Assembly (NCBI GenBank): GCA_051294905.1 | Contig: CM119385.1 | Coordinates: 16,182,001 to 16,246,000 of the forward strand | From: Botryllus schlosseri | Lineage: Eukaryota | DNA: 64,000 nt | Reading direction: 5' to 3' | Shown: piece after piece, positions 1 to 64,000 of the stretch | Position numbering within the stretch: the first letter of the stretch is position 1 | Layout of the letters: every line of letters begins with the position of its first letter | Notes under the pieces: model-generated | Told to the model about the DNA's origin: nothing | The model's input: only the letters and a program-made list of their open reading frames with translations | Database searches by the model: none | Program-made: the position numbers and the translations under genes

Positions 1-1230
1 TATACATCATGGCAACTGAATATATACATATTCGAATATCGCACCAAAAGACAGTGGCACTACGCAGTGTTTCCCGACACCCCCTCATCACGCCTAAATC
101 AGAAAAAGAAAGTTGTTCCGCATTTATGACAGCTAATAATGAGACTCGTGAAGTTGGTGTAATACTATCATCATCCTGGGCATATTAGGTTTGAGTTGTG
201 ATGAGAACAATCTCATTCTAAAATCTCCAGTGTCCACGTCCCGTGCTGTCAAATCGGTTTCTGGTGTGCATCAGAAATTTTGTCACGGCACTGAAAATAC
301 GTTCTATCAAATATGAGCGGGGAAGGGCAGCAACGAAAAACTCAACCCGACTCCAGTGAGAGTAGTTCTATATTATTCAATTGTGAATCCGTAACGATTG
401 ATGAGACTATGGGAGATATTGAACTTTGGGTTGAACTCAAACTTGTTCTACACTAATCACTACACACTAATCATTTCATGTTCGAAACTTCACAGATGGG
501 ATTGATTATCCGCCGAGGAATTTCTAATTGGAATATATCCTGAAATCTAATCAAAACATCCTCGTGCCATTTTCTGAGGTGATTGATTTATATTTCTCCA
601 TCAAAATCGGGTATTCTAGCTGGAACGGTAGCTCATGCAAGCTTGAGAATTGCAACACTTCACGTCTTCACATGTCACAAAATATCACGGGCTTATTGAA
701 TCCGGACAGCGCCATTTTCACCTTTATCAGGTTTGAAACAGAAAAACAGAGACAGAAAGTAAAGTCACGTAAGGGCAAGACAGTTTATAGTAAAAAGCCA
801 CCGCACCATTGCAGTGAGCAATAACTGCTCAACACGTCGTAGTTCTCATAGCACACAATGAACCAGCACGCTTTTCAGGGATACTGCCGTTTGCTAAATT
901 AGTCCATCGATGGGCAGTATCAACCTTGTCAAGTACCAATGGTATTTTCCGGTACAGCTGAAAAAATAGACGGACGACCCTAAATTGCCCAGACTGAATC
1001 GATTCTGCATTTGTACTGTGAATTTAGCTTTTTTATCTTAATACTACGTCTTCTAAACCTACACCGCCCCCATTTACTCTCAGCGCCGCCAATCGTCCAT
1101 TTAATGACCAGCGCCCCATTCACGCAAGCGAACGCCCGCAGGGGGGCGCTGGCGCCTGCACTACAGTCAGCATTAGTCGCGAAGATACATCCAGCGAATG
1201 CGTTGCGAGATATCGTATTCATATAATCCA

Positions 1231-1480
1231 CAGCTGCAACACCAATGGCTTGCGGGTTCGAATCCGACCGAGGTCGACTCCAAAAGTCCAACCTAAGTGT
1301 TGGAGGTTTATCTAGGCTCCTCCTCGCCATCTCATCCGCGTGAGAGGTGACTTATAAAAGCCAGAAGTGGGTCGTGCTACAAGTCGACAGTCGAATAAAA
1401 ATGAAGAAAATCGACCTGTTGTAGCCTATATATGACCACAATATAGTCGACAAACACCATAAATACTACAAACAACAACA
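1231..1480 (+). mobile_element. tRNA-derived SINE, 5'-truncated copy
   Basis: B-box-like GGGTTCGAATCC at 1254-1265; body (TGTTGGAGGTTTATCTAGGCTCCTCCTCGCCATCTCATCCGCG...) matches copies at 25050, 31640, 37347 and 43638; ends in a (CAA)n tail. Confidence 0.6.
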
Positions 1481-2319
1481 TCCGGCTATTACGAAAGTAC
1501 CTACCTCGGATAAACTATGCTTTTTGTAACTACTTTCCTGAATACTTAGAGACTTTTCATTTTGTACTAGCACTACCAGTTGTTTTGATAATCTCATAAA
1601 TTGCTACTTCCACATGCAACTGAGTTGAAATTCACGTCGTTGCTTCTACTAGAGATGCGACGCTGACTATTTTGATAACTTCTAGGAATAAGTATCAAGA
1701 TGTGTATATATATATTGAAGGCTGTACAGACGTAACCTTCTATGAAGCAAGTTCTTCTGATTTACCCGTTTGGCGCGTCGTGGGAGCTTCTACTTCCGTC
1801 GCTGCTCCGCGAGTCGTTTCTCTTGGGGGCTTGCAAGGAGTCGGTTCCGTTCGACAGATTCGAGGCGAAGCGCTTGTAACCGGAAGCGTGCCCGGCGTCT
1901 GCTTCCATTCTGCCGTTGGAGATCGCTTGACACGCCAGCATATTCAAGCTAAAATAGCGTTTGCACTGATTATAATAATCTGTAATTATAGACCAGTACA
2001 TCCCAAAAACGCCTGCTACGTTTCAGTTGCGGGGTTTGGTTTATATTAGTGCTGTGCGGATCGACAAATTCTCCGGTCCACCCACGATCCTGTTTTTTAA
2101 AGCTCTTGTCCGACTCCAAGGCCGGGTTCTAAAATGACCCTGATCCGGTCCAAAAAACTCCGAGAATAGTTATCTGCTCACAGGATAGCATTGAATATTG
2201 AGTGAAACGATGCATACAGGAATTTACAAACTCAAAATTCAAGCCCAACCCTTATCCGAAGTAATTATGCCAACTTGGACTTAGCATGTGGTGTATTTCC
2301 AATAACGTTTCACTTAAAC

Positions 2320-2782
2320 CAGGGGCGGGCAACATACGAATCCACATTGTCTTCGTCACTATGGGCGAGAAATGGCTTTGAGGCAGACTTGGACAACTAG
2401 AAAATTTTCAGCTTTCCAAATTAGATTAGAATTAGATTACTGGCATTTCGCTCTAATTTAGTGCAATTAGACAACTAGAATTATCTAGTTATCCAACCGT
2501 ATACTTGGACAACTAGACAATTTTCAGCTTTTCCGAATTAGATTAGAATTAGATTACTGGCATTTTGCTCTAATTTAGTGAAATTAGACAACTAGAATTA
2601 TCTAGTTGTCCAAGTCTGCTTTGAGGTGACATTGCTGTCGTTAAAATACATTCATTAAATACGATATATTCCTTGTATATGTGGATAAATGGGCGAATAA
2701 TGTATCGATTCAGCAATCCGGCCCGCCAAGTACTTAATTTACCTATATCCGGCCCGCCGACTAGAGAAGTTGCCTGCCCCTG
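2320..2782. mobile_element. hAT-type MITE (CAGGGGCGGGCAAC family)
   Basis: TIRs CAGGGGCGGGCAAC / GTTGCCTGCCCCTG; perfect 8-bp TSD ACTTAAAC (2312-2319, 2783-2790); related copies at 31170 and 42159. Confidence 0.85.
2384..2618. mobile_element. Nested hAT-type MITE, head-to-tail dimer of a ~116-bp unit
   Basis: TIRs CAGACTTGGACAACTAGA / TCTAGTTGTCCAAGTCTG; perfect TSD CTTTGAGG (2376-2383, 2619-2626); two near-identical internal units. Confidence 0.85.
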
Positions 2783-3598
2783 ACTTAAACCATTGTTAGA
2801 TAGCTAGATACGCTACGCAACGCAAGCTAGGACCTTTTGATATATTACTATTCCCCATGACAGTTTTCTAGTTTGTTGCGTCCGTGGTCGTACCAAGTCA
2901 CGGCGTTCCGAGTCACAAATCCTTCTCTGAATTTAACGTTTGACCTGACTCAACTCGAGTCATTTTCATTTTATCATATGACAGTCAGTCCGAATTCGAG
3001 TAATATTACGAACGGTCGCGCTCAAGTCCAAATCACAATTTTCAGTCACGAATCATCAACGGGTCATGTTTTATCATCATGCGCTAGAAATGTGACATGT
3101 TATATGATTTTCCATCGCATGGTAGCTTTTGAAAGTGGTTTGATATAGTGAGGTTTGACAAGATTTAAGGTTATTGGAGTAGTTTTATGGTGTACTTTAA
3201 GTTATCGAATCTAAAAAAGATATGTGGCAGTTGAATATATTGTCGAATACATAAAAATCCAAAATGCTGACCTAAACAGTCGCATGTAAACAACTTATTT
3301 TTTGCAAATTGAATTCTGAAAGGTAGGAAGTAGTTTCGGGAAGAGTTTGCGTTTTTGAGTGAAATTGTTATGAGAACCGCGTGATATGCCACTGCATCAT
3401 CCCAACTCAATATATTTTCGGAAATTATACCTACATTCGTTGTGTCGTTAGTCAATTTGAATAAATCGCGGGGATATATATTGAAATTTTGGACGCAGAC
3501 ATATTGTGGTGATTCAGTACCTCGTGAACACTAGATGGTGTATATGCTGATTGCTTTCTGATTACCTCTACGTCGTGACTATTAAGTTCACTCTGTAC

Positions 3599-4562
3599 CA
3601 GTGTTGGGATCAAGTCACTACCTTCGAGTCACGAGTCATTTCGAGTCATTGCACATTTTGACTCGAGTCAAGTCAAGTCAATCGATTTTCGAAGGTGACT
3701 CGAGTCAAGTCAAGTCAGTCGATTTTTGGAGGTGACTCGAGTCAAGTCGAGTCAAGTCAAGTCAAGTCACGAGTCAAGTCACAATTCAAGTCAAATTGCC
3801 TTTTCGAGGTATGAGGCGTGATCACGTCATTGTATTTTGCTAGCTGTCTGATATACAAATTGAGTGGTCATTGATTTTGAGCCGATGAACGAATATAGAG
3901 TTAAATATACACGCAAGTAAGGCACTGTATCGCTCACATACAAGTACAACTAATAAACTACATAAGTAATTGCACAGCTTCAGTTTATAGTTACCAGCCA
4001 AAATAGAGAAACGAATTGATAAGATGCAATATATTATCCTTTTGCATATTGATATGATACAATTCGACCCTGCGCCAATGGTTGAAGACTATGTAAACTA
4101 TTTTCGAATTCAATTTCAACAAAACAAGAGGTTTGTTCAAGTTAAGAACGCAGAACAGAAATATACATTTTGTTATTAAATTACTTCACTATACTATAGT
4201 TTACGACAGCGTAGGCTGTAAGCTTCGATCACTTCGTTTGCAATCAATATATTTGTTAGAGAACAATGGAGGATCAGTAAAATGCACGATCAGTGAATGA
4301 TTGGTCGCTCTCACGGGTTACACCAGCGTTGCGCGAACAATCCGAACATATGCAAGATACAGTGATTTTTATCGACACCGAGATGACTTGAAATTGACTC
4401 GTGAATTTTGCTCCGAGTCACGAGTCAATCCACATTTCTGATACGCCGAGTCAAGTCAAGTCAAGTCATTTTAGCAAAGTGACTCGAGTCAAGTCAAGTC
4501 ATACGAAAAAGTGACTCGAGTCAGACTCGAGTCAAGTCATGACTCGAGTCATCCCAACACTG
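3599..4562. mobile_element. hAT-type MITE (CAGTGTTGGGAT family, GACTCGAGTC-rich ends)
   Basis: TIRs CAGTGTTGGGAT / ATCCCAACACTG; perfect TSD CTCTGTAC (3591-3598, 4563-4570); subterminal AGTCA/GACTC arrays; copies at 37666 and 56024. Confidence 0.9.
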
Positions 4563-5102
4563 CTCTGTACTAGTTGGGTGCGGCATCGTTTCTGTTCATT
4601 GTACCTGCGTTACCTGCGTTCTGTTCATTGTCGCGTTGTATTCGGATTTCATAGACACTAGCTTACTTTAACGTTGATAAAAGCATATGAGCCGATGGTA
4701 TTGAGTTTTATCAAAGGGTACAACAACTATACCAAATCCACTATTTGAAACTAATTCCTAAATAAAATTTTCAGACTTATCATTTTCTAATTCCAAATGA
4801 CATAGGTTTTGCAATGTCTCGGAAATCTCTAGAGTAGCAATTTACGGCGTTAAATCTACTACATTAGTAGCAATTCTGGCAACTTTGATCGTCACTGGTA
4901 TTAGACAAGTTCGCCTATACACGTTGGCGTGTTCGTTTTAGCATGAACGCAACGGTATAATATCGCTGGCTAAGCATTGGCAGTTAAGCATCCGCAATCA
5001 GGTAGACATATTTTGTAAAATTCGCAGTCGACTTACTCATTCATTCATTTTGTGTCTGTTTTTACAGATACAGCTGCAAGTCTCCAAAACCTATCCTGAA
5101 AA

Positions 5103-7201
5103 CTACCACGACGAAATAAAACCGGCCGAAGTATAAGCAGACCTGTTATAAAACGACTTTGCGAATTCCTTTTCCAGTGGCCCGGCGAAAAAGCTGGTCG
5201 GATCGGGTCGAAACACGGAAAGGAAATTTTCCTTCTTAGCTTGGCTTTCCTTGTTCGCGTGAGATTGGTGGGCCGGAGAAACTTGATCTTCTTCCGCTTT
5301 GCCGGATTTATCGGGTGGACACGACGAAGACTCGGTTATCTGCGAAGGAGATTCATACTTTCATAGGCTCAGTAATTGCGGATAGAGCGTCATCGTATTC
5401 AGTGATGGATAAAACTGTATAGACATATCGCGAACCTTGAAACACTAGGATGGAAGAAGCGTATAGTGACGCATTGAAGGCCTTTATCCCTAAACCCACA
5501 TTCTGCCTGGAATATTGCATTTTCGATATAACCATTTTGTAAATATATCTTCACGACCCATATTATGACAGTATATCCTTGGTTATTAGTGTGTAGTCCT
5601 CCCCGCTGGCGGGTCAAGAGCTCGTACTTCATGACAAATCGCGTCGTACTTCGGATGTTATCGTGCCATCACATTTTTACTAGCAACGGATGTCAGCAGA
5701 ATGTGGTAAATAAATATACCTTAGCTTCAACTTCTTCATGTGCATCTGTGCTTCCTAGATTATCTGCAGCGACCTGGGCTACGAATGGCTTCACCGCCGT
5801 ATCAGCGCCGTCTTCGTGGTATTTCGCGCCAGTGTTGCATTTGTCTTCTGAAAGTTCAACGTAAAGCAAATGATGATTTGCATGATATTATCGACCAGAG
5901 AGAGAGAAATACAAATAATTTAGTGACAGATACGATCGTACCAGGATTTTAAAAGAGCCCAAGCCAGTATTTCGTGGCATCATCCAAAGATGGGCAACGA
6001 ATCTATTTGGAATGTAAGTGCGTCACAAGCTCACAACTGTGTGTCATAGTAACGATTTTGTTCCATTGAATCGTTTGTCTAAATGATTAGCGATTTTTGC
6101 ATAAGAATGTGTAATATGCAATAGGCATAGGCATAGGCATACGCGGTATTAGTAAGATGTCGCAATGTTGGTTTTTGTACTCATCCTGCCCTAATGTAAT
6201 TCGTAAGGGGGTAATTCGGCTTTTAACAGGGCTCGGTAAGTTATAAATTAATCGAAGCATAGCTCGTAATTTATAATTGAGATCACTTCGCAGGGATGGT
6301 TAACGAATAATTGCAATTCCAATACATTATAACAGCAAACTTCCACACTGCAAGAAATAGTGTCCATATTAGCAAATTGATTCACTCCAAACATGTCGAC
6401 TGACTCTCATCAAGAGCAAGAGTAACTACGGACGGATCCAGAAAATTAGACTTGAAGCATAGAAAAAATTCTAACATTAAATCGCAATCACAACTGCATC
6501 CAAAAAACATATTGTGATCGAGAAAACAGTGTTTATTAAATATAACCCTCCCCCCCGTCACACGCCGAAACAAAGTACATAATAAACGAACCAGAGGTGG
6601 AATCGGGCCGTACACGTGCATACCTCAACCAACTCCAACCAGTTCAATCGTTAACCCGAAGGTTGAGTGCATTCAGATATGAGCCCGATTTAATCGCAAA
6701 AAATAATACAGCATTTTGAATAGTATATTAGCTGATTGATATGATCATTCGGCCAGATTTAAGTCCGAAATACATTTCTAAAGCCCGATCGAGCCTCCAC
6801 CTTTGCACCGGACAGTTCATCATGAACCGACCACGCATAGGGTATTATTGATTATGATATCATACCCATGAATCAACCACGTCACCACTATGTCATTGAG
6901 AGATTTGCTATCTTTACTAGACACTCATGCATGTCCAAATTGTCCATGCCATGCGGAATGTAAATCCCCAACCTTGCGCCGCGGACGCCTTTGTCGGAGA
7001 CATATCCGGTATTTCGCTGATTATCTGATTGCTAGTGTCCGGATTTTCGACTTCGTTCATGTCGCCGGTTGCTGACACGGTAACCCCGGATTGGGCGGGT
7101 TCCTTCTTCGACTTCTTCAAATTCAAGCTCTCTTGCGATAAGTCTCCAGTCTTGATAATGGGCAGGATTTCTTCTGTGGAATGCGTCGATCTTGTCCGCA
7201 T
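5103..7201 (-). CDS. Three-exon orphan gene, ~197 aa, acidic/Ser-Thr-rich disordered protein with aromatic C-terminus
   Basis: Model join(7201-6973, 5847-5720, 5339-5103); exons 229/128/237 nt, phases 1 and 0 fit; GT-AG sites (CAAG|GTTGGG, TTTCAG|, AAG|GTATAT, TTCGCAG|); exons GC-richer than introns. Protein MRTRSTHSTEEILPIIK...KASAAQEDKCNTG...EEVEAKITESSS...SFYNRSAYTSAGFISSW. No family recognised. Confidence 0.6.
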
Positions 7202-10200
7202 GCTTTAATTTGCATCGAATGGCTGCCGAGCGAGTCCCCGTAAAAGTTGCTGACAAGAGAAAATTCAACGGTAATCACGCGCGGTATTTCAATCGTCATT
7301 TGGTGATAATAATAATCGGGGGTGTAGAGATTTATAATGGCAATGCTGGTCATACTCATCCGTGGTGAAAAGGCGTTGAATATGCCATTATACGTGGTCA
7401 AAGATAACAAAGAAGTCGAAATAACCTACTCTAACCGTTTTCAATCGGTTGACCGGTGTCGGTCTGCGCCAATTGCGGACCGTCAAATATATTTCTATAT
7501 TATTATCAATTGCAGAGTGTACGAGGTCGAAGGTTTGCTCATTAATTAAAATAATAAAACACCAAATTTTGATTCAGTGATGTAGAACTTAGTTCTTGTG
7601 TCACAATACTGCAAGTGCTGTACCGATCTGTTTAAAGTCGCGTACAACTCGATAAGACCAGACATATGCGAGACCCATGCTTCATCAAAATTTCAGGAAA
7701 TGCGACAGTACAATTTAGCGACATTTTTGAGTGTATATCTCGCAAACAGCGAAGTTGCGTTTCTTTCTAAAGAAACCGAACATCCTAAATCACGTTGTCG
7801 GTTTTAACTGAACTTTGCCTTCCTGATATTTCAATAGAACCGCGCATTGCGGGTGTAATATCACAAAGACAGCAGCGGATATTTCAATGAAATAAAGCTC
7901 AAAATCTTTGATTTCAGTTGCATATACTTTTATCATAATTACATTTTAGGTTAATTTTGAATTATGAAAGTTCCCCACTCCGCAAAATTTATTTTGACTT
8001 TTTACCTGTCCGCAAGCTGAAAAGGTCGAGAACCACCGCCCTACTCCAAAATTGAGGGAAAGATCGCTTTCGCCTATAGCGCCCATGAGCGAATCTCTGA
8101 GAACTGAAAGCAAAATCTCTGATCTCATGTCGGGCCACCCGTATGGATAAATGGCATCGGAAAGAAAATCGTGACGTTTGTTAGCACACGACCGATTCCA
8201 CGAACTGAAGAGATGCGATAGACTTGAAGGCAGAAAGCGACTGACAACTGTACACTACATTACGACGCGTCATATGCCATCGTGCTGGCCCGGTTAGGTG
8301 TCGGCAACGCAAAGCACGATATAGATGGGAGGGCATTAACAATTAGATCGTTCCAATTGATCGGGAAGGCGGTGTCCTATCCGCTTTTATCTCGTCGTTG
8401 GCTAATGTATTTATATGTTATGATTTGCTGATGAGACCTGAACGATATCCCGGTTGTATTGGACGCGTGATATTATGGATCACGCGTGTGGAAAAGTCAT
8501 GTGTCCAACACATTTGCTATTCACACGTTACCATCCCTGTGTCGCGTAGTGCGGATGATCAGATCAATTGTTATGAAACAATGATACGATTTTTGAGTCA
8601 GTCCCACATAAAGTCTTGTAGCATCGCCCTAGTTTTTTTCAAATGGTGATACATCAGAAGTATGATGCGTTTTAACGCTTTCATTTACGATTTCAAAGCG
8701 TTTGATCTGGCACCATTATCGACTGATGTATGCATCACTGTCTCTTCTACTGTTTATGCGCACAAGTTGCAAATTTTTGATTTCGAGTCTGACTTTGGAT
8801 TGGTGGGACTGTATTTTTTGGTTATTGTTTCATTCATTTTCAACCTGCCGTTTAATAACTTACCGGCCACATTTTGGCTACGGACCTGGAGTTTGACATT
8901 CCTTATCAACAGCGTGGAATATTTTTTCCGATTATCTATTGCATATGTACACTGTACAGATAATAACGGAATTTAATATAGTGCTGTTAGAACAGATCTG
9001 TTTCGGGGGTTCATTTCTACGGGCATGCGCGCAACACAAGCCGGTCGGTTGAAATGCATGCAAAAGGCGAAATTGTATCCACATTAGGCCTAATATGCAG
9101 TTTAAACTATATTCATTATTCAAATAAGACAGTTTGCGATAGGCATAATAATAATTGAACAGATCGCGCTCTATAGGATAAAGTTCACAGTGCAGTTTAC
9201 ACTCCTACATAAAAAGCGTTCGCATAGAAACTCACTGGAACGAAGTTTGTCGGGGCCGGCGAGTGTACTTCCGTGTTAAAACGACTGTTTCGTTGATAAC
9301 CAACAGGATGCAGAGGAAGTCAACTCACTGCGTATAGAGAGACGCAATCTTATGAAGTCAAATCCGCCTGTCGGGGACAGCAACCATTTCACGGCGAAAT
9401 TTTCGAAGACGGCTCGGAATTCCCGTTGGTTTATTCCCACACACTCAACAATACCGTAGTGAAACTTAGCAACTAAGCTGGGATGCAGATATACACAGCA
9501 AGTCAATACACAGAAACCTGAGAAATCATTTTGTATCGGAAACTATGATACTTGAAAACACACGATTCTTAAAAATGCCCTCGATTTTCCATTATGTACA
9601 GATGTAAGCAAGATTTGGATTGGGGAAATGTGATGGGAAAATATTTGTGGCGTCACCATCGATCCGTAACCGGTTGGCGTAACTTCACAGCCATTCTCAT
9701 GCTTACGAGAAGGGACTCATATTTGATATGAAGTGAACATGATTTTTGTTGCGCTTTTTCTAATTCGGACTGTAATTCAATTTTTACGAATTCGATACCG
9801 GTAATTGTAATTATAATCTGAATCAAGAAGCTAAAAAAATTTCAGTTGTTCGTCTCTGCACGGTAAGACATGATCATTAGAGTCAATGTATTCGGAAGAC
9901 GAAGTATGCGATCGTCGTGTTTCGACTTGGGAGCGCATGCTCACACGCCCAAGGAGCGTGCGTTACTTGACAGTCTTACGATACGTCCGTGACGCCTTGA
10001 ATACATACCTAACTTCGATATGACTTTGCGAACGCCTCTACGGCGTCATAAAGAACTCAAAGCGACTAAAATAGCGACCTCATTCAGAAATACACAACGC
10101 CCGCTCCGTCACCAGAAATTACACATTCTGACTCGCACCACGAGGGCTGAACGGTTAGCGCGAGATCGCACAAGTGCGTATCCTTTAATGACGAGGCAAC

Positions 10201-10895
10201 GATTCGGATGGACTTCGAAGGCCGTTGCGAACTCCGCCACGGCATCATACGCCTCGAAAGCGTCATTTCCGGAATGGCGTTTTCTGGTCGCGAGACTCCG
10301 ATAATATCAACATGCCAGGTTCGATCATCGCACGAAACGCGCGCGGATCAATACGTGCAACTGGCAGCGGAATTACACTCGTCTCGTCGTTCAGCAAGCA
10401 TCGCGGACTTCGAAGGCCAGCGAAATCCGTCGTGATCGCGGCCAGCCGCTGCGCGGTCCAAGAATTCTCGCGTTTGAGACGCCGTTTCCGATAAAAGCAC
10501 CGGTCACGAAACTATACCACAACGCCAGCAGTTTAATCCATCACTGTTGCGAAGCTAACGGAATCATTTTTCGTTGACGGCCGCATAACCCGAATTAAGT
10601 AAGGCACTCTTACCACTGCCAAACTGCAATACCCGGTTCTCGGTATCATAGCTAGGACTCCAGACATGGCCTGGTTGTGCGACCGACAATTCGCTACTCA
10701 AAAGATTTGATGTTATAAATATCCTAGATATGACAAAATCTACAAATTGTCAAGCTTATGTATAAGCGCACTGTACCGCAAATTCACGGGACTTTTCCAC
10801 GCCGTAATCTAAAGCGCATCAGTACATAACCCGTGCGTCCTCGTCGTTCAAGTATATGCTCAACGCGAATTACAAGAAAACGCAGCGTTCTATCA

Positions 10896-11444
10896 CAGGG
10901 GTTATCCATCGGGCGTACGTGAAGCATTTTCAAGGGGTCCGCGAAACCTCAAAATTTGAAAAATGGTATATAACCTAATTTTTTTCTCCTGTGATATGCA
11001 CATCCGCTATTCCAGAATAACTTCAAGATGAGTTGCTAGATAGAAATGACTATGCTAAAAATCTGTTTCTAAATTTTGATGTCATATATGTCCCAAAGGT
11101 GACGTCAGAAGAGGTGCGTTATTATTACATTCGCCACCCCCTATATTTGTGGAAATGAGTTTTCGGCACTCGTTCATATCAAATAGACGGCGCGAATTTT
11201 CGAGACAGGCAGATTTCAAGAAATTTAACTACAGCAACCGCTTCCAAATAATAGAAGTCTTCCCAATTTCTACATAAACAGTAGGCTATACTTTCATGAA
11301 TGGCTATTTTGTTTATATTAGCGCATAAGAAAAATGACTGTTGCACGATAATGGAGCCAAAATTGAACCAATTCTTTTGGAGGCCGCGGGGGCCCGTGAC
11401 GGTCCAAAAGGAGTCCGCGAAGACAAAAACGTTGAGAACCACTG
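10896..11444. mobile_element. hAT-type MITE (degenerate)
   Basis: Ends CAGGGGTTATCC / GTTGAGAACCACTG; imperfect TSD TTCTATCA / TTCTAAGT. Confidence 0.5.
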
Positions 11445-11849
11445 TTCTAAGTATGGCGGACCACGACCGCGGAGCAGTGTGTCGTCCGACAGCCGTCCAG
11501 CATGTCCACTGACCAGTCTCCACATTCAACTCAAAATACAAGCAGATTCAACCGAAGGAATATTAGTATGCGCTCGAGATTACTAGACCACAATCTGATA
11601 TATTTATTTCGCCTACCGACGCATGCCACGTCATTTCGATCGCCTGTTCTTTTTATGTTATATTATTTTAGTTTTCATTCAGTGTACAATTTCTATTTTA
11701 TCGTAATCTTGTGTTGCTTTGAAATGATGAGGTTATTATTAAAACTGGGCTGAACGGTGCGTGCTATGCGGTACGGACAAGGCGTGTAGCTGCCTAGCGA
11801 GTCACTTGTTCCGCTTTTTTACTTTGCAGGGGTTGCCGATCGTTTAACG

Positions 11850-12344
11850 CGGCAAGGCCAACCCGTGGCCCGCGGGTCGTACATTACAATAACCTGAAAT
11901 AGTAGTAAAATTTTTCTTCGCGATTCGCGTGTTTAATTGTCACTCGATTTCTTTCGTGGTAGCCTATAGGCTATCCCCTCCTGGAATTGAAAAAACGCCC
12001 AATTTACCCGATTGAGTCTAACTATATTCGCAATTACGAGAGAATGCCTTTTCGCGTTAGCGCTCGCAGAAAAATCGTCGACGATGAAATGTAGGCACAA
12101 AATGATTGTCGGATATTAGCGGAAACCTTCGATATCGATATGTCCAGATGCCGATTAGTCCTGTCCTTGCAAACTGAGCCCAGCGGCGGTATACAGCAGA
12201 CCCGCGATATACTCAAGTAATAATATTATTGACCTGGTTCATTTATAAACTTTGAAAATTTTACGCGCATTGCACGGCTAGTGGCTCGCGCACTCGTTCA
12301 TCAATTGCATGTGGCCCTTTAGCCGAAAAGGTTGGCCACCTCTG
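11850..12344. mobile_element. hAT-type MITE
   Basis: Perfect TSD GTTTAACG (11842-11849, 12345-12352); ends CGGCAAGGCCAACC / GGTTGGCCACCTCTG with GGCCC subterminal motifs. Confidence 0.8.
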
Positions 12345-12550
12345 GTTTAACGATTGTGAACGCCCAGTTTGTACGCCCAGTTTAGGGACAGTTATGGCGA
12401 TATTTTCGAAAAGTCCGCACTATTTCTCAATTCCGTTTCCTTCCCGTTGATTCATTGGCCACAAATTGAAGTCACGCTGGGATGTGTCGATGGTGTAGGA
12501 ATCGTATTCCAACGCTTTATCGCGTAATATGCCATAATATACCATATAGT

Positions 12551-13848
12551 CAGCACCGTAACTGCCGCACCCCAAACCCCCCAATTGGGGGGGGCCCGAG
12601 CTCGAAGGGGGCCCCAAATTATTTCGTGAATTAGCATAAATTATAGAGTATTTTTTGAAAATTTATGCAATTTTTTCCAAAATTTTGCGCGCCGCGCGCG
12701 ATTTATAGTTGCCAAATATCTTGATTATTTGGTACTCTTCCCCCAAGAAAAAACACGCAAGATTTATAGAAATGAACATATCGGCGTTGGCCATTAACAC
12801 GCACCACTACGCACCAAGATATATAACGATTTAGAGCTTATTCCATGCGACTCCAAGAAGTGTGCCAGAACGATCGGCAGCGCGAAAAGCTTGGCCGAAA
12901 CGGACTGCCCTTACGCAGACCGAAAACTTCATTATATATACAAAATGATAGGTTTAATTGTCCATAGGCGCCTAAATGACTGGCGCCATATGTTCCTGCC
13001 TTGGCAATCTGAACCTCATAAGACAAATACCATCCAGCAGGAAAAATATATGCCAGTGAAGAAATAGCAATTTGAAATCGTGTGCGTCTTTTAGTTTAGT
13101 ACGTTTGAGCGATTCTATATTTTTGATATAGCAGACAGGAGGTCACGAAATAAAATCATGTAACGAAGTCATACTAACGGGTCCGCCCGCCCGAAGATGT
13201 TTAATTATTATTTACGGGCCCTACAGTTTCCGGTAAATCTGATAATGTGAGCAGAGAGGACAAGATATTGATAGCAATATTTATGCAATTCCCGATCTTA
13301 TTGACCGATTATATAATGAATTATCGAAAATTTTCGCGCTTCGAGCTGGCTCACTAAACAGTGCAGCTAATCTCGTGGCAAAAGCGAACACTGTGATGTT
13401 ATCACCCTATGAGAACCCAAAACCCAATTTTTGTGGGGGGGGCGGGCTGACGAAGTGCTGTTTCGTTCGTGCCAACGGGTACGCCCGAAGATGTCTAATT
13501 ATTATTGGGCGGTCCTACGTTTTAAAACAGACCTCGCTCAGCTCTACCGGTAACTCTGATTACGTGAGTAGAGAGAGGATCAAAATTGATAGCAGGATAT
13601 ATGTAATTCCCGATCATATTGGCCGATTCAATCAGGATTTACTGAAATTTTTCGCGCTTCGCGCGTCTAGGCGGGAAAAGCTGGCCCACAAAACCGACAC
13701 CCAATGCTAATGTCAAATAGCGTCCAAAATCGGATTGCCGAAGGGGGGTCTGGGGGGCGAAGCCCCCCAGAAGTTATGTTTATCACCCTATGGGGGGCCC
13801 AAGGCCAACGTTTTGGGGGGGGCCTGACGAAGTGCTGTTACGGCCCTG
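12551..13848. mobile_element. hAT-type non-autonomous element with internal duplication
   Basis: Ends CAGCACCGTAAC / GTTACGGCCCTG; perfect TSD CATATAGT (12543-12550, 13849-13856); ~13165-13350 is repeated at ~13450-13670, and the right-end motif also occurs internally at ~13400-13460. Confidence 0.8.
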
Positions 13849-14457
13849 CATATAGTGCCACTAAAGGCCTACCAGACCCACATTTTCGCCAACTGCGATT
13901 GAATAAATTATAATTATCACACGAGAAAACCAATATTTAACAGTACATTATACCGACCCGACGTGTTTATTTCGCACCGAATGATCTGGACTCCGTAGAG
14001 CAAATGATGTTAACGAGATATACATTCGATGCCAATACAAACGTCGAATGTCATATGCGTTGCCAGGGAGCGTAAGGCGCCTTCACCGCTCCTCCAATTT
14101 TTCGACTTGAGTATTGTGACGTCATATTTCCCACTACTTCATCGTTAACAAAGAATTGACCCTCCATAATTTTCATCCGCTTTTCCCGAATTTTACTGTT
14201 GGTTACAGCGTTACACCAATTACACCATTTCCAGCGGCAACGTCGGCAATGCACGGGTAGGTTAGCAGAAAGAATGCGTAGCACACTCAAATTCCCGACG
14301 GCTAACATTCCTCTTAATTATCTACAACCTCGAATAAAAGCCTGTTGGTACTTTATAGAAAAGAATCGCTGCTAATATACTCATTCGTAAGATCGTATGT
14401 TCTATACCCTACACGGCCTGCAATTTTATATACGATTCTAATGCGAACGACTTGTGT

Positions 14458-14517
14458 ATGTCCATGTCCAATTGTCCAGTCCATGTCCATGTCCATGTCC
14501 ATGTCCATGTCCATGTC
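14458..14517. repeat. (CCATGT)n hexanucleotide microsatellite
   Basis: About 10 units, one interruption. Confidence 0.9.
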
Positions 14518-16621
14518 TTTCAAACCTTCTCGCCTGTCAGTTCGTCGTGTTTAGGACTGGACGAGTGGACGGAGCTTATCTGCTTTTTCTAACATGAGGG
14601 CTGAGACAAAGATGGCGCAACTTCCTAATATTGACTTGGCTTGCTTGATTTCGAGCGAAGCAACGCGCGACCGGATAATGATCGCTTTCCGCAAAATGCG
14701 TGTCTCGCGCACGCTGGAGCTTACGCGCCTGGTGGAGCCCTTTGTGAGTTCAAAATATTCAATGAGATGAATAGACACGCGAACGAAGTATGAACTTTCT
14801 GCGACGCCCTGCTTCGGAGGTCGCCGGTTATTGTTTGAGGCGAACGAACGAAACTATAGTACGAAAATATGTGAGCAACGCATCTGGGTGCAGCCGCAAT
14901 ACAACGTTACGTGTTATCAGGTTCCCTGAACTAACTATGCGTACGCGACATCTCACAATATAGCCGTAATTCAATCGCCCGATTAGGATATGACAACGTG
15001 GCAGTTGGCATACGCCATACAAGAAGCGCCGACCCGCGTACAGGGGTCGGAAATCGTTGCACTTCATGGTCAAGGCACCTTTTCAAATTTATGGCGAAAC
15101 ATATTGTAGGTACATATTTTATCGCATTATACAATAGTTACACAAATAAAATGAAACACAAGACCCGTATAACTACATCCCGTTACCACAATGCGTTATC
15201 ATGTCTTGGCTACGATTTAGCCGATAAACCATCATCCATCCATACCTTTGATGAGTCGTCGCTCGTGTCCTACTTCGTGACGCGTCTCCGACAGCTCCGA
15301 GTAGATTTGGCGGCTCGTCGTATATGTCACGCTGCCTGACGGAAGTTATATGAATAATTTACATAACACAAGCGACATCAATATAGCTGGCAGGAATCAT
15401 CAATATCGACGAAGCACTTCATAATCCTTTCGACAGTACAACGCTCATCTCAAATGATCCTACCGTCTTAAATATAATATGCAAACTGTATAGCCCCCGC
15501 GTTAATAGATATCAATACAATAATAATAACCGATTATTTCGGGAGATTTCAGAAAAAAAGGAAATAGGAATATCTCCCCATAAATAGGGTTTACCGATCT
15601 TGAAGAACATGTCGCGCTATCGCTTGATACGCTAAAATAATTCAGCAGATCAATTAATTGGTCATTTCTAGCCTCGAGTTCTCGCGGTGCGGATCGCCTG
15701 CGAAAGATCTCGCGTGTGTATTAATAAACCGCCGCCGTCTCTTTGTAGCGAAGACTCGTGCGCGCACCCGGAAGTGTCCTTTATCTTGCGTAAGCTATGG
15801 TCCGTCTGACGCGATAAAATCGAGCGCGAAGTTGCGCTCTCGTGACTCGTCGTGAGAGCCGTTACAGTACACCAGGCAAATTCCCCGCACACGGAAATAG
15901 CGGTCATGTTAACGGCAGAATATGGCGGGTAGCGACGGATGTGTACTGCCATACGACCGAACTACATGATCTACACGTTGTCGTCAATACACCGTGATGT
16001 TGTTCTGTAAGCAGGCGGCTGCTTTAATCCATTACGTACCAGTCGGAAGCCACGAAATCAGCGTCAATTCACAGTCGCATATATGCGCTCCGAGTTATCC
16101 GTCGATCGTTAGATGCAAGGTTGACGCCGTGGTCGATATTGTGACGATATAGGCGGAGGAGAGCGAAAGGAAACGACAGGACGAAACCGTCGCGAAGAGA
16201 ACATAAAGAGACAAAGAGCGCGACGAGCTCAGAGCGTGGGTATAGCGGACTACCAGGAAACGACAGAACAATCAAAACACTGCATGCTGCGAGAATCGTG
16301 AAGCCTCTCCCACGCCGAGAAAGCATCGACGTTATACGCATTCGGTATATTACTCGTCAGTATAAATTTTGCCGATCAAAAATCGCCTCGAATCTACAGG
16401 TCTTGTTATTGTACGATCTGCGTGGGAAGACTCATCAGGTACCGTCCTCCAACCCCTGGTGTTTTGCATGAATGTGGTGATTTCCTTTTGTGTATTTATG
16501 AATTTGTCGTAGATGATGCGATCCCCATCATCGGTCCGTATTACCATGCATGCAAATACATAACTTCAAAATGAAAGAAGATGCTTTAGCAATTTTCCAA
16601 AAAGTGAGCTAACACGCCCAA

Positions 16622-18083
16622 TAGGGTTGTCCATAATTTGGGAAATCTCAAAAAAGATGCGTATCCATGTCTCATTCTGTAGATTATTGATATAAAACGT
16701 CAATGAACCTGCAATAAGCTCATAGTAAAGTCGTTAACATTTGTCTAAATGCGTTTGAAAGTAGCTGCCGTAGAGTGGGCGTGTTAGTGACCATAGAACG
16801 GCGAGAAGACTAGTAATCACGAAATCACGTCTCTTGATTAGTTATTCAGGTATGCTTGAATGATCACGACCACAGCGGCTTGCTGATTATGTGCTTCTAT
16901 TAGTCCAAGGAGATCGCTAACGGCAATGATTATGTATGCGCATTGTACAGTATAGATCCAAGAAATACCTATATGATATGCTTGAGATTACGTCAAGTGG
17001 TCCTGCTTTCTGGGTGCAGGTAAGGCATATTAGACATCACCAAGCCGGTGCAGCATAACATGTGAGATGGATGCTGGACACAACCCTGTTTGCTCAGAAG
17101 ATATGTGAGCCGACCAGGTAGCTTACATTGGATTTCTGAAGAAGAGTGTAACTACCACACCGCTTCAATCCATCCGTTTTATGTCTGGTTTGGTTCAAGC
17201 ATTAGTCGTTATGCAGCCGGTAATGATCTAACATTCATTAAGGACATGCTGAGCAATGCAAGCAAACTATCTTTTTGCTGGTCCTACCAGCACAGTCTGT
17301 GCTTATCTTTAGACCTCTTTGCCCGACATCATTGAGGACTTTGGCCGCACTTGCGGGTATCATTCATTATGCTGCAAGAATCTGACAAGTGCCAAGCATA
17401 AATGACTGATTCATCCAGCCCTTACAGCAGCCAAGACTTCAATTATGTACCACGGCAACAGCCTAATAAGATCAGACAAAGTAGTGTCAATGTCAAACTT
17501 TATATTTGTATTCAATGATGGTACATCCCCTCTGAAACTAGAAATTCGTTTGCCACTTGCATAAGCGCCTTTGCAGTATTTTTCCGCGTGTTTTTGTGCT
17601 TGCCATCAATGAAATCAAGGCATACAGGCAACAACGGTTACCTTCACAATAAGCCATCTAGTCATGTATTTAAAGACATTGTGAAGCAGCTGTTCTTATA
17701 GTTCATCATGTATTTCGCAACCCAACATGTTCTGAATGAATCCTAAATCATTAGTTGCGAACCAACCTACAATGCCCATATAGAATCACCGCCGTCAGCC
17801 GACTCCTTGACCAGCTGACCAACAAGCCGCCAGCGTCGTGATCATTGAAGCATAGCAGATTAGCTAATCAAACGCCGTGATTTCGTGATTACTAGTCTGC
17901 TTGCCGTTCTATGGTCGCTGACACGCCCAATCTACGGCAGCTACTTTCAAACGCATTTAGACAAATGTTAACGACTTTCCTGTGAGGTTATTGCAGGTTC
18001 ATTGACGTTTTTGAACTATAATCTATAGAATGAGACATGGATACGCATAAATTTTGAGATTTTCCAAATTATGGACAATCCTA
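16622..18083 (-). mobile_element. Internally deleted hAT element with ~265-bp TIRs and transposase remnant
   Basis: 16622-16890 is the inverted repeat of 17820-18083 (TAGGGTTGTCCATAATT...); perfect TSD ACGCCCAA (16614-16621, 18084-18091); minus-strand remnants SGKRISSFRGD (~17524-17558) and frameshifted HLTCYA/HRL (~17042-17069) resemble hAT CGRQxxxFRGH and CxxH motifs. Confidence 0.8.
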
Positions 18084-18140
18084 ACGCCCAACTACGCCCA
18101 ACCCGGTTAGATTTGCATAGGATGTATAGTGTGTGTATAT

Positions 18141-18516
18141 TAGGCTTACCATATTTTGGAAATCTAAAAAGAGGACACTTTTTCAGAAAGTTCAGACATG
18201 CAAAATCGGAGCAGAATTCTCAAAAACCGGTAAATTTTTCCCACTTCGTGATCGGTTGAATGAAAAAAAAAAAAAAAAGGTCATCTTTTCGCTCAGAGCT
18301 AAAATCACCGTTTTTTACTCTGAAATACCCGCCGGAGCTTAACTTCTGTGCTAATTTGCGGCATATCACTCGCGATTTCCTCTAAATCTGACCTAAATTT
18401 TCAAAAAAGGGGACAAAATCTCAAAAAAGAGGACAAAAGGGCGTCCTCCGAGGACACTTTCAAAAAAGTCAAAAAAGAGGACAAATCCTCTTAAAAGAGG
18501 ACGTATTGTAAGCCTA
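18141..18516. mobile_element. hAT-type MITE (TAGG-ended, GAGGAC-rich family)
   Basis: TIRs TAGGCTTAC / GTAAGCCTA; perfect TSD GTGTATAT (18133-18140, 18517-18524); relatives at 30881, 33443, 33884. Confidence 0.85.
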
Positions 18517-21500
18517 GTGTATATACAATACGTATATGTATAATTTTACAAAGTAGGCCACTTCAATTTTTTTAAGTTCTCAATCAGTACTGCTACACCT
18601 ACACTCCATGCTCGAGTGATTTAATTTTTTGCTGCTATACTTGTGCAACTCTCTTAGTTTTGAGTCAAAATAACTCTACGTCAAGTCAAAATGAGTTTGA
18701 ATGCAGATTTTCATCATTTTTCTCAGTGAACTGGTCATAGCGATTAGGCAAGGTGTCTCTGCGTCACGATCGTACAATATTATTTTGATATTTCACCCAT
18801 ATGTGGTACAACGCAGTGATCGTGGAGATACATACCGTAATTTTAAAATGTTGCCAACATTAACAAATAACAGTCAAGAAGACGTTAACTTAAGGTAATC
18901 TTCAAATCTGCCCCATTGAAAATTGTTCACGCCATTCATAGTTTCTGACGCTGCTGCGGCCTGAGTTGGAACCGCTACTTTTCAATTCACTTCTTGAGTA
19001 GCGTCAGCGACCCCTTTAACACGAAGTTGTGACCGCCGGTGCCATTGCAACGTAGCGATGGTCATGGTCATGCGTTTTGGAGTTTACAAATCAATGTTTC
19101 AGTACAACTACGTGGTAGCATTATTTGTGCTTGTTGAATAGAAGTTCAGAAGTCGACCACGGTATTTTCGGAATTGAAATGGGCAACGATTTCAAATAAT
19201 TAGTAACCCTATCAATAAATGTAATTTAGATACGATGCGCATCTGCAAATCCATATATTTATCAGTCATGTACTAGCATTTAAATGAGAAACGCACGTAT
19301 TTGTTTCAACCCAACAATTCGGTTTGGGAATTCGTTTAATCCATCGGACTCCGATTTTGACGTCTTTAAATAGCCAAAAACAAATGACGCCCATTCCACG
19401 GAGTTGTTAAATGTATGATGAAACGAAAGGTAGTCTATGACATTGGATTATGAAAACGACCGTCATCGAGGCAGAACAAATAGTGATGTAAACTATTCAT
19501 TGTAGTAAGTAATAGCAGTATGTTTGTCACTAATCGATTTTCGAGAAGTGGTTTGAAATTACCATTGCATGTGACCAATGTTCTCCATAGTAAAGCACAA
19601 ACAGATATTGTCTTACCCCGTGGCCAGTGTCCAATATAAAAATCTACATCAGACGATGAGTCAATAAAACCTTACTGAATGAAGTATTTAATTTAATGAA
19701 GGTCATAACCAAAATTAACAAATAGAGACGAAGTCCTGAGTAGAAAACGCGAATAGAGACATCCTTGCGAAACTAAAGTGATCATTGATCAAACATAGCG
19801 CTCTGGTGGTTGCAGTCGTCACTGATGCTAATACTCACTAAATGAGGTAGCGCTCTGTCGGTACCACCCGATACTGCTTAAAATGATTAATAATAATTAA
19901 TTAGAAGGAGAAACATTTCAATTGAGCTCAGCAAATATACATGACATCGTTCTTCGGCCGATGATCACGCAGATTTCATTTAGGAACAGTCCACCCTCGA
20001 CATCATATAAAACTATATTATTTGCGACTTTAGAATCAGCACGGAATGACCATGCATTTAAAAGGAGTTTAATCACAAATCTATTTTTGGATCCCAAATA
20101 CAGATGCTAATTCCCAAGTCTCAAATCTCCATCTAGATTAGTGGCTCCCAAAAGTGGAGACATCGCCCTACTGGGTAAGATTTTGACAGACAGGGGGCGA
20201 AATAACGTACGGGTTGATTGTGGGGCGAAAATGCCAGAAAGTTCAGTCAATTTTGTTGACAGAGAATCGACTCAATGCTTGACTCATTCTAGTACGGGCA
20301 CGGTAAAAAGGAAGTTTGGGAACCACTGATCTACATGGAGAAGTGACTTTCAGAACAACAAGATCTGTTGGCGCGTGTTCCTATCACTTGTTGCTGACGC
20401 CTAAAATATCCTTGATAGTAGACAGACATAAGAATGTATACGAGATTTGACAATGATGATGATGATGAGATGTGGCAATTGGTCCACCTCAAAATCCTTG
20501 GCTCCAAAGGCGCGTTGTTTCGCTGGCACAATAATGCTCAATAAAAACAATACCCAAACATACTAAATGCTCATTGCTCAAATGCTCATAGTATATACTC
20601 ACATACGTTTGTGCGCTTTCAAAATCGATTACGGAAACACCAACTCACAATAGCATTCTACCCCATTCTCTTACCTGATATTTGCACCGTTGAAATCTCG
20701 CGGATTCGCTTTTTAGCAACGCGAGGCGTCTCGTCAGATTCCGCGTCGCGGCAACGCTTATTCGTAGGATCTTCGAAGCAGGCGTTCGAACGAGCGTAAA
20801 CCGCCGTTTGAATTGCGAACGTATTTCCGTTTTGCCGCGCGAGCGTCGCTACTCCACGCCGACAAATCATATGGCAACTCGGCCGATCGCAACAGGAAAA
20901 GGAAGCCGACGCATCTAGCGTCGTTCATTGGTTGGCGTCAGCATGCGAGGTAAACCTGCAACGCCACCCGGCCGCTATCACAGATATCAACTGGTAAGCA
21001 GCAAGCGATAGTAAAAAGTTTGAAAGAAACGGATAGGATATATGTATGGCCTGCCCAATGGCCAACCATTCAAGTCGTTACATCGCTAAGCACGAGGAAA
21101 TGGTTTGCGAAACTAATTCGTAGCCGGCACCCGCACTCCACGCTGTTTCTGGAGACCACTCTCTACTGATGAAGTGCTCGTTACCTCCACCAAGAGACCA
21201 TATTTCTGTTACACTCAAGCTACAAAATATTGGTATTTAGTTAATGTACCTGATGTTACAATCGATCCAAGCTGTTGTGATCATTTGGTACTGTGCAAGT
21301 GAAGTTATTTGCTTCTTTCGAGGTTATCAACGTTATGAGTACTTTTTGGCGTACCGTATAAAAGAGCTAGGGGCAGTGTAAAAGCTTTTGCGTGAGCAAA
21401 TACTTGGTGTCGAGATAGTGATTTTATACATTCCACCGCGGTAGCAAATATCGGTTGCGAGTTGAGTCCGACTGAGATCTGCTCCAGACTTCCTACCAAA

Positions 21501-21562
21501 GCCTTGGGAGTCTATCTATAGGCTGATCCTTACCATCGCGTATGCGGAATGTTACAAAAGCT

Positions 21563-22165
21563 AAGAAATTCGGTGTCCTAAACGTAGAAGATATGCGGAA
21601 ACTAGAAATCGCCAAGTTTATGTATCAGTTCCACTGCGGTCGTTGCCCCGAATATTTCAATGACTTCTTTACCTCGGAATCAAAAGCGCACGAGTACAAC
21701 ACACGCGCGTCCACGTCGTCCAAATATCATATGATCGACCGAAAAGATCATCGCTCTATCAAATATGCCGGACCTGATGTGTGCAATAGTATCCAGCCGG
21801 CTATCCGACAGTCGACGAGCATGTCCACATTCAAGTCGAAATATAAGCAATTACTACTAAATAAATAGGCCTACAGTCCATCTTCAAGATTACAGGACCA
21901 CGATTGACCTATCGATCTCGCCTTCCATGACATGCCGCCCTATTTCTTGTCGCTTTCTCTTTTCTGTACTATCTTCTTTACTTTCATTCAGTGTACATGC
22001 CTCCTCTTTACATCGTCTAGAGGCCGAGGTGGGTGTCTGATTCCATAGACTACTCCAAGTCGCTTCGACATCTTCCTGTCTTTTCATTGTATCGCATTTT
22101 TGTGGTGTATTGAACTGATAAAAATTGCTAATAAACCAATGATGATGATGATGATGATGATGAAG
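21563..22165 (+). mobile_element. CR1/L2-type LINE, 5'-truncated 3' end
   Basis: ORF 21542-21868 (FGVLNVEDMRKLEIAKFMY...SIKYAG..VCNSIQPAIRQSTSMSTFKSKYKQLLL) is a typical ORF2 C-terminus; 3' UTR, AATAAA, then (TGA)n tail; same family as the 22943-23930 copy. Confidence 0.85.
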
Positions 22166-22888
22166 AAGAACAAAAATGGACCGTGGTACAAGTCGGCAGA
22201 TCAGATAACATATTAAAATGTACTTGCCTTGTATAAAATGACCATTCTAGTTCAAACACTATGGATACCAAAAAAGCATACTAACTCCTTGATCGGGATA
22301 ATAACACTGTAACCTGCAATATAATCGAACCTGTTAAAATTCGTAAAGGTATTTCATTCTTGATCACTCCACAGACTGATGAATGTGTTCTAACCGTCAC
22401 CTTGCTCAATAACGTCTGTGATCCGATCATAGAAGTATGTATGTAGTAGGGATGGTCTGAACCCTTTTCGAACAGAAATCGGATGTTGCGGAAGTCTCGT
22501 CCTATATGAATATTACTACCTGTGTTGAGTGTTTGTATTATTATGTGGGCAGTGAAATTCGTATTCCGATTCGAGACTGATTTTCTCGCATCATCCCTAT
22601 CATACACCGCCGAACATTGGCATGCATTTCTTGTTAGGTCGCAGGTTGCACATTCCCGTGTAAGACAATAGATCAGGGATACTCATTAAGTCCATTTGCG
22701 GATAATATATTGACATATCAACTACAGTATATCTTTTATAATCGGACATATTTTGGAGGTATTTTCATTATATGATGAATTCAGGGGGCCGTCCCGGACG
22801 GAAATAAATCTTCCCGCCGGGCGCACATCGAGCACCCGTTTGTTAAATGCGAACTTGAGTGCGCGCTACGCCAGCATTCGTTGTTTAC

Positions 22889-24388
22889 CAGGGTTGTAGC
22901 CAAGTCACAAGGTTCCAAGCCACAATCAATCTCACTTTTCTTTGGGTTCATTAGCAATTTTATCCGTTCAATACACCACAAAAAATGCGATACAATGAAA
23001 AGAAAGGAAGATGTCGAAGCGACTAGGAGTTGTCTATGGAATCGGACACCCACCTTGGCCTAGGCGATGTAAAGAGGGGGCATGCACACTGAATGAAAGT
23101 AAAGAAGATAGTATAGAAAAAGGAAGCGACAAGAAATAGGGCGGCATGTCATGGGAAGCGAGATCGATAGGTCAGTCGAGGCCCGGTAATCTTGAGGATG
23201 GACTGTATTTATTTAGTAGTAATTGCTTGTATTTCGACTTGAATGTGGACATGCTCGTCGACTGCCGGATGGCCGGCGGGATACTGTTCCACACATTAGA
23301 TCCGGCATATTTGATGGAGCGATGATCTTTTCGGTCGATCATATGATAATTGGACGACGTGGACGCGCGTGTGTTGTACGTGCGCGCTTTTGATTCAGAG
23401 GTAAAGAAGTCATTGAAGTATTCGGGGCAACGACCGCAGTGAAACTGATACATAAACTTGGCGATTTCTAGTTTCCGCATATCTTCTATGTTTAGGACGC
23501 CGAATCTCTTCAGCAGCGACTTATTGGATGGGCAGCCAGGCCCCTTTGGGGCCCTAGCTATGATTCGGTGTACTTTATGCTGTAGTTTCTGCAGTGGCTT
23601 GAGTGCAGTTTTACTGGCAGCCCCCCAACAGAGGATGCCATAATGTAACTTCGATTGGATTAAGGATTTAAAGAGTATCAGAAGAACCCATGCTGGCATG
23701 AAGCGCCCAAGGCTGTAGAACAGGCCGCACTTTGGTGATAATTTAGTTTCTAGGGACTGAATATGACTCTTCCAGGACATGTTCGAGTCCAGTAAAACCC
23801 CGAGATATTTGGCATTATCTGTGTTGGAAACGGGCTGACCAGCGATATTAACGGTTAGGTTATTTTTGAATTTACTGTCAACAATTGGGTTTTCGAGGCG
23901 TTTATGCAAAGGTGGTTCTGGGCCGTCCACTCATGGACTTTTGGCATTTGGTCGTGGCTTTGACGCGTGTCAAGTCGTTGCATTCACATCAGAATCCTCG
24001 ACGTTGAGCAGAGGGTCGAGTCCGATTGATACCAGTCATTACGTTCACTGTTCACCTTCGAGTTCTGGTCATGTTCAACCACTGTTTTATAATTCTGCTT
24101 GGGTGATGTCGAATGCCTCACATCCTAATATACGAATTTCTCCACTCTTAGCAGTTTCTAGTCCTGTTTTTCACTTCTGTATACGAAATACAAATACATT
24201 GGTACCTTTGCTATTCATCGAGGTTACAGTGAAATGCCTGTCGTGGCCTTCCGAGCCTCGAGTCATATGGCTTGGTCGAGTCATGCACAATGACTCGAGT
24301 GCAAGTCGAGTCGATACACAAATTGACCAAAGTCGAGTCTGAGTCATTTCCAGATTTTAAGAAAATGACTCGAGTCATTACAACCCTG
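22889..24388. mobile_element. hAT-type MITE (CAGGGTTGTA ends) hosting a LINE insertion
   Basis: TIRs CAGGGTTGTA / TACAACCCTG; perfect TSD TTGTTTAC (22881-22888, 24389-24396); GAGTC-rich right arm. Confidence 0.8.
22943..23930 (-). mobile_element. CR1/L2-type LINE, RT C-terminal region plus 3' UTR, 5'-truncated
   Basis: Open 252-codon frame 23930-23172 with KYLGVLLDSNMSWKSHI, LFKSLIQSKLHYGILCWG, LQKLQ..RII and VWNSIP motifs of the non-LTR RT thumb/C-terminus. Confidence 0.9.
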
Positions 24389-25049
24389 TTGTTTACTCTT
24401 GTTGTCTTTTTGCATTCATGGTGTTGCTAGTTCTGTGTACTCATATTACACTAGGCCCGAATACTGATTGTGATTCCTGAGCTGCTGACTTACAGCATTT
24501 GCCCACTTTCGTTTTGGTTTCTCTTCAACCAAAATGGGAGCGAACTTAATAACCTAAGGCGGGGCTTAAAAAATGTTAAGCTATCGAATGTCACTAGTTA
24601 AACCATGCATGTGATGCGATTACGTCACCATCGATCATCGAGGTCACGTGATTGTTAACAAATTAACTATACCAGTCCTCTCAATGTTAAACTGCATCCG
24701 GTCTCTAATTATCATTCCAGCTCCGCCTTTGTTTCCCATGGTATACTTTTTGAGTGCTGAGCAGGTACCTTATGCTCTAGTTAAATCAAATCCAAAATGA
24801 TATGTCAATACTCTCAAATGACGGTTGCTCAAAACGAATCGGTGGCTGCTTCGCATCGCCCCACTCCGTGACTACAGTGGTCCCATTAAGGTGTGGCCAA
24901 CCTATCGTGGCTGTGTAGTGTGTAGCCTCATTTTTACTTTCTTACTAAAGAGTTGCATCATACATGGACTAACGAAAAGTCTACGAATATCTCCACATGG
25001 TTAAACTGATGATTAGTCATAGACTGGAGTATTTGGCAATGTTATCAGT

Positions 25050-25182
25050 TACAGTGAGGTCGGCGAGGAGGAGACCATGATAAATCTCCGACACATAGAA
25101 ACTTGGTATGGAGCCGAGACTCGAATCAACAACCATTGGTGTCGTGAAGGTGTCGCTTAGCACACTGTGCCACTCGCTTCCC
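25050..25182 (-). mobile_element. tRNA-derived SINE 5' head
   Basis: Reverse complement GGGAAGCGAGTGGCACAGTGTG...GATTCGAGTCTCGGCTC...ATGTGTCGGAGATTTATC...CGCCGACCTCACTG matches the 43638 copy. Confidence 0.65.
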
Positions 25183-26778
25183 GTTGGTATATGAAATCGG
25201 GGTTATTCAAATGATTCCATTGCTTGCAGTACGCCTATATTGGTAGTAATAAGTCAATCCTAATTATAGCTATCAACCAATAATCGCGAGGTGCTGAAAA
25301 TGACTTTCAACTAGTAAAGGTAGAGTGTTCTGTGATCTGTAATCTGTAATCTTTGGTTAATTCCCTCGACACATATAATTTCAAATCTTAGGTTTATTGA
25401 CGCACTATGCCCGACATCAACATAAAATGGCCAGTGAGATTTTCTGGACAGGGTGTGCCCCTTCAATTTAGATAACTGATATCAGTTGTATAGTAATACG
25501 CTATATGGAACATTTGGTGTAGTTGCGTACAGGGATGGTGTGAGCGTGAGGTTCACGCTCGCGTTCTGTGTGTGAACCTCCTATAAATTTGGAGGTTCGC
25601 GTTCACAAACGAACCTTGGTATATTGTGCATTGTGAACCTTTTTCCTTTATTACTATTTTTCACGTCATTAGAACATGTTTGATTAAAATTCTTTGCATT
25701 TCAACTTCGGACCAGCAAGGCGCTGCCAGCATAACAGCAAATTCAACACTAATCGAGCCTTTCTAAATTCAAAAAATCTTATTTGCTTTGTTACAAAGTT
25801 TGCTAGAAATATTCAGCTTTCCGTTTGTGAATATTTACTAACTCTCTGCTGTGAACTTGGGCCCGCAATCACACAACATCAAGAATGAAATGCACTGCCT
25901 GTATAGGTAGTCAGCGAATTGTACCTTTTCAACCAATCACTGAAATTGATATAAAGAATACACCGTTGTTTAATGTAAAAAATCTAGCAGGCGTTCGGGT
26001 TCCATCTTGACTTGATATGTTTATAGTATAAAAAAAAAAGAAATCCGTGCGGTTGATATGGCGTTGGGTATTATATACCTTGTACACACGAATTAGAACA
26101 TTACAAGGGTTCGCACCATCACTAGTAGTCATGTTGTCTGTGGTGGGTGTGGGATACTGCATGTGATAATTTACTACTGGTATTGAGTAGAGCTATCGCG
26201 GTAAATGTGAGCGACCTATGAGAGCCGTATGTTCTACTACATCTGTCATAATTACTAGTACTTATCCGGCGAGGAATATATATATACCACAGAGGGAATT
26301 CTGACAACCATATGTCTGCAATCAAATATTTGCACAAATGTGTCGTGCATTACATCATTCCCAGTCGATGAAATCGAATATTTCTCAGCAACGATAGTGA
26401 ACGTAGACCCGGAATGTATCATATCTCCTACATTCCAACAAGAATCATTTTGTCATGAAGTATGCCAATTTTGGTCTCTCCAGAAACGGGTAACATGTCT
26501 TTCTAATCTCTGAATAGTCTTCGAATGAAATATCACTGAATAATGATCCGACAAGAATAAAACACGCTGAAATACCACCGTTTAATACAATATGTATTTT
26601 AATCACTCGCAGCTTGGTTGTTTATTAAACCGTAACCTTCTTTGTCAATATTTATTGATAGCAACAGTTATAAACGGGTATATTAAAAGGTGAAGACGAG
26701 CGCAGATAGCATCTTAACACCTACACATTTAGGTAGTTATGTTTAATATTGGAAGCCTAGAATCTAGGATGACCTCTA

Positions 26779-28077
26779 TCAATCCTTATCGATGAACGCA
26801 ACCGGCGCTGCAATAATACTGATGGTGAAAGCCAACCATCCGAAAGCGAAACTGTATCCCCAATCTACGTTATCTTGTGCCACGAATGAGCTGTATAATC
26901 CGGTATACGACGCCATTCCTATCATGATGAAAATACCTGAAAGACATGGATTTATAAGAATATTTAGGGTTCATGGAAATCTATACGCAGCAGTTGTTGA
27001 CTTTATCGGTTAACTGAATGTTACAAATGACATAAAATGCCGATTGTCGTGGATAAACCGACGGAAGAATTGCTCGAGCGAACATGGCATAACTGTGACC
27101 ATAAATCTGTATCAAGGGTAAATTGTATCGAAATGATGGAAATATCATGATATTATTTTCGATATCTCGTGGTTCGATTAGTTGGTAGATTTGAACCATG
27201 CGTATGTTTGGTACACGCAGAAATAAGATGGGAAACATGTTCGCTCTCTTTGATCTGCCCTTCCGACAAGGACATTCGCTGTTGGTAATTGCTTTCGGGG
27301 TACTGCAAAGAAATAGTCTACCTCATGTAACCAGGATCGCGTACAGAAGATACACCTTTCCAGTAAGCGGTCAAAAATTTAATATCCATAGTAAGGCCAA
27401 TCTAATTTAATCTCAATACAGTAAAATCCATCCCTTAAAATCCGACTACCAACATGAATGACTCATGGACGAATTATACGGGATGTATACAAAATATCAA
27501 TGGTTTAGGAAGGAACTCTTTTATCTTTAGGGCCAAGTTAAACACACTTAATTCGCGCAAATATATTCGGTTCACTGTTATAAAGTTCCAAACACTCGTA
27601 CGACCGCGCACCTGGCGTTTCCAAGATTCTAACAATGTATTACGCTTCTAGTTACCTCCAACAAATGCTAACACTCCTCCGACTTTCGAAATCACTTCGT
27701 TCTCACTTCTGGCACCAGCAAAGCACAAAGCCCCAACGGCACACGAGAGTATCACATCAGCCATAACATTGAATGCGATTGCGACATTCTCAGCGTCCCC
27801 CTTGTTCACTGAAAAATCAAAACCAGCCGTCAGTCGGGAAATTGAAAAATAATGTTCCGATCTGCATACTTCACGAATCTTGGTGACACAACGAACTTGT
27901 TATCCGCTCGTACTCACCATCAAACTGTTCTCCGTCGGAATAATTTTGAAAAAGACCTTGAGCGTATGTTACATTCTCCGTAGTAACGTATATCCATCCT
28001 GGAGTTGTGATCGCAATGATGTCAACTAGTAGAGCAATCGCAAGGCCCCCTCCGCTGCCTATTTTCAAAAATCCCAT
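26779..28077 (-). CDS. G1: PMP-22/EMP/MP20/claudin-superfamily tetraspan protein, 156 aa
   Basis: join(28077-27918, 27808-27656, 26936-26779); exons 160/153/158 nt, both introns phase 1, canonical sites (GATG|GTGAGT, TTTCAG|, GGAG|GTAACT, TTTCAG|); four TM segments; TPGW...QGLF, YTG and WGYSFAFGW motifs resemble LIM2/MP20; AATAAA at 26656-26651. Confidence 0.9.
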
Positions 28078-31000
28078 TCTAATCTGGGTTCTGTTGAAAG
28101 ATAAAACTCGTAATTAAGAATGCTGTGCTATACTAATATACTGGACCGTACGCACTGCACAATGTACAAGTGCGGTGTAACACTCTACACTACTGTAGAG
28201 CGCACGTTCAACCTCACCCTCGGACGGCGATGATACTGTTCTTGCGAGTTCTTCGAACGAGAGTTTGTTACACGAGAACCATCATCGTACACCGGTCTTG
28301 TCTCCTAAATTCTTCAGCATCACGAGGCGCTCGTGTGATGTACTACGACGTATGTACGTTGGTGGTATATAAAGTGAATATATCTAAATTTATCCATGAT
28401 TATATGTCTCGTTGAGTACCCACGCATTTCGTCTGCCAATAAGAACACATATTAATCTGTTGGATTGCAACAACAGAAAACACATTTTGTGATATTTGTA
28501 GATTGGCGGGGAGGTGGGCCGTTGAAATGTCATCGAAATAATGGGATTGGTATCTTTCCGCTCCAATAGCCTCATATAATCGATGGGTTAAGCTTAATGG
28601 CAGAACACCCACCTATTCGATCATACCTACATAGAGGTCATATAGGTATTGGAATGAACCGCAAGCCGGGCCAGACCACAGACTCGCTTGTAAACCTGTC
28701 ACCCAGTACGGCTTCTCAGGTAGGTAGGCTCTCTGTGATAGTGTGGAGAAAAAGATGGTAGCGCTGACTAGATAGGCCTACTTCTTCGCGTCTACATCGT
28801 GCCACTAGTACTTCGATAACGAAGATGGAAATGAACTTATTCCTTCTTCCGTAACAAATATCTTTTCACCTGTACTTGTTCATTTTCTTGCCGAAAGAGT
28901 CGTTCGCATGAGTAGCTTTTAAGGCTGGTTTTATTTTCTGTTGCTTACCACAGCGAAAATGACATGCATGTGTAGCAGAGATGAGCTTTGAGCGTGGAAA
29001 TGGATTTGGTTCGGATATGGATTTACGAATATTCTAAAACTGGATTCAATCTAGGACAGGAAAGTTCTAATAATTTTCTATTTCATGTGACCTATGAACA
29101 AATTTCAATCATAGCGGATTTTGGATTTCGACATGATATAACTTTTATTCTGGATTTGGGTTTAAACCTAAGTTGTAGTGCTTGTCAGTCACATTCGGGC
29201 AATCATCGAAAATGCGTCGACTATTTTGCCTGTTTGTACAATTAATTTAGATATTAAAATATTGAGGTATATGGAATGGGCGTGACTAACATAGAAAATA
29301 TTCGTTAGTCGAATACCTCTACATATTGCGACGCTTCCATACCGATGACGATGTGGGGTCATTGGCCTGACTGCCTTATAATGCGATCAGCGATGTGAAT
29401 TCCTGCAATCATGAACACATGTCGAGATATCTCGACGAAATCCTATACAAACATTAGTTACACGGGTTTTCGTATACCAACCATTCGCAAAGACTAATTT
29501 ACCGGTCTCTGTGGACGATATCATAAGAAGAACGCAACCCATTCGGAATGTCTGACATATGTTGTATTGCGACGTATGTACTTTAATTTACAACCGCAAA
29601 AACTTTGATTTCAGAATGACGCAACTTCCATTTCCAACTTAATCTCCATAGCAACGTCTAAGATATGCTGTAGCAACGTATAAGGCGTTTGAAAAATCAC
29701 ATGTTATCATAAAGGAAAGGTAGATCAGCAACATTCACGGCATTAGGATTTGGCTGGACTGAAATGTCACCGACGACTTTAGAAAGTTATTTATGACGGA
29801 GAAAATCTATTCCGAAATATGAAATTGGTTATCCTTATCGCATGTTTGTCTTTACAATTCAATAATCGGGTTCTAGTATGTCGCAAATTTTAGTTAATAG
29901 ATTACGTAAGCAAGCTAGATATTATCCCCCTAGATGTCGCTACCATTGTACTATTACTTTTCCAATAATAATAACACAAGAAGTAGTTCAGTCTTTCAGT
30001 GTTGGGCATTAAAAGAATTGTGATTAATTCGTCCCAGTCTAATTTTAAAGTAACACCAATATCGGACAAAAAGTTATATGAAAATGGTACCACGAGCAAA
30101 GCAACCATCACTAAGGTATTGGACAGCAATTCCCAAAAATCTGCTGTTACATAGGGCTATAATTGACAGTTGCTGATTAAGAGATATCCATGAGATGTAG
30201 AATCGGAAAACCTCCGCTATCACTTGCATATACTCTGCCACATGTTTGTCCATGCGTTTTTTTAGCATTATGGATTCAAATTTCTATATCAACGCCTAAT
30301 CTTAAAGATTGTTAATTTGTATCACCCTTCTTCAGATCAAATGAGCGCACACGCAGCTTCGTATTACAACTTGTTGGCTTGACAGAATATAGAGAGGGAC
30401 ATGATGTCACATAGGTGAGGCATGTCAGATTGCTATAACTCCGATTCTTGGTACAGAGCTCGAATTTGGGTCTTAGCATCGTGAAACGATAGTTGAGATG
30501 TGCGTTGTGACTTGTGACTATAGGTCATGAAGACAACGATAGGACCTTGCACCAGCGAAGGATTAGTAGTACAGGTATCTACTATTATCTTCAGGGCGAG
30601 CTACAGAGGAACTGCTGACCAATGCAAGCATTTTGTCGCTCTGCGAATGAAGCCAGAACTCGAATTTTTGCTAAGTTGCAGGAACTGGATATGCCCGGCC
30701 GCTATTCCTAAAAAGGTTATTGAAATGCGAGGATATTAATTACTGTATCGGTTTCGGTGATGACTAAGTCGATGTCCTTTCGTTCTAAATACTGGAGTGA
30801 ATCCCAATTGTAACGCCATATTCACACCATCATAACAGACCGATCTATTCCGCCATCTAAAATCTTCCTTCCGGATACGCTAAGGTTACCATGTTTTGGA
30901 ATCGGGAAAGGAGGACGCTTTTTCAAAATTTTCAGACTTGTAATGCTGTAGTAAAATCCGGAAAAATGGTAAATTCACCACCAAAATGTGGCTGGCTGAC

Positions 31001-31169
31001 TAAAAAAAGAAAGGTCAACCTTCCGGCTCAACTCCCGAAATACAGTTTCTCTTTCACATTTTGCGTTGGGTTGACTAATCAAAAAGGTCGTCGCTCACGT
31101 TCGAACCACGAATTTTCTGTTTAGCGTAATTTATGCCCATTTTCACTTGAATCTATCCATCATGGAAGG

Positions 31170-32009
31170 CAGGGGCGGGCAACTTCTCCAGTCGGCGGGC
31201 CGGATATAGAAAAATTAGGAACTTGGCCGGCCGGATTGCTGAATCGATACATTATTCGCCCATTTATCCACATACACAAGGAATAAATCGTATTTAATGA
31301 CGGTATTTTAACGACAGCAATGTAACTTTGAAGCTATTTCTCGCCAATAGTGACGAAGACAATGTGGATTTGAGAACAGCATTGTCATATAGGCACCACC
31401 ATGTCTGCTTCTCTCTGATCAATCAACACGCGGTGCAATCCTTAATTAAGACTTCAAGGTGATCAATAAGCCCGGTACCCCAAATGTTCTAAGATATCAA
31501 TTCATTGGGGTTTAGTAGGTGACGAGACAGCGTGGCTTAACTGTGTGGCCTCTTTTATCTCGATATTGAATTCATGCGGGCCGCGGCCTCTACGAAATTT
31601 GAAAGTGGCGCCCGACTCGTGTTGAGTTGGCGAACCCTGGCATAAGCGGTGTCTTACAGAAGCCTACACGTGAGCCGTGCTACAAGTCGACGGTTACGGA
31701 ATCAAAAATAAGAAATATCGGCCTGGTGTAAATGACCATTGTAGTCGACAGACACCATTATTACCACAAATGGCATTAGGGTATAGTACATCGTAAATGC
31801 CGATAATGCAATAAGTCTTCTCGTTTCGACGAACTTACGCGTATAAGCGTCCCCCTCGCTCGCTGCGCATACATGTGTATAATGACATACAGTCACTAAA
31901 ATTGGGCGTATGTAAGCAGGTAGTGGGGAATATCGGAAAACTGGGGCCGCAGGCCACATTATCATGTAAGATGGAAAACTGTCCGCGGGCCGTCTGTTGC
32001 CCGCCATTG
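31170..32009. mobile_element. Nested CAGGGGCGGGCAAC-family MITE containing a foreign MITE end and a SINE fragment
   Basis: Starts CAGGGGCGGGCAAC, ends GTTGCCCGCCATTG; 31555-31639 matches the right end of the 38004 family; TSD not clean. Confidence 0.6.
31640..31770 (+). mobile_element. SINE 3' body fragment
   Basis: TAAGCGGTGTCTTACAGAAGCC...GGAATCAAAAATAAGAAATATCGGCCTGGTGTAAATGACCA is near-identical to 37360-37480. Confidence 0.7.
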
Positions 32010-32814
32010 ATCTAAGCTCTAAAAGCTGTTATGGAGGACAAATTGCCAAAAAGGAGGACATTTAGGCGTCCTCGGAAGACATTTTCAAAATCCTCGAAAA
32101 GAAGGACAAATCCTCCGAAAGGGGGACGTATGGTAACCCTAGGATACACATATGCATTATCGTCAAACTATGGATCAACTAATAATTGTCAAAATGATGG
32201 GGAGTGCCGAAGTGCATTTCTCACTAATTCCAAATAAATTCGGAGGTAATCCGGTAGTCAGAAATCCAATCGTCATCTTCGGACAATTGCTATGCACACG
32301 TCCCAGTATTGGACACAATCCGAATTTCATGTCGTGACACTAATTCGCGCAATGGACAGCTCAGATCATATCATTGTAAGTTGCCGGGAAATCAACGCAG
32401 TGTCTGCGATATCTGCATTCTGCAATCTTTCACTTTGAAACGCACGTCTGAATAGCAGTCCAAATATATGAGTTATTATGACAAAATGGGCGATAAAAGC
32501 ACATTTGATAGTGTTTGTGCTCTTCCAAGGCTGTGTTTTCCCGATAAACGAAAACCTAATAGCCATCGGAAAGCTGTCATCCATTTTCAGGCAGTCTCAG
32601 CGATAGCGGGCATAATGAATTTGCAACTATCTGAGTAAAGTTATCGAACATACTGGTGATTCTAATATCTGTCGCCGAATCAACGACGTCACGGATTACC
32701 TGAACAGCCGACGTAAATTACTGGAAGTTCGGCAACTGGATCTCGTCTATAAAGCAAAATTTTATATCCTGCAGATTGTTTGTTACGCTATATAGAAGCA
32801 ACAGCTACCATAGC

Positions 32815-35641
32815 ATGGGTTTATTTCATTTCGGAAGCGCTGGAGGCCTTGGATTTGCGTTGCTCTTTGAAATCATTGCGTTGTCCACACCGGGATGGGT
32901 TTATGTAACCACCAACACCACCATGTTGAACACCACTGGATTACCTCCATACTCGTATTACAGCGTGGTTAAATCCGGTGCTTTTGGACTGTTCCACAGT
33001 GAACCCGCGCTAGATACGGAATACGGACTGTGTAAGTCGACATGAAGATCCTATGCATGTATTGTATATAGCCTATCGCCACGCGTTCTTTGCTACAAGT
33101 GCATGTAATTGAAATGCGTTTCCTATGTTTTGGCAGATTTGGGAGGTACTGCTATCGCCTCATGCGCCTGCCTGCTATGCATCGGTATGGGGTACCTGTC
33201 GGTCGGTATAGCGGCAAATCTATACAGCGGAAATTTTATGGAAGAAAAGAAACTGGGAAAGGTTGGCGGTATCATGGGAATTGCGGCAGGTAATACTCCG
33301 GGTCCTGTGGGTTCGGTCCGGAATTAGTCATATAATTTTTCGTAAGACAAAGCCAAGTTATTTTGCAATTTTCCATGTGATTTTGAGAATTTTTCGAGTT
33401 TAGGCTCCATGAAAATATTTATATGAGAGCTGAAGCTATAACAAGGGTCACCATATTTTGGGATCCAGTAAGAAGGAAAATGTAAACTTAGATTACCGGA
33501 CTACAAAACTTGTGATTAAAATTTTTACGGGAAATCCTTTCACGTTGACTATAAGAGGTCATTTATCCAGCCCTACTCTCGAACAACTAGCCCAAACGTA
33601 CGCATTGCAGATTCGACGTCATTTCTGGCCTTTTTTAGTTGAGCCTGTCCATCAGCCTGGCTGTCAAAGCTATATAGGAAGACGTATTCACAAAAAGTAG
33701 GATATTTAGGCGTCGCCAGAGGACATATTGTAACCCTACTATAAAGCATATTGATGTAAGAATTTGATAATGATTTCATTGATCATGATTTGTCTGAGGC
33801 AGTATAAAACTATATTACTTAGTAAAGAAGTGCTACAAATACCATTTCGAACACGTCTTCGCCTCCGAATAACGCACTATAATTAGGGTTACACTACGTC
33901 CCCTTTTTTAAAAGGAATTGTCCTCTTTTTTTTAAAAATTGAAAGTGTCCTCGAAGGACGCCTAAATTTCCTATTTTTTGGAAATTTGTCCTATCTTTTC
34001 AAAAAAAGTATTCAAATGGCACGAAAATGTCGACATCCAGGCAGAATTCGTATGCAGAATTGTAGAAAAGGGGGTAATGTGGGATTCGATAAAAATGACG
34101 ACCCACAAAAGTATCGTTAAAAAGTGTGTTACGACTTTTTTTCAGTCAAGACAGTACTATCGGTCGAAAAATTTGCAAAATCACCAGTTTTCCTCTCCGG
34201 TGCTGGAGCTTTCAAATTGTCCTCTTTTTAAGATCTCAAAATATTGCAACCCAAACTATATTACCATTGTAATACATTGCGATAACTAATATGGTCACAT
34301 TCAATAGGATGGTGTATGAGTAGGGCCGGGCACAATGATTCGAGTACTCGAATCTGGATCAAGTATTAATTTTAATGATTCGAGTCGAGTAGTAAAAGAC
34401 AATTTTTTCGAGTACTGAAATTTTACGCTCCTCGCCACTGAAAGGTAATTTATCAATGAGAATTATAGTTACGATACTAATTTTCACTGTTGCAACCTTG
34501 AAACCCTGATTGGAGGTATCGTAACATACGAAACGTATAGTACAAAGCTACGAAGGTTGCTGGACGTACATTTCCGACGTCATGATCATCCCACAACATT
34601 GCAATCAAGTGGAATGCAATCGGTATGGTCGAAAAATACCAAAGTATCTTTAATGTGATGGATAACAGAAATTATATTCTTTGCGATGGCATAAAGCCAT
34701 AAACGGTACATATTTGAACATCGGCGTATTACATTCAGTTATGACGTCATAATGAGTGATACTCGATTACTCGACTCGACTCGAAGCATATTATGTGATT
34801 CCGAATCGAATCACTCAGGTACTCGATTTTGCCCATGCCTATGCATGAGCATCCAAATATTGGGTAACATGATGCAGCATTTGTGCAGTCCAGTCTATGA
34901 AAATCAATCTCGTCTCAACGTCAAACTTCATCGCAGATTTGGTTGGAATGGGCAAAATCGAATCACAGCCCATTCGCAACGGGCTCCAATATTGACGTCC
35001 GAATCAAATCGAATGACTACTTTTGAAACTATTTTAAGTTAATTGAATTATAACTCCTGTAGTATGTCAAAGCGTTCAGGTCGTGCACTGCACCACGACT
35101 ATCCGTGTTGCCCACGCTTTACACGCGACATCTTGTGGCTGACTTTCCAATAAAAAGTGCTGGCAACCAAGAATGTATTATTAACAGAGACAGAGATAAT
35201 TAATACTAAGTACCCCCGATGTGTCCATTCCAGTTGATCTCTTTTCTAATCATGAGATTCGAATAAATGTGACTCATTCGAATCGAACGGTCGAATCAGC
35301 GATTTTTGTATTTTTCATTCCCAGTAATCTTCAACATTCAATATTAACTCTTTCTCGTCATGCTAGGAATATTCATCATGATCGGAATGGCCTGCTTCAC
35401 CGGACTTATTTTCGACAACCCGTTCTACGAAAAGATTTCGAACGACCCAGATTGCTGCATGTACATGCCGTATTCCCAATACTGCAAAACTGGACAGCAG
35501 TCGCAGTTTCTCGATCGCCTGAATATTTCAAGTCGGCGCCCGACTTGCAGCATTGAATACAGCTGGGGTTACAGCTTCGCTTTCGGCTGGATGGTATTCT
35601 GCATCAGCACTATCTCGGGGGCTGTCGGCTTGCTCGGGTGA
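32815..35641 (+). CDS. G2: claudin-like tetraspan protein with Cys-rich extended second loop, 214 aa
   Basis: join(32815-33031, 33137-33289, 35367-35641); exons 217/153/275 nt, phase-1 introns, canonical sites; TPGWVY, GLF, KVGGIMG, SWGYSFAFGW motifs; AATAAA at 35863. Confidence 0.9.
33443..33738. mobile_element. TAGG-family MITE in G2 intron 2
   Basis: Ends AAGGGTCACCATATTTTGG / TTGTAACCCTA; imperfect TSD CTATAACA / CTATAAAG. Confidence 0.55.
33884..34254. mobile_element. TAGG-family MITE (reverse orientation) in G2 intron 2
   Basis: Starts TAGGGTTAC; GTCCTC motifs; TSD ACTATAAT / ACTATATT. Confidence 0.7.
34321..34841. mobile_element. hAT-type MITE (TCGAAT/CTCGA-rich) in G2 intron 2
   Basis: Ends TAGGGCCGGGCA / TGCCCATGCCTA; TSD TGTATGAG / TGCATGAG; relative at 61492. 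Confidence 0.75.
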
Positions 35642-36378
35642 ACTGTAATTTGAAACTCCCCTCGCGAGATAATTATGAAGCTGTTTCGCTGATTGTGTTT
35701 CGCTGATGGAGTTATTTTGTTTTGTGCCCGCCAAGAATTGGAAGATATTCTTTTGAATGTATCATTTTGTACTGATTGTATTATTTTAAGCACAAATGTG
35801 TTAGTGTCATCTAGCGTAAAGAATTCAACGCATTTTCCTCGACACGAATCAGTAACGAAATTAATAAAGTCGAGAAGTGTCGCAAAGATGTGATTCGTTT
35901 TACATGCTTATGCAGGCATAAAACTGCGTATATGCCACACATAAAAATTGTATACCTCTTCTCGTATTTTTGTTTCAACCCATGCAATGGTGAAGATTAA
36001 TTGATCGCGATCATCATTAGCATTGCATGATATTCCGGCTGTTCGTTACATATCAGAGTTGATTTAATGCTCGCTAACCAATGTTAACAAAGTGTCTTAG
36101 ATCAAAGTTTTAGATTTGTTTTGTAATTACCAGTATGCTCAATGTTTATTATCAATCGTAAATTATAATATTTGCCAACGTTACTATAGTAGGCATACAT
36201 AACATACAACGGATTGACTTAAATTACGATTGATTCACCGTAACCAACTTGATAACTCAAGTGGAAAGTAATTCCTTAAGATTGCATCGTACAAAGGTTG
36301 AGGACTAATTACGCATTATTTTTCCGAGAATTTCAGGTTCTAGGACGGTAAAGCGTACCTAAAGCCAGTAGGGCAATA

Positions 36379-39300
36379 ATGGGTTTATTCAGTTACGGAA
36401 GCTCTGGCGGATTGCTCCTCGCTTTAACGTGTACTATGACGTCACTCGCCACCCCTGGCTGGATATACGCTACGATATCAATTAGCAATCCACTGGCGGA
36501 TGTAAGTCGCAGCTATTCTTTCGGATTGTTTTACAGTGAACCGCGTCTTATCACGTTTGGTCGATCCTACGCATATGGAGATGGGTTATGTAAGTATTTA
36601 TGTCTCACGTCTATTCTTAGTTTCTCACACCTACACCTCTAACGTTATGAAGGCGGCATGTACTAGTTTACAACTTTATCAGGGAGTACTCGACTATATA
36701 CGTAACTTCACAAAGTTGATTTTGTCCATGGGTGGCTTATTTAACAGTTAATCCGACGTGAGCACATTCGATTAACGCAAAATGACCAATGACATTACAA
36801 TTATGTGCAATTTTCTAAAATGTATTCAGTTGCCGTGATACAGGGGCTCTTTCGAAGTCTTCATGACAACTTAACTCCTAAGAGTGATGCAAGCAAATTC
36901 TGAAACTACTTTCTACTGTACAAAATCCAGAGTTTAAAGCAGTGGTTCCCAACCTTTCTCGACTCATCGCCCCCTAATCAATCTCGACACAAATTCTGGC
37001 CTCCCTTATTCACGGATCCTAAAAAGAGTGTGATCGGGAAATTTATGCACATAACTCTGATCGCTGGTGAATTGACTGAAAAAATGCCATTTTCCGAGGT
37101 GGTAGGTGCTCGGATAACAGGTTTCCGCGTCTACTTTCCGCTTAGTAGACCTTATTTCGCATCACATGCAGGATGAGCGGTCTTCACCTGCATTTTTGGC
37201 CTTGTTAATTGAATAGATCTCACTGGACATTCGAACATTTTCGCCCCCTTGTTTCTCAAAATCGCCCCTGGGGATGGGGCGATATCGCCCACGATGGAAA
37301 TCACTGGTCTAAGGAACCAGTAGTTTTGCTCAGAATACTGTTAAGCCATCTCATCCGCGTAAGCGGTGTCTTACAGAAAGCCTAGAAGTGAGTCGTGCTA
37401 CTGGTCAGCAGATACGGAATCAAAAATAAGAAATATCGGCCTGGTGTAAATGACCATAGCAGTCGACAAGCACCATGAACACCACACAAACTAACAAACA
37501 AACAATACTGTTAAGCAGAATTGGAAGTATATAGTATAAAAACAGAATGATACTTGATTACTTAGCACAAGTAGTCAAAACCTAATTGAGTACTCGTTAA
37601 AAGTTGAAAGACTTATTCACCGACCATCCTCTACTTTTGGGCCTTATTATGGTTCATGTAATAGCCAGTGTTGGGATGACTCAAGTCAACTTTTTCGTAT
37701 GAATTGAGTTGACTCGACTCACTTCGTAAAAATGACTTGACTTGACTTGGTGCTTCAAAAATGTGGATTGACTCGTGACTCGAAGCAAAATTTACGAGTC
37801 AATTTCAAGTCATCAACTAACGGTGTCGATTAAATCACTCTATCTCAATCATGTTTGGATTGTTCGTGACACGCCGGTGCGACTTGTCAAAGCAACCAAT
37901 CTTTCATGGCTTGTATGTTTCACTGATCCTCCATTGTCACATCACAAATACATTGACCGCAAACGAAATGATCACAGCCTGCGTAAATTTACTAGTAGTA
38001 AATCAGGGGTCACCAACACGCGGCCCGCGAGGTCATATTTAGCGGCCCGCGACGTGATTTGAGATTTCGGAAGAAAGCTGAGAAAACCATTTTGAAATGC
38101 AGTTTCAAGTATTGTTGTTGTTGTTGTTGTTTCAAAATAAGCTATTCGCCTGTGCCCAACCTCACTATTCGTCACCAGCTAAAACGGCTTTGGATATGGC
38201 AACAGCATTCCATCGAGGGAGAATAATCCGCTGAAATGAATGGGCTGGGCATATTGCCTTGAAGTGCAATGTCCAAAACACTGCCAAGATCGAGACGCTT
38301 AGAAAACGGCATAGGGAAGTGGTTCACTGAAAGGCGCGCCCCTCTTGTGGGGGCGAGTGTGAAAGCATATGAAGGTGGCGCGGAGCTGCGGTCAACTGAA
38401 AATTTTTTCGCGCCCTGCGCGATTTACGTTCAATTTACCTTTTGTGTATGGTCCGGAATTCATTATATAGAATTCTCTCGTCAACAGTCAGAACCTTCCA
38501 TGCCTTCAAACTATCCGTTTGGATTGCTAGCATTCTGGTGGCATTTTGTGATATGACGATAAGGGGAGCGAACGTTTTCAGTAGCATAAAGGGGGGCGTG
38601 TCGAAAAATGTTTGAGAACCACTGGCTTAGGGCTTCTCCACAAGATCAAGCTTTACGTGGAGATGGTATTTCAGCTAGTAACGTATCTCGTTAGCCCCAA
38701 TATCGATTCCTTATTCGCTGAAAAACGTTTCCAGTATCGTGCACAGCTCAGAGGTCAAAATAAAATGAAATTAATGATAATGATTTTTTGTTGTATTTGT
38801 AATCCTTTGATAAAATATTACTTCTTTTGTGGTCACTACACCCATTGCCTAAATTAAGTAGCACGGCGTTGTACTGACGTAGAGTTTTAAAACGGTGGTT
38901 GCCTAGTTTATACCGATATTGAATTCATGCGGCCCGCGCCCGCTACGAAATTTGAAAAGTGGCCCGCGACCCGTCTTGTGTTGGCGACCCCTGTAGTACA
39001 TTAATATAATAGCAATATATCTGTGTTTGTTAGACTACTCAGTGCATTTATTACACCGTGGTCGCCTTAATCAACTCTCTTGTATGATTTAAATAGAACG
39101 AATATAGTTTATGCGTTTATATTCTCGCGGATGTGTAGATGGGTTGTGTACTTCTCGAGGCTTGGTATTCGATCCTCTATTTTGGCTCACGTATTTCATT
39201 AGCGGTCCTGTGAGCGATACAACGCCATTTTGTTTGTATATTTAACCGTGTATTCGTTATTTGATTCAATATAGTTATAAATGGACAATCAATCTTTCTT

Positions 39301-40239
39301 CCAGACACCTACTAAAATGTAATGAGTTTGAATCATAACCCATACTTCGAAAATTCAATTTGACTTGAATTGTGACTTGACTCGTGACTTGACTTGGCTG
39401 GACTCGACTTGACCCGAGTCACCTCCAAAAAACGAGTGACTTGGCTCGACTCGAGTTATCTTCGAAAATCGATTGACTTGACTTGACTCTAGTCAAAATG
39501 GTAAATGACTCGAGATGACTCGTGACTCGAAGGTAATGACTTGATCCCAAAACTGGTAATAGCCTATCAGACTCAGGCCCATAGTTAATAGCAAATCCAA
39601 TACATGTCTACCGCTCTTCTTAATATCTTACATCTTGTGTTATTTACACACTATATTTAGAGCAATGTTGAACCGGATAACATTTTGAGAAATAGGCCTG
39701 TTACAGAATTAGCGATCGTGTTGGAATGTATAAACAACACAAAACCGCCGACTTTTACGTTAACAAATCAGAATGCTGTGGTCGTAATGTATCCATGTTA
39801 TAGACATTTCGTCGGATGCAATGTCAGTCTGCACGTGCTGCTTATGCGTCGGCCTAAGCTATATCAGCGTGGGCGTACTAGCCACCAGCCTTCGGGGAAA
39901 TCTCATTCAAAACAAGCGACTGGGTAAAGTGGGAGCGATCATGGGACTCATAGCAGGTCGGCTATCGCACAAAATCCTGTTTAGTATTTCAGCCTGGGGT
40001 TGATCGCTAACTATCATTCTACGTTGTCAGGAACGGTGATGGCGATTGGGATGGGAACATTCACTGGGCTTACTCTATCATGCCCTTTTTACAAGAATGT
40101 TATTCTCGACGGCCCGTCACTTTCTACCTACTCTTGGGGATACAGCTTTGGTTTGGGTTGGGCCGGAGTTGCACTGAGTTGGATATCTGGGATTGTCGGT
40201 CTCTTAGATAAGCCGACTCCAATCGTTCATCCTACGTAA
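36379..40239 (+). CDS. G3: claudin-like tetraspan protein, 190 aa
   Basis: join(36379-36589, 39804-39956, 40031-40239); exons 211/153/209 nt, phase-1 introns (3214 and 74 bp), canonical sites; same motifs as paralogs; AATAAA at 40318. Confidence 0.9.
36940..37306. mobile_element. hAT (Charlie-like) MITE in G3 intron 1
   Basis: Ends CAGTGGTTCCCAAC / GATGGAAATCACTG; TSD GTTTAAAG / GTCTAAGG. Confidence 0.7.
37347..37503 (+). mobile_element. 5'-truncated SINE with 13-bp TSD
   Basis: Flanked by direct repeat AATACTGTTAAGC (37334-37346, 37504-37516); (ACAA)n tail; body matches the 1321-1480 copy. Confidence 0.8.
38004..38993. mobile_element. Nested hAT MITE (CAGGGGTCACCAAC family)
   Basis: Ends CAGGGGTCACCAACAC / GTGTTGGCGACCCCTG; TSD TAGTAAAT / TAGTACAT. 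Confidence 0.8.
38317..38624. mobile_element. Third-level nested MITE
   Basis: Ends AAGTGGTTCAC / TTGAGAACCACTG; TSD GCATAGGG / GCTTAGGG. Confidence 0.6.
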
Positions 40240-40679
40240 AATGTTGCGCTGCCAGTTAACGGTAATGATTGCAAGAGTGCAATGCGCAGAGGGGGCCGGT
40301 CTAACACCGCATCATTTAATAAAACAAAGGGAACATAGAAGAATGCCAACTTGTGTCGTCGCGCCGCGCGAGTTAAGAATCGCTACTATAGTGTTCTGTG
40401 AATGTATATGTAATCGGCCAATGCTTGTACTTTTATCAATTGCACAGCTCGCGAATAAAGGTGCTGTAATAAACTGTATACATAGTACACTATCTAGAGT
40501 TGGTCTGTAATGAAGTAAACTGTTTTTCCGGAGTAATTTACCGAGGTAAACATTACACACTTGTTCAATTTACTTATGTGCTACTTTCACTTCTACGTAA
40601 CAGAAATTTCGGCAAAACTAATTTCTACAATTTGCATTTTGAAGAGCGTCTTGGAGGTACAGAACTACAATATACAATT

Positions 40680-41740
40680 GAATAGTATATTCAAATTGAA
40701 GTGAACCCGAATATTCTCGTCAGGGGTAATCGTCAGCAACTATAGCAGAGAATTGGAAAGAATATTATCAGGGGTGTCAAACATACGGCCCGTGGGTCGC
40801 ATTCGGCCCGCCAGACGATTTCATCCGGCCCGCGAAGCAATTCAAAGTAGATTGAATTCTTTTAATATATATTTTCCAGCACATTTGTAACAAATGTTGA
40901 GATATTTTGCGGGAAATACTTCCATATTTATAATGTCCATTACCCGACTACAGCGCTGTGGTTTCACTCTAGTTACGACTACATTACAGTAACAAGTCGG
41001 TGAAATCAACATCCAATTTCAAGAAGGCAAAAAGTGAACACTAAGTTCGTAGTTTTATACAAATATGGACCAAAAAGGTAGCGAAAACGCCAACGCGCAG
41101 CCGTTATAGACAGGGAAAATATATTAGTTGCACAAATATATCATTGAAAGATCTATGGTCGCACTGCTGTGTCAATTTCGACCCAATATATCCCCAGACA
41201 TCAGAGAAACCGGACCCGCGGTTTAATAATAATAAACCTAACTCCAACGTCCGCGTTTCCAATTAAATATCTTGTATTCCTCGCAACCTATATGCAGGAC
41301 TAACGCCAGACTACGACTAAATCAATTCGAGCATAGAATATGGCTACTATCTTCATTAACGCCACTATTTAAGCAGTTCTTAACTGTATTCAACTGGCAA
41401 TCATCGTATTTTAGCCAATTATATTGTTCGAGAATAGAGGTTTTGCGACTTGCTACTCCTACTTGCAAAACCAATCTGCGTATTATCTATATGTGTTTTT
41501 AACGTATTCAAGTGAAAAGCAAGAGCATGAGGTAACATTTTGGAATCAGTTGACTTGTCGGCCCGCGAGCGATTTGAAGGCTTGAATCCGGTCAGCGACG
41601 TAATTTGAGTTTGACACCCCTGTTGTATATCAACAATGTACATTGTTCTTTCCAATTCCCTACTTAATACTGACGATTACCCCTGACGAGTGTCAGCCGA
41701 AAATATTCGGGTTCATTTCAATATGAATATTCTATTCAAT
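40680..41740. mobile_element. Palindromic (foldback) element split at its centre by a MITE
   Basis: 40680-40764 is the inverted repeat of ~41645-41735 (AACCCGAATATT...CAGGGGTAATCGTCAG...AATTGGAAAGAA); another arm copy at ~43295-43400. Confidence 0.55.
40769..41622. mobile_element. hAT MITE (CAGGGGTGTCAAAC ends)
   Basis: TIRs CAGGGGTGTCAAAC / GTTTGACACCCCTG with GGCCCG subterminal motifs; TSD degenerate. Confidence 0.75.
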
Positions 41741-42158
41741 TTGCATTTTGTACAGAGTACAAAGTAATGTTGGGATATGCTTTAATTGCTTTAATGAGTG
41801 TAATTATCATGGTAAATAAATGTATATTTTCTGAGATTGCACGAATATGTAGCTTCATTGGAGGTTTTACGTTAGTCGCTAATATTCACTCTTCAATTTC
41901 TAAAGTGTAACTTTCGATCGACTGCTGAGAGTAAGGGAATCCACGAATTCTAATAACTTACTATAGCACCTTTAAGATCTTCACTACATGAAGTAGCCTA
42001 GTTCTTAAAGGTATCGGAAACCTGTACTTCTACTTGTAATTCAGCGATATTTATACTTCTATTAAAGTAGCAACAAACGTTCTTCCATACGTTGGCCTTT
42101 CGTCGTCAAGGAATCGGTGCGGTACAATAGAAGTTTTCGTAATTAGTACCGCGTATAG

Positions 42159-42540
42159 CAGGGGCGGGAAACTTCTCCAGTCGGCGGGCCGGATTGCTGA
42201 ATCGATACATTAGTCGCCCATTTATCCACAAATACAAAGAATTAATCGTGTTTATTGAATGTATTTTAAAGACAGAAATGTCATTTCGAAGCCATTTCTC
42301 ACCGATAATGACGAAAACAATGTGGATTTAGAAAAGCATTGCCATACAGCCGCGGCCATGACTACTTCTCTCCGATCAATTACCACACGGTGCAATCCAT
42401 AATTAAGATTTCCATGCGTTCGATAAGCCCGGTACCCCAAATTTACCAATATATCAATTCATTAGGGTTGAGTACATGGTAATTGCCGATACTTACGCGT
42501 AAGCTCTACTCTAGCCCGCTGCGTACACACGTATGTAATA
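42159..42540. mobile_element. Partial CAGGGGCGGG-family MITE
   Basis: Aligns with 31170-31520 and 31830-31880; no right terminus found. Confidence 0.55.
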
Positions 42541-42851
42541 AGACTAATAAGTAATAATATACAGCACCGGTAGGGCACTGCAAAATTATCGGTTCGCAAT
42601 GCTTTATCTTCTATGGCACAATGCTATACACATTTGGATTGACATTTTCCTAAGTGTAGTAGCAGAGGGCATAAAATAGTTACGCTCCCAATGCAGTAAT
42701 CAAAAGTGTAGTCCTAATTAAGTTTTATAGCGTGAAATATACTACCTATATGTATCTTGGACATAAATGTAACCATATCAAAATGCAATGGTGTGGTCAC
42801 GGGCGAAAGGCTCCAAAGCCCCATCCGATTTTCCGACTTGAGCATTGTGAC

Positions 42852-43030
42852 CAATGTTACCTCTAAGCTGCGCACGTGCGCGAATGCGCAGTGCTTACAA
42901 GAAAATCTACGTTGCGCACAAAATATTCGAAGTGATGACCTTTCTTTAGTCGTTGCGCACTGTTGTCCAAGGATCTGCGCAGTGAGTTGGTGAGTGTGCG
43001 CAGACTCGTCAAAAATTAAAGGGAGCATTG
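42852..43030. mobile_element. Small hAT-type MITE with repeated TGCGCA motifs
   Basis: Ends CAATGTTACCTCTAA / TTAAAGGGAGCATTG; TSD ATTGTGAC / ATTGTGTC. Confidence 0.6.
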
Positions 43031-43637
43031 ATTGTGTCACCATTCGTTTTCACTACGTCGCAATGGATATTTGATGTGTCACGTCATGACATCACCGACA
43101 TGAAATATCAATTAATTAGGGCGAAGAGAGTAGTTAAAACCAATGTATTATTTACGAGAGTACAGATAGATGGCAAAAGGAGTTCATGTACTTTTGTACT
43201 ATATCTAAAAATAGTATATTGAGCTTAAGCGCTCTCTTCGTCCTGATTTTTCGAAACTGCGTGCCTATGAGCAATGACGTCATGTTTTGATACGATTGTT
43301 GATATACAATGTTCTTTCCAATTCTCTTCTAGTTGCTGTCGAATACCCCTGGCGAGTGTAAGCCGAGACTGTTCGGGTTTATTTCAATATGAATAAAGAA
43401 TATATACTGTTCGATTCAAATAGATTGGCGTAGCAATTTGCTGCGCAGTAGATCACATAGCTAAGGTAAGCAACACAACTGCCTTAAACAACCGATCGAC
43501 ATTTAAAAATCCTCCGCAGGAAATATGAAGGATTACGGTGCGGTTCGATAAAAATGTCGCAATGTCGTTTCGAGTCGTACTTGGAGGAAAAACTTGCAGT
43601 CATTTTGTAGCCTATACAGTATACTCTATACACAGAC

Positions 43638-43850
43638 GGGGAAGCGAGTGGCGCAGTTGGTGAAACACTGCAGTCATGACACCATTGGTTGCTGGTTCGA
43701 GTCTCGGCTCTGGCATCTTTTTATGTGTCGGAGGTTTATCTGGGCTCCTCATCGCCGACCTCACTGCTTGAGCGGTGTCTTACGAAAAGCCCAGACGGAC
43801 AAAGTGAAGTCGAGCTTTGAATAATCGACAGCAACAGATACTGAAGTGCG
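43638..43850 (+). mobile_element. tRNA-derived SINE with intact Pol III boxes
   Basis: A box TGGCGCAGTTGG (43649-43660), B box GGTTCGAGTCTC (43694-43705), then the shared SINE body; no complete cloverleaf. Confidence 0.7.
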
Positions 43851-44300
43851 GACGCACGGAAGAGAGAGTGAAAGATGGTGAATGCGTGCGAGACTGGAAG
43901 TCGTCCGCGAAGCGTACGAAAGTGAAAAAGACAAACGAACTTTACAAAATTCATGTTCTGGGCACAAATGACCAAATAGGTTGTCCTGTTACCAAATCTG
44001 GTTCTCTGTTACCAATTAGAGGCCACGCACATGCCGGCTTGATACTTGTGGGTTGCGATTCCTCAATGCGGTCCGCACGGTTCTCGCATGCTTGTAGTCT
44101 TCTAAGCAGAGACTGCGACTACATCTACACTATGTTCCATATACCACAAGTGTTCGGGGCCGCATGTTTTAGTGGAAATCTGGAGCCGGTATGCTGACAG
44201 GCAGGTAGGTCCATTGACATCATCGTGACTCTCATATACTCCCCGGGTTTGATATAATTAATGACCCAGAAACATGGTAACGGTAAGTGTTTGCATACTT

Positions 44301-44383
44301 TGTGTTTGTTTTGTCATTAGGAATAGTCTTGGAATTTACCAATATGATATGTCAATAGTATGGCAGAATCATGATTTATTGTA
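44301..44383 (+). promoter_or_regulatory. Non-coding block conserved upstream of G4 and G5
   Basis: GTCAATAGTATGGCAGAATCATGATTTATTGTA (44351-44383) vs 55501-55533 is 30/33 identical; GTGTTTGTTTTGT upstream in both; similar distance to ATG once the 56024 MITE is removed. Confidence 0.4.
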
Positions 44384-45140
44384 TTGTATCGATTATACAA
44401 TCATCAACACTTTTTTTAATTCATCTTTGAATATATATGAAATGTAGGCTAACTAATGAATCGAAAATCATTGATGGGAGAAATTTGAAATGCTATTTAT
44501 GATTTCAATATTGCTAGACAGATAACTTCACTTGTGGTCGTTAATTTACTGCGAGACACAAGGTAGCGCCACGCTTTTAATTTATCGCGTGTTGATGCGA
44601 GTGCAAATATCGTAGCCATGACAATCACGATTGGACCTTATAAAAATGTCAGACTTGCGTCTGTGATTGACGATTCCCACTATTAGTTTATTTTTCTTGG
44701 AAGGAATTCGAAATGTTGACTTTCCTTGTTACCTTAGAGAGGGCGTGTACGCAAACGCCAAACTGCATTACCATTTCAAACGTCGGGCAAGGGACGGCCA
44801 GGACTGTAGATGAAGCTGCTTACAAAGATACGACTAAAGTACTGATAATAATTGATATTCATTGCATGATCGATATCGTCCGTTATCGGAATTTAACTGG
44901 GAGCCATCAACAAAAGCATTGCCGTAGACCAATTATACTGATTAATAAAGCGTATACCACATAGTACATATTTTGTTTATTAGGACGCCAATTGTGGAGT
45001 TACAGTAACTTACGCGACCTATTCGTATTAGTAGCATCGCTATCGCGCGTATGATGAGCCTATATAGGTCTATTTCGGGGGATTTATATGCGACTTGAAA
45101 CGAATTGAGCTTAAAATCTGTTTCAGAATATAGATAGACA

Positions 45141-48100
45141 ATGGGCCTGTTTCATTTTGGAAGTGCGGGCGGATTAGGAATTGCGCTGATTTGCGTGCTC
45201 GTTTCGTTGTCAACTCCAGGATGGGTTTACGTTACCATCCTGCCAACTGCAGCCGGAGTTACGCCCGATTATTCGGAGTCGTCGATTGCATGCGGTCTGT
45301 TTTACAGTGAACCGCAACTGAACAATTTTGGCGGTAATATGGATTACGGAAATGGACTGTGTGAGTATACAATATTTAGGTTTTATAGATAAATAAGGAC
45401 GTTGCAATATTGTCACGGAATATGCAAGAAAATGTTAGACAACGAAACGATTAACTCGAATGAACGTATTAATTGAGATGGTTGGTGTTGCTAAAGTCAA
45501 TTCACTTTGGCACCGACTATAGGGGAGTGTTCCTTAAACTTGTTAACATTTTGATCGCTCCTAGCCTATGATATTTCAAAACATTTTCCGTCCTATCTTT
45601 CCACAATGTGTGGCGATACTAAATCAAATTGTTTTGATAGGAATTAATTTCAATGCGTTTACAACTTACGTGTTAAATGCACGAATTACGAACAGCCTTG
45701 AAAGCCGTGTTGGGTGAGGAAATTTATGACGCGACGAGGATTCAAATCTTCGAGAGAAGTCGCAAAGCAAAGCATTCGGAACATATTAACCGCACGGAGA
45801 ACTCACCACGACATCAATTTTGACACTTTATTTATTGCTTGATTATATTTTCAAGTTATTCGATATTCCATATGGTTACAATACCATCAGCGCAAATATC
45901 GCAGACAATCGTCGGCATGCACTTAATTGCCGCCATGATGACCTGGCCAACGACCCAAAACTATTCCACTTTTTCTATTCGCACTGTTTCACAGACATAA
46001 CTTCTACGCAAACCTCGGTGTGTATTTGCTGCATGTGCGTTAGCCTGGGCTTCCTCGTAGTCGGCATAATGGCTAATTCATTCACTGGTAATTTCATCCG
46101 CGAAAGACGACTAGCTAAAGTCGGCGGAATTATGGGACTCGTCGCTGGTAAGAATATTTTTTGTCTGATTTTAAATCAGCAATGTTTCAACGTAGCGTTC
46201 TAAGTGGTGTGGACAGGGACATAGCGAGATTGAACGGCTCACTGCATTTGGGTTACGTCATACTTTCATTTTGGCCAAAGGCAATAGGCGTTTTGCAGGA
46301 CTTCGATCACGTGACTAGATACGCATAGCAACCACAAATTGGTTAGCAAGCTACAGTGCTAAATATCGCATAGTGTACTGTTGATTTCTGGTTGTAAACG
46401 TTTCGGAAATTTGTTGTAGAAGTCATCAGAGATTTACCTATGCTAGATGTCAATCCCGTACAAAGCACATAGAATGATATCGTCAGAATTACGCAGAAAT
46501 CCGTCGTTAACGTAGCCGTATTTCGGATACAGTATATTATCGTTTTCGGGCTGTAAACGTTCGCAAGTGTCATGGAGATGCGCAAGGATTCAAATATGTT
46601 GGATGTCTTTGATTCATGAACTATGTAACCTCCTTGCGTCAAAATGATCGACATTGTAGCCGTTATTTGGTAGTCAACTATGATTTCATGACACAAAATT
46701 CGACATTGCAGGACATTGACTGCATGATATTTATTGCAGCATTAAGTTAGGTGTGGATAGTATAGTATACTATACTATAGTTGTATTGTAGTGGTAGTTG
46801 GTAATCATTTCAGCATTTCGATGATTGATATCGATTGCAATATATATATAGGATACCGCCTAGAGACAATGACTGCCAGTGCCAGTACGTTGATGTGTTA
46901 TGAATTCATGCAATGTGCTACATACCATATATATATTAAACATCCTATGCTATTGTATGGCTTCTCAGTTGAACAATTTAAAATATTTAGACCTCTACAC
47001 CTATATTACAAGTTATTGATCATTCTGTCATGCTGCCAAGTGCCACTACCCGAAGAAAAATGATCATCAGCTCCAATTGAGGGTGCAACAAACTGTCCCG
47101 AGGCCTGGATTACTTGATTGATTGCCTGGATTGGATTACTTCACTCTATGGCACAGTGCAAATATCTTGAGTTTCAAGACATGGCTATACCACATGTATA
47201 CGAATTAATGATCTGACGAATTATCCCAAGAGAGCCGAACGTAGGCAACTAAGAAATTGATGATGCCCTCGTCAAGAATTCAGCCTGGAGCCAATTATTA
47301 TCACCACATAAAATTCGGTCATGCGGTAGAAGGCAGCGTGGTTTCATGCCAACAGAAAATGTCAGCAGATGATCTGACCACTGACTAACTGTCCTGAACT
47401 TCTTTCCCGATGTTGATGTCTGCTTTGAAAATGATATTTCATTTGTGTACAGCAAGACAAGCGCTCTTCCGTGGATGCTATATGTCTAGACAAGTGGCTA
47501 TGGAGGTAGAGGAAAATACATAGGCATAAGAGTCTCGGCAGTTATTGAACTTGATAAGGTTAACATGCATTTTTCTTCAACTATTTCTTATGCTCTGGGT
47601 ATCAAATGCACAAAGATTAATAAATTGCACTTCTTTGCAAGTTTATTTGTAAATTCAATGAATCAAAGAATATCATAAGTTCAGAATATTACGGAGTCAA
47701 TGCAAAAGAAACAATGTTAGTCGTCTTTAGAGGATGTTTCTAAGTTGGTTGAACCAATACACAGACGGGGTCAGCAACGAAGTACTATTTTACCCGAGTA
47801 CTAGCGTCATTATGAGTTTAGGCTACTTCCACTTCTTCTTGACACTTTTTAGGTAGTACTTTTTTGTCAGGTTTGGGATTTTGTCAACTAGAAAGTAGCT
47901 TTGGCGCATGATTGCATCCCTTCAAGCGTGAGGTTGTCATAACAACTGTGCAAAATAGCCCCAGTACCACGGTAACTAAATTAATTTTTGAAAATTGCAC
48001 CTATTTGTGGTGTCATCACCCTTTTGCGTTGATCAAGAAGATGCTACATGCAATGTTTACAATTGTCCCATGGCATCAATTTCTAAAACTAGGTGACCCT

Positions 48101-49774
48101 CAACCAAATCTACTTCATGTAACGAATTTCTTGACTACTTTCCAGAAATTCATTTCTACTTCCACTTGAAGTACTTTGGACATGTTCTGGAAGTAATTAG
48201 TGCTACTTGTACTGGAGTATAAATTAAGGCATTACTTCTACTCGGTTCCCAACAATGACCACGTTGACCACCTCTGGGTATAGGATGACCGATCTTGTCA
48301 CTGCGTTTGAGCTGCTCTAAGAGTTATTTGATAGTTATTTCCCTTAGTTCGCTAAATAGCACACATATGTGACATCAACTATTTATCAAAATCGCGTGTG
48401 AGTTGCCAAATCCACTTTAATTGCAGTTGCGAAGTAGTGCTAATAAAATCGGCATTGTATAAGGCAACAATAAAGTGCACTGCTTTGCTTAGTCTTGATG
48501 GCAGGTTCTCCCAAAAGATACTTCCGATGTGTTCAGCGACATTTGTTTTATAGAAGCACGCCAGCACCCAAACCAGCAGACAGTATATCCTGATCCTTGC
48601 GGGTCCCGGCTGCTTCAGTCATATCATCCATCCAAAATCAGGCTCCACAACAGACAAATAGTACTGCTTGAACTAACAAATACTCTTACCAGAATATAAA
48701 CCAATCGCTTTACTTCAAATGCATAAATTTAAGTAAATATGATCAGAGTTGAGGACCGTAATACGACTACGTTACCGATGGATTTTTGCGTAATTCTGAC
48801 GATATCATTCTAAATGCTTTGTACAGGATTGACATCTAGCATAGGTGGATCTCTGATGACTTCTACAACAAATTTCCGAAACGTTTACAACCAGAAATCA
48901 ACAGTACACTATGCGATATTCAGCACTGAAGCAGGTGCGCTAGAAAGTAGCTTGCTAACCAATTTGCGGTTGCTATGCGTATCTAGTCACGTGATCGCAG
49001 TCCTTCAAAAGGCCTATTTTACGGCCATTTTTGACCGGCTTGCCGAGCGGTAAAATATGGTAAAATATGCAGGTATCAATGGAAAGCTGCTGCTGTACTG
49101 ATTACGAGAATATAAATTATATTCTGCTCATGGTCATGGGACCCCACCAAAATCAGCCTCGAATTTTGCATTGTGTGACGCAACATTGCTGTCAGTCTCT
49201 TTCTCCCTGAGCTGCAGTCTCGTTTTGCCTGACAGAATTGTTGCGTCACAGTGCCAAAGTCGATCACAGTGCATAAATCCGAGACTGATTTTGGGGGGGT
49301 TCCACGGCCATGATCGGAATAAAATTTATATTTTCGTAATCAATACAGCAGCAGCTTTCCATTGACACCCATTCTATCAAACTTAGCGCTCGGCAAATCG
49401 GTCAAAAACGGCTGTAAAATTGCCTTTGGCCAAATTGAAAGTATGAAGTAGTCCCAAATGCCGTGAGCCGTTCAATTTGGGACAATATGGTTTCAACATC
49501 GCCTTCAACTAGATCATTATTTCAATCACTTTTTTCTGCTATTTCAAGTGTGAACGTTGTCTTGATTTTAGGAATTTTCCTTCTTATCGGAATGTCTGTC
49601 TTCACGGGATTGGCGCTGTCCACTCCGTTTTACCGGGACTTCGTGTTTGGCGATCACGATTTCGTAACCATATCGTGGGGATACAGCTTCGCTTTCGGGT
49701 GGACAGCGACTGCCATTAGCCTGCTCTCTGGAGTCGTTGGTCTTCTTGGGAATTCTGATGGCATGTCTAAATGA
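45141..49774 (+). CDS. G4: claudin-like tetraspan protein, 191 aa
   Basis: join(45141-45360, 45995-46147, 49572-49774); exons 220/153/203 nt, phase-1 introns (634 and 3424 bp), canonical sites; AATAAA at 49787. Confidence 0.9.
47762..48276. mobile_element. Nested MITE (CAGAGGTGGTCA family, AAGTAG-rich)
   Basis: Ends CAGACGGGGTCAGCAACG / GTTGACCACCTCTG; arms match the 50731/54316 element; no clean TSD. Confidence 0.55.
49017..49419. mobile_element. ~400-bp foldback element inserted in the right TIR of the intron element
   Basis: Near-complete self-complementarity (TTTTACGGCC...CAATGGAAAGCTGCTGCTGTA... / ...TACAGCAGCAGCTTTCCATTG...GGCTGTAAAA); interrupts sequence that is contiguous in the left TIR. 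Confidence 0.75.
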
Positions 49775-49989
49775 AGAGGATGAAAAAATAAATCGAAATT
49801 AGTGCTTGTATGATAAATGAAATTATGCACGCGCCGGCGAGAGAGTTATATTCGGAGGTTTAGGGAGTCAGCAGTGATATCACCAATGATCAGATATACT
49901 TGAGAGCAAACAGAGATTCAAAGGTCATTTATTTCAAGGGAAAGATTATTGTCCCATGCTATATATGTCATTGTACAATGCATCATTCG

Positions 49990-50295
49990 TCCGGAATGGA
50001 TGTTCTGATGATGATGACCGCATACCGTAAAATGCTGCACAACGATGTAGTCCTGGTCAAAGATATATTTTTTAACCGTTAAGATATGGCTCGGAAGCCT
50101 TTTTTCATCATGGAGCCGTATATTCAACTTGTATTTTAAATTTTCAATGTCAATTCACTGCAACGTCACAATGAAAGATTCGTAACGTCGAGGCTAAAAT
50201 TAAGACTGCTAAAAACATGCTTAAACAAGGTCATGTTTAAGACATGCTTGTATTGAATTGATCTTTGTTTCAAATATAACCCTATAGTAGCGCAG
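49990..50295 (+). repeat. Unclassified interspersed repeat (GATGATGATGACCGC family)
   Basis: Homologous copies at 58305-58610 (+), 63740-63860 (+) and 63005-63260 (-). Confidence 0.65.
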
Positions 50296-51028
50296 TTCAG
50301 ACGACTATCTCAGTTTCGATCACATCTCCGGCCTATCCACGAGATCCTGTCACGTATAAATCACCAGTTTATAGATATAGACCGTCACTTCGGGTTCCAG
50401 TAAAGATCATTTTGCCCCTGAATAAAATCGATTTTAATCGAATAAATAATTCAAATAATGAATTTTTTAATTTTTTTTCTACTTATAATAACAACCACAC
50501 GAACAAAAGAAAATAGGATGAATATCTACCTTGTCAATCAAGATGATGAAGGATAACGCTGAAAATTTGATAATGTGGGGTTGTGAATCATCATACACAT
50601 AGCTGAAAACGCTTAACCTATGTGGTAATGATAGATCGCTACAATCATTACTGATCTGTTCTAGTAGCGAGGAAACATGTTGTGTCAAATCGAGAAAATC
50701 CATAAGAGTTTTGCAACGATTAGGCATCAGCAGAGGTGGTCAAATTAGTCAAGAAAGCTATTCAAGTAGAAGAACAAGTAGCGACGAAAAAATCTACCCA
50801 AGTACAAGTAGAAATATTTCTTCCAAAAGCCACCTAAAACTACTTGAAGTTGAAGTAGAATTGACTGACTTTAAATCTACTCAAGTAAGTAAGTAGTTTT
50901 GAAAACAGTCCTAATTCGTTCGCATGGACTGTCAAAAGCTGCAAATATGCGGATGGTGCAGAGAGCTTGATTCGTTGTGCTGAATCCCAGGAGGTATAAA
51001 TTTTCGACAGAATAAACATCCTTGCGCA

Positions 51029-53379
51029 CATAGGCGCCGACTTACGAGGTTACGAGGTGGCGGCCACCTCGTACAAACCTCGACATGCTCAAACGCCCAA
51101 GTGATTTGTGACCAGTTAATTTGTAACCAGGCTAATCGATGCGTTAGAGACGTCTTCGATGTCGATACGTGCGTGTGCCAGGCGCGTAGACAGACTAGCC
51201 ACGGTGGTCGAACTTCCCTATTTGAAACGCGACACACCGTCATTTTCAAATGATCAATCTAACTCTAATATTCAGTTGCTATTTAATAATTGTGTCATCA
51301 GTGTTTTGCGCGGCTGATTTGCGAGGAACATGTTGTCAATTAGCGAGAAGCATCTGTGATGATCTTCCGCTGAGATGGTCGCGAAATTAGGTCATTCATT
51401 CCCGTGCGTGTGGCAATCGTCGCTGCTCGCAAGCCTGATTTATCGTGTCCGCAGGCTTGAGCAATCGCTTCTGCAATAGGCCCAGTTCACACTATATCAT
51501 CGCTTGCCTGCGCAATCGCATCTGCATTGGCGGCTTCGGCCTGGTGTGCACGATATCATCGCTGGCCTACACAATAGCATCTGTAATAGGTCTTGTGTGA
51601 AAGGTATCATTGCTGGCTTAACTATCGCGTCTCGGGCATAGCATGCTTTGGCTCCTATATCTCGATGGTTTGGAGACAATGCGGTCGAGTTTACGTTAAT
51701 TGGTGATCGTTCAATGTCATATTGATTTAAAAGCGACATCGCGAAACTGAGTAACATCAAATCGCTGCTAATAGACTTTAACGTGCGTAATTGATTCCCG
51801 TTAATAATTTAACGTAACGATCAGAAGATGTGTATCATGGCTTGAGTTCTGAAAGACGACAAAGGTTTGAAATCGGTGCCATCAAGTTCGGACATTTTGA
51901 TTTGCGAAAACTGTCACCGAGACTGCGTAATACGCGCGCGACCGCGCGTATTTAATTGTTCACCAGCGATCAGGGACTCACTAATTGACAGCACTCGCCG
52001 ACTCTTTGGCAAGCTTATCATACGCCTAAAGTTGTCAATACGAAGAGATTATATGATCGCCGTTTATGCATGTACTTACCCGGATTGAATTGATGCTATA
52101 TTGGTAAATTTGAAAATAAATTCCAAATCCCCCTAATTTTTAGACTGGCTACGCGCCTGGCGTGTGCCGAGAAGCACCATCCTAGATTTCCTCTCCCGAC
52201 CAGGCGCCCAAATAGACGTTCTGCTTTCCTGAAATCTAAATTATGTGCGCCCAACGCCCATATTCGTTTACAAAACCATTCGTGAGTTAGCTAGCTTCTT
52301 GATGGTCTTGGTAATCGGAGCGCGAAATTGGAGGATGTGTTGTTGTGTGCCTGCGAATTGGAATTCATTTCTGCGCAGATTCGTTTCTCTAACAAGGCTT
52401 TGCCAGTAACATTATTCGGAAAATACAGCAATACAGCTTACATACAGATATAATGAGAAAACCGTTGTCGCGGAGAAAGCTACTCAATACGGTGTCAGAC
52501 TCAAAACCCGTTCGTGGCGATACTAATTATAATACACACTTTCTCGTTAGCCATCATCTATATTTCTTGCCTGCTTGATACTTGATACATTGGTACTCCG
52601 AAATTGTCGCACAATGTCATTTTCAGTGTTCCTTTCGTTATTTATTACCGTGCAGTAAGCCATGCCAAGCCATTGTCAAATATTGATGCATCACAAGATT
52701 CTGGGGGGCACAAATTCTGATTTTATTCGATTCGTTTAAACAGTGAACCTTATGCATTCCGGTAAGCTTGATTGCTGGATTTCTATTGATAAGATCGCGG
52801 CATGCGCCCGGAAGTGGAATTAATTCTAGCCGAGAGGTGGGCAACCCGCGGCCGTAGAAGGAAATTTGTGCGGCCGTCAACACGTAATTCAATGCATGCA
52901 AATTGAATTTACGAATTGACCGATGTATTCCCGAAACGCTTCGCGAACGTAAATCGGGAAATGCACCAATGCCGCCCAAATCGCTCTTTAATCTACAAAT
53001 AATTGCCGCGGTGCGAGTTGGTCAACGCGAAGCAAGAAACCACAAGAGACAATTACTGATTGGCTGCGCGATTTCGCGTTTGTAATCATCATTATTGTCT
53101 GCTTGAAATATTCGAGAGTTGTCGCATGTTACTTGGCAGGCTGGTGCGTTTTAAAATTCCATTTAATAACTCGTCTGCATGGTTTGATATGAACGAGTGC
53201 AGGCTGCACGGCCGATATTAAAACGCGCGAATGGTTTAACGCTGCACGTACAGTCGTACACCAGCGGCATGTAGTACTGTAAAGTGTGTTTTAGTGCAAC
53301 GATGACGTGATCGATAAGGAACGATTATGACGTCACAACACTTCGCCACCTCGTAAAAAAATAAAAGTCGGCGCCTATG
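51029..53379. mobile_element. 2.35-kb hAT-type element carrying non-transposase cargo
   Basis: 15-bp perfect TIRs CATAGGCGCCGACTT / AAGTCGGCGCCTATG; perfect TSD CTTGCGCA (51021-51028, 53380-53387). Confidence 0.85.
51340..51895 (-). pseudogene. Decayed ORF with 17-aa tandem repeats (consensus ~SDDIVHTRPIADAIAQA)
   Basis: 51-bp units at 51451-51611 differ mostly at third codon positions; broken by stops, a 1-nt deletion and an 8-nt insertion; starts MSELDGTDFKPL at 51895; candidate 5' UTR intron with donor G|GTAAGT at 52079. Confidence 0.55.
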
Positions 53380-56023
53380 CTTGCGCATCATGGGATGCAA
53401 ATTATAGTATTGATGTGAAAATGCGATACTAACCCTATGTTTACTAGAAGACACTGTTTTAGAGAATATCATGGCATGGTGCCCTACCCCATATTATAAG
53501 GCCCCAAGTTTAGGCGAATAGCAATACGTAGAAGTTGTATCGGATACGGTTTCATCACTTTGCGCGATTAGTATACGTTATTAACAAATATTGTGGATCG
53601 TAAAAGTTATATTTAGAGTAGCTTTATTTTCGAAAAATAGATGCATTACTACACTTGCTTTGATCCTTCAATATGTATGTTCTGCAGACAAAAGAACTGA
53701 GAGTAATTAGAACTCGAAGTATGTTACTTTGGAATTGAAAATGAAATACAAATTGAATATATCACTTCTAAAAACCGGAAAATCTATTTCATGTCTTTTG
53801 TCCATGATCTACTAAAGCAGGTGTAACGTTAAAAAAGCCGGATTTTCCAGATTAGCTGGACACGTCATGGGCTGCTAAAATACGAAATGATATTTAATTG
53901 CTAGATTGCGAAATGGTAGTTTCAAACGTTATGTAGGGCCATTTTTACTGTGATGAAATATTTGATATGGGCGATAATGCGATGTGAGCGGAACCAAGCA
54001 ATCCGGTACCTAAATTATATTCACTGATTTCGTGAAAACATATTTCTGGGCTTTACTTGACTTTTATGAATATTAAATGTAGGTATGCCATGAAAACAGC
54101 CCCGAAAATCCATCGGCAATCTTTCGTATTTGGGGATTAAACTACTTCTACTTGACAAACTGAAAATGGCGAAAAGTAAGTAAGTAGATCACAAAATAGT
54201 ACGAAGTAGAAGTATAAGTAGAGAAAATAAGATCTACTTGAGTAAGTACCAGAAGTAGAGGAAAACTACTTGAGTACTTCAAAAAAGTAGAAGTACTTCG
54301 TTGCTGACCACCTCTGGGCATCAGAGATGAGGGAATATTTCGATAGAGACCCCGGACTGCGCATCGTTTTCGGTATCCCACGAGTGCCTCGGAAATAGCA
54401 GCAGGAAGTCGCGGACAACTAACCATCCACAGCAAAACACTCGCATATTGATTGACTAACGCCCTTTGCTCTTTTGTCGTCTGTCTGTCAAATAGCTGAA
54501 CTATACTGGCGCCGGTGACGAAATTCTATCTCCGGTTTATATAAAATGCACAGGATTTTCCAACCATAAACCACATTCACGCATCTCGACAGAAAATTTG
54601 AAAAAACCAAATTAATCAATAGAATCAAAATTCAAAGAAAAAAACTGATTTAAACCAGAACCCTACTGTCACTAGTAATTTACCAACTATGAATGGTAAC
54701 GTCAGCAGAAGGTAGCAGTCACAACATGCAAACAATGTGCCCACAATATTATTCTATTCGCCTCTATATTGTACTAGCACTAGGCGGCAAACTTGAAGAA
54801 ACCAAGCGGCAAGGCCTGCAATATCTAGAACTATACCAGGTTATACTACTGCGATAGTAATCTACAGGTATTTCGGGAAGAATTTCGAGATAAAGGGGTA
54901 TAGTTTTGCCAAAAACATATTCAAGTCGAAATGGAAGTCATTTTTGTCTGTGACGAAGATAGATACTGCGATTTCTAATGTAGTCGTCTCGGATAGTCTG
55001 ATTACCTGCTAAACATATATGTGACCTTCTCATCACCGATCCCGCTGTAAACACAGTGTCTTAAAAGCCCAAAGGAAGAGTTAGGCCAGCTCCAAAGTCG
55101 GCAGCAGAGACACAAAAGATGGATTGACTGAAAAGTGAGAATGGGCGAGAATGCAAAGTTGCCATGATACCAAAGAAAGGATACTGAACTTTATCATACC
55201 GAGTATAATGGTGCTTAAGTTTCGTCTCATTCTACTTGAGTATACCTTTCTTGTGGACTTAGACCCACTCACTCCTCGTTACTGACCGCATCTGCAAATC
55301 ACGGCAATGCATGCGGATTTAAGATAAAAACCGCAACGGAACAACTGAAAATGGGTATAGGTATAGATTGGCCGACTGTTAAATACGTATCGAGTACGAC
55401 TAAATGTACTCGCACTGGATCTATTCGAACAGTGTTTGTTTTGTAAAATTTACCCTAACCATTATTCTTGCCATAGTTGTCAAATGAAGTCGCGTGATTT
55501 GTCAACGGTATGGCAGGATCATGATTTATTGTAATAAATTATGCTCAGTTGCCGATTGAAATTATTGAAGAACATACAAGAACTGAAAAAGAAGCCGTAT
55601 AATATGATCCATGACAACAATTTGAAGTGTTGGTCTTAACTTCTACAATCTATTAGACTACAGGGGGCACTTCAATCGGGTTATTATATTGATTTTATAA
55701 AACGTCAAACACGTTCTATTTTCCCATTAAGTTCGGAATCACCATGAAAACGCTTCCTGTAACATAACAACACAATCACGTTTCCATACGAGTAAAAGTA
55801 TTGTAACTATGACAATTAAAGTTTACCGATATATAGATGCCAAACGCTTATTGTACCGTTTGATATTGCTGATTCCAACCGCTTGTCGTTCCCCGATTGC
55901 AAGTTGAAGTATAGATTTATACGAAGACGTTGTATTTGAGTGTATTGTTTAGCAATTCAAACAGCAATTGTAGATTTGCAACCTTGGGCTGCGGAAATCT
56001 GGAATTGTGTATGGAGCCTACGC

Positions 56024-56976
56024 CGGTGTTGGGATGACTCGAGTCATTACTTGAATGGAGTCACCTTTTTCGTATGACTTGACGTGACTCGAGTCACTTT
56101 GCAAATAGTACTTGACTTCACTTGACTCGAGTTTCAAAAATGCAGATTTACTCGTGACTCTGAGGAAAATTTACGAGTCAATTCCAAGTCATCAAGTAAT
56201 TTGTGTCGATAAAAATCGCTGCATCATTCATATGTTCGGATAATTCTCGATACGCTGGCGTGATCTATGAGAGCGACCAATTTCATTCATTCAATGATGT
56301 CGCGTTTTGCTGAACCTCCCTTGTTCTATCACAAATAAGTTGACCACAAACGACGTGATTGGAGCTTACTGCGTTGGTTGTCGTCAAGTAGTAGGGAATT
56401 AATAGCAGAGTATCCATCAATGTTCTATCGATTGGTCATTGGTGCCCGGTTCTCAACTTAACCAAACCTCCTGTATAATTCAAATTGATTTCGAATATAG
56501 TTTATATTACTAGTCAACCATTGGCTCAGGCATAAATTGTATCCCATGGATATATAATTGGGTAGAGCATCTTATCACATCGTTTCAACTATCTGAGATT
56601 TCATATTCTATGCTCTATTTTGGCGGATAATTATAGAGGGTGGGTGTACCGTTCCTTACGCAGTATAAAAATTATAAGCATGCGCGAGCTTTACAACGCC
56701 TTTTTGTAAGTCTATATATTCTATAATCGGTCGTCGATTTAAAATCAATGACGAATGCAAGAACTCACACCGCGTACTTCAAAAAGACAACTCGACTTGA
56801 ATTGTGATTTGACTCGTGACTTGACTTGACTTGACTCGACTTGTTTCGAGTTACCTCTAAAATCGAGGGACTTGGCTTGACTCGAGTCACCTTAAAAATC
56901 GACTTGTTTCGAGTAAAAATGTGCAATGACTCGAGATGACTTGGGACTCGAAGGTAGTGACTTGATCCCAACACTG
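56024..56976. mobile_element. CAGTGTTGGGAT-family MITE 300 bp upstream of G5
   Basis: Ends CGGTGTTGGGAT / ATCCCAACACTG; TSD GCCTACGC / GCATACGC; 953 bp. Confidence 0.85.
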
Positions 56977-57275
56977 GCATACGCACAAAATAAACTGCTA
57001 GAAGGTATTACGGGATCAACTAACAGTGGAGACAAATCGCACTACTACCACATTAAGCACCGTCTTATACCCGTTCTTGTGATTAAGACGACGTGCATTC
57101 GCCTACTGTACAACTGTGCCTTATTACGCTAACTGTTATTGCTTTGAAGTTACATGATATTTTTTACAATAATTTAACCCACCATATTGCGTGCAGAATA
57201 AGCCCATACAACCCGTTATTAACGGTAATACATCACATAAGAAGCAGAGCTATATTTCGTTTTAGGATAAGGGTT

Positions 57276-59305
57276 ATGGGCTTGATTCAATTTGGAAGTG
57301 CGGGCGGATTAGGAATTGCGCTGATTTGCGTGCTCGTTTCGTTGTCAACTCCAGGATGGGTTTACGTTACCATCCTGCCAACTGCAGCCGGAGTTACGCC
57401 CGATTATTCGGAGTCGTCGATTGCATGCGGTCTGTTTTACTGCGAACCACAACTGAACAATTTTAACGGTACCACGAAGTACGGAAATGGTCTGTGTGAG
57501 TACAGTGTTTGTGTTTGAATGACGTACCCGGGCATTGGGAATATTGGGAATATTGTAAAAATCAGCGATGTAGCGCGTAAAACGTCAGGAATCCATTATT
57601 CAGCGCATGTCAATTGTGCGAAACGGATTGAATATGGAACGTCTGTGTAAACGTTGATGGGCACAGGCATTTGATAGGGTCGATGATCTAGAGAAGCGCT
57701 TGGAACTTTTTCGGTGCTGCGAATTTAGGTTTCGGGTTACACAAATTTATCATCTATAATTGAATATACTATTTAATTGTATATTGAAGTTCTGTACCTA
57801 CAAGAAGCTGTTCGTTTATCATTTAACAGTTGGAATAATTCGTCTTTTTTAGTAAAGATTGTTCAGGGTACCGCTTGGTCAAAAGGAGCTAAATCATCAT
57901 AGCTGAAATGATCGGCACCGAATAATCCCATGCCCGCAGCTTCGCGATATAAACGCGATTCGCATAGAAAAATAATGTGCCCACTGCCCAGTGACAAAAT
58001 TCAAATTTGGAATCGAAGGAGATTTTCTAAATCAGACACGCCCCTTTTATGATGGTGTAATATTTCGCCCCCCTCTTATCGTCGTATCACAAAATGCAAC
58101 CGGAGTGCTAGCAATCCTAACGGATAGTTTGATGGTATGGAATGTTATGACTGTTGATGACAGTATTCTGAAATATGGTATTTGGACTATACACAGAGCA
58201 ATAACTATGAATTGGAGGTATTTCGCACGGAGCTCGTAAAAAAATTTCAGCTGACTGCAACTTCCGGCCCCCTTCTGGTGCTTTCACGCCCCTAGTTTGA
58301 GAACCACTGCTCTAAATCGTCGTCGGTTCTACAGTTAGCAAGTAGTGAGTAGACATAGATTTATGGTACGGATTAGGTGTTGTGATGATGATGACCGCCG
58401 ACCGTAAAAATGCTGCATAGCGATGTGGTCCCGGTTAAAGTTATTGTTGGTCCGTTTATGACAGTGCTTTTAACCCTTGTCGCCGAAGGATGCACATTTA
58501 CCCTATATTTTCAATTGTCTATGGCCATCCCATGTGACGTCAGAATTAAAGATTGGTGACATCATGGCTAGAATAAAACACACAATAAGAACCTGTTTGT
58601 TTTAAATGTAACCCTACCTGTACTGCTAACTAGCAAAACGTAAAAGATTTTAGGGTAAATTGCGGGTAAATGTGTGCAAGGAAAAGGCCCAACTGAATTC
58701 AGCCCATCCGGAGTTTTATATATCCATGAAATGGCGGAGCAAGCAGATGATAATCGCCCTTATTTATGTGCCACTATTGTGATGATATTATGGCTAGAGA
58801 TCGTGCTCAACATTTTATCCAAGTATACGTGCTGTTTTGCAGACATAACCTCCACCCAAGCCTCTGTGTGTAGCTGCTGCATGTGCGCTAGCCTGGGCTT
58901 CCTCGTGGTCGGCATAATGGTGAATTCGTTTACTGGCAATTTCATCCGCGAAAGACGACTGGCGAAATTTGGTGGAATTATGGGTCTCGTCGCCGGTAAG
59001 AAAAACTGCCTTGAAATTAATATTCAGCTACATTGAAATGAATTTTTCTAACACTGCGGGTTAACATTACCGTGATTTTAGGATTTTTTCTGGCGACCGC
59101 GATGTCTGTTTTCACGGGATTAGCGCTGTCCACCCCATTTTATCGGGACGTTGTGTTTGGCAAGGATAATTTCGGAACCATCTCGTGGGGATACAGCTTT
59201 GCTTTCGGATGGGCTGCAACTGGGACAAGCCTGCTTTCTGGAGTTGTGGGACTTCTCGGAAAGTCCGGGGGTGTATCTCCCGAGAAACACGAGTTAGATT
59301 TATAA
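57276..59305 (+). CDS. G5: claudin-like tetraspan protein, 198 aa, closest paralog of G4
   Basis: join(57276-57495, 58843-58995, 59082-59305); exons 220/153/224 nt, phase-1 introns (1347 and 86 bp), canonical sites; ends EKHELDL; AATAAA at 59334. Confidence 0.9.
58305..58610 (+). repeat. GATGATGATGACCGC-family repeat in G5 intron 1
   Basis: Homologous to 49990-50295 and 63740-63860. Confidence 0.6.
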
Positions 59306-60189
59306 TAACCAAACCTGAATTTGAGGCGTGATCAATAAAATATAACCATGCAATACCCCATTTCGATATTTTGAAGATGTAGTAACACGAGATCCTTAAA
59401 ATTGGGTACGATAAAATGGTATATTTCGAAGCCTACTCGTGTATAATAGAAAATAATTAAAATGTAATTAAAAACTCTCCTCCGGAACAGCGAGCGCCAG
59501 CGTTGGCAAGGCAATCAACGAAATATACGGCGCGACGGGTATTTCGTGAGTGGAAATGGGAAATATTCTTTGGTCAACACCACAGAAGTATCGTAAAAAG
59601 CGGGTGATTCGGAAGTCGAGTTAATGTGATAACCTTGAGTTTAGCGATCTGCTTTTTTCGAAATTGTAAACGAAGCAGAGGAGTTCTAGGCAAAGATTTT
59701 AAGTATAGTGCGATGTTGCTGGTTCATATTTGTGACCATGATAAAGATTCAAAATATCTCGAGCTGCATGTGGCCCCATACGCATTTTACCGACGGTACA
59801 CCAACGGTTCCCAAACTATGTTGTCTGGTTGGAGGCGGCCATTGCATTAATAATAATGTGTTGAAAATTTTGTGGATTTCGAGTAACATCGAAAATGGTA
59901 ATTCGAAATCCAGTAGATCTACATTCAATATACAGAATCCAGATATCATTTATTGGTGAAGCTCTACGCACAGTTCACCAAACCTATACAGACAAAGCTA
60001 ATGCCGTGATTGTATACGACACTTGTGCCTGGAATCTTTCCACAAATGCCAAGAGAAAACCCTGAGGAAGGACGCCCACAGCGAAAGAGAAAGCGCCAAA
60101 AGGAAAGAAGATAGCAATCATAAAAAATATGATACTGTCACATTTACAGTAAAGATGAAATCGGAGACAGCTGCGGTGGGTTCAATTAA

Positions 60190-60370
60190 TATTTGCTGAT
60201 GATACGCCACAAGCAAACAAAGGAGCTCGATTTGGTTGATTGTCGATACCGTGGCAGAGGTGCAACTGAATTTAAGTAAACCGTGAAATTATACCTCATG
60301 GTTAAAACTATGTATACATTGCAAAATATAGGCTTGCTCGAGTTCTAGGCCACATTTTTAGAAATGGACG
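60190..60370 (+). mobile_element. Possible highly degenerate LINE RT fragment
   Basis: Ordered motifs LIFADDT, QLNLSK and VLGHIF in shifting frames; no QG motif upstream, so weak. Confidence 0.25.
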
Positions 60371-61491
60371 TTGATTCCCGCTGCCATCACTTCACACGAA
60401 GGGCTGGCGAAAGACAGGCAATCTGAGGACTATTCTAATACCCGAACGAAACACTCCGTGCCCTATTGTTTTAAAATAGGAGCGAGTGAGAAACGATTGT
60501 TGGAAAATTGAAAATTTATGGCTGTTCTATGAAATATCGCCCAAAGGTGCTCTTATCATGTGATGCCTTTTCGTACAAATCTCATATTGCAACAAAATAA
60601 AATTATTATAACCGCGACAGCTGCTCGAATTAAAATAGGAAGTAGGCAAACGAATAGCTAATGGCCCAGTGCTGTCTCCGATGTATCCAGATGAAACAAA
60701 AACAATGAAAATCGCAAGATATGAGGAAACAAAAGCACTTTGTATAACGCACGATTGGTCGTTACCTAGTTCCAACGACAATGTTCTATTTTTGCTCGAT
60801 CAGAGACTTGGTTGTGGCAACTTAGACTTTTCGAGTAGCTCGCTAATTCGACGCAGATCACTACCTCACTTTCTATGGGTCTTATCCGAGCCTCCCCCGA
60901 GACAGGGCCAAGTGTAAATTAAATAATTACAGAACATAAGATCACAATTTTGCTATTGAAATTTCACGTCAATTTCAAGGTAACGGTTGCAAATTCATTA
61001 ACAACAGTTAACAACACCTCTAGGCTTAACTTAAAATCTAACTAAATGAATAATCGTGATAACTTAAAGATGCGCCAAATAATATATTAATCGAATCCCT
61101 TATATCCCTAATTTAGACTAATTTGAATCACTGACGAAATATCGTTCCCGAAGCCCAGAACGACAAATTGATTAACAAAGCGCGTGGGTTATGGATAACC
61201 AGCACTAAACGGTCAAAGTTACTATTGCTCTCTAAAGCTCATCAACACTCCAACATTTCTTGTATTACATGAGTTGCGTATGGAAGTGGGAATTTCCGTG
61301 AAATTTGGCTTTACTCCAGGTTAAATTTCAGGACAAAATAAAGTATAAACAAACAAACACATTTGATGACTCCAAAACTAGTTTTACACGGGGAGGAGTG
61401 TTAAAACTCAATTTTTATTTTATTCGTGATACAAATGGGCGCAACTCATTCGAACATTCAAATTTGAACCTATCGATTGCGGTTATGGCTA

Positions 61492-61943
61492 TAGGACTGG
61501 GCGCAATGATTCGAATTCTCGAATCTGGATCGAGTATCAATTCTAATGATTCGGACCTAGTAGTGCGAGATGACTTAAATTATGCGCTCCGTGCAACTAA
61601 TAGGCAATGTATCAACGTGAATCATAGTTTCGATAGTATTTTCAATTTTGTTGAAGCCTCGATTGGGCACGAAACATGTATTACTACGCTACGCATGTTA
61701 ATGGAAACGAAACAACATATTCGTGAAATCGTGATCAGCACACATCATTGTCACAAAAGGCAATGAAATATGCACGTTCGAAAAAATGCCAGATTATCCG
61801 TAATTTATTGTGACGTAGAACTGGTATTATATTCTTCGTGGTCGCATAAAAGATATTCATTTGAATTTCTCCACATCATTCCTACTGTTATGGCGTCATA
61901 ATGAACTCTACTAAAATAATCGATTCGATGTTGCCCAACCCTA
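61492..61943. mobile_element. MITE related to the 34321 element
   Basis: Left arm TAGGACTGGGCGCAATGATTCGAATTCTCGAATCTGGATC matches 34321; ends TTGCCCAACCCTA; TSD not matched. Confidence 0.55.
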
Positions 61944-62618
61944 TAGTTGTGTCACATGAGCCATGTCGGCAAATGTCTGAATTGCGCCGAAGGAATTCGC
62001 CGTTGCGCAAACGGTAAGTTCTCATTTCTTAGATGATTTTCGCCCACGTACAACGCCCGTATGAAGTATGCATTTGCACAAGCGCGCGCGAAACTCATTC
62101 CATATACCATAAGTCAATATTTCACAATGTGTGGCGTTTCTATCAATATTGCTTTCTGTTTGTTGATACCACGTCATTTGTTTGGAGTGAGAGTATCGAC
62201 GACAAATTTAAGTTTACATCCGTTGAACATTCGTGATAGCATGATGATTATTCGTGATTGTTGATTCTTTCCGGTTGACCCCCCTCTTTTATTCCTAACT
62301 TCTATTTATGAGCTCGCTGTTGCCGCGGAGTTCATTATGTGCAGAAGACGAAGGGACAAACAGCTGGCACTATTATAAAAAAAGCATGCGTTTTCCTTCC
62401 ATCCCTATATATTGTTTTGACATTGCAGTAGTCCCTCGCGGCTGTTTGTGGTATTCATTGTGTTTTCGACTACAATGATCTTTTGCACAATGGCGACTTG
62501 AAGCAGAACCTATCTCCAGATCGTTTTAAGACACCATTTACGCGGATAAGAGGGCGAGGCGGAGCCTAGATACCCTACAGCACTGAAACACTGTAATATA
62601 CTTTTTAACTCGTTACAT

Positions 62619-62697
62619 GTTGTTGTTGTTGTTATTGTTGTTGTTGTTGTTGCTGTTGTTGTTGTTGTTGATGTTGCTGTTGTTTTTGTTGTTGTTG
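62619..62697. repeat. (GTT)n microsatellite
   Basis: About 26 imperfect units. Confidence 0.9.
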
Positions 62698-63494
62698 GTC
62701 ACCGTGAACACCGATGAGCACCAGAATTGCTAGTATGGTTAACTTGGGATGGTATTTAAGGTGGTGCACATGAAGTCTGAAAATATCAGCGACTTTCAGC
62801 GTGTCGATATCGTCTTGCCAAACCGACTACTCTTAATATATTTTCTTAAACGAGTGAGAAGTGCTACTTTATCGACTTAGTTCCAAGCAATGAGGTATGA
62901 TAGCAATCACGATAATTCATTAAATCTCTCACCGAATACAACTGAATATATGCATCTAACGTTTGACAAATTGGATGTCAGCATACACGGCACAACAAAA
63001 TAAAATGCTATTGTAGGTATACCGCTGCATTTAAAACAAAACTCAATATGAAACAAATGTTTAAAACGAGGCCATTGTTTAAAACATGTTTTTTATTTAT
63101 TTATTTATTTGATTGTTTTTATCCATGACGTCACGAATATCTGATTGTGACGTCACACGGGATTGACATTGACAATCGAAAATAGAGGGTAAATATGGCT
63201 CCTTCGACGAAAAGGGCTTCCGATCACTGTCATGAACAGATTAAAAATATCTTTAAGTCATTTTCTAAGCGTCTTGGTCTTGGCAGTTCCTGGGCCATTA
63301 AACGTCACGGCAATATTCCAATTAAAATCAGCTAATTCTTTCTCCACGGCATGCTACTTCCACTGTCAATACCGTCTCAGCTACTGAGGAATAGTGACGC
63401 CGGGCACATAGAATAGCTTATTGTGAACGACAAGAGCAATATTTTTTAGGTGAAATCAATTTCAGTATTTTAAAATGATTTACGAAGCGTACTT

Positions 63495-63561
63495 CCGAAA
63501 TCTCAAATCAGGTCGCGAGCCGCAGAATATGACCTCACGGGCCGCGTGTTAGTGACCCCTG
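63495..63561 (-). mobile_element. Isolated terminus of the CAGGGGTCACCAAC MITE family
   Basis: Reverse complement of 38004-38070; other end not found. Confidence 0.6.
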
Positions 63562-64000
63562 TTTTAAACAGTGTTAAAAAAATGCCTTTTTGCAAAAAAT
63601 AATTTTTTTTCTAACGTTGTCTAATTAAGCCACAATTGTGTAAATACGCCCGAAAGGCCATGCAGTGAACCTACGGACGATTTGCACCCAAAATAGTCGA
63701 GGTATACGATGCGGGGCGGCTGGAACTCTCGAAATCGTCGTCGGTACAACAGTTTCTGCACGTAGATATAGATAATTGGTACTGAATGGGTGTTCTGATG
63801 ATGATGATGACCGCCGACCGTCCAAATGCTTCATAACGATGTAGTCATGGTTAAGGCTTCCCACATGATCTCCTCGTTTTCCATCAAATGCCATGTCTGG
63901 GTTACCCCAATACCGATTCTTCATGTAGCGTGCGTAGCTTATAGTTCAAAGAGGGATGTAATTGATCATCACGATATTTTTTAATAAAATATTATTTCTT

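What the first reader, a model, noticed from the sequence alone, without database searches (positions are those of the whole stretch)
26779..59305. Five-gene cluster of atypical claudin-like tetraspans lacking the ECL1 cysteine pair
Seen: five intact paralogs with the same exon plan, W...GLF in loop 1 and WGYSF.FGW before TM4, but no Cys pair after GLF. The apparent GLC at the end of exon 1 in G2-G5 is a read-through artefact; splicing gives Tyr. TMs are conserved while loops vary in length, sequence and N-glycosylation sequons (G1 NVT/NYS, G2 NTT x2/NIS, G5 NGT, none in G3/G4 loops). Known: claudin/PMP22/MP20 proteins normally carry W-GLW-C-C with a disulfide. Inference: a lineage-specific subfamily with a non-tight-junction role such as variable surface recognition or another junction type.
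Basis: partly seen in the sequence, partly recalled or inferred. Interest (0 to 1): 0.8.

Follow-up and report, generated by a model that had tools for sequence, protein, structure and literature searches.

The report
Tunicate claudin-like tetraspans lacking the disulfide
The five genes are real, intact and at least partly transcribed, but they are one corner of a family of 25 or more small four-helix membrane proteins of the claudin/PMP22/EMP superfamily that is shared with the sea squirt Styela clava. The whole family lacks the usual loop disulfide, which makes it an uncharacterised variant of a known protein kind rather than a new kind.

Summary

Transcriptome contigs from three studies and raw RNA reads show both G2 junctions, so splicing gives Tyr rather than the read-through Cys. 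They also support the G3 exon-1 donor.

None of the five proteins has the claudin Cys pair after GLF. G4 has one loop-1 Cys and G5 has two, flanking GLFY.

The cluster is larger than five genes:
- G6, G7, a lone exon 3 and a divergent copy lie just past the window end.
- The genome has at least 23 last-exon matches on three chromosomes. All modelled copies share the exon plan and lack the Cys pair.
- Canonical W-GLW-C-C genes coexist in the same genome.

The closest database proteins are six clustered Styela clava genes, named "uncharacterized" or "EMP2-like". All pass Pfam PF00822. G1 groups with one of them, and G2-G7 form a derived long-loop clade.

The fold of the Styela G1 relative matches CLDND2, EMP1, MP20 and TARPs. 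Two intron positions match those of PMP22.

dN/dS is 0.17-0.33, which is purifying selection and gives no support for variable recognition.

The most likely role is an EMP/PMP22/MP20-like membrane adhesion or organiser protein, not a tight-junction strand former. That function is inferred, not shown.

The parts
27918..28077 (-). G1 exon 1 (start codon, TM1, loop 1 with W...GLF and sequons NVT and NYS)
   Evidence: Model; family HMM 65 bits
27656..27808 (-). G1 exon 2 (153 nt; TM2, intracellular loop, first half of TM3)
26779..26936 (-). G1 exon 3 (rest of TM3, short loop 2, WGYSFAFGW, TM4, stop)
   Evidence: PF00822 22.3 bits on this exon alone
32815..33031 (+). G2 exon 1
   Evidence: donor at 33031 seen in RNA contigs from X1, X4 and X8 and in X21 reads
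33137..33289 (+). G2 exon 2 (153 nt; Cys-rich outer end of TM2)
   Evidence: both junctions seen in RNA
35367..35641 (+). G2 exon 3, with a loop-2 insertion of about 30 aa carrying four Cys and an NIS sequon
   Evidence: RNA contigs cover it without a gap
35642..36316 (+). G2 3' UTR (approximate end)
   Evidence: X1 contig of 1363 nt runs to 36316
36379..36589 (+). G3 exon 1
   Evidence: X1 and X8 contigs and X21 reads. The X8 contig continues 30 nt beyond 36589, which marks the spliced donor
39804..39956 (+). G3 exon 2 (153 nt)
40031..40239 (+). G3 exon 3 (WGYSFGLGW)
45141..45360 (+). G4 exon 1. Positions 45156-45305 are identical to the matching stretch of G5 exon 1.
   Evidence: an X4 loose end carries the shared G4/G5 sequence
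45995..46147 (+). G4 exon 2 (153 nt)
49572..49774 (+). G4 exon 3
   Evidence: an X4 RNA contig runs on into sequence unique to 49704
57276..57495 (+). G5 exon 1 (C-GLFY-C, sequon NGT)
58843..58995 (+). G5 exon 2 (153 nt)
59082..59305 (+). G5 exon 3

Best explanation
The five genes are functional paralogs within a tandem array of at least nine gene copies. That array belongs to a genome-wide family of 25 or more small four-transmembrane proteins with the claudin fold (Pfam PF00822 superfamily).

The family is shared with the ascidian Styela clava, so the host genome is most likely a related tunicate. G1 is the conserved short form, with a Styela counterpart. G2-G7 are a derived clade with long loops. 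That clade arose by tandem duplication with some gene conversion and is kept under purifying selection.

The whole family replaces GLW with GLF (GLI, GLY or GLS in four divergent copies). It lacks both loop-1 cysteines, has almost no cytoplasmic tail and has no PDZ-binding end.

The most likely mechanism is inferred, not shown. The proteins would act like EMP/PMP22/MP20 proteins: their small extracellular beta-sheet would make lateral or cell-to-cell contacts and organise membrane domains or partner proteins in particular tissues. They would not polymerise into sealing tight-junction strands, a job that the canonical W-GLW-C-C claudins of the same genome can do.
For: Gene structure and transcription:
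- Canonical splice sites in phase 1/1 and intact frames.
- RNA contigs and raw reads show the G2 junctions and the G3 donor; there are traces of G4 or G5 transcripts.
- The share of G1 words held by RNA-like runs (0.29-0.34) is about its exon fraction.

Family size and uniform exon plan.

No Cys pair in any of 27 family proteins, while a canonical control has it.

Styela clava relatives:
- All six pass PF00822 (34.9-36.3 bits in my scan of P0004 and P0010; precomputed hits for the other four).
- Three of them sit in tandem, with the same three-exon plan.

Homology of the window genes: the spliced G1-G7 proteins match a profile built from Styela proteins only, end to end, at 81-210 bits. Shuffled controls reach at most 8.7 bits, and hhalign gives probability 99.9%.

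Fold and sequence relatives:
- AlphaFold model of the G1 relative P0004: pLDDT 83, pTM 0.78.
- It matches CLDND2, EMP1, claudin-1, MP20, PERP, TMEM47 and TARPs at TM about 0.8.
- The PDB profile search matches human MP20 over its full length at E = 1e-5.
- ESM Atlas look-alikes are EMP1, EMP2 and molluscan PF00822 clusters.

Intron positions: introns before TM2 and in mid-TM3 coincide with the PMP22 exon 3/4 and 4/5 boundaries described in PMC9552464.

Selection: dN/dS is 0.17 for G4/G5 and 0.30 for G6/G7.

Canonical Cys-pair genes are present elsewhere in the genome.
Against: - No functional, localisation or tissue data exist for any family member.
- The fold and the Pfam threshold were tested on Styela relatives, not on the spliced window proteins.
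- On single exons, PF00822 reaches only 20.7-22.3 bits against a cut-off of 26.7.
- The affinity to EMP/PMP22/MP20 rests on similarity rankings and intron positions, not on a phylogeny that includes vertebrate proteins.
- TARP gamma-8 scores slightly better than MP20 in the PDB sequence search, though only over TM2-TM4.
- The organism's identity is inferred from best hits only.
Confidence: 0.6

Rival explanations
1. Variable surface-recognition molecules: the loops diversify under positive selection to discriminate partners, self from non-self, or pathogens.
For: - Tandem birth-and-death array.
- Loops differ in length, sequence and glycosylation sites.
- G2 gained a four-Cys loop-2 insertion.
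Against: - Loop dN/dS is 0.30 for G4/G5 and 0.33 for G6/G7, well below 1.
- G1 keeps a clear Styela counterpart.
- The ectodomains are tiny, 25-50 residues.
- Only two young pairs could be tested, and no population data were used.
Confidence: 0.1
2. Auxiliary subunits that bind and tune a channel, receptor or ubiquitin-ligase complex through their transmembrane helices, in the way TARPs and calcium-channel gamma subunits or MOSMO do.
For: - The best PDB sequence match is TARP gamma-8, at E = 3e-6 over TM2-TM4.
- The best solved-structure matches are TARP gamma-2 chains.
- MOSMO clusters are among the ESM Atlas look-alikes.
- The transmembrane parts are the most constrained regions.
Against: - TARPs carry the Cys pair and a long C-terminal tail with a PDZ ligand. 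The tails here are 0-15 residues.
- The PDB holds many TARP chains, which biases the rankings.
- Twenty-five or more paralogs would be unusual for a dedicated subunit.
Confidence: 0.15
3. True occluding-junction components that form paracellular strands despite lacking the disulfide.
For: - Claudin fold with W and GL retained.
- From general knowledge, tunicates have vertebrate-type tight junctions.
Against: - There is no Cys pair, no PDZ ligand and no sizeable tail.
- Canonical claudin-type genes exist in the same genome.
Confidence: 0.1
4. Decaying duplicates or annotation artefacts with no function.
For: A lone exon 3 lies beyond the window, and divergent copies exist.
Against: - All five frames are intact.
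- Spliced RNA is present.
- dN/dS is well below 1.
Confidence: 0.02

Closest known systems
Styela clava predicted proteins XP_039265862 (LOC120341423), LOC120340315, LOC120341593, LOC120341588, LOC120341547 and 'epithelial membrane protein 2-like'
   Same: - Same family.
- Same three-exon plan.
- Same TPGW...GLF loop without a Cys pair.
- Same WGYSF motif.
- Tandem clustering.
- G1 shares 60% of P0004's residues in the exon-wise alignment and groups with it in the tree.
   Different: - The Styela proteins are all of the short form, 151-161 aa.
- No long-loop G2-G7-type protein was found in any database.
Vertebrate PMP22 / EMP1-3 / MP20 (LIM2) group
   Same: - Size and minimal tails.
- Claudin fold at TM about 0.8.
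- A G(Y/W)S(F/Y)..(G/A)W motif before TM4.
- Introns before TM2 and in mid-TM3.
- NCBI's automatic 'EMP2-like' name.
   Different: - Those proteins keep W-GLW-C-C. In the MP20 alignment its two Cys face non-Cys family positions.
- PMP22 has an extra intron between TM1 and loop 1.
- Orthology was not tested by phylogeny.
Classic strand-forming claudins (for example claudin-1, -3, -4, -19)
   Same: Four-helix fold with an extracellular beta-sheet; W and GL in loop 1; Pfam PF00822.
   Different: No Cys pair, no C-terminal PDZ ligand, and tails of 0-15 residues.
TARP / voltage-gated calcium-channel gamma subunits
   Same: Best sequence and solved-structure matches in the PDB, over TM2-TM4.
   Different: From established knowledge, TARPs have the Cys pair, a longer loop 1 and long regulated C-tails. 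These proteins have none of those features.
Divergent invertebrate pfam00822 proteins (C. elegans VAB-9 and others; Pfam Claudin_3, PF06653)
   Same: Precedent for superfamily members that lack key residues of the loop-1 motif (PMC3879130). PF06653 matches exon 1 weakly, and P0010 above the cut-off.
   Different: A different lineage. VAB-9 lacks the W of GLW rather than the cysteines, and no close sequence relationship is shown.

Membership tests
Claudin/PMP22/EMP/MP20 superfamily (Pfam PF00822) | Four transmembrane helices, with a large loop 1 and a small loop 2 forming an extracellular beta-sheet (claudin fold) | tested here: met
   The AlphaFold model of the G1 relative P0004 has four helices and four short strands, with pTM 0.78. 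It matches CLDND2, EMP1, MP20 and TARPs at TM about 0.8. G1-G7 align end to end to the Styela profile.
Claudin/PMP22/EMP/MP20 superfamily (Pfam PF00822) | PF00822 score at or above the curated cut-off of 26.7 bits | tested here: inconclusive
   The cut-off is met by the Styela relatives P0004 (34.9 bits) and P0010 (36.3 bits), and by precomputed hits for the others. The window genes could be scanned only exon by exon: exon 3 alone gives 20.7-22.3 bits. Indirect support comes from 81-210 bits against the Styela-only profile.
Claudin/PMP22/EMP/MP20 superfamily (Pfam PF00822) | Loop-1 signature W-x(n)-GLW-x2-C-x(8-10)-C | tested here: not met
   W and GL are kept, the second W is replaced by F, and both Cys are absent in all 27 family proteins. 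The control P0012 has the full motif.
Classic strand-forming claudins | C-terminal PDZ-binding motif (typically -YV) on a cytoplasmic tail | tested here: not met
   The C-termini read FIDKD, VGLLG, IVHPT, DGMSK and HELDL, on tails of 0-15 residues.
Classic strand-forming claudins | Forms tight-junction strands in junction-free cells | not testable with these tools
   Needs expression plus freeze-fracture electron microscopy.
PMP22/EMP/MP20 subgroup | Conserved coding intron positions (TM1|loop 1, loop 1|TM2, mid-TM3) | tested here: inconclusive
   Two of the three positions coincide at the domain level (against PMC9552464). The TM1|loop 1 intron is absent, and intron phases in vertebrates were not compared.
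PMP22/EMP/MP20 subgroup | Groups with vertebrate EMP/PMP22/LIM2 in a phylogeny, to the exclusion of claudins, TARPs and TMEM47 | not tested
   Vertebrate sequences could not be obtained. Only similarity rankings are available.
TARP / calcium-channel gamma subunits | Long cytoplasmic C-tail with a PDZ ligand, and the loop-1 Cys pair | tested here: not met
   Tails are 0-15 residues and there is no Cys pair.

The most novel reading that the evidence does not exclude
Tunicates turned the single-lineage EMP/PMP22-type tetraspan into a large radiation of 25 or more genes per genome that gave up the disulfide-stapled loop 1. One clade (G2-G7) rebuilt its ectodomain with longer loops, a Cys-rich outer end of TM2 and, in G2, a four-Cys loop 2. 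On this reading the family would underlie a tunicate-specific kind of cell contact or cell-matrix interface, for example epidermis to tunic or blood-cell adhesion, that has not yet been described molecularly.
Probability: 0.15. Interest if true: 0.6.

Novelty: new variant of a known kind. Interest (0 to 1): 0.35.

Why it matters
The loop-1 disulfide is treated as a hallmark of the claudin/PMP22 superfamily and is thought to stabilise the extracellular sheet. Here a whole expanded family is conserved between two ascidian genera, is expressed and is under purifying selection, yet does without the disulfide. That makes it a natural test of what the disulfide is needed for.

It also suggests that the tunicate counterpart of vertebrate EMP/PMP22/MP20 proteins diversified far more than the vertebrate one. 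The practical value is modest: better annotation of 'uncharacterized' ascidian genes, and a set of candidates for tunicate-specific cell contacts.

Tried and rejected
Searches that led nowhere:
- A word-indexed protein search with G5 exon 1 found only an 80-aa exon read-through from a related species' genomic contig.
- A full HMMER scan of 1.84 billion representatives with the exon-3 profile gave 11 hits. The usable ones were two full-length Styela family proteins and one canonical protein; the rest were exon fragments and two long multi-domain proteins that I did not examine.
- A mixed profile of Styela proteins plus window exons found no further full-length relatives and no G2-G5-type protein.

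Steps I could not take:
- The spliced G2-G5 proteins have no reference, and I did not type them in. So Pfam, AlphaFold and database searches were not run on them directly.
- Read laying allows only one call, so the junctions of G1, G4 and G5 were not seen directly.
- Gould et al. 2005 on Ciona PMP22-family proteins is not held.

Literature: searches for this family in ascidians found nothing specific.

Readings rejected:
- Read-through Cys at the exon 1 end, contradicted by RNA.
- Pseudogenes, contradicted.
- Extra family exons hidden in the window; none were found.

Large ORFs at 23172-24342 and 61305-61766 have no Pfam match.
Full report
**Observation**

I rebuilt the five genes from the sequence. 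Each has three coding exons, GT..AG introns and phase 1 at both junctions.

| Gene | Strand | Exon 1 | Exon 2 | Exon 3 | Length |
|---|---|---|---|---|---|
| G1 | minus | 27918-28077 | 27656-27808 | 26779-26936 | 156 aa |
| G2 | plus | 32815-33031 | 33137-33289 | 35367-35641 | 214 aa |
| G3 | plus | 36379-36589 | 39804-39956 | 40031-40239 | 190 aa |
| G4 | plus | 45141-45360 | 45995-46147 | 49572-49774 | 191 aa |
| G5 | plus | 57276-57495 | 58843-58995 | 59082-59305 | 198 aa |

Exon 2 is 153 nt in all five genes. A six-frame scan of the whole window with a family HMM finds exactly these 15 exons and nothing else.

**RNA evidence**

- Transcript contigs from three different studies (X1, X4, X8) join 33031 to 33137 and 33289 to 35367. 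Raw RNA-seq reads (X21) show the same two joints.
- The exon 1/2 junction therefore gives Tyr.
- The contigs cover the G2 loop-2 insertion without a gap and run on to about 36316, which marks the 3' UTR.
- G3 exon 1 is covered, and an X8 contig continues 30 nt past 36589, as expected for a spliced donor.
- Loose ends of X4 contigs carry sequence unique to G4 exon 3 and sequence shared by G4 and G5 exon 1. At least one of those two genes is therefore transcribed.
- For G1, RNA-like runs hold 0.29-0.34 of the sampled words, which is about the exon share of the stretch. This is suggestive only.

**Cysteines and motifs**

None of the five proteins has two Cys after GLF. Two details need correcting. 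G4 has one loop-1 Cys, directly before GLF. G5 has two, flanking GLFY.

G3 reads WGYSFGLGW. The C-termini are 0-15 residues long and carry no PDZ-type ending.

Between the older paralogs, the transmembrane and intracellular parts are 57-62% identical and the loops 47%. All length differences lie in the loops.

**The cluster is larger than five genes**

The window is G000:C15:16182001-16246000, in a genome of 495.5 Mb. Directly downstream lie:
- G6 and G7, both intact and of the same plan
- a lone exon 3
- a compact divergent copy

The exon-3 profile finds 23 matches in the genome:
- the array studied here: the five window genes and three further exon-3 matches just downstream
- a second group of six on C15, at 16.37-16.45 Mb
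- five on C5
- three on C3
- one at C15, 20.66 Mb

I modelled 16 of the out-of-window copies. Nearly all best models again have phase 1/1 and a 153-nt exon 2. Every one has W...GL(F/I/Y/S) and no Cys pair.

PF00822 alone passes its cut-off on the last exon of many of these copies.

The same genome also has canonical genes with W...GLW..C...C, and two genes with GLF plus the Cys pair. The Cys-less family is therefore an addition to the standard claudin-type genes, not a replacement.

**Relatives elsewhere**

The database searches returned six full-length relatives, all from Styela clava. They are named 'uncharacterized protein' or, in one case, 'epithelial membrane protein 2-like'.
- All six pass PF00822. 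P0004 also passes PF13903 and P0010 also passes PF06653.
- Three of them sit in tandem on chromosome record OZ123525.1, with the same three-exon plan.
- None has the Cys pair after GLF. P0004 has a C-x2-C before GLF.

In a maximum-likelihood tree:
- G1 groups with P0004 (support 94/94).
- G2-G7 form a clade with 100/100 support on a long stem.
- That clade is weakly linked (80/91) to P0017 and P0010, which are the neighbours of P0004 in Styela.

This fits a conserved local arrangement in which the G1 type stayed short and its neighbour expanded and lengthened its loops in this lineage.

The host is thus most likely an ascidian related to Styela. This is inferred from best hits only.

The spliced G1-G7 proteins match a profile built from the Styela proteins alone at 81-210 bits, end to end. 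Shuffled versions reach at most 8.7 bits, and hhalign gives a probability of 99.9%.

**Fold and closest known families**

The AlphaFold model of P0004 has pLDDT 83 and pTM 0.78, with four helices and short loop strands. I could not fold the window proteins themselves.

- **Foldseek, reviewed proteins:** CLDND2, EMP1, claudin-1, MP20, PERP, TMEM235 and TMEM47, at TM about 0.8.
- **Foldseek, solved structures:** TARP gamma-2 and the MicroED structure of human MP20.
- **Family profile against PDB sequences:**
  - TARP gamma-8, E = 3e-6, over TM2-TM4 only
  - MP20, E = 1e-5, over the whole length
  - claudin-19, E = 2e-4
  - In the MP20 alignment, its two loop cysteines face non-Cys positions of the family.
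- **ESM Atlas look-alikes:** EMP1, EMP2 and molluscan PF00822 clusters.

The intron before TM2 and the intron in mid-TM3 fall where the PMP22 exon 3/4 and 4/5 boundaries are described (PMC9552464). The PMP22 intron between TM1 and loop 1 is absent here.

Taken together, the nearest known kind is the PMP22/EMP/MP20 group. I did not test this with a phylogeny that includes vertebrate proteins.

**Selection**

| Pair | All | TM | Loops |
|---|---|---|---|
| G4/G5 | 0.17 | 0.11 | 0.30 |
| G6/G7 | 0.30 | 0.18 | 0.33 |

These are Nei-Gojobori dN/dS values. Older pairs are saturated at silent sites. The loops are less constrained than the helices, but there is no sign of positive selection.

G4 and G5 share a 150-bp identical run in exon 1 (45156-45305), while exon 2 is 86% and exon 3 is 78% identical. 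This points to gene conversion.

**How it most likely works**

*Shown:*
- The genes are intact.
- G2 is spliced as modelled and G3 exon 1 is transcribed, with traces of G4 or G5 transcripts.
- The young pairs G4/G5 and G6/G7 are under purifying selection.
- The family belongs to the claudin-fold superfamily.
- It lacks the Cys pair and a PDZ-binding tail.

*Inferred:* without the tail and the disulfide, and with canonical claudins present in the same genome, these proteins probably do not build sealing strands. They more likely act like EMP/PMP22/MP20 proteins, as small adhesive or membrane-organising tetraspans whose paralogs differ in their ectodomains for different tissues or partners.

*Rivals:*
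- auxiliary subunits of channels or receptors, in the manner of TARPs or MOSMO
- true junction strand formers
- variable recognition molecules

The recognition idea is the least supported, given the dN/dS values.

**Novelty**

Divergence from the loop-1 motif is already known in invertebrate pfam00822 proteins (PMC3879130). PMP22-family genes have been reported in Ciona (Gould et al. 2005, cited in PMC2714311 and PMC3828561), but I could not read that paper.

I found no paper describing this Cys-less ascidian family. In the databases it exists only as uncharacterised predictions, and no G2-G7-type long-loop protein was found there.

I rate it a new variant of a known kind, of moderate interest.

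Noticed in passing
window 32810-32815: The X1 transcript contig for G2 carries 38 nt upstream of about 32810 that do not lie on the genomic stretch, and an AG sits right before the start codon. This could be a 5' UTR exon or a trans-spliced leader.
   Followed up: no
window 34143-34938 and 36929-38700: Parts of G2 intron 2 and G3 intron 1 reach summed contig depths in the thousands in transcriptome assemblies, with many loose ends. They are probably transcribed dispersed repeats.
   Followed up: no
window 45156-45305 and 57291-57440: A 150-bp run is identical between G4 and G5 exon 1, while exons 2 and 3 are 86% and 78% identical. This suggests gene conversion.
   Followed up: yes
window 33160-33190, 39830-39860, 46020-46050, 58870-58900 (start of exon 2 in G2-G5): The long-loop clade G2-G7 has a Cys-rich outer end of TM2, four Cys within 8 residues (for example C-x-C-C-x-C in G4). 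G1 and the Styela proteins lack it.
   Followed up: partly
window 35420-35565: The G2 loop-2 insertion of about 30 residues, with four Cys and an NIS sequon, is present in the RNA contigs. It is therefore part of the mature transcript.
   Followed up: yes
L003:3127-3393 (G000:C15:16269127-16269393): A lone family exon 3 with an intact frame but no exon 1 or 2 found nearby. It may be a gene fragment.
   Followed up: no
L033:5247-5525 (-) and L021:7012-7281 (-): Two genes elsewhere in the genome combine a family-like TM1/W region and GLF with a retained Cys pair (GLF..C...C). They may resemble the ancestral state.
   Followed up: partly
L031:2298-2525 and 4506-4973 (G000:C6, about 18.54 Mb): A distant copy has a Cys-less W...GLF loop and a last exon with a YGYAYILGW motif, which from memory is reminiscent of PMP22. 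It may be the nearest counterpart of vertebrate PMP22/EMP.
   Followed up: no
window 23172-24342 and 61305-61766: The only other ORFs of 140 aa or more in the window have no Pfam match.
   Followed up: partly

What the first reader, a model, noticed from the sequence alone, without database searches (positions are those of the whole stretch)
45156..45305. 150-bp perfect identity between G4 and G5 exon 1: probable recent gene conversion
Seen: codons 6-55 of G4 (45156-45305) and G5 (57291-57440) are identical, synonymous sites included. Exon 2 differs at 21/153 nt, the last 55 nt of exon 1 at 11, the first 15 nt at 3, and introns do not align. At ~14% divergence a 150-nt identical run is very unlikely. 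Inference: ectopic conversion homogenised TM1 and the proximal loop, making mosaic paralogs.
Basis: partly seen in the sequence, partly recalled or inferred. Interest (0 to 1): 0.75.

Follow-up and report, generated by a model that had tools for sequence, protein, structure and literature searches.

The report
Gene conversion patch between claudin-like paralogs
Two neighbouring claudin-like membrane-protein genes of a sea squirt share a 150-base stretch that is letter-for-letter identical because one gene's copy was pasted over the other's, an ordinary process (gene conversion) caught here with its donor, its limits and an unconverted version all visible.

Summary
Window 45156-45305 (G4) and 57291-57440 (G5) are identical at 150/150 bases. 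The rest of the two coding sequences differs at 80/420 sites (19%; synonymous 47%), and the introns do not align. Chance is excluded: 0 of 200,000 permutations reached a 150-base run, and analytic estimates are 1e-8 to 1e-12.

It is not an assembly artefact. In contigs built from raw reads of the likely source sample, the tract is one 150-nt unitig. Two branches (G4-type and G5-type) join it on each side, and no other letters occur inside it.

A low-coverage DNA run of a sister organism, and an RNA run labelled as the same species, carry a G4 with 9 differences inside the tract. The sister organism's G5 matches the reference tract with no difference listed. So G5 overwrote G4 in the reference lineage, over 112-150 nt.

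Even the unconverted pair is under-diverged in the tract (6% against 17%; synonymous 13% against 47%). This suggests an earlier conversion at the same place.

The genes belong to a seven-member tandem array of PMP22/claudin-superfamily genes. The tract encodes TM1 and the first part of extracellular loop 1, and conversion changed three loop residues.

The mechanism is textbook, so interest is modest.

The parts
45156..45305 (+). Converted tract in G4 (recipient): codons 6-55, encoding TM1 and the first ~23 residues of extracellular loop 1. This is the maximal extent, bounded by retained G4/G5 differences at 45155 and 45306.
   Evidence: 150/150 identity. (one 150-nt unitig in raw-read contigs of X1, depth 24.8, against 16+17.5 and 12+13.6 on the flanking branches).
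45167..45278 (+). Minimal converted segment (112 nt), spanning the 9 sites at which the unconverted G4 haplotype differs from the reference: 45167, 45170, 45176, 45203, 45262, 45263, 45266, 45268, 45278.
   Evidence: X17 contigs 10 and 13; X23 reads, 24-30 of 24-30 at each site except 45268, where 27 of 29 show it. (5 synonymous changes; the rest give residue changes at codons 41, 43 and 46).
57291..57440 (+). Donor tract in G5.
   Evidence: organism B contig 11 carries G5's own upstream flank and matches 45156-45233 with no difference inside the tract. Contig 12 carries the G5-type T at 45306 and no listed difference in 45204-45305.
45141..45360 (+). G4 first coding exon (220 nt, phase-1 donor GTGAGT).
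   Evidence: The splice 45360>45995 (GT..AG) is seen in the X5 contig and in 24 X23 reads.
45995..46147 (+). G4 coding exon 2 (153 nt).
49572..49774 (+). G4 coding exon 3, ending at the stop codon.
   Evidence: Loose ends behind 46148 in X5 and X23 read into the exon 3 sequence.
57276..57495 (+). G5 first coding exon.
58843..58995 (+). G5 coding exon 2.
59082..59305 (+). G5 coding exon 3, ending at the stop codon.
45125..45126 (+). AG acceptor 14 nt upstream of the G4 ATG, used for addition of the spliced leader.
   Evidence: table 7 (24 X23 reads: template-switch oligo end, then the 22-nt leader, then the exon). (the leader equals the published stolidobranch ascidian SL).

Best explanation
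A short-tract, non-reciprocal interlocus gene conversion. G4 and G5 are the two most similar members of a seven-gene tandem array of PMP22/claudin-superfamily genes, 12 kb apart in the same orientation. In the lineage leading to the reference individual, a break in G4's first coding exon was most likely repaired by homologous recombination using G5 as template (synthesis-dependent strand annealing or mismatch repair of heteroduplex). This copied 112-150 nt of G5 into G4 and left G5 unchanged, so the G4 gene became a mosaic. Its TM1 and proximal ECL1 are now G5-type: three loop residues changed (I41T, G43D, D46E) along with five synonymous sites. The rest of the gene stays 19% diverged. Shown: the identity, its statistical improbability, its presence in raw-read contigs, the divergent flanks, the unconverted G4 haplotype elsewhere and the unchanged G5 in the sister organism. 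Inferred: the repair pathway, germline timing, and that an older conversion had already homogenised the same segment.
For: The identity is 150/150 with 0 of 41.3 synonymous sites changed, against pS 0.47 elsewhere. The permutation P is below 5e-6 and analytic estimates run 1e-8 to 1e-12. Divergence resumes on both sides inside the same exon (3/15 and 11/55), and the introns are unalignable. This is a patch, not a crossover or a young duplication. Only two copies of the exon exist in the genome, so there is no third donor. Raw-read contigs of X1 show one tract unitig of exactly 150 nt. The G4-type and G5-type branches overlap it by k-1 = 30 nt at each end. Tract depth is about the sum of the branches, and no alternative letters occur inside. 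An independent RNA sample, X5, has a spliced G4 contig with 0 differences through the tract. Organism B (X17, DNA) and X23 (RNA raw reads) show G4 with the same 9 in-tract differences, linked to G4-specific flanks. Organism B's G5, identified by its own upstream flank and by the T at 45306, matches the reference tract. If instead one ancestral conversion were followed by ordinary divergence, all 9 changes would have to fall on one of four equal branches: P about 1.5e-5. RNA structure does not explain the identity (z = -1.15). Protein constraint does not either, because residues 32-50 are the most variable, indel-rich part of the family alignment.
Against: Organism B coverage is only 2-4x, and its G5 contigs cover the tract in two overlapping pieces. 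One of the 4 'other letters' of contig 12 is unlocated. G4(ref) against G4(B) differs at 9/150 in the tract and 6/208 in the other exon sequence covered (one search's Fisher test, run on a 223-nt denominator, gave p = 0.18). So the excess in the tract is not significant on its own; the direction argument rests on G5(B) being unchanged. X1 may be the very sample the assembly came from, and Logan contigs drop rare variants. Whether X23 is truly the same species as the reference, which would make the conversion polymorphic, or a cryptic lineage is unknown.
Confidence: 0.88

Rival explanations
1. There was an older single conversion. The tract was homogenised once in the common ancestor of the reference lineage and organism B, and the 9 differences are later substitutions on the G4 branch of the B/X23 lineage. 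It is still gene conversion, but not recent, and its direction would be unknown.
For: The boundaries of low divergence in organism B (first difference at 45167, last at 45278) lie inside the same 45156-45305 block. G4(ref) against G4(B) divergence in the tract (6%) is not significantly above that of other exon sequence (2.9% of 208 nt; the test, on a 223-nt denominator, gave p = 0.18).
Against: It requires 9 changes on one branch and 0-1 on the three other branches of equal age (G4 ref, G5 ref, G5 B): P about 1.5e-5. Five of the nine sit in 17 nt, including a double change in one codon, which is unlike clock-like accumulation.
Confidence: 0.06
2. It is an assembly or polishing artefact: reads of one paralog were used to correct the other, erasing real differences.
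For: A 150-nt window flanked by similar sequence is the size at which short-read polishing can cross-map.
Against: De Bruijn contigs made directly from the raw reads of X1 hold a single version of the tract, at about summed depth, with both flank types attached. An independent RNA sample (X5) gives the same G4 sequence across tract, G4-specific exon end and exon 2.
Confidence: 0.02
3. The stretch is conserved at the nucleotide level by selection, for example an RNA structure, an embedded regulatory element or an antisense transcript, without any recombination.
For: The tract lies at the 5' end of the coding sequence, where mRNA structure and translation-initiation effects can constrain synonymous sites. 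Even the unconverted pair has low pS here (0.13).
Against: The unconverted G4 haplotype carries 5 synonymous and about 4 non-synonymous changes and is expressed (X23). Fold energy is ordinary (z = -1.15). The other five paralogs are not conserved here at all. Selection does not produce sharp edges with 20% divergence directly on both sides.
Confidence: 0.02
4. It is a chimeric gene from unequal crossing-over, or a recent partial duplication of the exon.
For: Tandem arrays do undergo unequal crossing-over.
Against: A single crossover would leave identity running to one end of the duplicated unit. Here old divergence resumes within 15 nt upstream and immediately downstream, and introns and flanks are unalignable. 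Array order and both flank types are the same in organism B.
Confidence: 0.02

Closest known systems
Interlocus gene conversion between tandem duplicates; the classic case is human fetal globin HBG1/HBG2 (Slightom et al. 1980). Cited from my own knowledge, not checked here.
   Same: Two same-orientation tandem paralogs carry a sharply bounded block of identity inside otherwise diverged genes. The transfer is non-reciprocal, and converted and unconverted versions both exist among haplotypes.
   Different: The tract here is much shorter (112-150 nt against about 1.5 kb) and lies wholly inside one coding exon. The genes are 4-TM membrane proteins of an ascidian.
Short-patch non-allelic conversions such as CYP21A1P to CYP21A2, RHD/RHCE and the red/green opsin genes. 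From my own knowledge.
   Same: Patch length is tens to a few hundred bases. The donor is a neighbouring paralog, and amino-acid changes are transferred as a block.
   Different: No pseudogene and no disease context are involved here. Both genes have intact reading frames and canonical splice sites, and G4 at least is transcribed.
PMP22/EMP/MP20/claudin superfamily (Pfam PF00822, PF13903).
   Same: Pfam scores are above the gathering thresholds. There are four hydrophobic segments, a large first extracellular loop and a W...GLF motif at the loop ends.
   Different: The canonical claudin ECL1 signature (W-GLW-C-C) is not kept: F replaces W, and the cysteines are not at the signature spacing. 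The genes are best called claudin-like and cannot be assigned to a vertebrate claudin orthologue. The Pfam match covers residues 78-180 only, not the converted part.

Membership tests
Interlocus (ectopic) gene conversion tract | A run of identity between paralogs far longer than the surrounding divergence allows | tested here: met
   150/150 identical against 80/420 elsewhere. The longest run in 200,000 permutations was 102, and analytic P is 1e-8 to 1e-12.
Interlocus (ectopic) gene conversion tract | Old divergence resumes on both sides (a patch, not a crossover or a young duplicate) | tested here: met
   3/15 differences upstream and 11/55 downstream within the same exon. Introns and flanks are unalignable.
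Interlocus (ectopic) gene conversion tract | Present in the DNA of the organism, not created by assembly | tested here: met
   X1 raw-read contigs give one 150-nt tract unitig with two branches on each side and no other letters. The X5 RNA contig is identical. This was done with contigs, not single long reads.
Interlocus (ectopic) gene conversion tract | An unconverted orthologue or allele of the recipient exists, and the donor is unchanged (non-reciprocal, direction known) | tested here: met
   G4 of organism B (X17) and of X23 has 9 in-tract differences. G5 of organism B equals the reference tract except for at most one unlocated letter. Coverage is low (2-4x) and G5 is seen only through reads laid on G4.
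Interlocus (ectopic) gene conversion tract | The event is observed directly (pedigree, sperm typing) or its repair pathway is identified | not testable with these tools
   None.
PMP22/EMP/MP20/claudin superfamily | Pfam profile match above the curated threshold | tested here: met
   PF00822 scores 32.9 bits (cut-off 26.7) and PF13903 scores 31.7 bits (cut-off 29.1).
PMP22/EMP/MP20/claudin superfamily | Four transmembrane segments with a large first extracellular loop | tested here: met
   The Kyte-Doolittle scan (19-residue windows with mean above 1.4) flags residues 1-35, 73-105, 112-145 and 164-184. I read TM1-TM4 cores of about 8-31, 83-105, 117-140 and 164-184 from these. No 3D model was made.
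Claudins proper | ECL1 signature W-x(17-22)-[GN]-L-W-x(2)-C-x(8-10)-C (recalled from memory) | tested here: not met
   G4 has W28...G52-L-F54 with C50 before the motif and no C at +3. G5 has GLFYC. The genes are therefore claudin-like only.

The most novel reading that the evidence does not exclude
The segment encoding TM1 and proximal ECL1 is a recurrent conversion hotspot. It would have been homogenised at least twice within nearly the same boundaries, and converted and unconverted G4 haplotypes (differing by three loop residues, including a gained negative charge) would segregate within a nominal ascidian species. Selection on matching extracellular loops of co-expressed claudin-like paralogs could maintain this concerted evolution of only the contact-forming part of the protein.
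Probability: 0.15. Interest if true: 0.5.

Novelty: new member of a known kind. Interest (0 to 1): 0.3.

Why it matters
This is a clean natural example of short-tract interlocus gene conversion in a tunicate. Donor, recipient, tract limits (112-150 nt) and an extant unconverted haplotype can all be read from public data. It also carries three practical warnings. Trees or dS-based ages for this claudin-like array will be wrong if the first coding exon is included. Short reads and 31-mers cannot tell G4 from G5 over this stretch, which matters for expression counts. And the paralogs are mosaics, so orthology calls between closely related lineages can differ exon by exon. It does not reveal a new mechanism.

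Tried and rejected
- **Protein database search with G4:** only one weak hit (56% identity over 32% of the query, from a Logan contig). No orthologues could be fetched that way, so dating with more distant species was not possible.
- **RNA-structure explanation:** the tract folds no better than shuffles (z = -1.15).
- **Third donor or surviving unconverted copy in the reference genome:** the B-type 22-mer around 45260-45281 is absent from the genome at 2 mismatches or fewer, apart from one unrelated site on another contig. Exon DNA has only two copies.
- **GC-biased conversion:** of the 9 changes, 6 go from A/T to G/C and 3 the other way. That is too few to say anything.
- **Literature search for gene conversion in claudin arrays:** nothing specific came up; the hits use the words in other contexts.
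- **Earlier findings of the scan:** nothing on gene conversion elsewhere in this genome.
- **Structure prediction:** not run. The spliced protein is not a direct translation of a stored stretch, and the fold is not needed for the conclusion.
- **Laying reads on G5:** G5 was read only through its reads and contigs that also fit G4 at 90% likeness or more.

Full report
**Observation**

Read in register (offset 12135), G4 and G5 are identical over exactly 45156-45305 = 57291-57440. That is 150 nt, covering codons 6-55.

I built the gene models from tblastn hits and splice sites:
- G4: 45141-45360, 45995-46147, 49572-49774 (191 aa)
- G5: 57276-57495, 58843-58995, 59082-59305 (198 aa)

All introns are GT..AG and phase 1.

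Differences by segment:

| Segment | Differences |
|---|---|
| First 15 nt | 3/15 |
| Tract | 0/150 |
| Rest of the first coding exon | 11/55 |
| Exon 2 | 21/153 |
| Aligned exon 3 | 45/197 |

Outside the tract this totals 80/420 (19%), with pS 0.47 and dS 0.74. Only the "~14%" background is an underestimate, since it is the value for exon 2 alone.

The tract holds 41.3 synonymous sites with no change. That gives P = 4e-12 at the gene's pS, and 2e-8 even at the lowest local pS. In 200,000 permutations of the 80 differences the longest clean run was 102, with a mean of 32.

blastn between the two gene regions finds only the three exons and two small repeat fragments, so the introns and flanks do not align. 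The exon has only these two copies in the 495-Mb genome.

**Is it real DNA?**

In X1, the best DNA holder and probably the source sample, the k=31 contigs give a textbook repeat bubble:
- a 1235-nt contig carries G4's upstream flank and runs to 45185;
- a 367-nt contig carries the three G5-type letters and also ends at 45185;
- one contig covers exactly 150 nt, 45156-45305, with 0 other letters;
- two contigs start at 45276, one G4-type running on through intron 1 and exon 2, one G5-type.

Depths are 16 and 17.5 on the left branches, 24.8 on the tract, and 12 and 13.6 on the right branches. So both loci, on both haplotypes, carry a single version of the tract. The polishing or collapse rival fails, with the caveat that contigs drop rare variants.

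X5 comes from another study and behaves as RNA. Its 541-nt contig runs through the tract, the G4-specific exon end, the 45360>45995 splice and exon 2 with 0 differences.

**The unconverted version and the direction**

Two data sets show G4 with the same nine in-tract differences: X17 (DNA of a second organism, "B", 2-4x depth) and X23 (2026 RNA-seq raw reads labelled as the reference species). The sites are 45167 G>T, 45170 C>T, 45176 A>G, 45203 T>G, 45262 C>T, 45263 G>T, 45266 C>T, 45268 A>G and 45278 G>T.

In X23 these appear in 24-30 of 24-30 reads per site, except 45268, where 27 of 29 reads show the change. They come with 45329, 45344 and four exon 2 sites.

In X17 the variant contigs carry G4's own upstream flank (contig 10, 44792-45233) and G4-type letters at the flanking diagnostic sites.

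Organism B's G5 is recognisable in two ways:
- Its loose end reads G5's own upstream sequence (contig 11, 45141-45233, with only the three G5-specific letters).
- It has the G5-type T at 45306 (contig 12, 45204-45329).

It shows no listed difference inside the tract.

So in B the two genes differ at 9/150 and G5(B) equals the reference tract. The parsimonious reading is that G5 overwrote G4 in the reference lineage. The tract spans at least 45167-45278 (112 nt) and at most 45156-45305 (150 nt).

The alternative is one ancestral conversion followed by nine substitutions on the G4(B) branch only, with none on the other three equal-length branches. Its probability is about 1.5e-5.

Of the nine changes, five are synonymous. 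The rest give I41T, G43D and D46E in the direction unconverted to converted.

**Probably not the first event**

In the unconverted state the tract still differs less than its surroundings. It shows 9/150 against 38/223 in the rest of exons 1-2 (Fisher p = 0.0014). Synonymous sites show pS 0.13 against 0.47 (p = 0.0008).

Protein constraint cannot explain this. In the alignment of five array members, residues 32-50 are the most variable, indel-rich part. An older conversion with nearly the same limits is the simplest explanation, but this is inference.

**What the genes are**

G4 passes the Pfam gathering thresholds for PMP22_Claudin and Claudin_2. It has four hydrophobic segments. The scan flags residues 1-35, 73-105, 112-145 and 164-184, from which I read TM cores of about 8-31, 83-105, 117-140 and 164-184.

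The tract therefore encodes TM1 and about the first 23 residues of ECL1. The canonical claudin ECL1 signature is not kept, so "claudin-like" is the safe name.

The array has seven members on the contig: five in the window and two just beyond it. G4 and G5 are by far the closest pair.

**Other rivals**

- The tract's RNA fold is unremarkable (z = -1.15).
- No third copy exists.
- A single unequal crossover cannot give divergence on both sides.

**Context noticed**

X23 reads show the G4 mRNA begins with a 22-nt leader joined at the AG at 45125-45126, 14 nt before the ATG. With that AG, the leader equals the spliced leader published for stolidobranch ascidians: Botryllus, Halocynthia, Boltenia, Herdmania and Polyandrocarpa (PMC3795323, Table 1 and supplements). 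It has 426 dispersed copies in the genome and none in the window.

So the organism is most likely a stolidobranch ascidian, and G4 is SL trans-spliced.

**Verdict**

The phenomenon is well known, so novelty is "new member of a known kind" and interest is modest.

The open point that could raise interest is whether converted and unconverted haplotypes segregate within one population, and whether this exon segment is a recurrent, possibly selected, conversion target.

Noticed in passing
window 45125-45127 (acceptor); genome-wide copies, e.g. L003-L008 at position 1501: G4 mRNA is trans-spliced to the stolidobranch-ascidian spliced leader (GATTGGAGTATTTGGTTGTATTAAG; PMC3795323). The 22-mer occurs 426 times dispersed in the genome. 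Of six copies inspected, three are followed by AAG|GT, and all six have a CTGGACC...GGTC hairpin about 45-65 nt downstream. These are likely SL RNA genes or pseudogenes. G5 also has an AG acceptor 10 nt before its ATG.
   Followed up: partly
window 26782-28077(-), 32815-35641, 36379-40239, 45141-49774, 57276-59305; beyond the window at +66454-70357 and about +74055: This is a seven-member tandem array of claudin-like (PMP22 superfamily) genes on one contig. All have the same three-coding-exon, phase-1 structure where modelled (G2-G6).
   Followed up: partly
runs X23 and X17: An RNA run labelled as the reference species carries, at every overlapping site, the same G4 haplotype as the DNA run of 'organism B'. 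That is 15 differences from the reference over 373 nt of exon. Possible explanations are cryptic lineages or mislabelling within a species complex, introgression, or deep shared polymorphism.
   Followed up: no
window 46283-46526 and 48756-49018: Inverted repeats (72 + 177 nt arms, 93-94% complementary) lie 2.2-2.6 kb apart inside G4 intron 2. This looks like a terminal-inverted-repeat transposon insertion and explains why that intron is 3.4 kb against 86 nt in G5.
   Followed up: no
window 35420-35565 (G2 exon 3): G2 has an insertion of about 31 residues with four cysteines in extracellular loop 2 relative to G3-G6.
   Followed up: partly
window 49989-50203, 58366-58577, 63779-63854: A repeated element with a TGATGATGATGACCGC core lies downstream of G4, inside G5 intron 1 and again further downstream. 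Its nature was not determined.
   Followed up: no
window 46216-46250: Read depth jumps from about 12 to over 11,000 in X1, with many different loose ends. This marks the edge of a very high-copy repeat just after G4 exon 2.
   Followed up: no
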